Of a stretch of DNA of 64,000 nt, positions 1 through 64,000 are shown one piece after another. The notes under the pieces were generated by a model. The model was not told where the DNA came from. It saw only the letters and a program-made list of their open reading frames with translations, and made no database searches. The stretch comes from Spirochaetota bacterium (GTDB lineage: Bacteria > Spirochaetota > UBA4802 > JAFGDQ01). Positions within the stretch are counted from its first letter, which is position 1. The number at the start of each line of letters is the position of its first letter. The position numbers and the translations under genes were made by a program. The DNA lies in the NCBI GenBank assembly GCA_016934735.1, contig JAFGSG010000025.1:16371-80370 (forward strand), in the 5' to 3' direction.

Positions 1-927
1 TTTTTTACAAAGATCATTAATGCTTAAATTTGAATTGATCTTTTTTGTAAAAAAGCTATTTAATAAATCCCTGAAATTAAAAATATTACCATCATTAATA
101 TAATCACGGAGTTTATTTTCATATTCAGAGTCAAATAATACAATATTGCAGTTTCCTGAAAGGTTGCCGTTAAAGTAGTTCCCTTTAAAGATATCATCTA
201 CTTTATCGATTTGTTCAATAATTCCATTTTTTACATATGAACAATAATAGCAATCTTCCTCCCTTGTAATAACAATAAATAATTTATTAAAACTTAATAA
301 ATAACTCATTAAGACTGCCTGACAGAGTTTGAATGTTACTCCCACACCAGCAAGCTCTTTAAATGGATATCCGGAATCCCATATTTTCGGATTGACAATT
401 ATAGCCTGAGGCAATTTCTCTTTCTGTTCATGATGGTCACAAACAATCACATCTATTCCAAATTTGCATGCGTATTCAATTTCATCAATGTCCCTGATTC
501 CGCAATCCAATGTGATAATTAAATCAATTTGATGATCACGCATTTCTTCAATTATTGATTTTCTCAAACCATACTCTTCATCGTCTACAGCAAAACGATA
601 ATATGGTTTTATTCCTAAGCGTTCCAAAAGATTAATAAGAATGGTTAGAGACGTGAGTCCGTCAACATCTGAATCTGCAAAAATACCGATCTTTTCTTTC
701 CTGTTTATAGCTGTCCGAATACGAGTTACGGCATCCTGCATGCCTTTCATTAAAAATGGACTATGTAAAGAAGATAATCTGGGATTTAAAAAATGATATG
801 CATCTGTTAAATTTGTAATGCCTCTGTTAATTAAAATTGCAGCTATTGATTTATCTATTCCCAGTGAAGCTGAAAATTCTTCAACAGCCTCATCGTTAAT
901 ACTTTTTGACAACCAGTTGGATTTCAT
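1..927 (-). CDS. recJ: Single-stranded-DNA-specific exonuclease RecJ, N-terminal ~309 codons; gene runs off the window start
   Basis: Reverse-strand ATG at 925-927; translation has DHH-family motifs IGIFADSDVDGLTS, TLDCG, VIVCDHHE and LAGVGVTFKL. The open frame continues to position 1. It is absent from the ORF track because it is partial. Confidence 0.8.
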   Translation of the reverse strand, partial: MKSNWLSKSINDEAVEEFSASLGIDKSIAAILINRGITNLTDAYHFLNPRLSSLHSPFLMKGMQDAVTRIRTAINRKEKIGIFADSDVDGLTSLTILINLLERLGIKPYYRFAVDDEEYGLRKSIIEEMRDHQIDLIITLDCGIRDIDEIEYACKFGIDVIVCDHHEQKEKLPQAIIVNPKIWDSGYPFKELAGVGVTFKLCQAVLMSYLLSFNKLFIVITREEDCYYCSYVKNGIIEQIDKVDDIFKGNYFNGNLSGNCNIVLFDSEYENKLRDYINDGNIFNFRDLLNSFFTKKINSNLSINDLCKK

Positions 928-935
928 TTCTATTT

Positions 936-1637
936 TCAGTATTTTTGCCGAGTAATTGTTTCTACTGCCATTTTTGCAAGATAATCGGCTTTTTCATTCA
1001 GCGATCTTGGTATATGTTCGATTCTGCAGTTGCTTATTTTTTTCTTGAGTTTAACCGCTTTTTCAAAAAGCGGCTTTATTGTATCGCTGGTTACTTTATA
1101 TTCGCCTTTTATCTGTTTCACTATCAGTTCCGAATCTGTCCTTATCTTTAATTCTTTGGTCTTGAAATAAATAGCTATTTTGAGCGCTCTAATTAAAGCT
1201 GTATATTCCGCATAATTATTTGTGTTAATTCCAATATAAGAAGAAACTTTTCCAACCATTCTGTCTTCTTTGTCATTGATAACTATACCAATTCCCGAAT
1301 GTCCTGGATTCCCGCTTGAAGCTCCATCTGTATATACCAATAAATATGATCCGAGCGGAACAGCTGAAAGTTCAGCTCCCTCAAAAATTTCTTCAGTTTC
1401 TATTTTATCATTTTCAACTGAAATTCCTGAAGATGATTCTTCAAAATTCGGCAATCCTTTCCTTTTAAAAATTATCTTTTTTTTCGTTTTTAACTTCTCT
1501 TTACTCTGCAATAATTTTCTTGCCTCTTCAATAACTTTACAGACATCACTTTCTTCAGCATGCGACAATTCTGCGATCTTTTGTACACTTTTGCCTTCTG
1601 CCAACAATTGTAAAACTCTATCAATACTTAAAAGCAT
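936..1637 (-). CDS. RNase H (type 1) fold protein with ~95-aa N-terminal HTH-like domain
   Basis: VYTDGASSGNPGHSGIGIVI ... NNYAEYTALIRAL ... IRTDSELIVKQ ... IEHIPRSLNEKADYLAKMA matches the RNase HI D-E-D-D catalytic signature. The N-terminus LSIDRVLQLLAEGKSVQKIAELSHAEESDVCKVIEEA resembles a sigma70 region-4 type HTH. Confidence 0.7.
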   Translation of the reverse strand: MLLSIDRVLQLLAEGKSVQKIAELSHAEESDVCKVIEEARKLLQSKEKLKTKKKIIFKRKGLPNFEESSSGISVENDKIETEEIFEGAELSAVPLGSYLLVYTDGASSGNPGHSGIGIVINDKEDRMVGKVSSYIGINTNNYAEYTALIRALKIAIYFKTKELKIRTDSELIVKQIKGEYKVTSDTIKPLFEKAVKLKKKISNCRIEHIPRSLNEKADYLAKMAVETITRQKY

Positions 1638-1735
1638 TTTTTCCTCGTTTTAATTAAACTGTAAAAAAAAATCCTTCTGAGAAACGAATTTTAAATGATC
1701 AATTAAATGATAAGTTTGTTTCTCTCTGAATTTAT

Positions 1736-1753
1736 CCCCGCCCTGCGGGCGGG
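1736..1753. other. GC-rich hairpin CCCGCCC-tgc-GGGCGGG between the zinc-ribbon and RNase H genes
   Basis: Perfect 7-bp GC stem in an AT-rich intergenic region with no clean flanking T-tract. Possibly an intra-operon attenuator or RNA processing element. Confidence 0.3.
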
Positions 1754-1795
1754 ATGATTTGCTAACTTCGATTAATAATCAAACAAGATCTTTAC

Positions 1796-2497
1796 TTATT
1801 CTTTATATAAAAATCTGCCGCAATTAGTACAATTTACTATCTTAGATTCTTTCAAAGCATCCTGAATCAGATTGAATGGCACCTGAAAATTACAAGCGCC
1901 GCAGATCTCGCCGTCAATTTTTGAAACGGCTATTCCATTATGTGATTTTGTAAGTTTCATGAATTTTGTCTTTACTACCGGAGACAATTGATCAACTTTA
2001 TCATCAAATTTATTTTGATTTTCATTGATTGACTCCTGGAATCTTATAATTCTTTCTTCCAGTCCTTGAATATCAGATAATGACTGTTTCTCCGATACAA
2101 TTGATTCCGCCTGTAAAATTTTTAATTCATCCTCTTTCTGTTTTATGAGGTCAAACAGATTAATCAATTCATCTTCAAGCGTGTCTTTATCCGATTTTAC
2201 TTTGCTGAATTCATGTTCTAAAGCAATTACTTCTTTTTCATTTTTAATGACATCTTTTCTTTTTTCTAATTTTTTTATTTGAGCATCCTTTTCTGCTAAT
2301 TCATTCTCTTTTTCTTTAATTCTAATTTTTATATTTTTTACATTTGTTTCCAGAATAAGTATTTCATCTGAATTTTTTTTAAGCTGATCCTTCCAGTACA
2401 AAATTGATTTATTACTTTTTTCAATTTCAGTCTTACCCCTAAGTATATTATCCCAGAATCTCTGGAGTTCAATCATTATAGTTATATCTTTATTCAT
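1796..2497 (-). CDS. Coiled-coil protein with C-terminal C4 zinc ribbon (COG1579-like, HP0958-type)
   Basis: Long K/E-rich heptad region, then CGACNF...CTNCGRF (CxxC-x16-CxxC). Its position upstream of the RNase H-like gene matches the usual Nif3/COG1579/RNaseH neighbourhood, although no Nif3 gene is present. Confidence 0.65.
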   Translation of the reverse strand: MNKDITIMIELQRFWDNILRGKTEIEKSNKSILYWKDQLKKNSDEILILETNVKNIKIRIKEKENELAEKDAQIKKLEKRKDVIKNEKEVIALEHEFSKVKSDKDTLEDELINLFDLIKQKEDELKILQAESIVSEKQSLSDIQGLEERIIRFQESINENQNKFDDKVDQLSPVVKTKFMKLTKSHNGIAVSKIDGEICGACNFQVPFNLIQDALKESKIVNCTNCGRFLYKE

Positions 2498-2650
2498 TTT
2501 TAAATATGTTTTGAGTATAGAGAAGTTAATAAAATATTTGACTTGCTGAATTAAATGCTAATTGATCTAAGATGTATTTAAAAATTTCCGATTAATGTCA
2601 AGGATTAAATAATACATTAAAAATCCTGTTTGCTAATATGAAATTTATTG

Positions 2651-2679
2651 TTGATAAAATTTTTTTCAATTAATATTAT
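2651..2679 (+). promoter_or_regulatory. Sigma70-like promoter TTGATA-N17-TATTAT for the phospho-sugar mutase gene
   Basis: TTGATA at 2651-2656 and TATTAT at 2674-2679, about 33 bp before the ATG at 2712; RBS aaggaaat at 2697-2704. Confidence 0.45.
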
Positions 2680-2711
2680 AAAATAATTTAAATTTTAAAG
2701 GAAATAAAATA

Positions 2712-4460
2712 ATGGATTCAATAATTCAATCGAGAATAGACGAATGGACTAAAAAGCCATTTCTTCCGGACACAATCAATGAGATAAATGAACTAATGAA
2801 GAATAAAAATGAGAAAGAACTGATTGACAGGTTTTATACAAACCTGGAATTCGGTACCGGCGGGCTTCGAGGTATTATAGGCGCTGGAACTAACAGGATC
2901 AATATATACACGATCGGTATGACTACACAGGGACTTGCAAATTATATATTATCCAAAAATAAAGCTGACAAAGGCGTTGTCATTGCCCGCGATTCAAGAA
3001 GGATGTCCGACGTGTTTGCAAAAGAAGCTGCTTCAATTCTGACCGGCAACGGCATAATAGTATATTTTTTTGATGATATTACGCCAACTCCCTTATGTTC
3101 ATTCGCGATACGCTGGCTCGGGACTGTTTCAGGAATCGTCATTACAGCAAGTCACAATCCTCCTAAATACAACGGCTATAAGGTTTATTGGGATGACGGA
3201 GGACAGGTGATTCCTCCCTATGATAAAGAAATAATCGAGCAGGTAAAATTAATTGATTCAATAGTTAAAATAAAAAAAATGGATTTTGAAATTGGCATCA
3301 AAACCGGGAAAATTAAAATTCTAAAAAATGAAATTTCTAATTCTTACATAAATAAATTAGAGAAAACCGCATTTAGAGATAAGTCTGAATCATCAATAAA
3401 AATTGTATATACGCCCCTTCATGGCACCGGATATAAAATTATACCTGATACCTTAAAACATTTTGGATTTAGTAATATACACATTGTTAACGAACAGGCA
3501 AAACCTGACGGTAATTTCCCGACTGTGAAATATCCCAATCCCGAAGAAAAAGGCGCTCTTGCTTTATCACTTAAACTTGCAGAAATGACAGATGCTGATA
3601 TTATTATGGCAACTGATCCTGATGCAGACAGAATTGGTATAGGGTTTAAGGATAATGACAATAACTATATTCTTATTAACGGCAATCAAATTGGAGTTAT
3701 GCTTGAATATTATCTGCTGACAAGATTAAAAGAGACAAATAAAATCCCGCTTAACGGAGCAATTATAAAAACAATTGTTACAACCGATTTGCAGGAAGAA
3801 ATTGCAGAAAATTTTAACTGTAAAACGGAAAATGTTCTCACAGGTTTTAAATGGATAGCAAAAAAAATGAAAGAGTATGACGAAACAGGTGACAGAACAT
3901 TTATATTCGGCGGTGAAGAAAGCTTCGGTTATCTGCCTGTTAATTTCGTTAGAGATAAAGATGCTGTAAGTGCCTGTTATTTTTTTGCAGAAATGGCTGA
4001 CTGGCTCTCAAAAAAAGGAACGAATTTGTATGATTTTTTAAATCAAATATATATTAATTTTAAAGTTTATCTTGAAGATCTTCATTCCCTAACATTGAAA
4101 GGATTAAACGGTATGGAAAAAATAAATAAAATAATGGAAGAGTTTAGATTAAATCCTCCAGGAGAATTTGCCGGTTTTAATGTTAAAAGAATTGCCGATA
4201 TTGAAACTTTAAAACAAAACGATTTAATTTTAAAACAGGAAAAATCAATAAAGCTTCCTAAATCAAATGTTCTGCAATTCTTTTTAGATAAAGGCGCAAA
4301 GCTTACAATGAGGCCTTCAGGGACTGAACCTAAAATAAAATTTTACTTCAGTATTAACGAAAAGGCAGACACAAGTAACATTGAAGAAATAAAACTAAAA
4401 CTCAGAGAACAGATCGAACTTTTAAAAAATGATTTAATCTCTAAAGTTGAAAAAATATAA
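2712..4460 (+). CDS. Phosphoglucomutase/phosphomannomutase family protein (alpha-D-phosphohexomutase)
   Basis: GTGGLRG, active-site Ser loop TASHNPPKYNGYKV, GEESFG sugar-binding motif; 582 aa. Confidence 0.85.
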   Translation: MDSIIQSRIDEWTKKPFLPDTINEINELMKNKNEKELIDRFYTNLEFGTGGLRGIIGAGTNRINIYTIGMTTQGLANYILSKNKADKGVVIARDSRRMSDVFAKEAASILTGNGIIVYFFDDITPTPLCSFAIRWLGTVSGIVITASHNPPKYNGYKVYWDDGGQVIPPYDKEIIEQVKLIDSIVKIKKMDFEIGIKTGKIKILKNEISNSYINKLEKTAFRDKSESSIKIVYTPLHGTGYKIIPDTLKHFGFSNIHIVNEQAKPDGNFPTVKYPNPEEKGALALSLKLAEMTDADIIMATDPDADRIGIGFKDNDNNYILINGNQIGVMLEYYLLTRLKETNKIPLNGAIIKTIVTTDLQEEIAENFNCKTENVLTGFKWIAKKMKEYDETGDRTFIFGGEESFGYLPVNFVRDKDAVSACYFFAEMADWLSKKGTNLYDFLNQIYINFKVYLEDLHSLTLKGLNGMEKINKIMEEFRLNPPGEFAGFNVKRIADIETLKQNDLILKQEKSIKLPKSNVLQFFLDKGAKLTMRPSGTEPKIKFYFSINEKADTSNIEEIKLKLREQIELLKNDLISKVEKI

Positions 4461-4470
4461 AATAGCCAAT

Positions 4471-4500
4471 CTTGCTCTTGCTGTCAACAGCAGGAGCAAG
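4471..4500. terminator. Bidirectional rho-independent terminator between convergent pgm-like and recD genes
   Basis: 13-bp stem CTTGCTCTTGCTG / CAGCAGGAGCAAG (one G:U), loop TCAA, A/T-rich flanks. Confidence 0.6.
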
Positions 4501-4531
4501 ACGAGTATCTGATGTTACTTCGATTATTTTT

Positions 4532-6397
4532 CTAAATATTCCATAAAGAATCTTTTAAACCCGATATTCTTTTTGTTGCATTATTTATCATGTATCGCAG
4601 TATATCCTCATTGCCGTATATTTCGATTTTTTTACGCGCTCTGGTAACTGCTGTATATAAAAGTTCTCTCGAAAGCACCGGATTTATACGGTCAGGTAAA
4701 ACCAGGAGAACATTATCAAACTCTGATCCCTGGCTTTTATGAACTGTTAAAGCATATGCTGTTTCATGCTCCGGCAGTTTTGAAGGAAGAATTTTTCTTA
4801 TAGTGCCGTCAGGCGAAGCAGTAAAAAAACGCACAATACCGTCTTCTGGGTCTTTGCGCATAATACCCAGATCACCGTTATATAATTTTACATTATATTC
4901 ATTTTTTAAAATTATTACAGGACGTCCTTCATACCACATTACATTATTCGAAATCAGGCCGGCTTTTAGTAATATTTTTTCAATAAGAATATTTATTTGT
5001 TCAATACCATACGGACCTTTACGCAGGGCGCATAAAATAGTGAAGTTTGAATATAAATTCAGCGCATCTTTAGGTAATTTGGCCTTGATCAAAGGGCTAT
5101 AGCCGTTAATTACTTTTAACCGTATTGAATTAATTAACATTACGGAAGATTTAAATGTACTACTATTTAAAAAAGAAATATCAGTAAATTGAGTGGATTT
5201 TAAAATATTGAAAAACTTATCTGCTTCCCCGTCTTTAATAGCCCTGCTTAATTCTCCTATTCCGCTTTCATCGGAAAATCTATAGCTTTTTGTAAGGGTA
5301 TAAATTGAATCAGCAATAGACTGCCACTTCTTTCTATCGGTAGATTTGTCTGTTATATTATCATTTAATATTTCTTCTAGTCTGCTTATAAGTTTTTTAG
5401 AGAATGAGTGTCTGTTGCCCGTATCACAGATATCTCCAAGTACAGCGCCAGCTTCAACTGATGAAAGCTGATCTTTATCTCCAATAAGTATCACTCTTGA
5501 GTTTATCGGTATAGCTTCGAAAAGTTTTGCCGTAAGAGCCAGATCGGCCATGGAAGATTCATCAATAACAACAATATGATAAGGTAATTGATTATTGATA
5601 TTATATCGAAAATTTAATGAACCCTGAAAGCTTCCAAGGAGCCTGTGTATTGTAAAGCTTTCGTCCGGAATATTCTCCCTTACCTTATCACTACAGTCAA
5701 TATGTTCCCGGACATTCTTAACCGCTTCTGAAAGCCGTGCTGCAGCCTTACCGGTTGGTGCCGCAAGAGCAATTTTTAAATGTCCATCCTTTATATTCTC
5801 AAGCAGAAGAGCAAGTATTTTTATGACAAGGCTTGTCTTGCCTGTGCCCGGACCGCCTGTTATTACGCAAAATCCTGAAAGACATGCTCCGATCGCTGCA
5901 ATTTGCTGATTAACATCGTCTTCAGATTTGAAAAACCTTGTCATGCTTTTCTTTAACACGTTTGTATCAATATCAAAAACAGCCGTGAGCCTTTTTTTTA
6001 TATTCTCAGCTAATTTGTACTCATAAAGCCAGTAACGGTATAAATACAGTCTGCCGTTATCATCAAGTATTAAAGGTTTGACATCACCCGGCCTTCCAAT
6101 TACATCACTCTTTTTTAGTATTGTATGCCATTCATCTTCATCATATAAATAAATTCCATCAGTGTTACTATTTTCATTTAGAATGCTATATATATTTTTC
6201 CCTGCAACTGAAGGGATATGGACGCAAACACTTCCCTTGCTTATGTGATTACTCACGAGACGCGCTGCTAAAACAAGCTCCGGGGTGTACGAACCGGCAA
6301 GTCTTGCCATGAAATCGCCGAATTGCTTGTCAAGCTGTGTAAAGAGCATCGGATTTGTTGCATCTATTTCTTTTACAATATCTGGCAGTCCTTTCAC
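4532..6397 (-). CDS. recD: Exodeoxyribonuclease V alpha subunit RecD
   Basis: Walker A GGPGTGKTS, DESSM Walker B, C-terminal YTAVTRARKKIEIYG; overlaps the recB stop by 4 nt. Confidence 0.85.
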   Translation of the reverse strand: MKGLPDIVKEIDATNPMLFTQLDKQFGDFMARLAGSYTPELVLAARLVSNHISKGSVCVHIPSVAGKNIYSILNENSNTDGIYLYDEDEWHTILKKSDVIGRPGDVKPLILDDNGRLYLYRYWLYEYKLAENIKKRLTAVFDIDTNVLKKSMTRFFKSEDDVNQQIAAIGACLSGFCVITGGPGTGKTSLVIKILALLLENIKDGHLKIALAAPTGKAAARLSEAVKNVREHIDCSDKVRENIPDESFTIHRLLGSFQGSLNFRYNINNQLPYHIVVIDESSMADLALTAKLFEAIPINSRVILIGDKDQLSSVEAGAVLGDICDTGNRHSFSKKLISRLEEILNDNITDKSTDRKKWQSIADSIYTLTKSYRFSDESGIGELSRAIKDGEADKFFNILKSTQFTDISFLNSSTFKSSVMLINSIRLKVINGYSPLIKAKLPKDALNLYSNFTILCALRKGPYGIEQINILIEKILLKAGLISNNVMWYEGRPVIILKNEYNVKLYNGDLGIMRKDPEDGIVRFFTASPDGTIRKILPSKLPEHETAYALTVHKSQGSEFDNVLLVLPDRINPVLSRELLYTAVTRARKKIEIYGNEDILRYMINNATKRISGLKDSLWNI

Positions 6398-9300
6398 GAA
6401 GCAGACACCTCTGGTTTTGATAAATAATCGCTGAGAGCCTGAATCATTTCTTTTGATGGGACATCATGATATATGCCGGAGTACGGATAATCAGGGTGGG
6501 CACCCCTGACGAATATGTAAAAAACACCTCCAAAGTGGGTGTCAAAATTATATCCCGGTTTTCTGGATAGTAAATATTTATGTAAAGCTACTGAGTAAAT
6601 ATAATATTGTAAAATATAATAATGTTCTTCCATTGTACTGTTTATTTTTCCAATAGAATAATCCTCAATGTCATTACCGAGAAAATTTGATTTCCAATCG
6701 ACAATATAATATTTCTCATTATGCTGAAATACCATATCTATATAGCCCTTTATAAATCCCTTATGAGGTTTAAAGCCAAGACGTTCAACTGATTGAACAA
6801 AATTTTTATTTAAATTAAGGCAGGATAAACGGAATATTTCTGCCAGACCTTCTGAGGCGATCAAAGTTAATGGAAAATAAAATTCCAGTTCATTTATCCT
6901 GTTGTTTTCAGAAATATTTCCAAGTATAAAATTCGGCAAATCCGGAGAAAGCCTGCTATTCAACACATTGTTGATCATGATAAAGATGGTATCCTGCCAG
7001 TCAGTTCCAATACCATATTTTATAAGCATTTCCTTAATAATAAATTTTGTTTGTTCTTCTTCACTGCGGATATAATCCAGTTTCTCAAATACCTCGTGTA
7101 TACATGTGCCTGGAACAGGTCCCTTTGGGAATAAAAATATGTTTTTATTATTGATAATTGATTCGGGTGATATATCAGTAAGATTTCCGACATTGTCATG
7201 ATCCGGTCTTTCGTCGTATTCTTTAGCGTCATGTGTCAGGGATGAAAAACTAGATACTTTCCACTCATTTTTAATAATACCATTAAAAATCTTGCGGCTG
7301 AAATCACCCGATGTATTAAAAATAATATTGCGTTTATATTCGAAATCAGGCAGATCACTTAAAAAGATTGTGCCGTCTGATTCTTCAGCAATATCTTTAA
7401 TGTCTTTTATTATTGAATCATAAGTCAAAAATTGTTTATTATCCTTAAGTTTTTTTACCGGATCATGAGTATCTTTTTCTTTATAATGGAACATGTATGC
7501 AGGCGCTGATGTCTCCGTTTCATTTATCCTTCCCCAGAAAAGATATGCACGCTGCTTTGCTCTTGTAAGAGCAACATATAAAAGACGCATATTCTCCGCC
7601 AATTCTTCAATTTCGGCAATGTTTTTATTATTATCCTCCTGAGCAAGGTCCAGTGTAAGATTGTAATTATTTTTAGGATCATGAAAAATACAAGCTTTGC
7701 CTTTATCAAGAGTTGAGCCTTCCCATGTAAATGGACAGAAAACAACCGGAAACTCCAGACCTTTGCTTCGATGAATGGTTAATATTTTAACGGCATCATC
7801 ATCAGTTTCAAGACGGATTTCATATTCATCGGATTCATCAGGACTATTATGCTTTTCTCTCAGCCATTTAATAAGCGTTTCTATACTAAGCATGTTTTCA
7901 CTTTCAGCGTTGTGCATTAGCTCAGCCAGATGCATCAGATTAGTCATGCGGCGTTCGCCGTCAATAAATGAAAGCAGCCTTCCCCGAACGCCTTCATTCT
8001 CAATAAGATGTCTAAACATCCGGAAAAATCCATAGTTTGCCCACAGGTCATGATAGATGTAAAATCTGTTAATATAATTCTCTAGTGAAATTTCATTTTG
8101 AGCAAGAAGTAATATATCCTTCCCATTTAATCCCATCATATCAGTTGAAAGCGCAGCTTTCATCAGTCTTTCATCCCCCGGAACAGATAGCGATAACATG
8201 ACTCTTTCCACTTCCATTGCTTCGTGAGACTCGAATATACTTGCAGAACCATATAAAACACCCGGAATGTTGAATCGTCGCAGTTCGTTCTGCACCATCC
8301 TTGCCTGGTGATTTTTACGGACAAGAACAGCGATCTGTCCGGGTTTTATTGCTATCTTTTCTGAATTCTTCTCCCCTCCTTCTGCACTAATAAGATTGTA
8401 TATTTCGCCGGCAACTGCCTGAGAGATAAGCATAGCGGCTTTGCCCTTAGTAATTACGCCGTCCTTCCTGTTACTTTTGTCTTTATTAAGAATCCAGATC
8501 TTTAATAAAGAATCCTTATCTTTTTTTTCAACCATGGTGCCGGATTTAATTGCATTATATTCAATTTCTTCAAATACAAATGGACTGGATATGTTTCCAA
8601 AAATCGTATTTACAGCTTTTAAAAGTTCCGGCGTGGATCTCCAGTTTTTTCCAAGCGTGTAGCGATTATTAGTATTATTAGACGCCTTTAAATACGCAAA
8701 AATATCCGCACCGCGGAATTTGTATATTGACTGTTTAGGATCGCCAATCAAAAATAAGACAGAGTCTCCGGCAGCGAAAATATTGCGGAAAATATTATAC
8801 TGGACGGGGTCGCTGTCCTGGAATTCGTCAATAAGAGCTACCGTATAACGAGCCCTGACAGATTTTGCAAAGATGCTGTCTTTCCCCTCTGCTGACGCTG
8901 AATACATATGGATAAGGAGATCATCGAAAGTAATTAAATTCAGCTTTTGCTTTCTTTTATCTGCTTCTGATTTTACAAAGCTAAATATCTCCTTTTTTAA
9001 AAAAATAATATATTTATCAAAAATAGATACTAATGTATTATAAATATTCAGAAAGTCTTCACAGATATTAAAAAATTTGTTATCCGGAGCCTCGAAGCCT
9101 TTATTAATTGAATTTCTGATTGAAGAGACGGTAAACTTATAAAAATCAGCAAACATCATTACAGCATTATCCGAAGAGAGGTATTCATTCATTTGAAAAA
9201 TTAATTTTGGCGAATGTGTTCCGTATTTATTTTTATTCAATCCTTTATGCGATAAAAATATATTTTCAACTATGGATTTATTGCCTATCCATTCATTTTG

Positions 9301-9972
9301 CAATTCTTTATACGCGATTAAAAACCGTGTTTCAATTTTAGAAAAATCAGGTTTCATAACCTTTGGTATTATTTCAAATGAGGGATCAATTGACAAATTA
9401 TGTAATACCTCAAAAAACAATGATGTATTGATTTTATTTTTAATTGCATACTGAATCAATAGAGGCGAAGCAGTATAAAAATTTTTCCGCCAGAAATCAT
9501 CTACAATTTCCTGGATCAATGCTGATTGGTCTTTTACAAGTTCGGCCTCGAAAAGCGAATTGCTCTCGAAAGCGTTTTCAGCAAGCATCCTTTTGCAAAA
9601 ACCGTGTATGGTACAGATTGAGGTCTCGTCAAAACGCGTAAGTGCGTCTTTTAAACGCCATAATACGGATTCACTGTTTTTATATTTTTTTATAATTTCA
9701 GCCATAAGATCATCATTTTCTGAACGAATAACACCATCCGTTAAAGCCTTAAGTGCTTCTTTAAGCCGTTCTCTTATCCTGGAACGAAGCTCCTCGGTCG
9801 CTGCTTCAGTATATGTTACAGTTAAAATCTTATCCGCCATTATTCCCTTTTCAACTATAAGTCTAAGAAATAGGCCGGCTATAATATATGTCTTTCCTGT
9901 GCCTGCACTTGCTTCAATAAGATTTATTCCCTTAAGAGGTGAATGTACCAGATCAAAATATTGCATGTTCAT
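6394..9972 (-). CDS. recB: Exodeoxyribonuclease V beta subunit RecB (UvrD-type helicase plus C-terminal PD-(D/E)XK nuclease)
   Basis: N-terminus LIEASAGTGKTYIIAGLFLRL, helicase motifs, C-terminal GYIDMVF...YYIVDWKSN nuclease motif; 1192 aa. Confidence 0.9.
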   Translation of the reverse strand: MNMQYFDLVHSPLKGINLIEASAGTGKTYIIAGLFLRLIVEKGIMADKILTVTYTEAATEELRSRIRERLKEALKALTDGVIRSENDDLMAEIIKKYKNSESVLWRLKDALTRFDETSICTIHGFCKRMLAENAFESNSLFEAELVKDQSALIQEIVDDFWRKNFYTASPLLIQYAIKNKINTSLFFEVLHNLSIDPSFEIIPKVMKPDFSKIETRFLIAYKELQNEWIGNKSIVENIFLSHKGLNKNKYGTHSPKLIFQMNEYLSSDNAVMMFADFYKFTVSSIRNSINKGFEAPDNKFFNICEDFLNIYNTLVSIFDKYIIFLKKEIFSFVKSEADKRKQKLNLITFDDLLIHMYSASAEGKDSIFAKSVRARYTVALIDEFQDSDPVQYNIFRNIFAAGDSVLFLIGDPKQSIYKFRGADIFAYLKASNNTNNRYTLGKNWRSTPELLKAVNTIFGNISSPFVFEEIEYNAIKSGTMVEKKDKDSLLKIWILNKDKSNRKDGVITKGKAAMLISQAVAGEIYNLISAEGGEKNSEKIAIKPGQIAVLVRKNHQARMVQNELRRFNIPGVLYGSASIFESHEAMEVERVMLSLSVPGDERLMKAALSTDMMGLNGKDILLLAQNEISLENYINRFYIYHDLWANYGFFRMFRHLIENEGVRGRLLSFIDGERRMTNLMHLAELMHNAESENMLSIETLIKWLREKHNSPDESDEYEIRLETDDDAVKILTIHRSKGLEFPVVFCPFTWEGSTLDKGKACIFHDPKNNYNLTLDLAQEDNNKNIAEIEELAENMRLLYVALTRAKQRAYLFWGRINETETSAPAYMFHYKEKDTHDPVKKLKDNKQFLTYDSIIKDIKDIAEESDGTIFLSDLPDFEYKRNIIFNTSGDFSRKIFNGIIKNEWKVSSFSSLTHDAKEYDERPDHDNVGNLTDISPESIINNKNIFLFPKGPVPGTCIHEVFEKLDYIRSEEEQTKFIIKEMLIKYGIGTDWQDTIFIMINNVLNSRLSPDLPNFILGNISENNRINELEFYFPLTLIASEGLAEIFRLSCLNLNKNFVQSVERLGFKPHKGFIKGYIDMVFQHNEKYYIVDWKSNFLGNDIEDYSIGKINSTMEEHYYILQYYIYSVALHKYLLSRKPGYNFDTHFGGVFYIFVRGAHPDYPYSGIYHDVPSKEMIQALSDYLSKPEVSAS

Positions 9973-10069
9973 TATATTTTAGGAAAAAAATTTATAATAT
10001 GTCATAGCATTTATAATAGCAACTAATACTCTCTTTTAAACTTCAATAGAGATTTTATGATGCACTCTT

Positions 10070-10097
10070 ATAATAAAATTCATTATCAAATAGTCAA
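10070..10097 (-). promoter_or_regulatory. Putative recBD promoter (TTGACT-N16-TATTAT) containing the recurring AAATATTTGACT motif
   Basis: On the minus strand TTGACT lies at 10092-10097 and TATTAT at 10070-10075, about 95 nt upstream of the recB ATG. The same 19-mer is found at 26721-26739. Confidence 0.4.
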
Positions 10098-10206
10098 ATA
10101 TTTAATCATTCGAGACATAATTCATATTAAAATATTTGATAATCAAAAAAGCATTGAAATTAAACTAAGTATAATTTGTCATAGTTAAGTGTAACAAGGA
10201 GGATAT

Positions 10207-10524
10207 ATGAAAACGTTATTGATTTCAATGGTTGTAGGAATTATGGCAGGAGTTCTTGATATTTTACCTATGATTATTCAAAAAATGAATAAGCGTGCTA
10301 TAATATCCGCATTTCTTCAGTATTTCTTTGTATCGATAATAATTATAAATATTGATCTTCCTGGGATTGCATGGTGGCTTAAAGGCAGCATTATTTCATT
10401 TGCACTCGCATTGCCAATAATAATAATTGTATCTGATCAGGATAAAAAAGCTGCACCTATTATCGGTATAATGGCAATTATTCTCGGTGCACTGATCGGT
10501 ATTGCAGGACATTATTTAATATAA
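10207..10524 (+). CDS. Small multi-pass membrane protein (unknown function)
   Basis: Perfect SD AAGGAGG at 10197-10203; 105 aa, almost entirely hydrophobic with 3 predicted TM segments. Confidence 0.5.
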   Translation: MKTLLISMVVGIMAGVLDILPMIIQKMNKRAIISAFLQYFFVSIIIINIDLPGIAWWLKGSIISFALALPIIIIVSDQDKKAAPIIGIMAIILGALIGIAGHYLI

Positions 10525-10538
10525 CTATAGAGATTGAA

Positions 10539-10793
10539 ATGAATACTTCTGAGATAGTCGGAATTATTGCCGGCATTGCTACAACCGCCTCATTTGTTCC
10601 GCAGGCATATAAAGTATATAAAACTAAAAGGACTCACGACCTTTCAGCCGGGATGTTCACTCTTCTTGCTTTTGGACTTATTTTTTGGTTGATGTACGGA
10701 ATACAAAAGGAAGCAGTATCTATTATTTTTGCAAATTCTGTAACACTTGTTTTAACCTTATATATTCTCATTATGAAGATTAAGCATAAATAG
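10539..10793 (+). CDS. SemiSWEET / PQ-loop (MtN3-like) single-repeat sugar transporter
   Basis: 84 aa with three TM helices; PQ motif FVPQAYKVYKTK after TM1 is typical of bacterial SemiSWEETs. Confidence 0.65.
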   Translation: MNTSEIVGIIAGIATTASFVPQAYKVYKTKRTHDLSAGMFTLLAFGLIFWLMYGIQKEAVSIIFANSVTLVLTLYILIMKIKHK

Positions 10794-10935
10794 GCAAAAC
10801 AATATTTTATTATGATATGCTTTAAAATGATGACTGTCTCTTAACCAGATGACGCCCGATGACGAGCTTTTCGATCTTCTTGACATTCTCATAGATTTCA
10901 ACAATATTTGCATCACCATATGATCGGCTGACATC

Positions 10936-10962
10936 GATACGATATTTAAAATATATCGTATC
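10936..10962. terminator. Hairpin/bidirectional terminator between the SemiSWEET gene and the 3' end of the acd operon
   Basis: Perfect 10-bp stem GATACGATAT / ATATCGTATC with 7-nt loop TTAAAAT, followed by a T-rich run on the plus strand. Confidence 0.45.
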
Positions 10963-11007
10963 AATTGATTTTACAATTATTGAAATTATTTGAAAGCATA
11001 TTAAATT

Positions 11008-12156
11008 TTATACCTTACCGAGAATACTTTTCCCAATTAAAACTTTTTCCACCTCTTTTGTACCTTCAAAAATTTCAAGTACCTTTGCATCCCTCCAATA
11101 ATGCTCAACATTGTACTCCTGCAGAATCCCGTACCCCCCATGAAGCTGTATCGCCTCATCCGCGACCTTAACAGCGATTTCGCATGTATACCACTTTGCC
11201 ATTGCTATAAGGGCGTGGTCGACTTCACCATGGTCTACTTTCTGAGCTGCTCTGTACAGAAGGCTTCTTCCTGCCTCTATAAGAGTAGCCATTTCCGCAA
11301 TTTTTGCCTGTACAATCTGGAGTCTGCCTAAAGGCCCTCCGAATGCCTTTCGTTTCTTTACATGATTTACTGCTTTTTCAAATGCACCCTGGGCTGTACC
11401 GACTGCAAGTGCACCGCCACCATCAAGGCGGGCCCGGTTAAAAAAATCCATTAACTGATAAAATCCTTTTCCTTCTTTTCCAACAAGATTTTCCTTTGGT
11501 ACATGTACATCTTTAAGAACAACCTCTCCGGTATCGGAACATCTGATAGATAGTTTACCATGCAGTTTATTTGCTTCATAACCCGGCCTGTCTGTTTCAA
11601 CAATGATTGTACTTAACCTGTCATGTTTCTTTTTGTTTTGGGGATCTGTTACGCAAAGAACTACAAGGAAATCCGCGATATTTGCGTTGCTGATAAACAT
11701 TTTATTTCCTGATATTACATACTCATCTCCGTTTTTAACGGCTGTGGTTGTAATAGCTGCTACATCGCTCCCGGCATCAGGTTCTGTGGATGCCATGCCT
11801 GCCCTCCATTTTCCGGCACACACCGGAGGCAGGTATTTCTGTTTCTGCTCCTCTGTTCCGAAAAGTTTAATAAGTTGAGTTCCAAAATAAGCCGCAACCA
11901 TAGTCTGGGCAATCCCTGTATCTACCCTTGCAAATTCCTCTATTACAAGACATTGCTCAAAATGTCCAAGCCCTGCCCCACCGTATTTTTCTTCAATAAA
12001 CATACCAAGAAATCCGAGTTCACCGGCTTTTTTCCATATATTATCGTCAAACTTCTCATTAGCATCCAACTCTCTTGCAATGTCCGTGAATTCTTTCTCC
12101 GCAAACTCCCTTGCTGCCTGTTTAATATCTCTTTGTTCAGCAGTAAGTTCAAGCAT
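11008..12156 (-). CDS. Acyl-CoA dehydrogenase (butyryl/short-medium chain type)
   Basis: Full-length ACAD fold: FAD-binding segments and C-terminal EIFEGT...QLHGGYG motifs; 382 aa. Confidence 0.9.
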   Translation of the reverse strand: MLELTAEQRDIKQAAREFAEKEFTDIARELDANEKFDDNIWKKAGELGFLGMFIEEKYGGAGLGHFEQCLVIEEFARVDTGIAQTMVAAYFGTQLIKLFGTEEQKQKYLPPVCAGKWRAGMASTEPDAGSDVAAITTTAVKNGDEYVISGNKMFISNANIADFLVVLCVTDPQNKKKHDRLSTIIVETDRPGYEANKLHGKLSIRCSDTGEVVLKDVHVPKENLVGKEGKGFYQLMDFFNRARLDGGGALAVGTAQGAFEKAVNHVKKRKAFGGPLGRLQIVQAKIAEMATLIEAGRSLLYRAAQKVDHGEVDHALIAMAKWYTCEIAVKVADEAIQLHGGYGILQEYNVEHYWRDAKVLEIFEGTKEVEKVLIGKSILGKV

Positions 12157-12168
12157 GTGATCCCCCTA

Positions 12169-13722
12169 CTAATGTAGATTTTTAAAATGATCCCTGATAC
12201 TTCTTTTCAGTATCTTCCCCTGAGGACTCTTTGGAAGTTCCTTCCAGAAGTCCACAGATTTAGGTTTTTTAAATCCTGCCAATTTTTTTCCGCAAAAATC
12301 AATTATTTCTTTTTCTGTTACCTGAGTGCCGTCCATGAGGACAATAACAGCCTTTACAATTTCTCCCCAATGTTCATCCGGCAATCCTATAACCGATGCT
12401 TCTGAAACAGCAGGATGGCTGTAAAGTACCTCCTCGATCTCACGGGGATAAATGTTCACTCCACCGGAAATTATAAGATCATCTTTTCTTTCCAGGATAT
12501 ACAGATATCCATCTTCATCAAGCCTGCCGAGGTCCCCGGTATGAAGCCATCCGTTTCTAAGCTTCCTCGCTGACTCTTCTGCCATATGCCAGTATCCTAT
12601 CATTATTGCTTCGCTTCTGCAAATAATTTCACCTACCTCGCCTACAGGCAAGTCATTATCGTTTTCATCAACAATCCTGATTTCATAGTTAATTACCGCT
12701 TTTCCGGAAGAAGCGAGTCTTTTAAGACTCTTTTCAGAACCATCAAGGATGTGATCTTCACTTTTAAGCACCGTGGTAACCGGGCCACTCTCAGTCTGGC
12801 CATACATTTGTGCAAAACCGTATGGAAAGATTGCCAGTGCCTTCTTTAAAAGTTCGACGGGCATGGATGATCCCGCGTATAGAATCAGCCGTAAACTGCT
12901 TAAATCATATTTGCTTACATCCGGAACCTGAATAAGACTGTGAATCATTGTAGGCACAAACTGGCATCTTGTTATTTTTTCCCTTGAAATATAATCAAGA
13001 ATTTCTGCCGGATTGAATCCGCCTTCCTTCTTAATGTGAATTGTATTCGGCATGAACGAATGGCGCACTATATTATCTTCGCAAGCAACATGATACATGG
13101 GAAAAGTTATTAAAACACTGTCGTCATAATCTACCTTGAGTTCTATAACTGAAGCAACTGCGTCAGAGATCAAATGTCTGTGTGTCCTCATCGCACCTTT
13201 GGGCCTTCCAGTAGTGCCTCCAGTGAAAATTATGCTCATCACATCATCCTCAAGTACTTTAATATCAGGTTCTCTGTTCAGACCGTCTTTAATAAGAAGT
13301 TCGTAATCATCAAGAAAAGAGAGGCCTGGTTTCTGAAGACATATATATTTCTCAACTGATTTTAGCTCATCCTTCAAATTTTTTATATTTTCAAAAAAAT
13401 CATAATCTACAATAAGGTATTTCGGTTCAGAGTAATCTATAAGGTCCTTCAGCTCAAACTGTTTAAGATGATTATTGTATGGGCAGAATACAGCTCCAAT
13501 TTTTGTACATACAAAATATATTTCTATAAATTGATAACAGTTGTGAACAAGAAGTCCGATGCGGTCGCCTTTATTCAATCCAATTTTTAATAATGCATCC
13601 GCAAGGCGATTAACTCTTTCATTCAATGACTTAAAAGTCATTTTTATACCATCGGAGATAAGTGCCATTTTATAGGGAAATTTCTTTGCATTTCGAAATA
13701 TCATATCTCCGACTGTCATCAA
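12169..13722 (-). CDS. AMP-dependent acyl-CoA synthetase/ligase (fatty-acid--CoA ligase family)
   Basis: AMP-binding motif IFTGGTTGRPKGAMRTH, YGQTE, C-terminal GWLHTGDLGRLDEDGYLYILERKDD and PQGKILKR. Confidence 0.85.
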   Translation of the reverse strand: MMTVGDMIFRNAKKFPYKMALISDGIKMTFKSLNERVNRLADALLKIGLNKGDRIGLLVHNCYQFIEIYFVCTKIGAVFCPYNNHLKQFELKDLIDYSEPKYLIVDYDFFENIKNLKDELKSVEKYICLQKPGLSFLDDYELLIKDGLNREPDIKVLEDDVMSIIFTGGTTGRPKGAMRTHRHLISDAVASVIELKVDYDDSVLITFPMYHVACEDNIVRHSFMPNTIHIKKEGGFNPAEILDYISREKITRCQFVPTMIHSLIQVPDVSKYDLSSLRLILYAGSSMPVELLKKALAIFPYGFAQMYGQTESGPVTTVLKSEDHILDGSEKSLKRLASSGKAVINYEIRIVDENDNDLPVGEVGEIICRSEAIMIGYWHMAEESARKLRNGWLHTGDLGRLDEDGYLYILERKDDLIISGGVNIYPREIEEVLYSHPAVSEASVIGLPDEHWGEIVKAVIVLMDGTQVTEKEIIDFCGKKLAGFKKPKSVDFWKELPKSPQGKILKRSIRDHFKNLH

Positions 13723-13767
13723 TTGTTCCTCTTCATAAAATAATTTATATCCCTGTATAAGAAAGTA

Positions 13768-15513
13768 TTAATTTGAATTGAACGAGATAACATCTGATGG
13801 ACAGGTTGATGCGCAAAGGCCGCAGCCAACACATATATCCTCTTTTATATGGGCAATTCTTATTTCTGTCGATAAATTAGGGCCGAATACAGCTATCTGA
13901 CGCTCCTGATTAGCAAGCTCAATAGCACCGTGCGGACACGAGCTTTGGCAGGAGCCGCACCCCGAACAGCGTTCCTCATTAACATGCGGCAGCACCCTTT
14001 CTTCTTCTTTATCAAGCATCATCTCGCCGAGCGCTCCAAGTATTTCCCGCGGCTCCCAGCGGCCGGCTCTAGGATGCCTTATAAAGCCCACATGATACCG
14101 CTTTCTTCCCCATTTTGTGGGCGCCCAGCGAAGCTGCGGTTCAGACCTGTAAACGGAAAGAAATTCTTTATCTTTAATAAGAGCTATATAATCATCAAAC
14201 CTGATAATTTTTTCTGCGTTTAAAGCAAGCTTAAGTTTAACTCCTCCCATAATTTTCACTGATGTACCGTCACATTCAATAGATTCTCCTTCTTCAAGAT
14301 GAATAAATATTATACCTTCCTGGCGAGCTTTTTCATAGATTAGCTCCTCGTACGAAGGTGTAATCAGATTTTTTGTAAGAAAATATACTGTTTTGCCGGA
14401 TTTTTTCATGTTACGCGCTGTATCTATGAATTTCGAGGATATATATTCATAGAACATTCTGTTCATTATATTTTCCGTACCAAGATAAAAAAGACATGAC
14501 GCAAAATTTCCCACAGGAATTACGATCTCAGTTTCCTGCTCTTTGTAGAATAAATCATGATTTGATACTGCTTCCGCAGGAAACTCCGTTCCCTTTAAGG
14601 CGAGCATGCCTGCGCCGAAACCTGTAAGTATACTATCCTTAATATTCATGGGCTCAAGCGCTCCGCCTGAGACATAAACACCTTCCGCGTCCGTAGTTAA
14701 CGGTTCGTTCTCATTAACGAATCCGTATTTGTTTAAAGTAAAACCGAAAAGCCTGCTTAACTCTGCAAGTCCAGGATTCGGCCTTAGCGCCGTGGCAAGA
14801 ACTACGTAATTAAACCGTTCCTGCTTAAGTTTGCCGTCCGTGAAATAGCGCATTGTTACGCCTGTGTCATCTTCTTCAAAATACCGCGAATTGGTGCGTA
14901 TAAAATGCACTCCGGCATTGCGGTACATATCTTCCAGAAAAAATTCCTGCCCGAAAAGCCTGAAGTCGTTGTAGAACACCGAGATATCCGGCTTGGCCCT
15001 TTGAAGCGTCCATTTGATCTCGCGCAGCGTGTAGCTGCAACACACGGATGAACATAGGGGATATTCCTTTGAACGCGATCCGACGCATAGCACAAAAGCG
15101 ATTTTATTAAAGTCAGCTGGCATTTCTTCGTTGCGTTGGTCTATGATCGCATCATAGTCAAGGCTCGCGAGAAGTCTCCTGCCCCTGTATTCTGCCGGGT
15201 CATAAGGAATGAGTCCTGTTGCAATTACAACCCTGTCCGCTTTAAGTGTTTTCCTGTTGTTAAGAGTAACTGTGAAATAATTTTCTTTCCTGGTTACTGC
15301 GGAAATTGTGCTGTCTTTAATAACCTGAAGAAGAGGATTATCTCTTATTTCATCGAAAAATGTTTTAAATCCTATTCTGCAATTGGCTATTCGCGCCATA
15401 AGGCCGCCCGGTTCGGAAGCGGATTCAATAATTATAACAGTATTTCCTTCTTTCAATACTACCTTTGCTGCAGATATGCCGCTTATGCCGCCGCCGATTA
15501 TCAATATATTCAT
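13768..15513 (-). CDS. HdrA-like FAD-dependent oxidoreductase with C-terminal 2x[4Fe-4S] ferredoxin domain; lacks N-terminal Cys domain
   Basis: N-terminal GGGISGISAA FAD fold; HdrA signature LCVGSRSKEYPLCSSVCCSY; C-terminal CSGCGSCQSSCP and CVGCGLCASTCP. Confidence 0.7.
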   Translation of the reverse strand: MNILIIGGGISGISAAKVVLKEGNTVIIIESASEPGGLMARIANCRIGFKTFFDEIRDNPLLQVIKDSTISAVTRKENYFTVTLNNRKTLKADRVVIATGLIPYDPAEYRGRRLLASLDYDAIIDQRNEEMPADFNKIAFVLCVGSRSKEYPLCSSVCCSYTLREIKWTLQRAKPDISVFYNDFRLFGQEFFLEDMYRNAGVHFIRTNSRYFEEDDTGVTMRYFTDGKLKQERFNYVVLATALRPNPGLAELSRLFGFTLNKYGFVNENEPLTTDAEGVYVSGGALEPMNIKDSILTGFGAGMLALKGTEFPAEAVSNHDLFYKEQETEIVIPVGNFASCLFYLGTENIMNRMFYEYISSKFIDTARNMKKSGKTVYFLTKNLITPSYEELIYEKARQEGIIFIHLEEGESIECDGTSVKIMGGVKLKLALNAEKIIRFDDYIALIKDKEFLSVYRSEPQLRWAPTKWGRKRYHVGFIRHPRAGRWEPREILGALGEMMLDKEEERVLPHVNEERCSGCGSCQSSCPHGAIELANQERQIAVFGPNLSTEIRIAHIKEDICVGCGLCASTCPSDVISFNSN

Positions 15514-16199
15514 AAAAATTTCTTTTCTCCCATGACATACAATAGAAGATCAGTAAGATAAATGACCTTTCTTTTTTTGGAAAACATCTTCATTGCCATA
15601 TGACACATGGGGCAGAACACTACGATAATACCTTTCGATTGCTCGAGAAGAAGCTTGGAAAGTTTTTCCGTGACCATTTTGCTTGCAAACAGCCGGCTGG
15701 CTCCGCAGCATTTATCCCTCACCTTTTCACCATCGATCTCTCCGCTGAAAAATGTGATGATCTCTTCCATTATATATTTATTTTTTATCGCGGTTTCTTC
15801 AGGCCTTAGGAGTACACATCCGTAATATGGAGTAAAAAGCATCCCTTTTAAATCATGCTTAACTTTTAGCGAAGCCAGAAGTTCCTTATCGAAAAGCTCA
15901 AGTGGATGCAGAACAGTAAAATTTGTTTTGAAATTAAAATCTTTATTTGCGTCTTTCAGGTTTTTATAACATGCCGGGCATGGCGCAATAATTTCACAGG
16001 GTCCGTCTTCAATTTTTCTTATATTTTCCCTGGATAAATTAGTAAGCTCTTTGCCTCCGTATTCAAGGGCTCCACAGCAATTCCAGTCAGGTATTTCTAA
16101 AAGATTATGGCCCAACAGGTTAAATATTTTTCGTACATCCCTATCCAGGCTGGAAGCAGAGCCTTTCAGTGAGCAGCCGGGGTAATAACTGTAATCCAT
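15510..16199 (-). CDS. HdrB-like subunit with CCG (cysteine-rich) domains
   Basis: CCG motifs DWNCCGALEY and CPACY, plus a C-terminal CCG-like segment. Start set to the internal Met at 16199, which has RBS AAGAGGA 6 nt upstream; the ORF-track start at 16244 would overlap the hdrC-like gene. Confidence 0.7.
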   Translation of the reverse strand: MDYSYYPGCSLKGSASSLDRDVRKIFNLLGHNLLEIPDWNCCGALEYGGKELTNLSRENIRKIEDGPCEIIAPCPACYKNLKDANKDFNFKTNFTVLHPLELFDKELLASLKVKHDLKGMLFTPYYGCVLLRPEETAIKNKYIMEEIITFFSGEIDGEKVRDKCCGASRLFASKMVTEKLSKLLLEQSKGIIVVFCPMCHMAMKMFSKKRKVIYLTDLLLYVMGEKKFL

Positions 16200-16200
16200 T

Positions 16201-16674
16201 TTATATCCTCTTAACCTTATGCGGCACATGTATGCTGCGTACAATATTTATTACGTATTCCATCATCCGGAACATATGCCTGGCCCATCCATCTTTGAGC
16301 ACAAACAATGACGCTCTTAAGAACACATAGGGCTCGTACATCCTTCCCCAAATGTTGATCGATTCAATTATGGCATGCTCAAAGACTGAGCCTGTGCTGA
16401 GATTCTCGCGCAAGCCGCGCACAATGTCGGGAATGCGTATCTGCCACGGGCACGCGCTTGTGCAGCGATAGCAGTTTGTGCAGAATCGCACAAGCGGATC
16501 ATCCTTGTCCACGTTCAGCCCGAGAAAGAGGTTCATAAGCAGTTCCTGCGGATTCGCGTTTATTTCAAGGTCATTCACAGTGCATACTGACGCGCAGATC
16601 CTACACCCAAGGCAGACCGATAAATCTTCCTTTTTGTGTCCGGCAAGTTCAATTATATAATCAGTCTGCTGCAT
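16201..16674 (-). CDS. HdrC-like 2x[4Fe-4S] ferredoxin subunit
   Basis: CLGCRICASVCTV and CTNCYRCTSACP dicluster motifs; 157 aa; directly upstream of and abutting the hdrB-like gene. Confidence 0.7.
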   Translation of the reverse strand: MQQTDYIIELAGHKKEDLSVCLGCRICASVCTVNDLEINANPQELLMNLFLGLNVDKDDPLVRFCTNCYRCTSACPWQIRIPDIVRGLRENLSTGSVFEHAIIESINIWGRMYEPYVFLRASLFVLKDGWARHMFRMMEYVINIVRSIHVPHKVKRI

Positions 16675-17677
16675 TTTTTAGCTCGTCCTCAAGGAATGTT
16701 GTAAATGGGATCTCTTCATCAAAACTCATTCCAGACATATAGGAAAAAACATCCTGCATTCTTTCTGATGTGCCTTTAAAATATTTAGCCAGCGGTATGC
16801 CCTGCGGGCATGCTTCTTCACATGCCCCGCAGCCCACGCATGTCTGGGATACATGGTACATTCTAATAAAATGAAAAATTTCTTTATTCTGCGGCAGATC
16901 AGTAGAGCCCTTCTGATATATCTTGTTTAATAAAGCATCCCCTTTCGGCATGTACTCATCGCCGTTAAATACGCAGTCAAGGCAGTAGCATACAGGGCAC
17001 ATATCCCTGCAGTTCATGCACATTATACATTTTGAAAAATCTGCTCCGAATGTTTCCATATTGCTCTGGAATTTTTCCTGTTTGGGAGATTCTCCTATGA
17101 GCATATCAGGCGTATTTTCTTCATAGCTGCCTTCAATGAGATTGGACAGTGTTTCCCCTTGCTCAGTATACGGCAATATCCAAATAGATCCGCTTTTATC
17201 TATGCGTATGCCCGCATCTCCCACAATGCCCCTGCGTTCCCGGCATGCTGCGCAGGCCGGACGAAGTTTCTCCCCGGACGCAAAGTATTCTTTCAGTTCA
17301 ACAGGATCAGCAGGCACATCTTCAATTTTTTCTTTCAGAGAAACTGCTCCGAAACAGTCTACAGATACTGCAATAATGCTTTCCCTCTCAACCTGTGTCA
17401 GCTTGGTTAATTCTATGTATGCGCGTATTTCACACGGTCTCAGTATAAGAATGATTTTGGTGCTTTTGGAAAAAAGACGTTTAAGATAAATTGCCCCGTT
17501 GATCCCGAAATAAGGATTGAACAGACTGTAACCGTGAAGATCATTCCGGAACAATCTGTGCACGATCCGATCTTTTTGTTTTTCAAAACCGAATATCAGA
17601 TGCTGCTCATCCTCAAGAAATTTATTCAGAGTGCTTTCAACGCTACTGGCATCAACTTTTTTTCCCTTCATTTTCAT
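16661..17677 (-). CDS. Iron-sulfur protein with C-terminal 2x[4Fe-4S] motifs (FrhB/FdhB- or AsrA-like; exact family unresolved)
   Basis: CIMCMNCRDMCPVCYC and CVGCGACEEACP in the C-terminal half, a Cys pair CAAC mid-protein, and an N-terminal domain of ~170 aa. Its position between mvhD and hdrC suggests an electron-transfer subunit. Confidence 0.45.
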   Translation of the reverse strand: MKMKGKKVDASSVESTLNKFLEDEQHLIFGFEKQKDRIVHRLFRNDLHGYSLFNPYFGINGAIYLKRLFSKSTKIILILRPCEIRAYIELTKLTQVERESIIAVSVDCFGAVSLKEKIEDVPADPVELKEYFASGEKLRPACAACRERRGIVGDAGIRIDKSGSIWILPYTEQGETLSNLIEGSYEENTPDMLIGESPKQEKFQSNMETFGADFSKCIMCMNCRDMCPVCYCLDCVFNGDEYMPKGDALLNKIYQKGSTDLPQNKEIFHFIRMYHVSQTCVGCGACEEACPQGIPLAKYFKGTSERMQDVFSYMSGMSFDEEIPFTTFLEDELKNAAD

Positions 17678-18089
17678 CTACCTTATCCTGTATCTCATTA
17701 TACATAGCAGTTACTTTTTCTATAAAGCGCCGCGCCTCTGCCGCGCTCACCCAGAAGAGCCGTACTTTACCCTTCATGGAAAACGCATCGAACATTTCTT
17801 TTAATGCAGCCATCTTCCTTCTCGTATAAAAATTGCCCTTAATAAAATGGCAATCACCCGGATGGCATCCCCCTACAAAGACACCGTCCGCTCCTTCGAA
17901 TATCGCTTTTATAATAAATGCCGGGTCTACCCTGCTTGAACACGGCACCTGTATAAGCCTTATTCCTTCAGGATATTTCATTCTAAGGCTGCCGGCCATC
18001 TCCGAAGCCTTAAAAGTGCAGTAGGTGCAGACAAATCCTACAATTTCAGCATTCCTTTTTATTTTTTCTTCCGGCATATATCCTCTCAA
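17652..18089 (-). CDS. mvhD: MvhD/FlpD-type hydrogenase iron-sulfur subunit (methyl-viologen-reducing hydrogenase delta-like)
   Basis: VGFVCTYCTF...VPCSSRVDP...VGGCHPGDCHF spacing is characteristic of the MvhD [2Fe-2S] family; 145 aa. Confidence 0.75.
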   Translation of the reverse strand: MRGYMPEEKIKRNAEIVGFVCTYCTFKASEMAGSLRMKYPEGIRLIQVPCSSRVDPAFIIKAIFEGADGVFVGGCHPGDCHFIKGNFYTRRKMAALKEMFDAFSMKGKVRLFWVSAAEARRFIEKVTAMYNEIQDKVDENEGKKS

Positions 18090-18181
18090 TATAATATTTC
18101 GAATTCAGCTTTATTGTTTCCCGGACATCACCCCGCCAGTCCGTTCCCGCTATGGAAGAAGAGGCTGGGGAATGAGGTCTT

Positions 18182-19855
18182 TTATACAGTCATTAAAAAC
18201 CCGTTTATTTCATCATCTATAATGCTGTCTATATATCCCTTTAGTCCTATTGCAGAAGAAGGACATGTGGCATTGCACAGTCCGCATCCCTGGCATGCTG
18301 CTTCTTCCACGTGCACGACCCTTGTTTCTTCGTCATATTTTATGGCATTGGAAAAACACGCGTGCTCACACATCCTGCATCCGCTGCATCTCCTGGGGTT
18401 TACATACGATATGAACGGGTCCAGATATGCCCATCCTAAATTCAAAAATCCAAAAAGTTTTAAAGCGGCTGATCTGCCGTGATTGATCGATTCTTCAGTA
18501 TCCTTGGGGCCGGAACATGCTCCTGCTATCAAAATTCCCTTTACCGCCGTGTCAAACGGCCTGAGTTTTATATGCGCTTCAAGAAAAAATTTGTCCTTAT
18601 CGAGAGTGATCTTGAGTAATGTAGCAAGGTCTCTGCTGTCCACAGGGTTCGACATTCCGATTGACAGAACCGCCAGATCGAACTCCCTCTCAAATGGTTC
18701 GCTTAAAAGAGTATCTTCTCCTCTGATAATAATAGCGTTCTCTCCTGATGTTATCTCCGCTATATTTGACCTCGTGAAAAGAGCGCCCTTTGCCTGTGTA
18801 TCCTCGTAATATTCCTCTCCTCCTTTTGGATGAGATCTCATATCGATATAAAACGATTCCACATACGAATCTTTAAACTTATCTTTAACAGCGTTCGCGA
18901 CCCGCAGACTATTAATACAGCAAATCCTTGAACAGTAAGCTTTTCCTATCTGTTCATCCCTTGACCCGACGCAATGAAGTATTGCCACTCTCGGTTTTTC
19001 AGGAAGATTAAGGCTTTCAAACTTATTCTCAAAATCTACTGTTGTAATTATCCTTTCATCTTTTCCGTAATTCAATTCTGGTTTTAATCGCGCGTCAAAG
19101 AGAGAAAAACCTATCGAAACGATAACTCCGCCTATTATTATTTTTTTTTCTCCTTGCGGACCTGCAAGGACTGCCTCATAATTACCGAAAAATCCTTCAA
19201 ATGATTTCAGAACAGTTGATGTATAGATCTCCACATTATCCCTGCTTTTAAGCTCACCTACCATTGCTTCGATAATATCTGACCCACTTTTCAGGGAAGG
19301 CCAGACGTTCTTAAGCTTTCCGACCTGCCCGCCGAGAAAAGCTTCCTTCTCAGCAACATATACCTGCATTCCCATGTTTGAAAGGAAAAGCGCGGCACTA
19401 AGGCCGGATACCCCGCCTCCTATTATAAGAGCGGATTTCGTCACATCCACACGCTTCTCTTCCAGCGGAACCTGATGACATGATCCGTATATTCCTGCTG
19501 TTATTAGTCTTTTTGCTTTTTCCGAATTCTTTTCGAGGTCATCGCCCACCCAGGAACAATGTTCCCTTATGCTCACCCTGCGCAGATAGAAAGGATTCAG
19601 GTTTGACTTTTTGAGCAGGTCTTTAAAAAGATCGCCGTGAAGCGAAGGAGTGCACGAAGCTATAACAACGCGGTCAAGCCCGTATTTCTCGATGCTGTCC
19701 TTTATCATGTCCTGGCCTGGCTCGGAGCATACGAACGGATAGTCCTCGGAAACAACTACGTTGGGGAACGACTTAAAGAAATCGCCCAGCCTTTTTACGT
19801 TTACCGTATGCTTAATGTTGTGTCCGCAATGGCAGACGAATACGCCTATTTTCAT
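18182..19855 (-). CDS. hdrA: Heterodisulfide reductase subunit A (HdrA) homolog
   Basis: N-terminal GVFVCHCGHNI cluster domain, FAD fold IIGGGVSGLSAA, HdrA signature LHCVGSRDEQIGKAYCSRICC, C-terminal CSGCRMCEHAC and CQGCGLCNATCP. Confidence 0.8.
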   Translation of the reverse strand: MKIGVFVCHCGHNIKHTVNVKRLGDFFKSFPNVVVSEDYPFVCSEPGQDMIKDSIEKYGLDRVVIASCTPSLHGDLFKDLLKKSNLNPFYLRRVSIREHCSWVGDDLEKNSEKAKRLITAGIYGSCHQVPLEEKRVDVTKSALIIGGGVSGLSAALFLSNMGMQVYVAEKEAFLGGQVGKLKNVWPSLKSGSDIIEAMVGELKSRDNVEIYTSTVLKSFEGFFGNYEAVLAGPQGEKKIIIGGVIVSIGFSLFDARLKPELNYGKDERIITTVDFENKFESLNLPEKPRVAILHCVGSRDEQIGKAYCSRICCINSLRVANAVKDKFKDSYVESFYIDMRSHPKGGEEYYEDTQAKGALFTRSNIAEITSGENAIIIRGEDTLLSEPFEREFDLAVLSIGMSNPVDSRDLATLLKITLDKDKFFLEAHIKLRPFDTAVKGILIAGACSGPKDTEESINHGRSAALKLFGFLNLGWAYLDPFISYVNPRRCSGCRMCEHACFSNAIKYDEETRVVHVEEAACQGCGLCNATCPSSAIGLKGYIDSIIDDEINGFLMTV

Positions 19856-19876
19856 TATTGAATAGCCTTTTGTTGT

Positions 19877-22588
19877 TTACTGATTTATATACTCCATACA
19901 TCTCGCTGCAGCTTCTCCTCCGGATGCAACTGTATCCGGAACATCCTTGGGCCCGGTGCCCATTCCGCATGCGAAGATGCCTTCAACGCTGGTCTTCGAC
20001 GGTTCAATAGAGTCTGTCCTGATAAAACCATATTCGTCTTTATCGATCGACATTATACCGCACAGTTCTTCAATTTCTTTGCGCGGCCTTATGCCTGTGG
20101 CGAGTATGACCATGTCCGCTTCTATTTCAAGAAGTTGACCACCAAGCATATCCTCGACTCTTACAAGCAGCCCGTTCTCTGTCTTTGTTACTTCACCGGG
20201 TATGCCCTTAATGTAGAAAATGCCGTTTTCCTGAGCGCTCTTGTAAAATTCATCGTAGTTCTTACCGTATGCCCTGACATCAATATATGAAACATATATT
20301 TCCGCATCTTTGATCCTGTCTCTTATAATGCTTGCATGTTTTGCGGTATACATACAGCATACCCTTGAGCAGTATCTTGCCCCGCTTTGCCTTTCCCTTG
20401 ACCCTACGCATTGTATAAAAAAAAATCGTTTGGGTATTTTACCGTTCAGCAGGATGTCTCCGCCTGTTGGACCTGTCACAGAAGACAGCCTTTCAAATTC
20501 CATGCCAGTCATAACACCGTTGTAAACGCCGTATCCGTATTCCTTTTTCTCCGAAGGGTCATAGAGATCAAAACCCGGGGCGAGCACAATTCCATCAAAA
20601 TCCAAATCCACAATCTCATCTTTTATGCTATAATCGATTGCTTTTACTTCACAGCGTCTCTCGCACTCTCCGCACTCTATGCAACCTTCTACTTTACCGG
20701 CAATACAGCGTGAAGCCTCAGCCTCTGCTTCTTCTGCTTTATAACCGGACGAGACTTCCCTGAAATCGAAAATTCTTTCTCCCGAAGGCTCTTCTGTCAT
20801 AGCAATGCGTTCTTCCCTGCCATAGCGTTCAGCAGCAAATCTGATCTCCTCGTTATTTAAACGACCGGGCTGTGCGTTTTTTATTTGCGGGATCACAGAT
20901 TCTTTTCTAAGATATTTGCCTATCGATAAAGCAGCTCTTTTGCCTGCTGCAATTGCCTCAATAACATACGCAGGTCCGGTAACGGAATCGCCTCCTGCGA
21001 ATATTCCTTCAATTTCCGTAGTACATGCGGCAGAATCCGCTTTTATATAATTATTATTGATTAACGAAGAAGCTGTTCCGTTTAAAAAAGATAAGTCCAT
21101 AGCCTGTCCAAGCGCCGTTATTACAGTATCTACCGGCATAACGAATTCCGAACTGTTTATCTTCACTGGTTTGCGTCTGCCGTCAGCATCCGGATCACCA
21201 GGCTCCATGCGAGCGCATTCCATTGCTGAGAGCTTTCCGTTCTCAGCTAGAAAACGCACAGGCACGGCAAGAAATTCGATCTCTATGCCCTCGTTCTCTA
21301 GCGCTTCGATCTCTTCCCGCGCCGCAGGCATCTCATCGCGTGTTCTTCGGTAGACCAGTTTTACGCTCCCGGCACCGAGTCTCTTCGCTGTGCGCGCGCA
21401 GTCAACGGCAGTATTGCCTCCGCCTATAACAGCGCAAGCGCCCCCGACAGTCGGAGCTGCTCCGCTGTTGAAATCTCTAAGAAATTTAATGCCCTCCATC
21501 ACCCCCCGGGAATCTTCACCCGGAACGCCAAGAGGCACTCCCTTCTGTGCACCCACAGCAATGAATACGGCATTGTAATCTTCTTTAAGCTCGTCGAAAG
21601 CAATATCTTTTCCTGCTGCAGTGCTGCATCTTATATCCACACCAAGCTTTTTTATGTAATCTATCTCTTTTTTCAGTTCCACTTTAGGGAGCCTGTACTC
21701 CGGTATTCCGTATCTAAGCATTCCGCCCGCTTCAGGGAGATCTTCAAAAACAGTGACGTCATAACCCTGCAAAGCACAATCGTGCGCGCACGATAATCCG
21801 GCAGGCCCTGCGCCGATCACGGCGACCTTTTCGCCTGTCTTTTGTATCTGCGGAGGCACAAGCGAATCTGTATCAAACGAATCTGCCGCGAAACGTTTGA
21901 TATCACGGATCGCAAGCGGCGAGTCGATCTGTCCCCTGCAGCACACTTCCTCGCATGGTGCATAGCACACTCTGCCGCAGACCGATGGAAATGGATTTGT
22001 CTCTCTTATGAGCATATAAGCATCTTTATGCCTTCCTTCGCTTATATGTTTTAAATATCCGGGTACATTTGTTCCTACAGGACATACATGTTTGCAAGGC
22101 ATAGGGCATAGCTGCGATTCACGTTTATCTATCACAGCTTTATTCGGGATCGCCTGAGGGAACGGTATATAGATTGCTTTTCTTGTTCCTGTTTCCATAT
22201 TGAATTCACTTTTCATGACAACAGGGCATCCGGCAAAGCAAGTACCGCATGCAGTGCATTTTTCAATATTTACATAGCGCGATCTTTTAACAATTGACGC
22301 TGTGAAACCTGCGCCGTTTTTCTTTACAGCAAGCAGCTTTGCCCATGACAAAAGATCAATCTTTTGATTGAGTGCAACCTCTACCATCTTGGGAGAAAGC
22401 GTGCATGTAGAGCAGTCGAGAGTGGGAAAAGTCTTATCCAGCTGTATCATCCTTCCGCCTATTGTCGCGGTTTGTTCAAGCATGGTCACGTGAATGCCGC
22501 AGCCCGCAAGCTCAAGAGCAGCAGTTATGCCGCCTATCCCTCCGCCCACAACAAGCACTTCTTTTTCTTTTGCAGTAACTTCATTCAT
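19877..22588 (-). CDS. Large HdrA paralog with inserted GltD-like NAD(P)H-binding module (HdrL-type)
   Basis: N-terminal VVGGGIGGITAA FAD fold; ferredoxin insert CTACGTCFAGCP...CPMPCKHVCP; second Rossmann VAVIGAGPAGLSCAHD...GIPEYRLPK as in glutamate synthase small subunit; HdrA signature FIQCVGSRERQSGARYCSRVCC; 903 aa. Confidence 0.75.
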   Translation of the reverse strand: MNEVTAKEKEVLVVGGGIGGITAALELAGCGIHVTMLEQTATIGGRMIQLDKTFPTLDCSTCTLSPKMVEVALNQKIDLLSWAKLLAVKKNGAGFTASIVKRSRYVNIEKCTACGTCFAGCPVVMKSEFNMETGTRKAIYIPFPQAIPNKAVIDKRESQLCPMPCKHVCPVGTNVPGYLKHISEGRHKDAYMLIRETNPFPSVCGRVCYAPCEEVCCRGQIDSPLAIRDIKRFAADSFDTDSLVPPQIQKTGEKVAVIGAGPAGLSCAHDCALQGYDVTVFEDLPEAGGMLRYGIPEYRLPKVELKKEIDYIKKLGVDIRCSTAAGKDIAFDELKEDYNAVFIAVGAQKGVPLGVPGEDSRGVMEGIKFLRDFNSGAAPTVGGACAVIGGGNTAVDCARTAKRLGAGSVKLVYRRTRDEMPAAREEIEALENEGIEIEFLAVPVRFLAENGKLSAMECARMEPGDPDADGRRKPVKINSSEFVMPVDTVITALGQAMDLSFLNGTASSLINNNYIKADSAACTTEIEGIFAGGDSVTGPAYVIEAIAAGKRAALSIGKYLRKESVIPQIKNAQPGRLNNEEIRFAAERYGREERIAMTEEPSGERIFDFREVSSGYKAEEAEAEASRCIAGKVEGCIECGECERRCEVKAIDYSIKDEIVDLDFDGIVLAPGFDLYDPSEKKEYGYGVYNGVMTGMEFERLSSVTGPTGGDILLNGKIPKRFFFIQCVGSRERQSGARYCSRVCCMYTAKHASIIRDRIKDAEIYVSYIDVRAYGKNYDEFYKSAQENGIFYIKGIPGEVTKTENGLLVRVEDMLGGQLLEIEADMVILATGIRPRKEIEELCGIMSIDKDEYGFIRTDSIEPSKTSVEGIFACGMGTGPKDVPDTVASGGEAAARCMEYINQ

Positions 22589-22600
22589 TTTTATTCGCGA

Positions 22601-23545
22601 TCAGCCTTTCATGATTACCTTTAAATTGTCCCTTAACTTATTTGCGTCAGCAACAATACCATAGTGGGCATATTGAAAAATAGGTGCCTGTGGGTCCTTG
22701 TTAACTGCTATTATACAATCCGAATCCTTCATTCCGGCAATATGCTGGAATGCTCCGCTTATACCCATCGCGAAATATACTTTCGGCTTAACCGTCTTAC
22801 CGGATGTCCCCACCTGTCTTGGCTTCGGAAGCCACATTTTATCAATAACAGGTCTTGATCCAGAAATAACCGCTTTCAATAAGGCGGCCAGTTCTTCATA
22901 GCCGGCAATCTCATCTTGATTTCCGATACCTCTTCCGACTGAGAGCAGAAATTCTGCTTTAGTAATGTCTATCTCTGTTGAATCTTCTTCTATGTATTCT
23001 ATGAAAGTTCTATTCTTACTTATCTGTATTTCTTCCAGTGTTTCAGAAGCAGGTAATGATGCTTTTTCAACCGCATTATCCTTAAAACTGCCGCTTCTTA
23101 CTGTAATAATAAAAGGCCCTGTATCTGTCAGCTTGAACTGGCCGAATATCTTATCTGAATAATAGCTCTTAAGAAAAATCCCTTTTTCTTTATCATAACC
23201 ACTTACATCTGTAATAAGCGGAAGTTTAAAATGTCCCGATGCATAAGAAGCAAGCTCAGTACCAGAAGAAGAAAGCGTAAAGATGATTACATCCGGATTT
23301 CCCTTTAGATTTATGACTTTTTCAAGAGCTGTGATCATATTTAAAGGATTAAGAAATGAAGATTCTTCTATTCTTACTTTTATAATATTATTAACAAACT
23401 TTTCATTTATTTTATAATCACCTTCAGGTATTAGAAGAGTAATATTTCTCTGTAATAGATTAGAAAAACCGATAGAATCAAGATTCCTGTCCTCAAATAA
23501 GCCGCGTCTGATTTCACTGACAACTAAAGCATAGCTCATTGGCAC
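22601..23545 (-). CDS. etfA: Electron transfer flavoprotein alpha subunit
   Basis: C-terminal FAD-binding signature YFAMGISGAFQHIAGMKDSDCIIAVNKDPQAPIF. Confidence 0.85.
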   Translation of the reverse strand: MPMSYALVVSEIRRGLFEDRNLDSIGFSNLLQRNITLLIPEGDYKINEKFVNNIIKVRIEESSFLNPLNMITALEKVINLKGNPDVIIFTLSSSGTELASYASGHFKLPLITDVSGYDKEKGIFLKSYYSDKIFGQFKLTDTGPFIITVRSGSFKDNAVEKASLPASETLEEIQISKNRTFIEYIEEDSTEIDITKAEFLLSVGRGIGNQDEIAGYEELAALLKAVISGSRPVIDKMWLPKPRQVGTSGKTVKPKVYFAMGISGAFQHIAGMKDSDCIIAVNKDPQAPIFQYAHYGIVADANKLRDNLKVIMKG

Positions 23546-24315
23546 ACCCCATTTTCTTTTAAAATTCCCAGAACATCCTTACAGATATTAGAAAGCTCGC
23601 CGGTTAGCATGGTTGCACCGGCTTTTTTCTCAGGATAGACCCATTTAATGATTTCTATCATATTTGAAAAATTCTCCTGATAATTGTTCATCGGAAAGAT
23701 TTTACGGTCAACCTTAGAGGCCTTTCGCACACCCATTATAGAAACATATCGCGGCTCATTTATGCCGCTTTGGATAGAGAGAACGCAGGGAAGTGTCAGC
23801 TTTATGCGCTCCCTGAGACCTCCTTCCAGTTCCCTGCGCGCAGTTACCTGCCCGTTTTCGAATGAGTCAATTCCGATTATCATCGAAGCGTATGGAAGAC
23901 CCAGCCTTGCAGCGAGTATCCCTCCTACAGAAGCAAACTGATCATCTTCAGACTGCACACCTGTAAAAATAGCATCAAATGGAGTGCTTTCCTTCTTTAA
24001 AAAATCAGATATTACCGATGCGCGCTCATTAGGGTCATGAATTGTTTCACTGGTTTCTATCAGAAATCCGTCTTTTGCGCCCATTGCGATAGCGCGCCTT
24101 AAAACATCATCTGATTCAGCATCTCCGATTGAGACTGCAGTCACTGCCCCTCCGGTCTTCTCAACAATCCTGACCGCTTCTTCGATTGCATAATTATCCC
24201 AGTCATTCATCTTGAACGGCACCTTAGCCAAATCTACCCCCTGTCCATCATTTACGATTCGCAGCTCTTCTTCCTGGGCTGCCGCTACTCTTTTTGCAAA
24301 AACTAATATATTCAT
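23536..24315 (-). CDS. etfB: Electron transfer flavoprotein beta subunit
   Basis: EtfB fold starting MNILVFAKRV, NDWDNYAIEEAVR and the DLAVLSIGMS-like region; overlaps the etfA start. Confidence 0.85.
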   Translation of the reverse strand: MNILVFAKRVAAAQEEELRIVNDGQGVDLAKVPFKMNDWDNYAIEEAVRIVEKTGGAVTAVSIGDAESDDVLRRAIAMGAKDGFLIETSETIHDPNERASVISDFLKKESTPFDAIFTGVQSEDDQFASVGGILAARLGLPYASMIIGIDSFENGQVTARRELEGGLRERIKLTLPCVLSIQSGINEPRYVSIMGVRKASKVDRKIFPMNNYQENFSNMIEIIKWVYPEKKAGATMLTGELSNICKDVLGILKENGVCQ

Positions 24316-24316
24316 T

Positions 24317-25408
24317 TCAAATAACCTCCATTAATATCTCAGAAATATCTTTTACCGGCAGTTCTTTTTCTTTTGCCGGATCTTCGAGCGTCATTAAACA
24401 AAAAGGACAACTAGTGGCTATCAGGTCAGCCCCATTTGCAATTGCTTCCTGTACGCGTATATCGCTGTTCCTTTGACCTGAATTTTCTACTTCATAAAAC
24501 ATCCTCCCTCCGCCACTCTCGCAGCAAAGAGAATTTTCTCTTGTTCTTGAGAACTCGAGAAGCTTAAGATTATTTATAAAATTAAGGATAATCCTTGGAG
24601 CATCAAAAATACCATTTTGTTTTCCAAGAAAACATGGGTCATGATATATAACATTTTTGTCATATACTCCTTCTAATTTTAGTCTGCCGCCTTTAATCAA
24701 ATCTGAAACAACTTCAGTATAATGAAATATTTTGATACCATGATAGCCATATTCTTTTTTAAGCGCATTCATGCAATGCGGAGAGAGTGCGATAATTTCC
24801 TTGACTCCGTATTCTTTAAAAGCCGCGATATTCTCTTCCTGTAGTTCCTCAAAAAGACCAGTCTCTCCAATTCTTCTTATCTCATTACCGCAGCATGCTT
24901 CCTCTTCACCCAGGATGCCAAACTCAAGCCCGCTTTTTTGTAATATTTTTGCGATGTTCGCTGAGATAACCATACATCTTGGATCATATGCCTGAATACA
25001 ACAAACAAAAAGAAGTCTTTTATCTTTTGTTTCGGAAATATGTGGAATCCTGAAATCAACTGATTCTGTCCATGAAGCTCTTTTATTTCGTGAACGGCCC
25101 CATGGATTTCTCTGAACAAAAGTATTTTCAAGTGCTTTTTGAATTGTTAAAGGTATTTTACCGTTTTCAACAAGTAACGAACGCATTTGAATAATAACTT
25201 CAGACGGTTTTACATCTCTCGGACATCGAATAGTGCATGCACCGCACGATGTGCAGAACCATGGAATTCCCTCTGCAATTACGCTTTGGAATTGTTTTTT
25301 TCGTATCAGCACCCTTATGTTAAAAGGAGTTTTACCTGACTCAGGACAGCTTCCTGTGCATTTCCCGCACTGTATGCAGGTTAATACTCCGGCAAGATTA
25401 TCCCCCAT
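24317..25408 (-). CDS. Soluble Fe-S oxidoreductase, 2x[4Fe-4S] plus two CCG domains (HdrD/GlcF/GlpC-like)
   Basis: CIQCGKCTGSCP and CTSCGACTIRCP, then CCG motifs CCGNEIRR and CPFC. No hydrophobic membrane segment is visible; RBS GAGGA before the ATG. Confidence 0.75.
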   Translation of the reverse strand: MGDNLAGVLTCIQCGKCTGSCPESGKTPFNIRVLIRKKQFQSVIAEGIPWFCTSCGACTIRCPRDVKPSEVIIQMRSLLVENGKIPLTIQKALENTFVQRNPWGRSRNKRASWTESVDFRIPHISETKDKRLLFVCCIQAYDPRCMVISANIAKILQKSGLEFGILGEEEACCGNEIRRIGETGLFEELQEENIAAFKEYGVKEIIALSPHCMNALKKEYGYHGIKIFHYTEVVSDLIKGGRLKLEGVYDKNVIYHDPCFLGKQNGIFDAPRIILNFINNLKLLEFSRTRENSLCCESGGGRMFYEVENSGQRNSDIRVQEAIANGADLIATSCPFCLMTLEDPAKEKELPVKDISEILMEVI

Positions 25409-25453
25409 TAAATCCTCACTTAGAATTTTAGTTCTTTTATGAAACTTATTAAA

Positions 25454-25690
25454 TTATTTTTTCTTAAGGTCGTATAGATCGCTGGAATCCAGATACGAGT
25501 GCAGCATTTTAGTATTACAGAAATCGCCGAACATTTCGCTACCGAAAGTCATATCAAGATCATCTACTATACGCTGCTTCCAGTTCCTTCTGCAAACCTG
25601 GGTAGTAAGACGCCTGATCGTACGATGCTGAGCCATAATGACATCTGCAATCTCATATGCCCTGCTGACCATTTTATCACGGGGTACCAT
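25454..25690 (-). CDS. Small hypothetical protein (78 aa), possible first gene of the hdr/etf operon
   Basis: Open frame only; no recognizable motif. Same strand as its neighbours, 45 bp upstream of the Fe-S oxidoreductase gene. Confidence 0.25.
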   Translation of the reverse strand: MVPRDKMVSRAYEIADVIMAQHRTIRRLTTQVCRRNWKQRIVDDLDMTFGSEMFGDFCNTKMLHSYLDSSDLYDLKKK

Positions 25691-25756
25691 AAAATAAATA
25701 ATCCCTCTGATAAAAAGTAAAAATATTAACGGTTTGTTGTCACCGGCATCGATCCG

Positions 25757-26611
25757 TTATTCGCCTTTTCTGAATTCTTCAATAGTCTTGCCCCTGAGAA
25801 TTTCAGCCAATTCCCATACGTAATTGTACAGGTGAAGGCCTTTGGAGGCTGCAATGATCGAACCGTCCTCAACACCGATTTCGGAAGCGATATATTCTTT
25901 CATTAACTGCATTCCTGCAAGATTTGCCGGGAAACCGCTCCACAAGTCCCACGAACGGAAATAAACGATAAAATTCAGCTTATTGTCCTGAATCCTTGTG
26001 TCGATTGATCTGAGACATGGCGGATCGGCCAAAAGCATATCAGAGGGACTTGCAATCTGCATTACCATCTGATTATTTCTGAATCCCTTATTTTTATAAG
26101 TCCAGATTAAAAGCTCCATCTGATTAAGGAAAACTTTACCATTTTCTTCAATAATTAATTTCGGTTCATTCCATATGGATTCATCCTGAATGAGAATATC
26201 ATTATATGCACAATCTTTGCGTATAAACTTTATATTACCTGGAAGCTCAAATTTGCATATCCTCTGACCGTAAGTATAAGATTCACCGGGCTGTAGCTCG
26301 CCTGACATTAGATAAGGCAGATAATCGTTCAAATAATTTTCATCAACAGGATTTGGAAGATTATATTGACTGGGTATTTGCGGGAGCAGAGGCTTTTCAC
26401 CTGGCCTTTTTATGTTTATTGTAATATAATCAAATTCAAGTCTTTTTTCGCCTGCAAACGAGCCGCGGTCGATGATAAAATCCCTGCCTGACTCAATACA
26501 TTTATAAACCACCTGAAACCATGCGTCCGGGAGTGTTGTAGCTTCAATATGGATAGATGCAAAATTTTTTTCTTGAGTATTTTTATTCATTAGAATCTCC
26601 TGATTTATCAT
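25757..26611 (-). CDS. Thymidylate synthase (ThyA) family protein, highly divergent
   Basis: By-eye alignment to E. coli ThyA: SYTYGQRI ~ PVYGKQWR; PPC (catalytic Cys) ~ APCH; [21 protein letters not shown] ~ [30 protein letters not shown] ~ GDTHLYSNH. Confidence 0.65.
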   Translation of the reverse strand: [284 protein letters not shown]

Positions 26612-26703
26612 AAACGCAAACCTTAAACTTATTTTATTACAATGTACGGTTTTTTACAGAAAAGAACGGTTTATGTTAAAGAATGTTTTACTTCATACTG
26701 ATG

Positions 26704-26731
26704 AAAATAAAAACAATAAATAAATAGTCAA
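26704..26731 (-). promoter_or_regulatory. Putative promoter TTGACT-N16-TATTTT for the thyA-like gene, containing the recurring AAATATTTGACT motif
   Basis: Minus-strand TTGACT at 26726-26731 and TATTTT at 26704-26709; a 19-mer identical to 10088-10106. Confidence 0.35.
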
Positions 26732-26991
26732 ATATTTAATTCCTGAAATTAAAGTAAAAAAAAAGCGTTGAATTCTGCAAGGATTGTATTTATAGAACTA
26801 TTGTATTTGATATGCCAAACAATTGCTGTATGCATAATTTACAATAATTATTTTATTATTATTTTTATAAGATAAAAAATGAATTTGAAGTCACTGCAGA
26901 GAAGCATATTACTTATTATGGCAATAACATTGCATAATCACAGGAAGGTCTATAAGTATTTTTCGGAGATATTCTGAATAATAAATTTAAT

Positions 26992-29900
26992 TCACTTTTC
27001 AATTTTCATTTGATGGTTCAGCATTATTTCATATATTTTCAACGAGATTCCCTTAAACTCTTCATCAAACGGAGAAATGTTTTTAAAGCAGAGATTGTAA
27101 TATTCGTCTTCTCCCTCCCCTTTTCTGTAGTCACTGCCTGTCCATTTTTCTTCCGCAAGAGATAATGCTTTTTCAGATAAACCATCTTTAATTATTGAAG
27201 CGGCATATGCATATGACGATTCAGGGAAAAACCGGATAAGCTCATTCTGTCCTTTAATATAAAGCGATATAATATTATTCAGAATATTTTTACAGTCGCT
27301 TAACGGTTCCATCTTCCATGAAAAATCTTTGCAGATCAGCAGACTATTCATTGGATATGCTTTATTTTCCGATGCATTAAGCACGAGATGGGCTATCCAT
27401 GCTTTTATTCTGTCCTTTGGTTTTGTATCGGCATATCTGTATTGAACCATTCCATTTTTACATATATTACTCAATCTGCCTGATAATTTATAACCGGATA
27501 CATCAATATTTATTTCTAAAGGATCAAGATTGCGGCAGTTAAGTATTTCTTCAATTCTTCGTTTGAAATTTTTTATATCAGGTATTAAATTATCGAACAA
27601 TACCCTTCCGGTTACGCCGTGAGGAAGCATTCCACCCGCCCGCACCGTATTATAGATTTTATCTATTTCATTACCCGCAATATAATAACCGCTGATTATT
27701 TCATCAAGATTGTATTTTTCGAGACCTTCAATATTAAACGGCTCCTTATCGTCCAGATTATCCTCCCTGGTAGTCAGATAAATTCCGAGCTTTGTTGTAA
27801 TAATATGTTTAGCCGGATTAGTAAAAAATGCAGTTAAATCGTCTAATGAAATTTTGTCCTGCGGAACTTTATCTTCATTTGATAATTTTCCGTTTATAAA
27901 CAAATCAGTTTCTTTCCGGCCGGAAACAGCTGTTATACAGGCCCTGAAGTTTACATCCGAATAACTAAAAAGATTATCAGAATTCATGAAATATCTGGTA
28001 CTGAATGGTTGGAGAGGATGTTTAACAAAGATATAATCTTTAATAACAAAATCTTTCAGGCTATAGTATTCAAGATAGTCCAGCAATTCACTTACAACGA
28101 CAGAAGGCTGTATTTCGCTGTTATCCTTTATGTTTTGCCCAACATAACTTATATATAATTTCTGTCTTGCAGACACGATCGATTCAAGAAATAAATATCT
28201 GTCATCATCGCGCCTTGACCTATCTCCCCGCTTTGGATTCCGGGCTATTAAGTCAAAACTGACTGTATTATCGGCAGCAGGGAACGCGTTATTATTCATG
28301 CCGATAAGGCAGACCACTTTAAACGGAATACTCCTCATCGGAAGCATGGCGCAGAATGTAATTCCACCTGTCAGGAATCCGCTTGCTATTCGTTTTCCGC
28401 TGAAATAATTTTTCAGCCATGCCACGATCACTTCAAATTCAATTTTGTCATGAAAGCCGGATTTTTGTTCAATCGTATTAAATGTGCCGATAGCATCTCT
28501 TATTGCCTGGATTGTTTCATCTTCTTCCCTTGAGTCAAAAATAATTCCGATAATTTCATTAAGGACGCTATACCAGCCCGACAACGTATATTTATCAGAC
28601 AAAGATTTTACTATACCGGTTAAGGAATTAAAATATTCAATAAATTTCCCAAGTACAATAGATTCACTGCCTTCAATATCATACGGGAGTATATCTTTAT
28701 ACATTGTTTCAATATTTCCCGGCATTGCATAACCGAGCATCATACGGTTTAGCCCTGCTCTCCATGTATTTTCCTCAAACCCAGGCAGGTCCAGGTTCCC
28801 GCGAAATACAGAGTCAATTCCCCAGTTGATATTTGTATCTTTTATCCACCTGCGTATAAGATTCAAATCGCTTAAAGTAAGGCTGAATTTATTCATAATA
28901 TTACTGTTTTCAAGGATATCCAGAACCCTTATCGATTCAAATCTGCTGTCTTTAAAATCCAATATAGAAAAAAATGTTTTCACTATGCTACTGTCTTTCT
29001 GAATGCTTTTATCAGCTATTGAAAAAGGTATTCTGTATTTTCCATCAGGAGCATCTCTGAATATGGCATCAATGTACGGGGAATATATTTCAATATCCGG
29101 AGTCATCACTATAATATCGCGCGGTTCGAGTTCAGAATCTGAATTGAACATATCAAGCAGATTATCGTAAAGGACTTCAAGCTCCCGCAATGGACTGTGG
29201 CATGAATGTATTCTGACAGAAGAATCGGATTTTATTTCATCCCGGGAAAACCGTATTCGCGGACTTTCCTCCATTGCGTTTATGTCAGTCAGGTTGAGTA
29301 TATCGCATTGAATTGAATGAAGCAGGGAATCACGCTCAAATTCTGTAAATGCCGGATTCTCCTGTGTGTTGTCATATCCTGACAGCATTGAAAGGAAATC
29401 ACCTCCAAGCCTGCCCATGGATGCCAAAAGGCTGTTGCCTTTTTCCAGATGCAGCTCATCAGAAGTAACATCATTTTTGTATTTTTTCATTGTTTTGGCT
29501 ATATTTTTTTCTGGATAAATATCTGCCCAGTATTCTCTGCATGGATTCATAAAAAAAATGTTTATAGTAATAAAATCTGATATTGCGCTCAATATATCCA
29601 TATGATATTTCGGCATAGTGGATATACCGAATATTGAGATCCTTTCCGGCAGTGAATCGGCTTTAATATCAAATGGATTTTTAATTTTATCTAAAAATTT
29701 TTTTCTAAGCAGCGGAGGAAGCAGTAAATCATTGCCGTCCATCAACATTCGCCATAATTCCGCCTGCCAGCTGCTGTCATTCCCATTATCCCAGTCAAGT
29801 ATCATGTCAGGCCTATAAGTCAAATACTGGTCAAATACATCTGCTATACGCGATGCGAGCTGATAAGTCTTAAAATATCCTTCGCTACCAGCAAGATAAT

Positions 29901-30240
29901 TGCTCAAAGTTTCGAATCCATTCAAAGAAAAGCACTGAGGCAAAATTTTAATTATCTGCCAGGTAACAGCTTCAGTATTAAAAAGCCTTTCATGTGTAAA
30001 TTCTGCTATGGAATGACTGAAAATTTCAGAAATAATTTTATTCGGAAAAAAATATTTATAGTTCGACCATATACCGAGCCTGTCGGCTAGCTGCATGGAA
30101 ATCCATCTCTCCATGCCTGAACTCTGCACAACAATAACCTCAGGCTTGAACGGCGAAAATAACGGTTCCCTCACGAAATCTGCCAGCTGATCCGCAAGTT
30201 TTTCAAGCCTGTTGCTTGTATAAAGTTGAATATTAGGCAT
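26992..30240 (-). CDS. recC: Exodeoxyribonuclease V gamma subunit RecC
   Basis: N-terminus MPNIQLYTSNRLEKLADQLADFVREPLFSPFKPEVIVVQSSGMERWISMQLADRLGIW parallels the E. coli RecC N-terminus; 1082 aa. Confidence 0.85.
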   Translation of the reverse strand: MPNIQLYTSNRLEKLADQLADFVREPLFSPFKPEVIVVQSSGMERWISMQLADRLGIWSNYKYFFPNKIISEIFSHSIAEFTHERLFNTEAVTWQIIKILPQCFSLNGFETLSNYLAGSEGYFKTYQLASRIADVFDQYLTYRPDMILDWDNGNDSSWQAELWRMLMDGNDLLLPPLLRKKFLDKIKNPFDIKADSLPERISIFGISTMPKYHMDILSAISDFITINIFFMNPCREYWADIYPEKNIAKTMKKYKNDVTSDELHLEKGNSLLASMGRLGGDFLSMLSGYDNTQENPAFTEFERDSLLHSIQCDILNLTDINAMEESPRIRFSRDEIKSDSSVRIHSCHSPLRELEVLYDNLLDMFNSDSELEPRDIIVMTPDIEIYSPYIDAIFRDAPDGKYRIPFSIADKSIQKDSSIVKTFFSILDFKDSRFESIRVLDILENSNIMNKFSLTLSDLNLIRRWIKDTNINWGIDSVFRGNLDLPGFEENTWRAGLNRMMLGYAMPGNIETMYKDILPYDIEGSESIVLGKFIEYFNSLTGIVKSLSDKYTLSGWYSVLNEIIGIIFDSREEDETIQAIRDAIGTFNTIEQKSGFHDKIEFEVIVAWLKNYFSGKRIASGFLTGGITFCAMLPMRSIPFKVVCLIGMNNNAFPAADNTVSFDLIARNPKRGDRSRRDDDRYLFLESIVSARQKLYISYVGQNIKDNSEIQPSVVVSELLDYLEYYSLKDFVIKDYIFVKHPLQPFSTRYFMNSDNLFSYSDVNFRACITAVSGRKETDLFINGKLSNEDKVPQDKISLDDLTAFFTNPAKHIITTKLGIYLTTREDNLDDKEPFNIEGLEKYNLDEIISGYYIAGNEIDKIYNTVRAGGMLPHGVTGRVLFDNLIPDIKNFKRRIEEILNCRNLDPLEINIDVSGYKLSGRLSNICKNGMVQYRYADTKPKDRIKAWIAHLVLNASENKAYPMNSLLICKDFSWKMEPLSDCKNILNNIISLYIKGQNELIRFFPESSYAYAASIIKDGLSEKALSLAEEKWTGSDYRKGEGEDEYYNLCFKNISPFDEEFKGISLKIYEIMLNHQMKIEK

Positions 30241-30266
30241 TTTAAATAATAATTTGATATAATTTT

Positions 30267-30292
30267 ATCCTGCCGCAGGATAATGGTATAAT
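30267..30292 (+). promoter_or_regulatory. GC-rich palindrome ATCCTGCcGCAGGAT abutting an extended -10 (TGgTATAAT) in the recC/rluA divergent promoter region
   Basis: Perfect 7-1-7 inverted repeat at 30267-30281; TGGTATAAT at 30284-30292 on the plus strand, about 90 nt before the rluA-family ATG. Confidence 0.35.
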
Positions 30293-30382
30293 AATTTTTT
30301 GTAAAGAGTTTTATATTGAGATATTTTTTCGTTGCAGAAAATACACTATAAATTTTATAAGTCACGAATAAAGTTAATATCT

Positions 30383-31357
30383 ATGATAATGCAAGAAAAA
30401 ACCACCTTATCTTCTGTTATAAATAGAAATAATGATGGAATCAGTCTAATAGATTTCCTCAGCTCAAGATTTAAATATCATACAGTTGATACATGGAAAG
30501 AGATTATACGTAGAATCGATATAAAAGTAAACGGACATGCGTCCTCACCGGATTATATTCTGCAATACAAAGATATTGTCACCTATTCTGTTATACTTAA
30601 CGAGCCTCGGGTTGATACAAACATTAAAATAATTCATAATGAAGATTCTTTTCTGGTGGCTTTTAAACCTGGAAATCTTCCGTCTCATGCGGATGGTAAT
30701 TTTATTAAAAATACATTCATTTACATAATAAAAAAAATGATGTCTGCTGAAGGATACAACGATTATCTTAAGCTGGCGCATCGTCTCGACCGCGAGACGA
30801 GCGGCCTGATTGTCGTAGCCAAGTCGAAAGATGCTAACCGCGCCCTTGCCCGTCAGTTCGAGTCCGGTGCAATCGAGAAAGAATATATTGCAGTAGTCCG
30901 CGGCATTATTCCAGATGATTCATTTGCTGTAGACGGCCACATCGCACCGGATCCCGAAAGTTCTGTGTCCATCCGCAAGCGTGTTGTGCCTGCCGGCACT
31001 CCCGGTGCACAGCCAGCCCTCACCAGCTTTGAGGTTATAGAACGCTTAAAAAACTACACTGTCGTGCGCTGCCTGCCTGAAACAGGACGTACAAATCAGA
31101 TCAGAGTACATCTTGCGCATTCAGGGCATCCGCTTGCCGGAGACAAGCTATACGGAAGAAGCGACGATGAATTTTTGGAGTTCGTGCGCGCAGCCCGCGC
31201 AGGTAAACATGATCCGCTTCCATGGATGGATGCTCCCCGGCACATGCTTCATGCTTCCAAGATCGCATTTAAGAATCCGGCAACAAACGAAAAATTATCA
31301 TTTCAGTCTCCTATTCCGGACGATATGTATGCGTTTATTAAAAAAGTAAGTTCTTAA
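30383..31357 (+). CDS. RluA-family 23S rRNA/tRNA pseudouridine synthase
   Basis: Catalytic motif HRLDRETSGLIVVAKS and an S4-like N-terminal region. Start chosen at Met 30383 (MIMQEK) rather than the upstream ORF-track start at 30332. Confidence 0.8.
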   Translation: MIMQEKTTLSSVINRNNDGISLIDFLSSRFKYHTVDTWKEIIRRIDIKVNGHASSPDYILQYKDIVTYSVILNEPRVDTNIKIIHNEDSFLVAFKPGNLPSHADGNFIKNTFIYIIKKMMSAEGYNDYLKLAHRLDRETSGLIVVAKSKDANRALARQFESGAIEKEYIAVVRGIIPDDSFAVDGHIAPDPESSVSIRKRVVPAGTPGAQPALTSFEVIERLKNYTVVRCLPETGRTNQIRVHLAHSGHPLAGDKLYGRSDDEFLEFVRAARAGKHDPLPWMDAPRHMLHASKIAFKNPATNEKLSFQSPIPDDMYAFIKKVSS

Positions 31358-31545
31358 TGCAATTTATTCTATTTTTAAGTTTATTTAAAATAATTGACTT
31401 AAACGATCTTTCTCATTATCATCCTTCTCAATTAAAAATAAAATTATATATATGGGAACCTCTAAAAATAATATTTTTTATTGTTTTATCAAATAAAAAA
31501 CCTGATTTTTACAACAATTTGTTCACAAATATTAAAATATACACA

Positions 31546-32448
31546 ATGAATTTTATCAAAAAAAAATCTCCTGCTAAATATATATGGATATCCATAGCAG
31601 CATCAATAACGACTATTTTAATAAAAGGAATTGCTTATTATCTCACAGACTCCGTAAGTCTGCTCTCAGACGCACTTGAATCCTTTATAAATCTTGCTGC
31701 TGCAATAATGGCTCTTGTTCTAATTACAATTGCATCAAATCCTCCCGACAAAGAGCACCCGTTTGGACATCATAAGGCAGAATACTTTTCAAGTGTAATC
31801 GAAGGTGGACTGATTCTTCTTGCAGCTATAGCAATTGGAGTCACATCATTAGATAGATTATTTAACCCGCGTATTTTGCATTATCTCGGGATTGGTGTTC
31901 TGGTGTCGGCAGGTGCCTCTTTAATTAACTTATCAACTGCTATTGTTCTCCTGAAAGCGGGCAAGCGATATAATTCCATTACCCTTGAAGCAGACGCCCG
32001 TCATCTGATTACCGATGTATGGACAACAGGCGGCGTTATAATAGGGCTCATATTAGTCAAGTTTACCGGTTGGATTATTATAGACCCAATAATAGCTCTT
32101 CTTGTGGCAATAAACATAGTCATTACAGGAATTAAACTAATAACGAGGTCAGTGTCGGGCCTTATGGATAAAGCCCTTTCTGAAGATAAATTAAATGCTG
32201 TTAAAGAAATACTTGATAAATATAAATGTGACAGAATCATTTATCATTCACTTTACACAAGAACAGCAGCAAGTAAAAACTTTATCTTTTTTCATCTTCT
32301 TATGCCGTGCAACTGGCATATCAGCCGCGGCCACGAAATTACAAAGAAGATCGAAAACGAAATAAAAACTTTGCTGGAAAATTCAGATGTTTTTATTCAC
32401 ATTGAACCATTGAACGATTCAGATGCTTTCGACGACTATCTGGATTGA
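31546..32448 (+). CDS. Cation diffusion facilitator (CDF) family divalent-metal efflux transporter
   Basis: Six TM helices, HxxxD-type motifs (SDALESF; HLITDVWTTGG), C-terminal cytoplasmic domain. Start taken at the internal Met 31546 (MNFIKKK); the upstream part of the ORF-track frame is AT-rich non-coding-looking. Confidence 0.8.
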   Translation: MNFIKKKSPAKYIWISIAASITTILIKGIAYYLTDSVSLLSDALESFINLAAAIMALVLITIASNPPDKEHPFGHHKAEYFSSVIEGGLILLAAIAIGVTSLDRLFNPRILHYLGIGVLVSAGASLINLSTAIVLLKAGKRYNSITLEADARHLITDVWTTGGVIIGLILVKFTGWIIIDPIIALLVAINIVITGIKLITRSVSGLMDKALSEDKLNAVKEILDKYKCDRIIYHSLYTRTAASKNFIFFHLLMPCNWHISRGHEITKKIENEIKTLLENSDVFIHIEPLNDSDAFDDYLD

Positions 32449-32513
32449 ACATTTTATTCTTTACATTATATCAATAAATCGTTAAATCTATCTTTATAAA
32501 AATGAAAAAATAA

Positions 32514-33080
32514 ATGAAAATAATTGACACCTCAATAAGTGAACACATTCAGATAGTAAACTCTCTTGATTCTATAAAAAAGGATATAGAAACCCTTGCG
32601 AAAAAAGCAGTTGAAACGCTCAAAGGCGGAAGAAAAATCCTTATTATGGGAAACGGAGGAAGCGCTGCTGACAGCCAGCACTTTGCAGCAGAGATCGCTG
32701 TTCGCTATAAAATGAACCGGAGAGCGCTTCCTGCAATTGCGCTTACGACAGATACATCTATTCTGACTGCAGCAGGAAACGATTACTCATTCGATATGAT
32801 TTTTTCGAGACAGATCGAAGCACTCGCTTCTGCGGACGATCTTGTAGTTGGGATATCTACTTCAGGAATGAGCAAAAATATTACTAATGGCATTAAAACT
32901 GCCAGGAAATTAAAATGCATAACATCCGGACTTCTCGGCTGCGAAGGCGGCGATATCAAGGATATTGTCGATATACCTGTAACAATACCTTCCAGCAATA
33001 TCGCCCGCGTTCAGGAATGCCATATTCTTATTATACATATAATCTGCGAATTTATTGACGGGGAATTCGATGAATCTTGA
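32514..33080 (+). CDS. gmhA: D-sedoheptulose-7-phosphate isomerase (SIS domain)
   Basis: ILIMGNGGSAADSQHFAAE and the GISTSG SIS motif; 188 aa; upstream of the heptose kinase gene. Confidence 0.8.
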   Translation: MKIIDTSISEHIQIVNSLDSIKKDIETLAKKAVETLKGGRKILIMGNGGSAADSQHFAAEIAVRYKMNRRALPAIALTTDTSILTAAGNDYSFDMIFSRQIEALASADDLVVGISTSGMSKNITNGIKTARKLKCITSGLLGCEGGDIKDIVDIPVTIPSSNIARVQECHILIIHIICEFIDGEFDES

Positions 33081-34323
33081 TTTTTTAAATTCACGCGTAC
33101 TTGTAATAGGGGATGTTATTCTCGATAAATATTACTATGGAAAAGTAAGCAGAATATCGCCCGAAGCTCCGGTTCCGGTAATTAAGGTAATTAAAGAAAT
33201 ACACTCTCCCGGCGGATCAGGAAATGTCGTCTGCAATATATGCGGGCTCGGTGCAAAAGCATTTCATATAAGTTTAACCGGAAAGGACGTAAATGCAAAA
33301 ATTCTGAAACAGGTACTTAATCATCCGAATGCAGAAAATAAATATTTTTTATCAGGGAAACCAACTGTAACCAAAATCCGAGTAATCGGAGAGCATCAGC
33401 AGGTTGCGAGGCTTGACTTTGAAGAAATCCATGAAACCAGTAAAGTAATTGAGAATAAGATCATGTCTGCATTTAATATCGCCCTTAATAAATGTGATGC
33501 TGTAGTTATCTCGGATTACGGTAAAGGTTTATGCAGTACCGATATGTGCCAGTTTGTTATAAAAGAATCCAATAAAAAAAACATACCTGTTATTGTAGAC
33601 CCAAAAGGCTATGACTGGAATAAATATAAAAATGCATCAGTAATTACACCGAATATTAAAGAACTTGGCGAAGCTGCAGGCAGGGAAATTCGTAATGAGG
33701 ATAACGAAATCGCTAAATACGGCAGGGAAGTAATGAATACATATTCTTTAAAAAACCTGCTCGTAACACGATCGGACAGAGGAATGACGATCATTACAAA
33801 AGACAGCATATGTCATATACCAACCAGAGCTATTGAAGTATTCGACGTATCCGGTGCAGGTGATACTGTAGTCGCAGCTCTCGCTGTCGGGCTTGCCGGC
33901 AGGCTCACAATTACCGAATCTGCTGACATAGCAAACAGGTCAGCAGGCATAGTAGTTGGCAAATCCGGAACTGCTTCTATAGAGATAGACGAACTTATTC
34001 AATCTTTTCATGATGGATCAAAATTAAAAATATTGCCGCTTAAATCACTATATGATATTATAAAAAATTCGAAAAATAAAAGGGAAACGATACGTATAAT
34101 CGCTATTAAGGATACAGAAGTAAAGTTAAAAACAGTAAATTTAATTAAGAAAGCAAAACAAAATACGGAAATTTTAATTGCTGCTATTATAGAAAATAAT
34201 TCACCAAAGGAAAATATAAACGAAATGAGCGGGATTTTCGCAAACCTTGAATGCGTAGATTACGTTGCTGTTCTCGATGAAAAGACTCTGGCCGATGTGA
34301 ACAAGAGGATAAGTTATAAGTAG
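33070..34323 (+). CDS. hldE: D-beta-D-heptose 7-phosphate kinase (HldE domain I, PfkB fold) with a degenerate C-terminal adenylyltransferase-like domain
   Basis: Ribokinase-family motifs (GGSGNVVCN; DVSGAGDTVVAAL). The C-terminal ~100 aa align to RfaE domain II (ILIAAII...DYVAVLDE) but lack the GCFDxxHxGH nucleotide motif. Confidence 0.7.
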   Translation: MNLDFLNSRVLVIGDVILDKYYYGKVSRISPEAPVPVIKVIKEIHSPGGSGNVVCNICGLGAKAFHISLTGKDVNAKILKQVLNHPNAENKYFLSGKPTVTKIRVIGEHQQVARLDFEEIHETSKVIENKIMSAFNIALNKCDAVVISDYGKGLCSTDMCQFVIKESNKKNIPVIVDPKGYDWNKYKNASVITPNIKELGEAAGREIRNEDNEIAKYGREVMNTYSLKNLLVTRSDRGMTIITKDSICHIPTRAIEVFDVSGAGDTVVAALAVGLAGRLTITESADIANRSAGIVVGKSGTASIEIDELIQSFHDGSKLKILPLKSLYDIIKNSKNKRETIRIIAIKDTEVKLKTVNLIKKAKQNTEILIAAIIENNSPKENINEMSGIFANLECVDYVAVLDEKTLADVNKRISYK

Positions 34324-34382
34324 AGGATTAGAGATTTTTTTTATAATACATGTCTTGACTCTTGTAGTCCAAACCTCCTGTG

Positions 34383-35303
34383 TTAACCTTCCGCGTTAAG
34401 CGCTATTTTATCATAACCATCACTCTTCGCTTTTTTAAGTGCAACTTCGGTTTTCTTTATGAGAAAATCAATCTGCCTGTCTTTCAGGCCGACATCCGGT
34501 ATAATAAAAGACACCCCAAAACTGATTGTTATTTTAATGCTTCGTCCCTGAATGTCATAATATTTTTTTGACAGGATTGACCTCAGACGTTTTGCGATTT
34601 TTACTGCATTGTTTACTTTTGCATTTGGTAAAAGAACAAAAAATTCCTCTCCGCTGTATCTTCCAATAATATCATACGGTCTGCAACCGAACCTGAGTCT
34701 GTTTGCAAATTCAGCCAGAATCCTGTCGCCAATATAGTTTCCGTACAATTCATTGATTGCTTTAAAATCATCAATATCTACCATAATAGCAGACATGGGC
34801 TGATTTTCTCGTGAAGCTCTGTCTAACTGTCTGACAGCTTCATCAATAAATGCTCTTCTGTTTAACAGGGTTGTCATGGAATCTTCCCTTACAAGGCGCA
34901 TCAATTCCTTTTGCGATTTATGCAGCCTGTCTTCTATCTCAAGAAGCCTCTCTCCGGTTTTTATTCTGAAAATAAAAAAATCATTTTCAAAAGGCAATGC
35001 TATGTAATCATCTGCCCCGGCATCCATTGCTGCTACAAGTTCCTCTCTGCTCCCGGAGAGAATTACAATAATATAAATATACCGGAACGAATTCATCTTT
35101 CTGATTTCCCTGCACAGGGTAAGGCCTTCCATATCAGGCAGATCCGGATCAAGGATAACAATACGTATATCCTTATCATCTTTTATCATTTCAAGGGCTT
35201 TTTTCCCGTTCCTGCATAATTCAATTGTATACTTCTCTTTTTCAAGACTGCGCTTAAGCGCCAGCTGCGAAACTTTTTCATCATCAGCAATAAGGATCTT
35301 CAT
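34383..35303 (-). CDS. Response regulator receiver domain fused to a GGDEF domain (A-site degenerate: SGEEF)
   Basis: REC domain (ADDEKV..DLPDMEG..K); GGDEF domain with RYSGEEF and an intact I-site RPYD. Confidence 0.8.
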   Translation of the reverse strand: MKILIADDEKVSQLALKRSLEKEKYTIELCRNGKKALEMIKDDKDIRIVILDPDLPDMEGLTLCREIRKMNSFRYIYIIVILSGSREELVAAMDAGADDYIALPFENDFFIFRIKTGERLLEIEDRLHKSQKELMRLVREDSMTTLLNRRAFIDEAVRQLDRASRENQPMSAIMVDIDDFKAINELYGNYIGDRILAEFANRLRFGCRPYDIIGRYSGEEFFVLLPNAKVNNAVKIAKRLRSILSKKYYDIQGRSIKITISFGVSFIIPDVGLKDRQIDFLIKKTEVALKKAKSDGYDKIALNAEG

Positions 35304-35369
35304 TGTACCACCTCTGTGCCTGAATATTATACCGTTATGATTAAATATTAAAATATATACAACTGAAGG

Positions 35370-36506
35370 TCAACTCAAATACTTTTCTATTCTGTCCAAT
35401 CCTTCCTTTATATTTTCCATTGAATTCGCATATGAAAATCTCAGAAAACCTTCCCCGCCTGTACCGAAATCAATGCCCGGGGTTACGCCAACTTTTACTT
35501 TTTCAAGAATATTAAAAGCTTCTTTATAGGAATTCTTACAAAACTTCCTTGCGTCCGCAAAAACATAAAATGCTCCCGTAGGTTCAACATTTATATTGAA
35601 TCCGAGTTCCCTTAGCCGCTTAATCATATATATCCTGCGCTCATTGTATGTCTGGCGCATTATATTTATTTCATCTTTTGTCTGCGTAAGAGCTGTAATA
35701 CCTGCCCACTGCACAAAACTATTCGCAGATATCATAAAATTCTGATGTATTTTCTGCATAATATCGTAAAAATTTTTTGGAAAGATAAGGTATCCCAGCC
35801 TCCAGCCTGTCATTGCATATAATTTCGAAAAGCCGTTAATGATAAATGCATTATCCGTAAATTCAAGGATAGAACGAGCCCTGCCCTCGTAAGATAATCC
35901 GTGATATATCTCGTCCGAAATAATGTATTGTTTATCAAAAGCTGCAATGTCGCTCAGATTTTTGTCCGTCATTACAATGCCTGTCGGATTTGATGGCGAG
36001 TTTATCATGATTGCTTTTGTTCTTTTTGTGAGAGCTTTTTTTATTGCTTCGGGCCTGTACTGAAAGCCGTCTTCAGGATCAGTTTTTATCTCTGCAGGTT
36101 TGCCGCCGAGCGATTTAATAAAATTCGGATAACATGAATAATGCGGATTGGAAATGATCACTTCGTCGTCACTGTCAAGTATAGCGATCATCATGAGAAG
36201 AAGCGCAGGTGAAGTACCGGAAGTAACCATTATGCGGTCAGGAGTTATAGATACATTATATTCCTGTTTATAATGCATGCAAATAGTTTCGCGAAGTTCC
36301 ATTAGTCCCATTGCATGCGTATAATGCGTCCGTCCGGATTCGATCGCCTTTTTCACAGTTTCCTGTATTACAGAAGGAGTGTTAAAATCCGGCTCTCCCA
36401 CTTCGAGATGTATTACTTTCTCACCTGCTTTTTCAAGTTCTTCAGCTCTCGCCATTACATCCATAACGATAAAAGATTTAAGATCCTTCGCTTTACGTGA
36501 AACCAT
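35370..36506 (-). CDS. Class I/II PLP-dependent aminotransferase (aspartate/aromatic aminotransferase-like)
   Basis: INGFSKLYAMTGWRLGYL (PLP Lys region) and the NPTG motif; 378 aa. Confidence 0.85.
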   Translation of the reverse strand: MVSRKAKDLKSFIVMDVMARAEELEKAGEKVIHLEVGEPDFNTPSVIQETVKKAIESGRTHYTHAMGLMELRETICMHYKQEYNVSITPDRIMVTSGTSPALLLMMIAILDSDDEVIISNPHYSCYPNFIKSLGGKPAEIKTDPEDGFQYRPEAIKKALTKRTKAIMINSPSNPTGIVMTDKNLSDIAAFDKQYIISDEIYHGLSYEGRARSILEFTDNAFIINGFSKLYAMTGWRLGYLIFPKNFYDIMQKIHQNFMISANSFVQWAGITALTQTKDEINIMRQTYNERRIYMIKRLRELGFNINVEPTGAFYVFADARKFCKNSYKEAFNILEKVKVGVTPGIDFGTGGEGFLRFSYANSMENIKEGLDRIEKYLS

Positions 36507-36864
36507 TTGCCCTCTGCAGTTGTTTATTTAATTGTTTAAAAGCCGCCCGGTACCGGGAAAATTTTGAAGTCTGTATGTTATACTCAGGATCAAAATAAAA
36601 GTCCTATATAACGAGTTATAGCTTATATGTATTTTTAGTCAACAATATTCAGCATGGAGAAATATTAGCTAATCTATTAAGAAATAGATATAGTCTGTGT
36701 CCCAAAACCCTGTTTAAAAATTAGAGATCTTTGGACATATCATATAAAATAAACGGATTAAAAATCAAATATATATTTTAATAACTACAGTCTCAAGTCA
36801 AAATAAAATGAGTAATTACCTTAAAAAAATTAATTGATTGCATAGAAAAAGTATATATTTCAAA

Positions 36865-36878
36865 CTGTTGTTCAACAG
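36865..36878. promoter_or_regulatory. Perfect palindrome CTGTTG-tt-CAACAG about 80 bp upstream of sufC
   Basis: 6-2-6 inverted repeat inside a 450-bp AT-rich intergenic region; candidate operator. Confidence 0.25.
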
Positions 36879-36954
36879 CAATAGTTCAATATGACAGCAT
36901 TATTGATACTGTATTCAGCGAAATAAATCCACATAACAATTTAACCGGAGGTGA

Positions 36955-37719
36955 ATGATGCTGGAATTAAAGAATCTAAAATTTACGTCAGAGAATATAG
37001 ATCCAGCCGGAAAACCCGGAATAAGAACAATTATAAATGATATTAATTTTACTTTTGAAAAAGGTAAATTTTATGCGATTACAGGGCCGAACGGCAGTGG
37101 AAAAACAACTTTAGCAAAACTAATAATGGGAATAAATGAGGTTACATCCGGATCAATTTTATTTGAAGGCAGAGATATTACAAAATTTTCAATTACAGAC
37201 AGAGCTCATGCAGGAATTGCATATAGTTTTCAAAATCCTGCGCGGTTCAAAGGAACAACCTGCAGAGATCTTATTTCAATAGCTGCTAAAACAGATAACG
37301 AAGAAAAAATTACAAGACTTATTTCAAGAGTAGGTATATGTCCATTGGACTTCCTCGATAAACCTGTTGACTCGAAACTCTCAGGTGGAGAAATTAAAAA
37401 AATTGAACTCGCAACGACTATTGCTCTTGATCCAAAAATTGCAATTTATGATGAACCGGACACGGGTATTGATCTATGGACAATAGAACCGATGGTAAAA
37501 CTCCTGAAAAGAGAACAATGCGAACATGGGACAACGACAATTGTCGTCAGCCATAACAAGGTATTTCTTGAAGCAGCTGATCTGCTGTTAATTATAAATG
37601 AGGGAAAAATAATTTATACAGGAGACCTTAACGGAGCAATGACTTTATTGAACGATTTTAGCATATGCAACTATGCAGATATATTTGAAGGAGAATACAA
37701 TGCTAGATGCTATAGATAA
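36955..37719 (+). CDS. sufC: Fe-S cluster assembly ATPase SufC
   Basis: Walker A GPNGSGKTT, LSGGEIKKIELAT signature, D-loop and H-loop; RBS GGAGGTG before the ATG. Confidence 0.8.
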   Translation: MMLELKNLKFTSENIDPAGKPGIRTIINDINFTFEKGKFYAITGPNGSGKTTLAKLIMGINEVTSGSILFEGRDITKFSITDRAHAGIAYSFQNPARFKGTTCRDLISIAAKTDNEEKITRLISRVGICPLDFLDKPVDSKLSGGEIKKIELATTIALDPKIAIYDEPDTGIDLWTIEPMVKLLKREQCEHGTTTIVVSHNKVFLEAADLLLIINEGKIIYTGDLNGAMTLLNDFSICNYADIFEGEYNARCYR

Positions 37720-38620
37720 AGAATTATTGAAAACTGTCGCTGAACTTGAAGGAATTCCCAAAGGCGCTTATAATATACGTAAAAACGGTAAACTGCTTGG
37801 CAGAGAGGTTTCTGCGAACATTAATATTGAGACCAATCCGGAAGGTAACGGTATTATTATTAATATCAAACCCGGAACTAAAGGCGAATCAGTTCATATT
37901 CCTGTTATAGTCAGCCAGGCCGGGCTGAACGATGTTGTTTATAACACATTTATTATTGGGGATGATTCTGATGTCACGATTGTAGCCGGCTGCGGTATAC
38001 ACTGCGGGACATCAAAAGAACAGGGTCATGAGGGCATACACGAATTCCGCATCGGGAAGAACGCGAAGATGAAATATGTGGAAAAACATGTTGCTCTTGG
38101 AGATGGAAAAGGCAAACGAAGTCTTAATCCAACCACAAAGGTTTTTCTGGAACAGGGAGCGCATGCTGAAATGGAGCTTTCACAGATCGGAGGCGTAGAT
38201 GCTGCTGACAGGTTGAACGAAGCAGAACTTGGTCCGGAAAGCTCAATCAATATAACTGAAAGAGTTTTGACAGACGGTAATCAAAAAGCAATATCCAGAA
38301 ATCAGATTTTTCTAAAAGGGAACGATTGCAAAGCTAACATGGTTTCACGTTCTGTTATTAAAGGAGATTCTATCCAGGATTTTTACGCGACTCTTGACGC
38401 AAGGGCAAAATGTTTCGGTCACATAGAATGCGACGCAATCATCATGGATAACGGCCGCAACGAGACTGTGCCTTCGCTTAAAGCCGGACATTCTGATGCA
38501 GAGCTTACCCACGAGGCTTCCATAGGAAAGATAGCCAATGATCAATTAATGAAGCTTATGAGCCTCGGCCTGACATACGAAGAAGCAGTAAACCGTATTA
38601 TTCAGGGATTTTTAAAATAA
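37700..38620 (+). CDS. SufB/SufD-family Fe-S cluster assembly scaffold protein
   Basis: Beta-helix SufBD-type repeats. Start taken at Met 37700 (GGAG RBS); overlaps the sufC stop. Confidence 0.75.
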   Translation: MLDAIDKELLKTVAELEGIPKGAYNIRKNGKLLGREVSANINIETNPEGNGIIINIKPGTKGESVHIPVIVSQAGLNDVVYNTFIIGDDSDVTIVAGCGIHCGTSKEQGHEGIHEFRIGKNAKMKYVEKHVALGDGKGKRSLNPTTKVFLEQGAHAEMELSQIGGVDAADRLNEAELGPESSINITERVLTDGNQKAISRNQIFLKGNDCKANMVSRSVIKGDSIQDFYATLDARAKCFGHIECDAIIMDNGRNETVPSLKAGHSDAELTHEASIGKIANDQLMKLMSLGLTYEEAVNRIIQGFLK

Positions 38621-38725
38621 CAAATATTTGCTGATGGCATCCTAAAAAATAAAAACCAAATCTATTCAGCATTGCTGAAATCAGATGTATATGTTAAAAC
38701 CGCAACAAGCAATTTAAATTGAGTG

Positions 38726-40255
38726 TTATTTACTAAATTTTGATTTAATAAACAGCTTTTCAAGTTTTGCAGATATGTCTACAGGATTTATAAGAGGCAT
38801 GTCATTGTTATAAATGCTATAACCTAACAGCTCTGCTTTTTTAAATTTTTCGAATATTGGCAGTTTTTTTCGATTGGTTGTTTCAATATGCCTTCCTTTT
38901 TTATCGACAATAATTACTTTCGGCAGGAATACTTTCTTTCTTCCGATAAATTTATCCATAATTTTAACAGCATGGTCAAACTCTTCGCGTGTTGCCCTGC
39001 CTAATGCTTCATATCTGAATATCTTTTTCTGATCCCAGGTATATACATCGGCATAGCTTTCCGATACTTTTTCTTCCAGGTCATCTTTAAGATTCAGCGT
39101 ATCATGCCCTGAAGGCATTAACCATATTTTTCCACCGCCGCCTTCAATATTTGCGGCATATCTTGGAACAGTTACACCGGATATCCATCCCTGTATATGT
39201 TTCATATAAATCTGGCCGATCTGTATTGGTGTAATAAAGTGAACTATGCCTTTTTCTTTATGACACTGTAGCAAATAGTACGGATGTATCCCAATCCAGA
39301 ACATTCTTCTGAATGTTTCAGCCAGGGTTTTATAATAATCGTTGACATGATTCAGCAGTACTGTTTGATTTCTTATCGTAAAACCGTGTCTGCGTATGCG
39401 TTTAACTGCATTGGCCAGATCTTCAGTTATTTCCTGATGATGATTTATATGCGTCATAAAATAAACGTATTTCTCTGCACCATTATTATATTTATTAGAG
39501 GAAATATTTATCAATTCCAGAAGATCATCGGTGATTGCCATCGGCAAAACAACCGGTACCCTTGTGGCTATCCGAATTATCCTTAGATGAGGGACCCTGC
39601 TTAATTCTTCCAAAATATATCTCAATCTATTTTTACTAATTCTCAATGCATCGCCACCCGTAACAAGCACTTCGTCTATATTTTTATTATATGCGATGTA
39701 AAACAATCCTTTATTTATCTCATTGATATTTACATCAACTGTCCCGTCCAAAGATTTTGCTCTCTGGCAATGCACGCAGTACGAGGCACAACTTGTATTC
39801 TGCGCTGCAAAAAGAGCAACCCTGTTCGGATAACGCTGGTAAACAGCGCCAAAGCTTCTTGTACTTTCGCTCATTGCGCCTTCAATACCTGTATCAGGAA
39901 ACAGCAGGTTTGCTGGTGTAGGGACACATTGCCAGAAAATCGGATCAACGCGTTTTTGTGATTTTTCGCCTGGCAGGAGTGCAGGATTAAACGGGTTAGC
40001 GTGCATAAGTGAAGCATAATAAGGAGTAATGCGTAATGGTTCCTTGCCCTGGCTTTTTAAAGTGTTTACAGTCCTTTCAATTTCAGTTCCCTGGTATTTA
40101 TTCAGTTTTATAACTTTTTTCAGCTGCTCTACACTGCGAATTGAATTCTGCAATTGCCAGGTGGCATCATTCCATTGTTCTTTTGTAACATTTTTCCATA
40201 ATCGGATAGAATTATACTGTCTTGGAATATAGTATATTCTGTCTTTAATTTTCAT
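38726..40255 (-). CDS. Radical SAM aminomutase of the lysine 2,3-aminomutase (KamA/EpmB) family with a C-terminal extension
   Basis: CASYCVHCQR (CxxxCxxC), PLP-Lys region and a KAM-family N-terminus (ITPYYASLM); 509 aa. Confidence 0.8.
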   Translation of the reverse strand: MKIKDRIYYIPRQYNSIRLWKNVTKEQWNDATWQLQNSIRSVEQLKKVIKLNKYQGTEIERTVNTLKSQGKEPLRITPYYASLMHANPFNPALLPGEKSQKRVDPIFWQCVPTPANLLFPDTGIEGAMSESTRSFGAVYQRYPNRVALFAAQNTSCASYCVHCQRAKSLDGTVDVNINEINKGLFYIAYNKNIDEVLVTGGDALRISKNRLRYILEELSRVPHLRIIRIATRVPVVLPMAITDDLLELINISSNKYNNGAEKYVYFMTHINHHQEITEDLANAVKRIRRHGFTIRNQTVLLNHVNDYYKTLAETFRRMFWIGIHPYYLLQCHKEKGIVHFITPIQIGQIYMKHIQGWISGVTVPRYAANIEGGGGKIWLMPSGHDTLNLKDDLEEKVSESYADVYTWDQKKIFRYEALGRATREEFDHAVKIMDKFIGRKKVFLPKVIIVDKKGRHIETTNRKKLPIFEKFKKAELLGYSIYNNDMPLINPVDISAKLEKLFIKSKFSK

Positions 40256-40494
40256 AATATTTATAGCCTTTTATGCCCTATCACATATTAATGCATAGAT
40301 ATAATTATCGTTCTTAACGATATCCGTATTTTCAGACCAAGCAACATAGTTATAACACTCAATAATTAAAGGTTCAACTCTTTTTTATAGATTATTTGCA
40401 GAAAATAATAATGGAATAATAAATACTATAGTATTGAAATAATATAATAATTTATATAAAAGAATATTGGATTAGAGGAGTAGAACAAGCAGGT

Positions 40495-41820
40495 TTACAA
40501 AATATTTCTGCCGATACAGTGATATACAAATCCTTTTTCTTTCATCACAGAGGGATCATACTGATTCCTTCCGTCAAATATAACAGGATTCTTTAAAAGG
40601 GATTTTATTTTATCAAAATCAGGTTTTCTGAACTGATGCCACTCCGTTAAAAGCAGAAGTGCATCAGCATTTTTAAGCGTATCATAGGAATTTGAAACAT
40701 AATTAATATTTTTACTTCCCAAAATAGCTTTTGCTGTCCCCATGGCGACCGGATCGTGTGCCTGAATATGTGCACCCATATCTCTTAATTTGTTTATAAT
40801 GTCAATCGACGGGGCTTCACGCATATCGTCAGTCTGTGGTTTAAATGAAAGGCCCCAGACAGCAAATGTTTTTCCTTTAATATAGTTATCAAAATATTTT
40901 ACAACTTTATCAATGAATCGAAATCTCTGTTCCTTATTTACAGTATCAACAGCTAAAAGTATTTTCGCTTCAAGATTTAAATCATTTGATGTCTGAATCA
41001 ATGCCTTTACGTCTTTAGGAAAACATGAGCCGCCGTAACCCAGTCCAGCAAATAAAAAAGCATTACCAATCCTTACATCTGACCCTATTCCTTTTCTTAC
41101 ATTTTCAATATCCGCACCGACTTTTTCACATAAGAGAGATAGTTCATTCATAAATGTTATTCTGGAAGCAAGCATGGCATTAGAAGCGTACTTGGTTAAC
41201 TCAGACGACGGTATATCCATGAATATTATTCTGTCTCCTTTTCTGAAAAATGGAGAATAAAGATCCTTCATTAAAGCAGTTGATTTCTCGCTATCCGTAC
41301 CTATTATAACTCTATCCGGTTTCATAAAATCATCTATAGCGCTGCCTTCTTTTAAAAATTCCGGATTGGATACTATATCAAAATCAACTTGTAAGCCTCT
41401 TTTGTTAATTTCTTCGTTTATCACTTCCCTGACTTTTTTATATGTACTGACAGGCACTGTCGATTTATTTACAATAACGGTGTATCTTTCAATCTTTTTG
41501 CCTATATCTCGAGCAGCATTGAGCACATACTGTAAATCAGCTGAGCCGTTTTCATCCTGTGGAGTCCCGACTGCGATAAATATAAATTTGGATTCATTTA
41601 TTCCTTTGTTAATATCAGTTGTAAAATTCAGTCTTCCTTCAGATAAATTTCTTTCTATCATTTCACCCAGACCGGGCTCGTATATCGGGACAAGTCCTTT
41701 TTTTAAGTTTTTTATTTTTTTTTCATCAATGTCTACGCATAAAACATCGTTGCCCATTTCCGAGAAACACGTACCTGTCACAAGGCCGACGTAACCGCAG
41801 CCGATAATCATAATCTTCAT
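40495..41820 (-). CDS. ugd: UDP-glucose/GDP-mannose 6-dehydrogenase family protein
   Basis: N-terminal Rossmann MKIMIIGCGYVGLVTG and catalytic GGSCFPKD. Confidence 0.85.
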   Translation of the reverse strand: MKIMIIGCGYVGLVTGTCFSEMGNDVLCVDIDEKKIKNLKKGLVPIYEPGLGEMIERNLSEGRLNFTTDINKGINESKFIFIAVGTPQDENGSADLQYVLNAARDIGKKIERYTVIVNKSTVPVSTYKKVREVINEEINKRGLQVDFDIVSNPEFLKEGSAIDDFMKPDRVIIGTDSEKSTALMKDLYSPFFRKGDRIIFMDIPSSELTKYASNAMLASRITFMNELSLLCEKVGADIENVRKGIGSDVRIGNAFLFAGLGYGGSCFPKDVKALIQTSNDLNLEAKILLAVDTVNKEQRFRFIDKVVKYFDNYIKGKTFAVWGLSFKPQTDDMREAPSIDIINKLRDMGAHIQAHDPVAMGTAKAILGSKNINYVSNSYDTLKNADALLLLTEWHQFRKPDFDKIKSLLKNPVIFDGRNQYDPSVMKEKGFVYHCIGRNIL

Positions 41821-41833
41821 AAAATCCTCTAAT

Positions 41834-42892
41834 CTATTTTAATTTTCTTATTATATTTTTAGCTCTGTCATTAGCGGGATCAATCTTCAAAGCGCGTTCA
41901 GCATACGAAACGGCCTTTAATTTATTGTCATGTTTATCATACAATTCGGCAAGAGCCAAATATGCTTCAATATTTTTCCCATCAAGTGTTATTACTCTAA
42001 GCAGATGATCCCTGGCCATAAGATCCGAAGGTTCAGCATTTCTGTAATAAAAGATACCCAGAAAATAATTTACATCAACTGAGTCAGGATAAATATTAAG
42101 CGCTTTTTTACAGTATTCAATGCCATTATTTATGTATTTTTCCCGTAGAGCTGAAGTAGTTTTTATATAATATGCCTGTTTAAACCTTACTTCACTTAAA
42201 CCCCTGTAAAGATAATATCTGTCCTCATTATCGTAAAGCCTTCTTTCATACTTTTCCGCCTCTTTGAATTTGCTGTACGCATATTCAAGCATATCGTCGT
42301 CTAAATATAAATAACCGAGAGACAAATGCGCTTCCGGATTATTTTTATCACCTTGTAGGGCTTCTTTATAGAAACTGATTGCTTTGCCTGTTTCACCTAT
42401 TTCCCGGTGTATATCGCCTTTGCTTTTATACACGGAAGCATTTTTTAACTGAACATTTTCAACAACTCTCTTCACAACCCTATCACCTGTATTTACCAGC
42501 CGTAATTTACCTTTGCCAACAATTAAATAACCGAAAGTCTGTGTTTTAAAAAGAGAGGAAACAACAATTTTTCCGTTTATCAGATTATTTTCGTCAATTA
42601 TATATAAAACATCGCCTATCGATATTCCGATATTGTTATAAAGCCGTGCTGACGCGCTAGTGTAATCCTCTGCCTTATCCGATACATTTGTATCTACTTT
42701 TAAATCCGCACTCAATATAGTAACTTTACCTTTTAATTCTACCTTCCAGCCTATAGCGTCTCCTTTTGTATAATAGGCTTGTAAATATTTTTGGCTTTCA
42801 GGTAAAATCATTTCCGCGGAATCTGACCAATACGGAATAGCAGAGATAATAATTATGATAATAAGTGATTTCATTATATTTTGATATTTCAT
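41834..42892 (-). CDS. Secreted tetratricopeptide-repeat protein
   Basis: Signal peptide followed by multiple TPR-like repeats (AISFYKEAL...; ALNIYPDS...; ALKIDPAN). Confidence 0.6.
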   Translation of the reverse strand: MKYQNIMKSLIIIIIISAIPYWSDSAEMILPESQKYLQAYYTKGDAIGWKVELKGKVTILSADLKVDTNVSDKAEDYTSASARLYNNIGISIGDVLYIIDENNLINGKIVVSSLFKTQTFGYLIVGKGKLRLVNTGDRVVKRVVENVQLKNASVYKSKGDIHREIGETGKAISFYKEALQGDKNNPEAHLSLGYLYLDDDMLEYAYSKFKEAEKYERRLYDNEDRYYLYRGLSEVRFKQAYYIKTTSALREKYINNGIEYCKKALNIYPDSVDVNYFLGIFYYRNAEPSDLMARDHLLRVITLDGKNIEAYLALAELYDKHDNKLKAVSYAERALKIDPANDRAKNIIRKLK

Positions 42893-44052
42893 TATTTAAG
42901 GAACCTGTAAGGATTTAACGGAGTAACAAATTTTCTGATTTCAAAATGCAGATGGGGCCCTGTTACTGCCCCGGACATTCCGGATGAAGCAATAATTTCG
43001 CCTTTTTGAACCCTTTCTCCGGCAGAAATCAGATTCTCTTTGTTATGAGCGTATACGCTGATTAATCCGTCTTTATGCTTTAATATTACTACTCTGCCAT
43101 AGCCTTTTTTCCAGCCGCAGAAAATCGCTTCTCCGTCTGCCGACGCTTTTACAGGTGTGCCTATGTCCGCGCGGATGTCAATACCGCAATGAAACTTTAA
43201 TTTATTGTTTATCGGATTACGTCTTTTACCGAAAGCTGATGTTATTTCTCCCTTAAGTGGCCAAATGAATTCAGGTTTAGACTTATCTTTGTAATTATAA
43301 TTTTGCGAATTTTCCTGATGATCAGATATCTTACTATAGGAATTGTTTGAATTCAATTTTTTATTTGAATAAGTAACACTTGTCCGGGTGGACGAATGTT
43401 TTGTAACCTTTTCCTCGTATTCCACTGCGTCCGGAATGAATAAATATTTTCCTTCTTTAATGAGATTATTTTTAATATTATTATGAGCTGTAATTATTTC
43501 TATTTTTACTTTATATCTTTTTGACAGGGATCCAAGAGTATCATATTTGACTATCTTATGCTCTATCCCCATTGTGTTAGGAATTAAAATTGTTCTTCCA
43601 TGATTCAATCTGTCAGGATTCTTGATTTCATTTGCTTTAATTATTAATTTATAATCTGTATCATACTTCTTTGCTAATGTCCATAGATTTTCGCCTTTTT
43701 TAATCTTATGCAGCGTAAGATGCCATTTATCATCCTGCTTCTGTAGATTTTTTATTATGCTTTCATTTTTTGAAATATTTTTTTTCCATTTAATCCCATT
43801 GAATGAATCATCATAAATAATAGCACCTTCCGGGTTATCAGTGTCGGAATCAAACCATGGAATGTCACTACCTGCTTCGATTCCCTTAATTATAATAGCA
43901 TTCTCAATATCTGCGAGCACATCAGTATCTAATGCTCCCGGATAACCATTACTTGCGGCAAAATTTGTTTTATAAAAAAAAATAATAAGAGCTATTGCAG
44001 GAAAGATAAATAATAACTTTAAATGTTTCATAATATTAATAAAATCGGACAA
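42892..44052 (-). CDS. LysM-domain M23 family peptidoglycan metalloendopeptidase
   Basis: Two LysM-like segments and the M23 motifs HCGIDIRADIGTPV and VYAHN. Confidence 0.85.
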   Translation of the reverse strand: MSDFINIMKHLKLLFIFPAIALIIFFYKTNFAASNGYPGALDTDVLADIENAIIIKGIEAGSDIPWFDSDTDNPEGAIIYDDSFNGIKWKKNISKNESIIKNLQKQDDKWHLTLHKIKKGENLWTLAKKYDTDYKLIIKANEIKNPDRLNHGRTILIPNTMGIEHKIVKYDTLGSLSKRYKVKIEIITAHNNIKNNLIKEGKYLFIPDAVEYEEKVTKHSSTRTSVTYSNKKLNSNNSYSKISDHQENSQNYNYKDKSKPEFIWPLKGEITSAFGKRRNPINNKLKFHCGIDIRADIGTPVKASADGEAIFCGWKKGYGRVVILKHKDGLISVYAHNKENLISAGERVQKGEIIASSGMSGAVTGPHLHFEIRKFVTPLNPYRFLK

Positions 44053-44066
44053 CCGCTGCTTTTTCT

Positions 44067-45188
44067 TTATCCAATTAGAGTTGTCATATTATTATATATT
44101 CCGATTATTTTCTGCTTTAATTCATGAGTCCCTGTGTTTTTAAGTGCTGAGCCGGTTACTGCATTAGTATATTTTTCCAAAACTACGTTAACATTGCCGG
44201 AGGAACTATCTGCTTTATTAAAAAAAAGTATTATTGGTTTATTATTGCTTTGAAGAACTGAAAGTTCCTTATCAACTATATTAATTTTTTTTTCAATATC
44301 ATGGGATGTTATATCTATAACATGAATTAAAAAATCCGCATTTACAATTTCTTCAAGTGTTGATTTGAATGATTCAAGAAGATTCGCCGGTAAATTCCGT
44401 ATGAATCCAACCGTATCTGTCAGTAGTACTTTTTTATCTGCATCCAGAAATACAACTCTTGTATAGGAATCGAGAGTGGCAAAAAGCCTGTCCTCCACAA
44501 ACAGATCGTCCCTTGCAAGATTATTGATAAGTGTCGATTTCCCTGCGTTAGTATAACCGACAACCGCGCCTTTTAACATGCCTGATCTGGATTTTCTTAT
44601 AAGATTCCTGTGATTTGATATCTCTTTAAGCTTTTTATCAAGCTTTGATATTCTTTTGAGAATATGCCTTCTGTCAGTTTCAAGCATTTTCTCGCCTGGA
44701 CCGCGTGTTCCGATTCCTGCTCCGGTCTGTGATAATGCATCTCCAAGCCCCTTTAACCTTGGCAAAATATATTTCAGCTGGGCAAGCTCGACCTGAATGC
44801 TCGCCTCTTTGCTCCTTGCCCTTTTAGCAAAAATATCAAGAATTATTTCAGTTCTGCATACAACACGGCATTTTAAGCGCTCTTCAAGATTCCTTACCTG
44901 GGCGGGTCTCAGCTGATTGATATCAAAAACGATCAGTGTAATTTTTTTATCTTTTACTGTATTTTTAATTATTTCAAGATGGCCGGATCCGATAATAAAG
45001 GCAGGGTCGATCCTATCTCTTCTTATTACCGCGGTATCGGTTATGACCGCCCCAGCGGTTTTAACCAGTAATTTTAATTCATTAAGCGAATCGTTCAGCT
45101 CTTCCGTATTTTCATTTTTCAGGCGTAAACTGATTAAAAATGCTCTATCATCTGCGGATGACTTAATCCTATTTACCGAAGCATCCAT
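44067..45188 (-). CDS. hflX: GTPase HflX
   Basis: HflX N-domain then G-domain GYTNAGKSTL, DTVGF and NKAD. Confidence 0.85.
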   Translation of the reverse strand: MDASVNRIKSSADDRAFLISLRLKNENTEELNDSLNELKLLVKTAGAVITDTAVIRRDRIDPAFIIGSGHLEIIKNTVKDKKITLIVFDINQLRPAQVRNLEERLKCRVVCRTEIILDIFAKRARSKEASIQVELAQLKYILPRLKGLGDALSQTGAGIGTRGPGEKMLETDRRHILKRISKLDKKLKEISNHRNLIRKSRSGMLKGAVVGYTNAGKSTLINNLARDDLFVEDRLFATLDSYTRVVFLDADKKVLLTDTVGFIRNLPANLLESFKSTLEEIVNADFLIHVIDITSHDIEKKINIVDKELSVLQSNNKPIILFFNKADSSSGNVNVVLEKYTNAVTGSALKNTGTHELKQKIIGIYNNMTTLIG

Positions 45189-45666
45189 TAAAAATAACCT
45201 TAGAGCCTTCCGAAATATTATTCTTTTTAAACCAGTCTTTATTCACTTCAAGAGCATACATGGCAGGCTGCCGGGATGGATACCTGACTGATGTATCAAG
45301 AGGCCGCATATAATGAATATCATTTATTATATCCTGACGATTTATGTAGGCAATGTTAAGCGGAATGTATGTATTCATCATCCAGAATTCGCGTATTGCT
45401 TCATTTTCAAATATAAAAAGCATCCCTGAATTCTCATCAAGATTATAACGAAACATAAGCCCTTTTGATCGGGTTTCGTCAGTATCGGCAATTTCAACCA
45501 GTAATTTTATTTTATCGTTTTGATTATTAATAATAAAAATATTACAAAACTTATTTTCTGCCGTTATATTATCCTTCGAACAATATAATCCAGAAAAAAT
45601 CAAAAAACAAATAAAAAATATTTTTATAAAGGATAGTCCGGTTCTAAAATTCATCATTGTATTCAA
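45169..45666 (-). CDS. DUF192 (COG1430) family secreted protein
   Basis: Signal/TM N-terminus and the DUF192 core TRSKGLMFR...GMLFIF...FWMMNTYIPLNIAY. Confidence 0.6.
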   Translation of the reverse strand: MNTMMNFRTGLSFIKIFFICFLIFSGLYCSKDNITAENKFCNIFIINNQNDKIKLLVEIADTDETRSKGLMFRYNLDENSGMLFIFENEAIREFWMMNTYIPLNIAYINRQDIINDIHYMRPLDTSVRYPSRQPAMYALEVNKDWFKKNNISEGSKVIFNGCFGK

Positions 45667-46390
45667 TTCGCAGCACCCTGTTTGAACGTGATTTTTTCTG
45701 CATCAGCAGATCGAATTCCACACCGATGCGGTTCAGATAGCTGTATTTTAATCCGACATTCAGCATCCACTCTTCTCGTCTCGAAAGATCATGATATATA
45801 CGATCTCCTTCAGCTTTAAAAATAACCGAGTTCCCGATCGGTATGTCAAAAGAAACGAAGTAGGATGAATCTTCCGGCACATAATAAGGCTGAAGCGGTA
45901 CCCGGAAACCGAAATGCAGATGCTGTTCTTCGTCAAGAAGATAGATAGGTTTCGTCACAACAATGTACGGGCCGTATATCATTCTGTTTAATTTGTTTTC
46001 ATTATTGTAGGTTTTACCTTCCTGTCCTATATAAAATGAATCGTAACCGATCGCTACGGATATCGGGAATCTTTCAAGACCGTCGGTGAATTTAATCTTT
46101 GCAATCACACCTGGGGCATGCGGTTCCGGTTCTTCTTTGCCTATAGCGCTTTGTATGTCAAAGGAAGCCCCAAGATAAAAGTTGTCATGAAGGCCCATGA
46201 ATGCCTTAAGCTCAACCCCGCCCCTGTCATAAGCAAGAAATGTAAAATTATACATTCCTTTTTCGAGGGTATACGCAGTCGGAGTGTCGATCACATAATT
46301 AATTCTGCCGTAAAATTGTGTAAATCCTCTGCCTTGAAATAATGTAAGCATTACAGCTAAAAGAATAAGGATATTTATCTTTTTTATCAT
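45644..46390 (-). CDS. Putative outer-membrane beta-barrel protein (hypothetical)
   Basis: Signal peptide, alternating amphipathic beta-strand pattern, C-terminal aromatic residue (…YNDEF). Confidence 0.45.
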   Translation of the reverse strand: MIKKINILILLAVMLTLFQGRGFTQFYGRINYVIDTPTAYTLEKGMYNFTFLAYDRGGVELKAFMGLHDNFYLGASFDIQSAIGKEEPEPHAPGVIAKIKFTDGLERFPISVAIGYDSFYIGQEGKTYNNENKLNRMIYGPYIVVTKPIYLLDEEQHLHFGFRVPLQPYYVPEDSSYFVSFDIPIGNSVIFKAEGDRIYHDLSRREEWMLNVGLKYSYLNRIGVEFDLLMQKKSRSNRVLRIEYNDEF

Positions 46391-46500
46391 AAATTGCCTT
46401 TTATGTTGTGATTTAACTATGTCATCTGTTTTAAATATCGGAATTATACTGTTCTAAAAAATAAAAAAATCCTGTATGTCCGGTCAATTACTTAAAAATA

Positions 46501-46539
46501 AAAACAGACGGGAACGTTTTAATAAATCCCGTCTGTTTT
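46501..46539. terminator. Rho-independent terminator downstream of nfnB
   Basis: Perfect 13-bp stem AAAACAGACGGGA / TCCCGTCTGTTTT, 13-nt loop, A/T runs on both sides. Confidence 0.7.
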
Positions 46540-46564
46540 AAATTATTTGTCTGTAGAAAATATA

Positions 46565-47989
46565 TCAGGACTTTAACATATCATCTATTGCTTTAGCGGC
46601 TTTTTTTCCGGCTCCCATGGCAAGTATAACAGTGGCCGCGCCGGTTACAACATCTCCGCCTGCGAACACTTTTGACTTTGTTGTCAGGCCGCTCCCTTCC
46701 TCCGCGATAATTGTACCATATTTGGTTGTTTTAATATCCGGTGTTGTTGAAGGTATTAGAGGATTTGGTGTATTTCCGATCGCAACAACAACAGTATCCA
46801 CATCCAGTATAAACTCCGATCCCTTAACCGGTACAGGACGTCTGCGGCCTGATTCATCAGGCTCGCCCAGTTCCATTTTCTGGCACTCTATGCCTTTTAC
46901 AAAGCCATTTTCGTCGCCGATTATCCTTGTCGGAAGTGTCAGAATCTTAAAGTTAATACCTTCCTGCTCAGCATGATGAACTTCTGCGATACGCGCGGGT
47001 AGTTCATTCATGGAACGCCTGTATACAATGTACGATTCATCTGCACCTAGGCGCAAGGCGGTACGGGCAGAATCCATCGCAACATTTCCACCGCCAATTG
47101 TTGCAACGCGCTTGCCCTTAATGATCGGGGTATCATATTCAGGAAACTTATATGCTTTCATAAGATTCGAGCGTGTAAGATACTCATTTGCTGAAAATAC
47201 GCCGTTAAGATTTTCACCCGGTATATTCAGGAACATAGGAGCTCCTGCTCCGGAACCTACAAATATAGCATCATAGCCGTCGGCAAAAAGTTCGTCAACA
47301 GTGCGTGTGTTCCCTACAATGTAATTATTTACGATCTTTATACCCATCTTGCTTAAATAGTCTACCTCAGACTGGACAATGCTTTTTGGAAGACGGAATT
47401 CAGGAATGCCGTAAACCAACACACCCCCTGATTTATGCAGTGCTTCAAATACCGTAACCTCATGGCCGAACTTTCTTAGCTCACCTGCTACCGTAAGTCC
47501 TGCCGGCCCTGAACCTACAACCGCAACCCGCTTATGTGTTGCATCCTTGATCTGCGGCACGGTCACTTCCTTGTGTTCTCTCTCCCAGTCTGCAGCAAAT
47601 CTCTCAAGGTTCCCTATAGCTACCGGTTTATCCTTGCCTTTTGCCCCGAGAATGCAATTGCCCTCACATTGAGCTTCCTGCGGGCAAACCCTTCCGCATA
47701 CCGCAGGCAAAGCGTTCTCCTCTTTTATCTTTCTTGCAGCTTCAGTGAATTTTCCTTCAGCAATTAATTTGATGAATGCCGGTATATTGATATTAACAGG
47801 ACAGCCCTCTACACAACTGGGTCTTTTGCACTGTAGACATCTTTGCGCTTCTTTCTGTGCAAGCTCCGGTGTGTAACCGAAGGGAACTTCGTCGAAATTT
47901 CTTTTCCTTACATCGGGTTTTTGTTCAGGCATATCCTGTCTTGCAATTTTTTCTTTTTTAGCCTTATGTTCTTTTTGTTCTGCAGCCAT
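46565..47989 (-). CDS. nfnB: NADH-dependent reduced ferredoxin:NADP+ oxidoreductase large subunit (GltD/SudA-like)
   Basis: N-terminal Cys clusters (CLQCKRPSCVEGCP; CGRVCP), two Rossmann folds VAVVGSGPAGL and IGGGNVAMD. Confidence 0.8.
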   Translation of the reverse strand: MAAEQKEHKAKKEKIARQDMPEQKPDVRKRNFDEVPFGYTPELAQKEAQRCLQCKRPSCVEGCPVNINIPAFIKLIAEGKFTEAARKIKEENALPAVCGRVCPQEAQCEGNCILGAKGKDKPVAIGNLERFAADWEREHKEVTVPQIKDATHKRVAVVGSGPAGLTVAGELRKFGHEVTVFEALHKSGGVLVYGIPEFRLPKSIVQSEVDYLSKMGIKIVNNYIVGNTRTVDELFADGYDAIFVGSGAGAPMFLNIPGENLNGVFSANEYLTRSNLMKAYKFPEYDTPIIKGKRVATIGGGNVAMDSARTALRLGADESYIVYRRSMNELPARIAEVHHAEQEGINFKILTLPTRIIGDENGFVKGIECQKMELGEPDESGRRRPVPVKGSEFILDVDTVVVAIGNTPNPLIPSTTPDIKTTKYGTIIAEEGSGLTTKSKVFAGGDVVTGAATVILAMGAGKKAAKAIDDMLKS

Positions 47990-48029
47990 TTATGATCTCC
48001 TGATAAAATATAATTTTCTTTGCCGTGAT

Positions 48030-48848
48030 CTAACCGAAAATCTTACATGATTCTTTTTCCTGATGATTATACACTTTTAGCCTCTGACCGAGATTATCAA
48101 AATCTACCTGATGGGCGTCAAACTCCGGGCCGTCGACACAAGCAAATTTTGTCTGATTATTGACCGTTACTCTGCATCCGCCACACATGCCGGTACCATC
48201 AATCATGATGGGATTTAAACTTACGATAGTTTTAATGCCAAGAGGACGTGTTGCATTCGCAACAGCCTTCATCATAGGAAGAGGGCCAATAGCATAAATA
48301 ATATCCGGTTTGATCCCTTCATCTATTATCTGCTTTAAAACATCGGTAACAAAACCATTTACACCGAAACTGCCATCGTCTGTAGCAACAATAAGACGAT
48401 TGCTTATTTTCTCCATTTCATCTGTTAAAATAAGCAGGTTTTTTGTGCGTGCGCCTATGATAGAAATAAGATTGTTTCCAGCCTCTTTAAGTCCCTTCGC
48501 TATTGGATATATAACCGCAGTACCTACTCCGCCTCCGATAGCGACTGCCGTGCCGAAATTTTTGATATGGGTTGCCGTACCCAGCGGGCCTGCAAGATCA
48601 GCTATTTTATCACCTTCGTGGAGATCTCTTAGCTGCATAGTCGTTTTTCCTACTACCTGGAAAATGATCGTGATTGTCCCTGCATCAGGGTCTGAATCCG
48701 CGATTGTAAGCGGAATCCGTTCTCCCTGTTCATTTACACGAAGAATAATAAATTGTCCAGGCTTTCTTTTTTTAGCGATTTCAGGAGCCTCAAGCTCCAT
48801 CAGTACAACCTCTGCCGCCAAATCTTTCCTTTTAACTATCTTTGCCAT
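48030..48848 (-). CDS. nfnA: NfnA / PyrK-like FAD-NAD(P) reductase subunit with C-terminal [2Fe-2S]
   Basis: FNR-like fold (RPLTIADSD; GGGVGTA) and C-terminal GTGMCGGCRV cluster motif; immediately upstream of the gltD-like gene. Confidence 0.8.
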   Translation of the reverse strand: MAKIVKRKDLAAEVVLMELEAPEIAKKRKPGQFIILRVNEQGERIPLTIADSDPDAGTITIIFQVVGKTTMQLRDLHEGDKIADLAGPLGTATHIKNFGTAVAIGGGVGTAVIYPIAKGLKEAGNNLISIIGARTKNLLILTDEMEKISNRLIVATDDGSFGVNGFVTDVLKQIIDEGIKPDIIYAIGPLPMMKAVANATRPLGIKTIVSLNPIMIDGTGMCGGCRVTVNNQTKFACVDGPEFDAHQVDFDNLGQRLKVYNHQEKESCKIFG

Positions 48849-49054
48849 GATTTCTATCCTTAAAATATATATTTCAAAAAATATTCTTTAATAAAATAAT
48901 GCATAGGAATTCAATTTCGAAAAATTAATATTTTTAATCAATCTTTTTTTATAAAAAAATTAAAAAAGAGTATAATACAATGATTTATTGTTGTTGCAAT
49001 TTATCCGCCATGTTTGCTTATTCTATGTAACAATGCGGAGCTAAGATTAGAATT

Positions 49055-50167
49055 ATGCTGAAGAGAAGATCCACGGTTTCATCCAGATTTGTTATCTGTA
49101 CTGCAATTGTCTATTCTGTAATATTATTATTATTTGTATTTTCTTTCCTGTATATTTTATCAACTAATTCGAAAATATTAAAAGAAATTGTATTAAAAAA
49201 CAACGATGCTTACCTTCTCAGGAAAGCTGCTCTTATTATTGATAGATTAAAAGAAAAAAATATAACTAATCTTAATGAATTATCAAATGGATTAAAAGAA
49301 TATTGTTTAAAAGATAATGAATTTTTATATATTTTAATATTTTCAAATACAGCTGATGAAAATTATTTTAAAATTCAAAAAAAGATACCTGTCAATCCGC
49401 TATTTAAAATAACGGCTCAATACAACAAACTGATACAGGAAAAAAAAGATACCAACTATTTAAAAACCGGAATATCAAAGCCTGTTATTGATCCAGCCAT
49501 TTACTCACTGAACAATCAGTATTATAAAACCATTTATCATCCCTTTAGTATCAAAAATAATTATTATGTAATTGAATTTTTTGTTTCAGCATCAGAAGTA
49601 ATAACAGCTTTTAATGATTATTCAGAAAAAATAAATGCAGTAAAAAAATATTCTGTTATTATAGCCGCATATGCTGTTGTATTAATTATAATAATTACTT
49701 TTCTTTTTAATTATAATTTTTCATTGCTGGTTAAAAACCTTTCCGGGCATTTAAAGAAAGCTGCTGAAGGTTCCCTTAATTTAGATATTACAGATATTAA
49801 AGACGATGATCTCAACGAACTTGCAATATCATTTAACAGTATTTTTTCAGAATTAAAACAAAAAAAAGATTTTTCCGGTGAATTATTCAAACTGGGAGTT
49901 GATTTACTTAAACAGCAGAATTTTTCAGATTCAATCGCTGTTTTAAAAACACTTTCAATCATAAAACCCAACTCATTCGGCACATGCTTCAATCTCGGCG
50001 TTGCTTATGCCAAGAACAGACAATATTATATGTCTCTGGATATGTTTGAGAAAGCCCTGGAGGTTAATCCCGGTCATGCAGTTACCATTGACTATATAGC
50101 AAAAGTAAAACGCCTGCTGGAATTTCAGAAAAAAAATGAACGGGCAGTCACAGAAATTAAAGGATAA
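49055..50167 (+). CDS. Membrane-anchored hypothetical protein with HAMP-like segment and C-terminal TPR repeats
   Basis: N-terminal TM helix, second TM around residue 200 followed by a HAMP-like amphipathic region, TPR-like C-terminus; N/K/I-rich. Confidence 0.5.
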   Translation: MLKRRSTVSSRFVICTAIVYSVILLLFVFSFLYILSTNSKILKEIVLKNNDAYLLRKAALIIDRLKEKNITNLNELSNGLKEYCLKDNEFLYILIFSNTADENYFKIQKKIPVNPLFKITAQYNKLIQEKKDTNYLKTGISKPVIDPAIYSLNNQYYKTIYHPFSIKNNYYVIEFFVSASEVITAFNDYSEKINAVKKYSVIIAAYAVVLIIIITFLFNYNFSLLVKNLSGHLKKAAEGSLNLDITDIKDDDLNELAISFNSIFSELKQKKDFSGELFKLGVDLLKQQNFSDSIAVLKTLSIIKPNSFGTCFNLGVAYAKNRQYYMSLDMFEKALEVNPGHAVTIDYIAKVKRLLEFQKKNERAVTEIKG

Positions 50168-51959
50168 AGCTGCAAAAGCTCCGGATGATCCCGGTGTTTA
50201 TTTAATGAAAGATGCCTCCGGTAATATAATTTATGTCGGGAAGGCATTATCTCTCAGAAAAAGAATATCTTCTTACTTCCAGAATATTCCTAAAAAAACC
50301 GAACGTGATCCGAAAGTCGGTATATTAATACGGCATATTCAGGACTTTGAATATGTAATAACAGACTCCGAAATAGAAGCGCTTATCCTTGAAAGCACTC
50401 TAATAAAAAAACACAAACCTAAATATAATGTAAGGCTTAAGGACGACAAGAGATATCCTTATATTGCTGTTACATTGAGCGAGTTTTATCCCCGCATCAT
50501 TATCACAAGAAAACTGATAAAAAATAATGACAGATATTTCGGTCCATACACTGATGCAGGTGCTGCCAGATCCATTGTATCGACCATCAACACTATTTTT
50601 AAATTCAGGCTATGCAAAAAAAAACTGCCTTTAAAATCAAATGAGAGGCCATGCCTGAATTATCAAATGGAAAAATGCAGCGGTTTATGCATGGGAAAGA
50701 CCTCCAGAAAAGAATATATGCTGATAGTTAATAATGCGATAAATTTTCTGGAGGGAAAAATACAGCCTGTTATTAATGAACTTAATAATATAATGAAAAA
50801 GTATTCGCAAGATCTTAAATACGAAAAAGCTGCACAGATCAGAGACATCATATTCAATATGCGTAAAACTGTTGAAACACAAAAAGTATATTCTACAGTT
50901 GGAACAGATAAAGACTATATTGCCGTACAGATACAGGACAATGAAGCAGTAATAATTATTTTTGAGTTCAGAAATGGAATATTACTCGGAAGGAAAATAT
51001 CTGTATTTGAGAATATTGAATTTTCAGATAAAGCGGAAATATTAAAATCTTTTATAATAGATTATTATAAGGATACACACCCTCCATCGAGAATTATATG
51101 CGATACTTCAGTCAGGGAAAATGATCTTGTTGAAAAATACCTGACTAAAAATTCTTCAAAAAAGATTCATCTTTCTGTCGCAAAAACGTCGGAAGACAGA
51201 AACATAATTAAATTGATACAGAAAAATCTTGATGTAATTGCTGCAGACAGAACAGCAACAAAGATCAGCATAGATAAAATGAAAGGTCTGCTTGAACTGA
51301 AAGATGCACTGATTCTAAAATCATTGCCGGAGGTAATGGAATGTTTTGATATTTCCAATACTCAGGGAAAAAATGCGGTTGCCTCAATGGTGCGCTTTAA
51401 GGAGGGAATTCCGGACAAGCCGAATTACAGAAGATATAAAATAAAGGCCTATGATTCCCCGAACGATCCTGCAATGATTCACGAAGCAGTTGCAAGAAGG
51501 CTTCAGCAAGTACTAAATGATGAAAAAGATATGCCCGATCTAATTGTCATTGACGGAGGCAAAACTCAGCTTGGCAGGGCTCTTGAAGTAAAGAAAGCTC
51601 TTGATGCAAATATTGCCATAATTTCAATAGCTAAGCGCTTTGAGGAAATATTTACAGAGCATTCTAATAAACCGGTCATTCTAGAAAAAACATCACCCGG
51701 ATTAAAGATCATTCAGAACATCCGCGATGAAGCGCACCGATTTGCAATTGAATATCATAAAAAATTAAGATCAAAGGATTTGATCAAATCGGTTATGCAG
51801 GATATTCCGGATATAGGAGAAAAAAAGGCGAAGCTGCTGTTAAAGCATATAGGTTCTGTGGATAAAATCAGGGAAGCTTCGCTTAAAGATTTATGCAATT
51901 TGCCCGGCATCGGAAAAAAAACAGCACAGATAATTTATGAATATTTTAATAAATCCTAA
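50136..51959 (+). CDS. uvrC: Excinuclease ABC subunit C
   Basis: GIY-YIG N-terminus (GVYLMKDASGNIIYVGKA...), UvrBC-interaction region, RNase H-like endonuclease domain and C-terminal HhH (LPGIGKKTA). Confidence 0.9.
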   Translation: MNGQSQKLKDKAAKAPDDPGVYLMKDASGNIIYVGKALSLRKRISSYFQNIPKKTERDPKVGILIRHIQDFEYVITDSEIEALILESTLIKKHKPKYNVRLKDDKRYPYIAVTLSEFYPRIIITRKLIKNNDRYFGPYTDAGAARSIVSTINTIFKFRLCKKKLPLKSNERPCLNYQMEKCSGLCMGKTSRKEYMLIVNNAINFLEGKIQPVINELNNIMKKYSQDLKYEKAAQIRDIIFNMRKTVETQKVYSTVGTDKDYIAVQIQDNEAVIIIFEFRNGILLGRKISVFENIEFSDKAEILKSFIIDYYKDTHPPSRIICDTSVRENDLVEKYLTKNSSKKIHLSVAKTSEDRNIIKLIQKNLDVIAADRTATKISIDKMKGLLELKDALILKSLPEVMECFDISNTQGKNAVASMVRFKEGIPDKPNYRRYKIKAYDSPNDPAMIHEAVARRLQQVLNDEKDMPDLIVIDGGKTQLGRALEVKKALDANIAIISIAKRFEEIFTEHSNKPVILEKTSPGLKIIQNIRDEAHRFAIEYHKKLRSKDLIKSVMQDIPDIGEKKAKLLLKHIGSVDKIREASLKDLCNLPGIGKKTAQIIYEYFNKS

Positions 51960-52127
51960 AATAAATCATGCTTTAGTAAATCAATAACTTTGACTGCTTC
52001 TATTGCGGGAGTATATGAACATAAATTTAAATTTCTGCGGAACCCGGCCGCCTATGGCCTCAAACTGTCCTTGCCATTTAAATTAAAAAATCTGTACTCT
52101 CAGGGAACAATTTTTTTTAATTGAATA

Positions 52128-55124
52128 TTAAAAGCCTTCGAATCTGCCTTTATATATTTTAAGCATTGAATCAACATCAGTTTTAATCGTAATTATATCA
52201 TTAAAATTTATAATCATATCATTATATTTGGATACTTTGCCAAGACAGGCAAAAGGAAGGTTTTTGAATATATCCTCAAATGCCTTTTTATTTGAAGGAT
52301 TAACGCTGACTAAAAGCCTGCCCTGTGATTCTGAGTATAGAAGCGTGTCTTTTCTGAGCTTTGTGACTGCCGGCATTTTTGCTATATCAATATTAAATCC
52401 GAATAATCCTGCCATTGAAGACTTAGCAATAGCAATAGCCAGGCCGCCTCTCTCTATGCTTATGGAAGAAGCTAACAATTCTTTGTCGAAGGCCTTTTCA
52501 AGCGCTTTATATAATGCAATATTTTTATCCGGATCAACTTTGGGAATTGAATTATGGACGTATTTTTTTCTAAATACAGACTCACATATATAAGCGTGAT
52601 ACTCCGATCCGCCTAATTCATCACCTGTTTCGCCGAGAATGTAAATCAAGTCGCCTGGAAATTTAAAATCGATTGTCTGACATTTTAAAACATCTTCAAC
52701 AATTCCGAAAGATGATATTAAAAGAGTCGGAGGAACCGAGATGAATATTCCGTTAAAATTTTCGTCATATCCTTTAAAATCATTAAACATGCTGTCTTTG
52801 CCCGAGACGAACGGTGTTCCATTTGCTACGGCAAAGTCATAGCAGGCCTTTGCTGCGTCCTTCAGTTCATCAAGGCGCTCCGGATTGTTCGAGTCGCACC
52901 AGCAAAAGTTGTCGAGAAGAGCAAGTTTCTCAAGCGAGCCCCCGACTGATAACGCGTTTCTGATTGCTGTGTCAATTGAACAGGCTGCCATCCAGTATGT
53001 ATCTATGTCGCTGAAGGAGGGATACAGGCTCTGTGATAGCACAACACCTTTGGGTGATTCCAGTACCGGCCTTATTACACTTGCATTGCCGTTTATTCTT
53101 CCCTTACCCTGCAGCGGCTTTATGACTGAATTTGCCTGAACTTCATGATCGTACTGCGCAGATATAAATTCAAAACCTGCGGTGTTTAGCCTTCCGGTGA
53201 TCGCATGAAAAGATGTAGTATAATCAGTTTTTTCGGGAAAATCCGGAAATTCATTTTCTTTCCTTTTTTTGTCTGTATAAAGCGTCCTTTTGGGGAGTCC
53301 GTTATGCAGAAAATCCATGTCAAGATCGAATACTGTTTTTCCGTAATATTTTACTTTTCCTCTGCCGCTGCCGTTAAAAGTACCTATAACCGCAGCTTCC
53401 ACCCCGTTCATTTTCATAAGGCTGAAAAATTCACTGATTTTATCCTGCGGTACGGAAAGAGTCATTCTTTCCTGCGATTCGCTAACCCAGATCTGCCATG
53501 GAGCAAGCCCCGGATACTTCAGCGGGACTTTATCAAGATCGACATCAAAGCCCCCGCACTCTTTTGCCATTTCAGCCACAGAACACGACAGGCCCCCGGC
53601 CCCGTTGTCTGTGATAGAATTATAAAGTCCTTTGTCCCGGGCCGATTTAACGATAGCATCAGACAGCTTTTTCTGAGTGATCGGATCGCCTATCTGCACA
53701 GCTGCAGCAGGGCTACCCGAGTCGAGCGCTTCTGAAGAAAAGGTGGCGCCGTGAATACCATCGCGCCCTACTCTTCCGCCTGCCATGACAATGCAGTCTC
53801 CGGGCATTGCTTTCTTCTCAACTGAGGAGGCACCGTTTATTGTTCGCGGCAAAAGCCCGACAGTTCCCACGAAAACAAGCGGTTTGCCCTTATAGCGTTC
53901 GTCAAAATAAACAAAACCCTGCGGGGTCGGTATTCCCGATTGATTGCCGCCAACATTCACGCCATGGATAACGCCGTCCATAATACGTCTTGGAGAAAGC
54001 AGCTGTGAATCCTTACTTTTCTGCCTGTAAAGCGGCTTCTCATCCCAAGGGTCTGCGAAGCAGAATCCGTATCTGTTAGCAATCGGTTTGGCGCCCATGC
54101 CGAATCCTATTGCATCCCTGTTTACGCCGACTATGCCTGTAACAGCTCCCCCAAAAGGATCGAGTGCGCTCGGACTGTTATGCGTTTCAACTTTATCTGC
54201 AACAATATAGTTATCATCGAACGCAATTCCACCTGCGTTATCTTCGAATACGGATAAACAGAAATCCCTTGCACCTTTAATTTTACGGATTGTATCTGTA
54301 GCTGCTCTGATGTATTTTTTAAATATGCCTTCGTCTATTTCGTCAAGCTTAGAAGCAAATATAGTATGTTTGCAGTGTTCACTCCATGTCTGGGCAATAG
54401 ACTCAAGCTCGATATCTGTGGGATTTCTTTTTTCAATATCATTAAAATAATTTTTAATCACTGATATAAACAGCAGATCAAGAGCAAGCGGGCCCCGCCT
54501 TGTTCCGTCCTTTTCCTGAATGCCTTCCTTTCCGAGCCTGATGAGTTCTTTATCAGATACATTGAGATTCACTTCGTCTGCATCCGGACGTTCGCTTATA
54601 TGAACAATAGGTATACCCATTCCCATCCCATTGTTTGATATATATTCACTCCGGGACATAATTTTCATATGTTCTATTAACGGGTTATAAAGCTCCATGC
54701 TGATCTTCCGCGCATCATCATGACTTATGCTGCCTTTAATAAAATATGTTATTGTTGTGAATACTGACTTTTCACGATCAATATTTATCTTTCCGGAATC
54801 TTTGAATGAATCATGGATCATTTCCATCACTGTATGCGCGACATTGTCTGTTACGCCCGGCAGAAAACCTATCTCAATAGCGTGGGTAAAATCAGGAGGC
54901 AGAAACGGAGCATTTATAATATAACTTTGCGTGACATTTTGTGTGAGCGATTCTGCAATTTTTACAGCGTCGCTTTTGTTTAAATCAATATTGAAAAGAT
55001 AATTATTGCTGAGATATATTTGCTGTATATCAAGATTAAGTCTTTCAAGTCTTCGCCTGATGACTTGAGCGCGGGGATCTGTTATTTTATAGAAAACTTC
55101 AATCCTAACTTTTGCTTTTTCCAA
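52128..55124 (-). CDS. purL: Phosphoribosylformylglycinamidine synthase, PurL with N-terminal PurS-like domain (no glutaminase domain)
   Basis: AIR-synthase-related domains (DNAGG; GGLSCSVAEMA), 998 aa; the N-terminal ~80 aa are PurS-like. Confidence 0.8.
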   Translation of the reverse strand: MEKAKVRIEVFYKITDPRAQVIRRRLERLNLDIQQIYLSNNYLFNIDLNKSDAVKIAESLTQNVTQSYIINAPFLPPDFTHAIEIGFLPGVTDNVAHTVMEMIHDSFKDSGKINIDREKSVFTTITYFIKGSISHDDARKISMELYNPLIEHMKIMSRSEYISNNGMGMGIPIVHISERPDADEVNLNVSDKELIRLGKEGIQEKDGTRRGPLALDLLFISVIKNYFNDIEKRNPTDIELESIAQTWSEHCKHTIFASKLDEIDEGIFKKYIRAATDTIRKIKGARDFCLSVFEDNAGGIAFDDNYIVADKVETHNSPSALDPFGGAVTGIVGVNRDAIGFGMGAKPIANRYGFCFADPWDEKPLYRQKSKDSQLLSPRRIMDGVIHGVNVGGNQSGIPTPQGFVYFDERYKGKPLVFVGTVGLLPRTINGASSVEKKAMPGDCIVMAGGRVGRDGIHGATFSSEALDSGSPAAAVQIGDPITQKKLSDAIVKSARDKGLYNSITDNGAGGLSCSVAEMAKECGGFDVDLDKVPLKYPGLAPWQIWVSESQERMTLSVPQDKISEFFSLMKMNGVEAAVIGTFNGSGRGKVKYYGKTVFDLDMDFLHNGLPKRTLYTDKKRKENEFPDFPEKTDYTTSFHAITGRLNTAGFEFISAQYDHEVQANSVIKPLQGKGRINGNASVIRPVLESPKGVVLSQSLYPSFSDIDTYWMAACSIDTAIRNALSVGGSLEKLALLDNFCWCDSNNPERLDELKDAAKACYDFAVANGTPFVSGKDSMFNDFKGYDENFNGIFISVPPTLLISSFGIVEDVLKCQTIDFKFPGDLIYILGETGDELGGSEYHAYICESVFRKKYVHNSIPKVDPDKNIALYKALEKAFDKELLASSISIERGGLAIAIAKSSMAGLFGFNIDIAKMPAVTKLRKDTLLYSESQGRLLVSVNPSNKKAFEDIFKNLPFACLGKVSKYNDMIINFNDIITIKTDVDSMLKIYKGRFEGF

Positions 55125-55249
55125 TTGCGTAAACCTCTTACAAACCTCTCTTTTGGCTTCATTTACGCAATTTTATTGATAATATGTCAATATTATTTAT
55201 GGAAATGACTTGTAAAAGTGTATCAGGATAGATTTTAAATTTCATATAT

Positions 55250-56461
55250 TTAGCGTTTTGTAGGCTGGGGTCCAAGATTAAGTTCTTCGTGCTGTTTTTT
55301 CAGTTCCTTAAGCTCTTCGAGGTCATTTATCTTCTGTTTAACATTTTTATGATAAGGATCATAATCCTGTGCGGTTGTAAACTCCTGTATAGCGGAGTCT
55401 ATATCATCGGCAATATACAATTTAATGCCTCTCTGATAATGCTCTTCGGATTTTCTTTCATCCTCTTTTGTAATGATTCTCGGGATCAGCTTAAATGTTA
55501 CATTAAAAGAATAATTAGCTCCAAATACTCCTGCATCGGAATAGGATGTATCAACAATAAATGCAACATTGCCGATTGTGTAGTTAAAACCTGTTCCGAA
55601 TGAGTAAGTCCCTGCGTCATTGAATCTATATCCTGCCCTTAAATATAAAAGCTCTTTAAATGTCGCTTCAATACCGGCATTAACTCTGAAGCTTTCGTTA
55701 AAGCCTGAAGTAAAATCCAGTAAATCGGAAGATTCAATAGCATTCTCGATTAAATCCACATTAAAGTTTATCCAATCTGTCAAATAATATGACAATCCGA
55801 ATCTGAACAGTCTCGGAAGCGTATCATCATGCGCTTTTGTTCCCAGGTTCTGAATAGACAAACCAAGCGCAAAATTCCTGAGAGGAGCATCAAAAGGAGA
55901 GAACATATACATTCTTTTCAGCAGACCCAAATCTACGGCTGCAGAATGAACATTAAGAGTATCAATCTTCTGATATATATATTTTACAGAGCCGCCGAAT
56001 TCAAGGAAATCCAGCGATTGTCCGTAAGCAAGTGTTGTACAAGTATTATAATAATGAACCGTGCCTGCTTTATTGCCGTCAACGTCTATTTTATCAAAAG
56101 GAGGCACCCAGAAAGTCGAATTCGAACCTGCAAGAAATCCGTAATAAAACGGCATTGCAAAACTTATATTTTCGAATCTGGAATCCATTATTAGTTCCTG
56201 ATGCAGAAAAGACAATACAGGATATTTCAGCGTAGCAATGCCTGCCGGATTGTAATAGATGGAATGAACATCTTCAACTGCTGCTGTAAATGCTTCGCCC
56301 ATACCGAGCGGTCTTGCCCCTGTCCCTATCTCAAGAAAATCCGCTCCGGACGTACCGACAGTTCCATCCGCAGCCAGATGAGCGTTAAAAGTAAAAAAAA
56401 TAATTATTATACATAAAAAAAATAATTTATTTTTTATCCGGGATTTCATGTATATGATCAA
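55250..56461 (-). CDS. FadL/TodX/PorV-like outer-membrane beta-barrel protein with C-terminal coiled-coil/TPR-like tail
   Basis: Signal peptide; N-terminal DFLEIGTGARPLGMGEAFTAAVEDVHSIYYNPAGIA parallels the FadL-family N-terminal motif (GLGRAYSGEGA...NPA); C-terminal ~70 aa are charged/helical. Confidence 0.45.
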   Translation of the reverse strand: MIIYMKSRIKNKLFFLCIIIIFFTFNAHLAADGTVGTSGADFLEIGTGARPLGMGEAFTAAVEDVHSIYYNPAGIATLKYPVLSFLHQELIMDSRFENISFAMPFYYGFLAGSNSTFWVPPFDKIDVDGNKAGTVHYYNTCTTLAYGQSLDFLEFGGSVKYIYQKIDTLNVHSAAVDLGLLKRMYMFSPFDAPLRNFALGLSIQNLGTKAHDDTLPRLFRFGLSYYLTDWINFNVDLIENAIESSDLLDFTSGFNESFRVNAGIEATFKELLYLRAGYRFNDAGTYSFGTGFNYTIGNVAFIVDTSYSDAGVFGANYSFNVTFKLIPRIITKEDERKSEEHYQRGIKLYIADDIDSAIQEFTTAQDYDPYHKNVKQKINDLEELKELKKQHEELNLGPQPTKR

Positions 56462-56717
56462 GGCATTACCATCAAAGACATCATGATTATTTTAAAATGT
56501 GCCAGCCTAAGTTATAAAAATTTTATAATAACTTTCAACATCTGAGAAACTAAGTTTTAAAAAGCTTATTTATATGCTAATTATAATTTCTTCAGGATTT
56601 GCTCTGTCCGTTGAACGACGCGGATTGGCAATAACCATAAAAGTCAGAATAAATATTTTACTTAGTTCTGACGAAAAATTCGCATTTTATCAGTAAATAA
56701 TTATTGTTAACCAGAAA

Positions 56718-57914
56718 CTATTTTATAATCTGCTCTTTAATGTTTTGCACAAGATAAATATTTTGTGCGTTTTCATCATTCATTATAAAATTAATATTGA
56801 ATAAATTGCCATGTACTTTATTAATATCATCCATAATTTCATCTATAATTTTTTTCTTGAATTTTTGTGTGAATATTAATAACTTGTCTTTTTCTATTCT
56901 TAAAACACTCGTTTTATCTGCTAGTTTTTTATCTAATTTAATCTGTAAATATTTTAATGTATATAAGGATTCCGCATTAATATAATTTCTGAATTTTATT
57001 ATACAGAATAAATAATCATCGTATCTTAAGTATTTTTTATATGTATAATCAATAAAATTAAAAAGGCTGTTTTGATCTTTTATATTTAAATCTTGAGATT
57101 CCAGTAATATTTTTTTATACAGCAGAAAAAAATAAACTGTTAATTTATTTTTTATATTATTAAATATAGATTTTTTCTGATGATCATTAATATTTTCTTT
57201 TAACTGAATTACAAGTATAGGTAAAAGATAATCCAGAAAATTATTTTTTCTCTCAAAATCCGCGTCATTATAAAAGTCTTTAAAAAAATCACCAAATGAA
57301 ATAAAATACACTGATTTTTTTGATCCGAATCTTTTCTTTAAATATAGATTCCTTTCAATTGACTGATGGTCAAGAACAATTCCATTTTTATTCCCTGTAA
57401 TATTTGTATACAGAGTTTCGAGAGAATCCATAACCAGATTATTTCCGTTAAGATTATCAATATGATTTGTATAGCAAATATAACATTTTTTTTCAAGGCT
57501 ATATGCAAGAATAGCATATTCCGGCAAGTGCAAATCACTCATCTCGGCATAGATGAGATTAACCAAGTCATCGCTTGAGGATTCTTTATATAAATCAAAA
57601 GGATTTAACTCGCCATTAATTTTATCCAGGCCTGTTAAATTAACGGCTTTATAATAAAGCTTGTGGTACATCCTAAGCAATTCGTCATCTGTTATTTCTT
57701 TTGGTGCTTTAGGCTCAATTATTTCCCGAGGCTCATTTGAACGTATTTTTGATACTAAATCGCTCAGTTCTTTGTTAAATGTCCTGTCTCTTGATATATT
57801 AGTTTCCAGTCCGGCATCATCTTTATCATAAATGGATATTTGATTCGTAGAAATATCCTTATTATCAGAAATTGGAGATGTATTATCGGTTTGAGCCGTA
57901 TTATCTTTTTCCAA
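56718..57914 (-). CDS. Hypothetical protein (398 aa), N/K/Y/F-rich, no recognizable domain
   Basis: 1.2-kb open frame in very AT-rich DNA, which is unlikely by chance; no signal peptide and no known motifs. Confidence 0.5.
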   Translation of the reverse strand: MEKDNTAQTDNTSPISDNKDISTNQISIYDKDDAGLETNISRDRTFNKELSDLVSKIRSNEPREIIEPKAPKEITDDELLRMYHKLYYKAVNLTGLDKINGELNPFDLYKESSSDDLVNLIYAEMSDLHLPEYAILAYSLEKKCYICYTNHIDNLNGNNLVMDSLETLYTNITGNKNGIVLDHQSIERNLYLKKRFGSKKSVYFISFGDFFKDFYNDADFERKNNFLDYLLPILVIQLKENINDHQKKSIFNNIKNKLTVYFFLLYKKILLESQDLNIKDQNSLFNFIDYTYKKYLRYDDYLFCIIKFRNYINAESLYTLKYLQIKLDKKLADKTSVLRIEKDKLLIFTQKFKKKIIDEIMDDINKVHGNLFNINFIMNDENAQNIYLVQNIKEQIIK

Positions 57915-58050
57915 ACATCCTCCACTTGCTAAAATAATAAACTTGACTGAAATTAACTGATAGTTTAGAGTTATAATTATAGGCTGACTAAAAAAATCAA
58001 TTAAAAAAACAAATTTATTTTAATAAGTGTTTTTCTTTAAAAAAAAATTA

Positions 58051-58080
58051 TTGACATTATTTCCTGAAATTTATTATTGA
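58051..58080 (+). promoter_or_regulatory. Putative tRNA-Asn promoter (A-tract UP element, TTGACA, weak -10 TATTGA)
   Basis: aaaaaaaaa then TTGACA at 58051-58056, 18-nt spacer, TATTGA at 58075-58080, 18 nt before the tRNA 5' end. Confidence 0.35.
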
Positions 58081-58098
58081 ATCACACTATTTAAGTAT

Positions 58099-58171
<73 letters not shown>

Positions 58172-58456
58172 CATAAATGGACGAATAAACACAAAGGCCC
58201 TTATGGTTGATACTGCCAGGGGCTATTTTTATGTCTTTTTACAAGAATTCACTAAAATTGTTCTTTTCTAAACGATGTAACAAATTTTACATACCAAATC
58301 CAAATATCTGAAAAAATTCAATTATTTGCCAAAATAATTTAGTACTTGCAGAATATTTTTGTTTGCCGTTTTTCTTTTTTAAGATATAATATCGACGGTG
58401 TTTTTCGGAAATTCAATTTAATTCAAAATTAAAGCTATCATCTTAGAGAATATTCA

Positions 58457-59119
58457 ATGTCCGATCATGTAAAACAGTCAATTTTCCCTCATCCTGAAAT
58501 GGCTGATGAAGATGGTTTGCTTTGTATTGGATTAAATCTTGAAGTCGGCACTCTTGTTGACGCTTATTATCACGGCATATTTCCATGGCCTCAGGAAGAA
58601 TTACCTGTGTTATGGTTCTCGCCTCCAATGAGAGGCATACTGAATTTTTCGAATCTGCACATCTCAAAGAGGCTGTCCAGATTTAAAAGCGCGTGGGAAG
58701 GCGAATTCCGTATAAATACAGCTTTCGAAAAAGTAATTAACTCCTGCAGACTGCAGAAAAGGCCTGGACAGGCCGGAACATGGATTTTATCGGAAATGGT
58801 TAAAGCTTATACTGATCTATATAATGCCGGTTATGCGCATAGTGTAGAAGCATGGGAAAATAACCAGCTTGTCGGCGGCATATACGGTGTGTTTATCGGC
58901 AACGTATTCAGCGGAGAAAGCATGTTCTATAATAAATCGAATTGTTCAAAGCTCTGTTTTCTATATCTGGTAGAGCATCTGGAAAAGATCGGTCTTCACT
59001 GGATGGATGTACAGATGCTTACGCCTCTGACACAAAGTTTTGGAGGTGAATATATTGAAAGAAAACAATTCCTTAAACGCCTTGAAACAGAACATGGCAG
59101 AACAAAGATTACGTTCTAA
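58457..59119 (+). CDS. aat: Leucyl/phenylalanyl-tRNA--protein transferase
   Basis: LLCIGLNLEVGTLVDAYYHGIFPWP ... GESMFY matches the L/F-transferase family; 220 aa. Confidence 0.8.
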   Translation: MSDHVKQSIFPHPEMADEDGLLCIGLNLEVGTLVDAYYHGIFPWPQEELPVLWFSPPMRGILNFSNLHISKRLSRFKSAWEGEFRINTAFEKVINSCRLQKRPGQAGTWILSEMVKAYTDLYNAGYAHSVEAWENNQLVGGIYGVFIGNVFSGESMFYNKSNCSKLCFLYLVEHLEKIGLHWMDVQMLTPLTQSFGGEYIERKQFLKRLETEHGRTKITF

Positions 59120-59205
59120 TTCTTTATAAAGAAAAAAATAAATTTGGATAGCTGTGCATCTCGTTCATGTTTTGCATTCAGGCCGGGGTTTCAATGAATT
59201 CGCAT

Positions 59206-59234
59206 AGCGTATTCCTATACGCTTTAAATTTTTA
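59206..59234 (+). terminator. Rho-independent terminator after aat
   Basis: 7-bp stem AGCGTAT / ATACGCT, loop TCCT, followed by TTAAATTTTTA. Confidence 0.6.
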
Positions 59235-59344
59235 ATCCCCCGCAATTGTAAGAAAATATTTCATACTATTCTTAAAAATAAAAACCATTTGACATTTATT
59301 ACTTAAAATTATCAGTTTCTTTAAAATTAATATATAAAGAAAAC

Positions 59345-60334
59345 TTGCAGCCTGCTGAGGTCTTTTTGAAAAAATTTTTAACTATTATAATACTAATCCT
59401 GCTTTTTACTTCCCATATTGCGTCTCAGGAATCGCTTACCGGCAATACAGATCAAATGCCGGAGAAAGAAACGGTCAGACTGCCGGAAAATCTATATGAC
59501 TCCTTTCAATTTGATCCTGGTACTGCGCCCTATGTCCGCTATGGACTTTATGCTTTCGGCCCTTTGTTTATGATAGGATACGGACTTGGTACATGGGGAT
59601 GGAATTCAACGAATTTTAATTTTAAAACCGAAAAACCATTTGGGACATATGCGATAAACGCAGGAGTTGACAAACTAGGTCATTTGTACGGCAACTATGC
59701 CATGAAAAGACTTACAACATTCATGTTTAAAGCAAGCGGATCATCTCTTAATAAAGCCAATCTTGAGGGTGCTTTGCTTACCGCCATAATTACTACAGCC
59801 GGAGAGATTGGAGACGGCTTTGGCCCTAATTACGGATTTGATGTTTATGACTTGCTTGCAAATCAGGTTGGAATACTGGTCGGGTTTATCCTTGACTATT
59901 CCCCTTTTCTGGACAGGATATTCACATTAAGATGGGAATATTTCCCCACTAAAGCCATGAGAGAAAAGTTTGACCTGATAGAGCATCATGACATTTTCAC
60001 TGATTACAGCGGATCTAAATTCATGCTCACGACTAAACTTGGAGGCATACCCTATCTTTCGCTTACTCCTTTACGGTATGTCAATATGGATGCGGGTTAT
60101 TACGCGCGCGGATACAGGCCTGCGAAAGGCTTTGACAGGAGAACAAGAAATTTTTATATCGGTCTGTCCGTGAATTTCTCAATTGCATTCGGTGATATTC
60201 TTCCGACAGGTTATCTGTCATCTTCAATGCAATCATTCTTTAATTATATGCAAGTGCCATATGTCAATTGGGAAGCAAAACGCTGGGTAATCTCCGATCG
60301 TCCGCAATCGGATTGGAAAGAAGAAGACATTTAA
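59345..60334 (+). CDS. Secreted/outer-membrane hypothetical protein
   Basis: Signal peptide (LKKFLTIIILILLFTSHIASQ), Gly/aromatic-rich beta-strand-like segments; no identifiable family. Confidence 0.5.
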   Translation: MQPAEVFLKKFLTIIILILLFTSHIASQESLTGNTDQMPEKETVRLPENLYDSFQFDPGTAPYVRYGLYAFGPLFMIGYGLGTWGWNSTNFNFKTEKPFGTYAINAGVDKLGHLYGNYAMKRLTTFMFKASGSSLNKANLEGALLTAIITTAGEIGDGFGPNYGFDVYDLLANQVGILVGFILDYSPFLDRIFTLRWEYFPTKAMREKFDLIEHHDIFTDYSGSKFMLTTKLGGIPYLSLTPLRYVNMDAGYYARGYRPAKGFDRRTRNFYIGLSVNFSIAFGDILPTGYLSSSMQSFFNYMQVPYVNWEAKRWVISDRPQSDWKEEDI

Positions 60335-60448
60335 TTACAAGTTATTCTGAAAATAATTTTTTCCCGATAAAATACATCACAAAATTATTGGGATATATCT
60401 AAAATTATTTAAACAAATGCTGATTTTCAAATATATTTTTATAAATAG

Positions 60449-60859
60449 TTATGCAAGATCAGTTCCTGTGCTGCTCATTATTAAATTAGCGTTTTTTAGT
60501 CCGCGAAGAGCTTTAATCTTCTCATGAAGTTCGCGTATATTTTTCGCCCTGCCGGATACAATTACCACCTCAAGGCAGTTATGATGATCAATGTGTACAT
60601 GTGTTGCAGATACTATATGTTCATTAAAGTCATGTTGAAGTTCAGTAATCTTTTCCTGAATTTTCGGCTGATGATGATCAAAAATAAAAGTTATTACACC
60701 GAAGACTTCTTTGTCTGTTTCCCACTCTTCTTTAACGAAAACATCTCTTATCAGGTCCCGTATGGCTTCAGAACGATTAGTGTACTTTTTTATTTGAAGA
60801 TACTTATCGAATTTTTCTAAAAGATTTTCGTCAAGGGATATTGAAAAACGTCTGAGCAT
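60449..60859 (-). CDS. nikR: Nickel-responsive regulator NikR (RHH DNA-binding plus ACT-like metal-binding domain)
   Basis: N-terminus MLRRFSISLDENLLEKFDKYLQIKKYTNRSEAIRDLIRD parallels the E. coli NikR ribbon-helix-helix; C-terminal His cluster (HVHIDHHNC). Confidence 0.8.
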   Translation of the reverse strand: MLRRFSISLDENLLEKFDKYLQIKKYTNRSEAIRDLIRDVFVKEEWETDKEVFGVITFIFDHHQPKIQEKITELQHDFNEHIVSATHVHIDHHNCLEVVIVSGRAKNIRELHEKIKALRGLKNANLIMSSTGTDLA

Positions 60860-60980
60860 TTTTTTAATACCGGAAATTTTATAAGTTGCAGCAAAGACAA
60901 ATTTATTCTATTTTATAAAAACAAATTGTATCAAGTTAATTATACAATATAATTGGGCAGGAAAATGTTAAAACAATAGA

Positions 60981-62204
60981 TTAATTAATAGTTTTTCCTT
61001 CAATATCCATCGAAGACGGTTCTCTCGCTTCCATCTTTAAAAGGCTTCTTTCAAGCAGTCTGTTCTTAATAGAATAAACCTGATATTCATTGCTTAGAAC
61101 ATTGATCATAATCCTTTTATCATCTTCTTCCAGATTAACCCTAAAAGGTCTGTCGTAAAATTTAACATTAATTTTACTTCTGCTTTTTTGATATTTGCAG
61201 AAAACAATAATCTCGGGTTTTAAAATATCTTTTTGTCCAAGCCCGACTATAATAGCCAGTTCCTGTGTATTAAGCTCGCATATTTCATGTCTGCCGTAAA
61301 AATGCTTCGTATTATTGACAAAGGGCCCGAGAATATTAATGAATTTATCCACCAGATCATAATCGAAATGATTGTTGATTGAATTCAATAATATCTTCAG
61401 AGCATTTGCCGGCGAAGCGGCATTTCGGTAAGGCCTTCTTGAAGTTAACGCGTCAAATACATCACATATGGAAATAATTTTCGGGAACATGGGCAAATTT
61501 TCATATGGCAATCCGTAATATCCCTTGTTATTGTACTTTTCATGATGAAAAAGTATACACTGCTGAACGATAACATCGGATGAAGCCACGGATTTTATTA
61601 TTTCGTATCCGAGCTGGGGATGTCTTTTCATTTTCTGAAATTCAGTGACATTCAGTTTGCCTTTTTTATTCAGAAGCTGTTTATCAAGCTTCATCTTTCC
61701 AATATCATGCAAAAAGGCGCCAAGAAGAAGTGATTTGAGTTCTTCCATGGAATATTTTTTTAATTTGTTTGAAAATACGGATACTAGTAAAAGCACATTC
61801 ACTGAGTGATTGTATGTATAATCATCATACGAATTTAAATCTTTAAGGAGTTTGATGGTATCGGTTTCGGAAGAAACCAAGTCATTCAGAATAACTTCAA
61901 TCAGGTCTTCAGATTCTTTATATTTGCCTTTGCTGATTTTGTCGGTCTTGATTATTTCGTCCATTATTTCACGGGATTTATTTAAAGCGCTGTAGATACG
62001 GTGATTGGGTATATTGCCCATTTCATCTGCAAAGGAATAGTATACGATTTTCCCGTGTTTCTGAATAATATTATTAATTATTTCGATGGACAATGCGGTT
62101 CTTGCTTCTAATATCTTTTCTCCTGTATCCGTGTAAAGCGGATATATAAGCATACTTTCAGGCCCAAGATATGTAAGGTCAATTTTAAGTCTTTCTGTTG
62201 CCAT
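60981..62204 (-). CDS. HD-GYP-type phosphohydrolase (non-canonical GYY motif) with N-terminal sensory domain
   Basis: HD motif LGAFLHDIGK; HHEKYNNKGYYGLP in place of HHExxDGxGYP; DVFDALTSRRPYR. Confidence 0.7.
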   Translation of the reverse strand: MATERLKIDLTYLGPESMLIYPLYTDTGEKILEARTALSIEIINNIIQKHGKIVYYSFADEMGNIPNHRIYSALNKSREIMDEIIKTDKISKGKYKESEDLIEVILNDLVSSETDTIKLLKDLNSYDDYTYNHSVNVLLLVSVFSNKLKKYSMEELKSLLLGAFLHDIGKMKLDKQLLNKKGKLNVTEFQKMKRHPQLGYEIIKSVASSDVIVQQCILFHHEKYNNKGYYGLPYENLPMFPKIISICDVFDALTSRRPYRNAASPANALKILLNSINNHFDYDLVDKFINILGPFVNNTKHFYGRHEICELNTQELAIIVGLGQKDILKPEIIVFCKYQKSRSKINVKFYDRPFRVNLEEDDKRIMINVLSNEYQVYSIKNRLLERSLLKMEAREPSSMDIEGKTIN

Positions 62205-62459
62205 TTAATTAGTACTTGTCTTTTTACTCGCTCAATATATAAGATATATAAATATTCTGGTTTATACAAATACCATTTTATGAAAAGTTTAATTTTTTTC
62301 TACCTATTTTTTTCAATATAAAAAAAATAAATTGCTTTATTATTATATTGATAACCAGCAAATACTCATTTTAAAAATAAATTTTTATCTTAAAAATTGA
62401 AAATCCTATTAAAAATCAATATCATAAATATTTCTTGACATTATGTCCCATTTATCGTC

Positions 62460-62476
62460 TGATAATAGAATTATCA
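62460..62476. promoter_or_regulatory. 7-3-7 dyad TGATAAT-aga-ATTATCA (Fur/metalloregulator-like operator) upstream of the Opp-family permease operon
   Basis: Perfect inverted repeat about 50 bp before the permease ATG, just downstream of TTGACA at 62435-62440. Confidence 0.3.
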
Positions 62477-62524
62477 GAGTCAACATTATCTATTTATCAA
62501 GGATAACTAAGTATATATTTATAA

Positions 62525-63541
62525 ATGAAATCATATTTTATTAGAAGACTTATATTAATAATTCCGACATTTCTCGGGATATCACTAATGGTCTTCACAA
62601 TAACACGGTTTGTACCAGGCGGCCCGATCGAAAGAATGCTGGCGCAGGCTCAGCAGGCTGAAGCTGCCATGCCTGGCAGTCATAGAATAAGCCAGTCGCC
62701 CCTCTCTGAAGACCAGCTCAATGAACTTAAAAAATATTATGGTTTTGATAAACCTGTCATTGTGAGCTACATTTTATGGCTAGGTAAAGTACTGCAGTTT
62801 GACCTCGGCAGTTCAACGAGATATTACGAACCTGTACTCGATATTATAAAAAGCAAGCTTCCTGTTTCTTTATTTTACGGAATTCTTGCAATGATACTCA
62901 GCTATTCCGTATGCATCCCGCTAGGTATATTAAAAGCAATCAAGCACAGAACTACAATAGATAACGCAACCTCTGTAATCGTATTTATTGGATATGCAAT
63001 TCCCAACTATGTCGTTGCTATCATATTACTGATTACCTTTTCATCATGGCTGAATATCTTTCCTCTCGGAGGATTTACAAGTGATAATTTTTATGAACTC
63101 AGCCTGATCGGCAGGATATGGGATTTATTGCATCATGCAATTCTACCGCTGATATCTTACATGGCAGGCAGTTTTGCCGTAATGACTTTTATGATGAAGA
63201 ACTCGCTTATGGATCATCTTGCTTCCGATTTTGTGAGGACTGCAATAGCAAAAGGCCTTCCGTTTAAGAAAGCTGTATTTAAACACGCATTCAGGAACAG
63301 CCTGATTCCTTTAGCAACAAATTTCGGAAATAATATTTCCTTAATCTTAATGGGTTCATATCTCGTTGAAAAAATATTCAACATAGACGGCATGGGACTA
63401 CTGGGGCTGGAATCAGTAATCGAAAGGGATTATCCTGTTGTAATGGGCATACTTGTAATATCTTCATTATTATTTATGATAGGCAATATATTATCCGATG
63501 TATGCGTGGCAATTGTAGATCCGAGGGTTCAGTTTAAATAA
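62525..63541 (+). CDS. ABC transporter permease, OppB/DppB/NikB/YejB family
   Basis: Six TM segments, long periplasmic loop after TM1, EAA-like motif region (FVRTAIAKGLPFKKAVFKHAFRN). Confidence 0.8.
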   Translation: MKSYFIRRLILIIPTFLGISLMVFTITRFVPGGPIERMLAQAQQAEAAMPGSHRISQSPLSEDQLNELKKYYGFDKPVIVSYILWLGKVLQFDLGSSTRYYEPVLDIIKSKLPVSLFYGILAMILSYSVCIPLGILKAIKHRTTIDNATSVIVFIGYAIPNYVVAIILLITFSSWLNIFPLGGFTSDNFYELSLIGRIWDLLHHAILPLISYMAGSFAVMTFMMKNSLMDHLASDFVRTAIAKGLPFKKAVFKHAFRNSLIPLATNFGNNISLILMGSYLVEKIFNIDGMGLLGLESVIERDYPVVMGILVISSLLFMIGNILSDVCVAIVDPRVQFK

Positions 63542-63669
63542 TGCGGGGATTGCTGAATCATCATCCCTAACGCCTGTCCCGGCATACAGCCTGTAGCTGG
63601 AAACATTTAAACTACTCATGGATAGAGGAATTGTAATATAAAATTTCCATTAGAAATTACAAAAGAATC

Positions 63670-64000
63670 TATGTTTAATTTTAATCCTTTAACAATAAAG
63701 CAGATACGCAGATTTAAAACGATTAAAAGAGGATATATATCTTTTATTATTTTTTGTATGTTTATACTGATCTCAATTATTGCCGAACTGCTTGTGAGCA
63801 ACAGGGCGCTGGTTGTAAAATACAACGACACGTATTACTTCCCTGCATACGGCGATATTATACCCGGCAAAGTTTTCGGGCTTGATTACGAATATGAAAC
63901 AAATTACAGGGATCTTGCAAAGATATTCAGCAGTGCTCCGGAAAGCAGCAACTTTGTAGTACTGCCCCCGGTACCGTACAACGCGTTCGAGAACGACCTG
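63670..64000 (+). CDS. ABC transporter permease, OppC/DppC/NikC/YejE family (N-terminal part; runs off the window end)
   Basis: ATG at 63670; N-terminal TM helix then the long periplasmic segment typical of YejE/OppC-type permeases; frame open to the window end. Confidence 0.55.

What the first reader, a model, noticed from the sequence alone, without database searches (positions are those of the whole stretch)
11008..25408. 12-gene same-strand operon fusing beta-oxidation enzymes, EtfAB and an Hdr/Mvh-type module: candidate electron-bifurcating/confurcating supercomplex
Twelve genes are packed with 0-45 bp gaps or overlaps on the minus strand, in transcription order: soluble HdrD/GlcF-like CCG protein, etfB, etfA, HdrL-type large HdrA with GltD-like NAD(P)H module, hdrA, mvhD, a 2x[4Fe-4S] protein, hdrC-like, hdrB-like, a second HdrA-like flavoprotein, acyl-CoA ligase, acyl-CoA dehydrogenase. 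All signature motifs were read directly from the translations. Known bifurcating systems cover parts of this set: Bcd-EtfAB for NADH/ferredoxin/crotonyl-CoA, and HdrABC-MvhD/FlxABCD for NADH/ferredoxin/disulfide. A single operon that wires an acyl-CoA dehydrogenase and ligase through EtfAB into three HdrA-class flavoproteins plus HdrBC, MvhD and a non-membrane HdrD-like protein is not a textbook arrangement. It implies that electrons from acyl-CoA oxidation (E0' about -10 mV) are pushed to NAD(P)H/ferredoxin via a thiol/disulfide or CCG-domain centre rather than to quinone, which is what syntrophic fatty-acid or amino-acid oxidizers need. The nfnAB pair at 46.5-48.8 kb adds another bifurcating enzyme nearby.
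Basis: partly seen in the sequence, partly recalled or inferred. Interest (0 to 1): 0.75.

Follow-up and report, generated by a model that had tools for sequence, protein, structure and literature searches.

The report
Transferred Etf–heterodisulfide-reductase redox gene island
A 15-kb block of twelve genes pairs a fatty-acyl-CoA dehydrogenase and its electron-transfer flavoprotein with a set of heterodisulfide-reductase-type flavoproteins; it is a conserved system of Syntrophorhabdus-like syntrophic bacteria that has been inserted whole into a spirochaete genome, and it probably lets cells connect acyl-CoA redox chemistry to NAD(P)H and ferredoxin without a membrane quinone.

Summary
The "2x[4Fe-4S] protein" is FdhB-like. 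The CCG protein is closest to the soluble half of mycobacterial EtfD (ETF:menaquinone oxidoreductase) and has no membrane domain.

The first ten genes keep the same order in about 70 Syntrophorhabdales species genomes, including cultured S. aromaticivorans UI. All cofactor cysteines are conserved. The ligase and acyl-CoA dehydrogenase recur nearby but in varying positions.

1. The window comes from a Spirochaetota MAG. Two sister genomes have recC-thy-PQloop-recB with nothing in between, so the block is a roughly 15-kb horizontally acquired island.
2. The Etf resembles non-bifurcating ETFs and lacks the CarD-type "RQAIDGDTAQ" stretch.
3. Nine species, including strain UI, lack the NAD(P)H-binding insert of HdrL.

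Best reading, which is inferred and not shown: a soluble HdrA-based bifurcating/confurcating complex in which ETF, docked on the EtfD-like protein, is the high-potential partner. A 2026 preprint showed this wiring for class II benzoyl-CoA reductase (BamE-BamD-ETF).

It is a new variant of known kinds. I found no description in the literature I could search, but the 2015 strain UI genome papers were not available. Interest is moderately high.

The parts
10794..25756 (.). Inserted island of about 14.96 kb, lying between the stop codons of two convergent host genes (thy-like and PQ-loop).
   Evidence: Sister loci L076 and L077 have thy-like and PQ-loop 8-13 bp apart with no Etf/Hdr genes. Island proteins are at most 77% identical to Syntrophorhabdales proteins only. 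Flank proteins are closest to Spirochaetota.
24317..25408 (-). G01: soluble EtfD/EMO-like iron-sulfur protein (363 aa) with two cubane [4Fe-4S] motifs and two CCG (non-cubane cluster) domains. Proposed ETF docking and electron-relay subunit.
   Evidence: Pfam CCG E 5.5e-23. PDB 9ojn_A EtfD E 9e-56, aligned to its soluble region. No TM segment. Positions C11/14/17/21, C52/55/58/62, C136/137/172/173/212 plus H211, and C259/295/296/334/337 are 98-100% conserved in 56 orthologs.
23536..24315 (-). G02: EtfB (259 aa), of the non-bifurcating (AMP-site) type by similarity.
   Evidence: Pfam ETF E 1.2e-34. PDB best hits are 1o94_C at 122 bits, 1efp_B at 101 and 1efv_B at 82, versus 58-67 bits for CarD, LctB, C. 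difficile and A. fermentans. Motif 'GVQSEDDQFASVG' versus CarD 'GRQAIDGDTAQVG'.
22601..23545 (-). G03: EtfA (314 aa) with the FAD-binding ETF_alpha domain and no N-terminal ferredoxin domain.
   Evidence: Pfam ETF_alpha E 2.5e-30. PDB hits to both ETF types, so not discriminating.
19877..22588 (-). G04: HdrL-type protein (903 aa). An HdrA thioredoxin-reductase-like core is split by a GltD/NfnB-like module (about residues 162-663) carrying 2x[4Fe-4S], FAD and an NAD(P)H site.
   Evidence: NCBIfam PRK12771 531 bits (above cutoff) at residues 162-663. HdrA2 model matched in two stretches flanking it. Pfam Fer4_20 and Pyr_redox_2. Cysteines conserved. In 9 species a 434-aa HdrA core without the insert takes this position.
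18182..19855 (-). G05: HdrA (557 aa) with an N-terminal Cys-rich domain, FAD core and C-terminal 2x[4Fe-4S] ferredoxin domain. It lacks the inserted ferredoxin domain.
   Evidence: NCBIfam HdrA2 E 4.6e-148. C8/C10/C43/C68, C295/308/312/313 and 8 C-terminal Cys conserved in 68 orthologs.
17652..18089 (-). G06: MvhD-type [2Fe-2S] adaptor (145 aa).
   Evidence: Pfam FlpD E 1.8e-41. NCBIfam VhuD E 1.4e-28. 5 Cys 100% conserved.
16661..17677 (-). G07: FdhB-like iron-sulfur protein (338 aa). It may bind flavin, but this was not tested.
   Evidence: PDB 9t1s_M E 1.4e-23, 7bkb_E E 5.9e-19, 8rvu_E E 5.9e-16, matched in two stretches. 15 Cys conserved. No Pfam FrhB_FdhB hit at E<1e-3.
16201..16674 (-). 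G08: HdrC-like 2x[4Fe-4S] protein (157 aa).
   Evidence: NCBIfam CoB_CoM_SS_C E 3.9e-8 and GlpC. Two CX2CX2CX3C motifs conserved.
15510..16244 (-). G09: HdrB-like protein (244 aa; the likely true start is at Met16) with two CCG domains and the full 10-Cys set.
   Evidence: Pfam CCG E 7e-17, two stretches. C24/56/57/89/92 and C143/179/180/211/214 are 96-100% conserved.
13768..15513 (-). G10: third HdrA-class flavoprotein (581 aa), made of a FAD core with the HdrA-type 4-Cys site, an unassigned alpha/beta domain (about 339-445) and a C-terminal 2x[4Fe-4S] domain.
   Evidence: PDB 5odc_A E 7e-30 and 6tjr_A. AF2 model (pLDDT 74) best fold match 6tjr_A with TMt 0.81, then methanogen HdrA. The family is small, with 334 clusters.
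12169..13722 (-). G11: AMP-forming acyl-CoA ligase (517 aa).
   Evidence: Pfam AMP-binding E 8e-78. NCBIfam PRK06187 504 bits, above cutoff. Orthologs at 63-77% lie upstream of G01 in Syntrophorhabdales loci.
11008..12156 (-). G12: short/medium-chain-type acyl-CoA dehydrogenase (382 aa). Substrate unknown.
   Evidence: Three ACAD Pfam domains. Best NCBIfam hits, all below cutoff, are acryloyl-CoA reductase AcrC at 373 bits, glutaryl-CoA DH at 287 and cyclohexane-1-carbonyl-CoA DH at 285. Orthologs at 73-89% in donor-like loci.
25425..25452 (-). Promoter-like site (TTAATA-16-TAAAAT) 17 nt upstream of the G01 start. Weak evidence only.
   Evidence: The total number of promoter-like sites in the region is near chance (54 versus 42 +/- 7).
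10933..10965 (.). Palindromic hairpin between the convergent ACAD and PQ-loop genes. Possible bidirectional terminator.
   Evidence: 13-nt arms, 92% complementary, 7-nt loop.

Best explanation
The block is a self-contained, horizontally transferable redox module that originated in Syntrophorhabdales.

Shown:
- Ten genes are inherited as a unit in about 70 species with all cofactor ligands intact: soluble EtfD-like FeS protein, EtfB, EtfA, HdrL, HdrA, MvhD, FdhB-like, HdrC-like, HdrB-like and a third HdrA-like protein.
- An acyl-CoA ligase and an acyl-CoA dehydrogenase recur beside them.
- In this window all twelve sit as a roughly 15-kb insertion in a Spirochaetota recC-recB locus.

Inferred mechanism:
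1. The acyl-CoA dehydrogenase exchanges electrons with an ordinary, non-bifurcating ETF.
2. ETF docks on the soluble EtfD-like protein G01, as ETF does on EMO/EtfD and on BamD.
3. The non-cubane and cubane clusters of G01 connect ETF to an HdrA-type flavin in an HdrL/HdrA/MvhD core.
4. At that flavin the high-potential ETF branch (about 0 mV) is coupled to a low-potential ferredoxin branch through the C-terminal ferredoxin domains.
5. The mid-potential partner is NAD(P)H, entering at the NfnB/GltD-like insert of HdrL. It may also, or instead, be an unknown carrier entering through the FdhB-like/HdrCB/HdrA-like module.

The net reaction would be 2 NAD(P)H + 2 Fd(ox) + enoyl-CoA <-> 2 NAD(P)+ + 2 Fd(red) + acyl-CoA. 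This is the chemistry of Bcd-EtfAB, achieved with HdrA-class flavins, independent of quinone and reversible. The direction would depend on the host: oxidative in syntrophs, and possibly reductive as an electron sink in a fermenting spirochaete.
For: Unit of inheritance:
- Same order of G01-G10 in 74 loci.
- Transfer of all 12 genes en bloc between phyla.

Intact cofactor sites.

ETF link:
- G01 is immediately upstream of etfBA, 1 nt apart.
- G01 is homologous to the ETF-accepting soluble region of EtfD.
- The EtfD and EMO structural papers show ETF donating to these clusters.
- BCRII shows the chain HdrA-type flavin - HdrD-like BamD - ETF working in vitro and in situ.
- G01's nearest non-orthologous relative (46% identity) sits between two hdrA genes.

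Other points:
- The protein is soluble, with no TM segment.
- The Etf is of the non-bifurcating type, so coupling must lie elsewhere.
- HdrL carries a complete NfnB/GltD-like NAD(P)H module.
- FdhB-MvhD-HdrA contacts are known from Fdh-Hdr structures matched by G07.
Against: - There is no biochemical, transcript or protein-interaction evidence for this system.
- Nine species, including S. aromaticivorans UI, lack the NAD(P)H insert, so NAD(P)H cannot be the universal partner.
- A full HdrB-type 10-Cys CCG protein (G09) is also present, and in canonical Hdr that is a catalytic disulfide site. A thiol/disulfide substrate may therefore be part of the reaction.
- The ligase and ACAD are absent from many Syntrophorhabdales loci within the 10-kb flanks.
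- No ferredoxin gene lies in the island.
- The window shows no hydratase, hydroxyacyl-CoA dehydrogenase or thiolase.
- Assigning EtfB as non-bifurcating rests on similarity and one motif. The published group definitions (Garcia Costas 2017) could not be read.
Confidence: 0.5

Rival explanations
1. Disulfide-linked system. The HdrB/HdrC-like pair (G08/G09) is a true catalytic site for a thiol/disulfide carrier (a DsrC-like protein, a lipoate-type protein or a low-molecular-weight disulfide). The complex would then be an NAD(P)H- and/or ETF-dependent disulfide reductase with ferredoxin as co-substrate, like FlxABCD-HdrABC or HdrABC-MvhD. ETF would be just one electron input.
For: G09 keeps all ten HdrB cysteines and G08 all eight HdrC cysteines. 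MvhD, HdrA, HdrB and HdrC are all present. The module G06-G10 is retained even where the NAD(P)H insert is lost. Secondary sources say the strain UI genome work linked Hdr to syntrophic electron flow.
Against: No candidate disulfide carrier is encoded in the island, yet the island moved between phyla. CCG/non-cubane domains act purely as electron relays in EMO, EtfD and BamD. There are two CCG modules, and the one next to etfBA is EtfD-like.
Confidence: 0.2
2. BCRII-like 'redox booster'. The stacked flavin modules use ETF as a high-potential sink to generate very low-potential electrons for a difficult reduction carried out by a partner enzyme encoded elsewhere, or by the ACAD acting as a reductase on an unusual CoA ester.
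For: The part list parallels BamD (G01), BamE (G04+G05), BamF (G06) and BamOP (EtfBA). The system belongs to an order specialised in aromatic-acid degradation. Neighbours in donor genomes look like TRAP carboxylate transporters and CoA ligases, judged by eye from the sequences and not profile-tested.
Against: There is no BamB/BamC-type tungsten enzyme and no HydBC-type BamGHI in the island or in the conserved flanks. The only substrate-level enzymes that travel with the island are a ligase and an ordinary ACAD.
Confidence: 0.12
3. Adjacent but independent operons. This would be a standard ligase/ACAD/EtfAB/Etf-dehydrogenase set placed beside an unrelated Hdr/MvhD NAD(P)H oxidoreductase.
For: There is a gap of at least 92 nt before mvhD and a 45-nt gap before the ligase. 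The ligase and ACAD change position among genomes.
Against: G01-G10 are never separated in about 70 species, and all twelve genes were transferred together. A soluble EtfD-like protein has no acceptor unless it contacts another redox protein. Its nearest out-group relative is embedded between hdrA genes.
Confidence: 0.08
4. Classical bifurcating Etf. The EtfAB itself bifurcates (Bcd-EtfAB/CarCDE type) and the Hdr proteins are accessory.
For: ACAD, EtfBA and ligase together mirror carBCDE. The best EtfA PDB hit is the C. difficile bifurcating EtfA.
Against: EtfB, the subunit that holds the bifurcating FAD, is much closer to non-bifurcating ETFs and lacks the CarD-type stretch. EtfA has no ferredoxin domain.
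Confidence: 0.05

Closest known systems
Class II benzoyl-CoA reductase Bam[(BC)2DEFGHI]2 with ETF (BamOP) of Geobacter metallireducens (bioRxiv 10.64898/2026.04.10.717634)
   Same: A soluble HdrD-like protein with non-cubane clusters relays electrons between an HdrA-type bifurcating flavoprotein and a non-bifurcating ETF. An MvhD-type adaptor is present. A second flavin module that handles NAD(P)H is coupled in series.
   Different: There is no tungsten BamB/BamC catalytic module and no HydBC-type BamGHI. The NAD(P)H module is NfnB/GltD-like and is inserted into an HdrA. Extra FdhB-like, HdrCB-like and third HdrA-like subunits are present, and etfBA, a ligase and an ACAD are encoded in the same block.
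ETF:(methyl)menaquinone oxidoreductase EMO/EtfD (S. aciditrophicus; M. smegmatis, PDB 9OJN)
   Same: G01 aligns with the whole soluble region (two cubane clusters plus two CCG domains, including the conserved His next to a cluster Cys). It is encoded directly beside etfBA.
   Different: G01 lacks the five-helix heme b membrane domain, so it cannot reduce quinone. It keeps a CCG Cys where M. smegmatis EtfD has Thr (the site of that protein's linear [3Fe-4S] cluster). Its partners are HdrA-class flavoproteins.
Bcd-EtfAB / CarCDE (bifurcating Etf complexes)
   Same: The proposed net reaction is the same (NADH, ferredoxin and enoyl-CoA). An ACAD-family enzyme plus EtfAB, and a CoA ligase as in the car operon, are present.
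   Different: The EtfB is of the non-bifurcating type. The energy-coupling flavin would be HdrA/NfnB-like rather than the Etf beta-FAD.
HdrABC-MvhD complexes, including Fdh-MvhD-HdrABC (PDB 7BKB, 8RVU, 9T1S), and the bacterial HdrL/HdrA-MvhD-FdhB loci of Desulfobacterium autotrophicum (PMC2702500)
   Same: HdrA, HdrB, HdrC and MvhD are all present, along with an FdhB-like subunit next to MvhD. The HdrL architecture is HdrA plus a glutamate-synthase-like NAD(P)H part.
   Different: There is no hydrogenase or FdhA catalytic subunit and no known heterodisulfide. Three HdrA-class proteins have complementary domain sets. An ETF branch has been added; in D. autotrophicum etfAB pairs with a membrane HdrF instead.
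FlxABCD-HdrABC (Flox-Hdr) NADH dehydrogenase/heterodisulfide reductase
   Same: It is a soluble NAD(P)H-linked Hdr system with an MvhD-like subunit, found in syntrophs and sulfate reducers.
   Different: There is no FlxA-type subunit. S. aromaticivorans has a separate Flox-Hdr/Hdr-Ifo locus (SynarDRAFT_0709-0715).

Membership tests
Bifurcating (group 2) Etf | EtfB binds a second FAD in place of AMP, reflected in closer similarity to Bf-EtfB proteins and a conserved 'G-R-Q-A-I-D-G-D-T-A-Q-V-G'-type stretch. | tested here: not met
   122, 101 and 82 bits to W3A1, Paracoccus and human ETF-beta, versus 58-67 bits to CarD, LctB, C. difficile and A. fermentans. The window has 'GVQSEDDQFASVG'. The published motif definitions were not readable; the motif comparison rests on the CarD alignment and my recollection.
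Bifurcating (group 2) Etf | NADH-dependent ferredoxin reduction by EtfAB plus its partner dehydrogenase. | not testable with these tools
   Requires biochemistry.
EMO / EtfD (ETF:menaquinone oxidoreductase) | Soluble region with two cubane [4Fe-4S] motifs and two CCG/non-cubane-cluster domains. | tested here: met
   Pfam CCG x2 and Fer4. 9ojn_A E 9e-56 over the soluble region. Ligands 98-100% conserved.
EMO / EtfD (ETF:menaquinone oxidoreductase) | N-terminal five-helix heme b membrane domain that reduces (methyl)menaquinone. | tested here: not met
   G01 is 363 aa and starts at the first cubane motif. Maximum hydropathy 1.35, with no TM-like segment. No membrane partner gene in the island.
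EMO / EtfD (ETF:menaquinone oxidoreductase) | Genomic pairing with etfBA. | tested here: met
   The G01 stop is 1 nt from the etfB start, and this is conserved in the orthologous loci.
HdrABC-MvhD heterodisulfide reductase | HdrA with FAD core, HdrA-type Cys cluster site and ferredoxin domain(s), plus MvhD. | tested here: met
   G05 HdrA2 model E 4.6e-148. G06 FlpD E 1.8e-41. Cysteines conserved.
HdrABC-MvhD heterodisulfide reductase | HdrB with 10-Cys double CCG site and HdrC with two cubane clusters. | tested here: met
   G09 and G08. All scores are far below the NCBIfam equivalog cutoffs, so these are 'like' proteins and not orthologs.
HdrABC-MvhD heterodisulfide reductase | A heterodisulfide substrate (CoM-S-S-CoB) and an electron-donating hydrogenase or FDH catalytic subunit. 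| tested here: not met
   No MvhA/G, FdhA or methanogenesis genes in the island, the conserved flanks or the 64-kb window. The substrate itself is not testable here.
HdrL (D. autotrophicum type) | HdrA-like protein fused with a glutamate-synthase-small-subunit-like NAD(P)H-binding part. | tested here: met
   G04 has PRK12771 (531 bits, above cutoff) at residues 162-663, flanked by HdrA2 model matches. Description of HdrL in PMC2702500. Direct sequence comparison with HRM2 HdrL was not done.
Class II benzoyl-CoA reductase (BamB-I) | Tungsten AOR-family BamB with BamC, and HydBC/NuoEF-like BamGHI. | tested here: not met
   None of the 12 proteins has these domains, and none recurs in the flanks of 74 loci.
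FlxABCD-HdrABC | FlxA FAD/NAD(P)-binding subunit with FlxBCD upstream of hdrABC. | tested here: not met
   No FlxA-like protein was found. The only shared parts are the MvhD-like and Hdr subunits.

The most novel reading that the evidence does not exclude
This may be a third, previously uncharacterised way of coupling acyl-CoA/enoyl-CoA redox chemistry to ferredoxin. It would be a quinone-independent soluble machine in which an ordinary ETF is plugged, through a membrane-less EtfD-like adaptor, into stacked bifurcation modules: an NfnB-like flavin inserted into one HdrA, plus two more HdrA-class flavins, MvhD, an FdhB-like protein and HdrBC-like proteins. It would be compact enough to move between phyla as a 15-kb cassette that confers the trait. 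If so, hierarchical coupling of bifurcation modules, so far shown only for class II benzoyl-CoA reductase, would be a general design principle.
Probability: 0.3. Interest if true: 0.8.

Novelty: new variant of a known kind. Interest (0 to 1): 0.62.

Why it matters
Re-oxidising the flavin reduced by acyl-CoA dehydrogenases (E0' near 0 mV) is the hardest redox step in syntrophic fatty-acid and aromatic-acid degradation. Two solutions are known: bifurcating Bcd-EtfAB, and membrane EMO with a reverse redox loop.

A soluble HdrA-based ETF oxidoreductase would be a third solution. It would explain how Syntrophorhabdales, which are key degraders of phenol, benzoate and phthalates in digesters, handle ETF electrons. 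It would also extend the newly found BamD-ETF wiring beyond aromatic ring reduction.

The transfer of the intact cassette into a Spirochaetota genome is natural evidence that the twelve genes work as a portable unit. It suggests how fermenters can acquire new redox capabilities. The system is directly testable because S. aromaticivorans UI is in culture.

Tried and rejected
Hypotheses rejected:
- Bifurcating Etf, on EtfB similarity and motif.
- A membrane anchor on the CCG protein, by hydropathy and by the extent of the alignment to EtfD.
- Accidental adjacency, by synteny in 74 loci and en-bloc transfer.
- Native, vertically inherited cluster. Sister genomes lack it, and in a midpoint-rooted NJ tree the island nests inside the Syntrophorhabdales radiation.
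- Assembly chimera. This is unlikely, because it would need two exact junctions at one syntenic site. Island GC3 (0.29-0.43) also lies between the flanks (0.28-0.38) and typical donor values (median about 0.6), which fits residence in the host. However, some Syntrophorhabdales loci are themselves low-GC, so the composition argument alone is weak.

Checks that led nowhere:
- No direct or inverted repeats, integrase or tRNA at the island borders (no such ORFs).
- A 78-aa ORF upstream of G01 and the 105-aa ORF at 10207-10524 have no homologs in any locus.
- The promoter/terminator scan is at chance level.
- The contigs of the two closest RecC relatives end at recC, so they are uninformative.
- AF2 plus Foldseek on G10 only confirmed the HdrA fold and left its middle domain unassigned.

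Literature:
- The Nobu 2015 papers (Environ Microbiol and ISME J) and Garcia Costas 2017 are not in the library.
- Nine full-text searches found no description of this cluster.

Distribution beyond close relatives could not be mapped. The genome scan finds close relatives only, and hit lists saturate with orthologs.

Full report
**Observation**

ORF listing shows twelve consecutive minus-strand ORFs from 25408 down to 11008. Junctions are gaps of 1, 12, 21, 45 and 12 nt or overlaps of 4-44 nt. The exception is a gap of at least 92 nt between hdrA (stop at 18182) and mvhD (start at 18089).

- G01 (24317-25408): two ferredoxin-type motifs plus two CCG domains.
- G02 and G03: EtfB and EtfA.
- G04 (903 aa): an HdrA core interrupted at residues 162-663 by a GltD/NfnB-like module. 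PRK12771 scores 531 bits, above its cutoff. Fer4_20 and Pyr_redox_2 are also present.
- G05: HdrA (HdrA2 model, E 4.6e-148).
- G06: MvhD (FlpD, E 1.8e-41).
- G08 and G09: HdrC-like and HdrB-like.
- G10: HdrA-like with a C-terminal dicluster domain.
- G11: AMP-forming ligase.
- G12: acyl-CoA dehydrogenase.

Two labels need sharpening.

- G07 is not just a dicluster protein. It matches FdhB subunits of the methanogen Fdh-Hdr complexes (9t1s_M E 1.4e-23, 7bkb_E, 8rvu_E).
- G01's best solved relative is M. smegmatis EtfD (9ojn_A, E 9e-56). The alignment covers only EtfD's soluble region. EtfD is the ETF:menaquinone oxidoreductase whose soluble part holds two cubane clusters and two CCG-bound clusters above a five-helix heme domain (PMC13083937).
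- G01 starts at the first cubane motif and has no hydrophobic segment, so it is a membrane-less EtfD/EMO-like module.

**Conservation**

A scan of one genome per GTDB species with HdrA (G05) returned 74 loci at 47-78% identity. All are labelled Syntrophorhabdales, Syntrophorhabdaceae or unclassified 'delta proteobacteria', and they include cultured S. aromaticivorans UI (L054).

- tblastn and ORF clustering show G01-G10 in the same order wherever the contig is long enough.
- The window's cofactor-ligand cysteines are retained in 89-100% of the 35-68 orthologs aligned per protein: G01's 8 cubane and 10 CCG Cys plus His211, G09's 10, G08's 8, MvhD's 5, and the HdrA-type sites in G04, G05 and G10.
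- The ligase and ACAD are recurrent but mobile neighbours. Orthologs (63-77% and 73-89% identity) lie upstream of G01 in loci such as L003, L029, L034, L036, L044 and L052. Many loci instead have other ligases, and proteins that look like TRAP transporter subunits, sigma-54 regulators or a TetR regulator (these neighbour annotations were made by eye).
- In nine species, including strain UI, the HdrL position holds a 434-aa HdrA core without the NAD(P)H insert.

**The island is foreign to this genome**

- The exact G01, RecC and G10 proteins are deposited as 'Spirochaetes bacterium' MAG proteins on an 86,951-bp contig.
- RecC's nearest named relatives (50-61% identity) are Spirochaetota MAGs, and unlabelled hits reach 72%. 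Desulfobacterota reach only about 45%.
- The window also carries a UPF0164 protein, which I recall as a Treponema-associated family, and ordinary housekeeping genes.
- Two sister contigs (L076 with RecC 67%, L077 with RecC 65%) share the order pseudouridine synthase - recC - thy-like - PQ-loop - recB - recD. L077 also shares HflX, M23 peptidase, TPR and UDP-glucose dehydrogenase.
- In these sisters, thy-like and PQ-loop are 8-13 bp apart with nothing between them. The window's Thy-like and PQ-loop proteins are 84% and 77% identical to those of L076.
- Hence 10794-25756 is an insertion of about 15 kb.
- In a neighbour-joining tree of six concatenated proteins, the window branches inside the Syntrophorhabdales radiation. 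Its best identity to them (0.71) equals their own median pairwise identity of 0.72.
- Island GC3 (0.29-0.43) lies between the flanks (0.28-0.38) and typical orthologs (median 0.58-0.68). Some Syntrophorhabdales loci are also low-GC.
- No repeats or mobility genes mark the borders.
- Relative to donor-like loci (ligase-ACAD-G01...G10), the window order (G01...G10-ligase-ACAD) is a circular permutation.

**What kind of Etf**

- EtfB, the subunit that carries the bifurcating FAD in group-2 Etfs, scores 122, 101 and 82 bits against the non-bifurcating ETFs of M. methylotrophus W3A1, Paracoccus and human. Against CarD, LctB, C. difficile and A. fermentans it scores only 58-67 bits.
- In the alignment, CarD reads 'AGRQAIDGDTAQVGS' where the window reads 'TGVQSEDDQFASVGG' and W3A1 reads 'AGVQSSDQAYASTG'.
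- EtfA is not discriminating and has no ferredoxin domain.
- I therefore treat the Etf as a conventional one-FAD/AMP carrier. Confidence is moderate, because the published group definitions could not be consulted.

**How it most likely works (inference)**

Three recent structural studies provide the template.

- EtfD and S. aciditrophicus EMO accept electrons from ETF at their CCG-bound clusters.
- In class II benzoyl-CoA reductase, the HdrA-like BamE bifurcates. High-potential electrons run through the soluble HdrD-like BamD to ETF, with an MvhD-like BamF and a second, NADH/Fd-confurcating flavin module feeding BamE.

The island contains the same logic with different parts. G01 corresponds to BamD and to the EMO soluble half. 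EtfBA corresponds to BamOP. G04 plus G05 are HdrA-class flavoproteins with complementary domain sets: G04 has the core plus the inserted domain, and G05 has the N-terminal domain, the core and the C-terminal ferredoxin domain. G06 is MvhD.

The NfnB/GltD-like insert offers an NAD(P)H site and is itself homologous to a bifurcating flavoprotein. I therefore propose a soluble complex that couples ETF (about 0 mV; +16 mV was measured for BamOP) and ferredoxin to NAD(P)H. The chemistry is that of Bcd-EtfAB, using the standard potentials of -10 mV for crotonyl-CoA/butyryl-CoA and -320 mV for NAD+/NADH (established knowledge).

The closest non-orthologous relative of G01 (46% identity, 381 aa) lies between two hdrA genes with no Etf. 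This supports a physical HdrA-HdrD-like partnership.

Several points are unresolved:
- The role of the always-retained FdhB-like/HdrC/HdrB/HdrA-like module (G07-G10) is unknown.
- The mid-potential partner in species without the NAD(P)H insert is unknown.
- Whether G09's HdrB-type site turns over a disulfide is unknown.
- The physiological direction is unknown.

The window contains no hydratase, hydroxyacyl-CoA dehydrogenase, thiolase, hydrogenase, formate dehydrogenase or membrane EMO. For the spirochaete host, a reductive, electron-sink role (ligase plus enoyl-CoA reductase, as in the car system) is therefore as plausible as oxidation.

**Comparison and novelty**

Every protein belongs to a known family. 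HdrL was defined in D. autotrophicum, where etfAB pairs with a membrane HdrF. Flox-Hdr/Hdr-Ifo of strain UI is a different locus. The system fails the defining tests for four known kinds:
- Bifurcating Etf, on the EtfB type.
- EMO/EtfD, because there is no membrane or heme domain.
- Class II benzoyl-CoA reductase, because there is no BamBC or BamGHI.
- Canonical Hdr, because there is no hydrogenase or FDH catalytic subunit and no known heterodisulfide.

It works most like the BamDEF-ETF part of class II benzoyl-CoA reductase. Nine full-text searches found no description of this cluster. However, the two 2015 papers by Nobu and colleagues most likely to mention it are not held, so prior genomic mention cannot be excluded. 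I rate it a new variant of known kinds, with a documented inter-phylum transfer as an added finding.

**Verdict**

The co-conserved Etf/Hdr system is real. The bifurcating-Etf idea and the inferred host physiology are not supported, and the mechanism is plausible but untested.
- Confidence that this is one inherited functional unit is about 0.9.
- Confidence that it is a horizontally acquired island is about 0.85.
- Confidence in the specific HdrA-based ETF/NAD(P)H/ferredoxin coupling is about 0.5.

Noticed in passing
window 10794-25756; sister loci L076 13560-14685 and L077 13382-14472: The whole 12-gene block is an insertion of about 15 kb between convergent thy-like and PQ-loop genes of a Spirochaetota recC-recB-recD locus. 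Two sister genomes have these genes 8-13 bp apart. No integrase, tRNA or border repeats were found.
   Followed up: yes
L054 8266-9570 (S. aromaticivorans UI), and L030, L039, L041, L043, L047, L050, L058, L074: In nine Syntrophorhabdales species the HdrL position holds a 434-aa HdrA core that lacks the GltD/NfnB-like NAD(P)H insert. The NAD(P)H module is therefore an optional add-on to the system.
   Followed up: partly
window 11008-13722 versus L003, L029, L034, L036, L044, L052: Gene order is circularly permuted. Donor-like genomes have ligase-ACAD(-TetR)-G01...G10, while the window has G01...G10-ligase-ACAD. This would fit transfer through a circular intermediate, but that is speculative.
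   Followed up: no
JGI metagenome 3300075153 (contigs of P0242 and P0122; no DNA available): The closest G10 homolog (77%) and the closest RecC homolog (72%) come from the same metagenome. There G10 is followed by purC, ssb, ssb and purF rather than ligase/ACAD. A related spirochaete may carry the island at another site.
   Followed up: partly
window 13768-15513, protein residues about 339-445: G10 has a confidently modelled alpha/beta domain without cysteines between its HdrA-like core and its ferredoxin domain. It has no family or fold assignment.
   Followed up: partly
window 25757-26611: A thymidylate-synthase-like gene (weak Pfam hit; archaeal-type TIGR03283 at 101 bits, below cutoff) sits between recC and recB in this lineage and its sisters.
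   Followed up: no
window 46565-48848: The NfnB/GltD-like (474 aa) and NfnA/PyrK-like (272 aa) pair passes NCBIfam cutoffs (TIGR01316, PRK06222). It lies among housekeeping genes and is part of the host genome, not the island.
   Followed up: partly
window 25455-25691 (-) and 10207-10524 (+): A 78-aa ORF lies in the 348-bp leader upstream of G01, and a 105-aa ORF lies beside the PQ-loop gene. Neither has a homolog in any fetched locus or a Pfam/NCBIfam match (the 78-aa ORF was not scanned against Pfam).
   Followed up: partly
L080 10-3096: An unrelated high-GC metagenome contig carries HdrA core - soluble HdrD-like (46% to G01) - HdrA with N-terminal CHCG domain, with overlapping genes and no Etf. 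This suggests a wider family of soluble HdrA/HdrD-like complexes.
   Followed up: partly
L076 18604-19617: In one sister genome a transposase (rve) is inserted between recB and recD. This recBCD neighbourhood seems prone to insertions.
   Followed up: no
window 55250-56461: A UPF0164-family protein is present. I recall this family as Treponema-associated, which would fit the Spirochaetota assignment of the contig.
   Followed up: no
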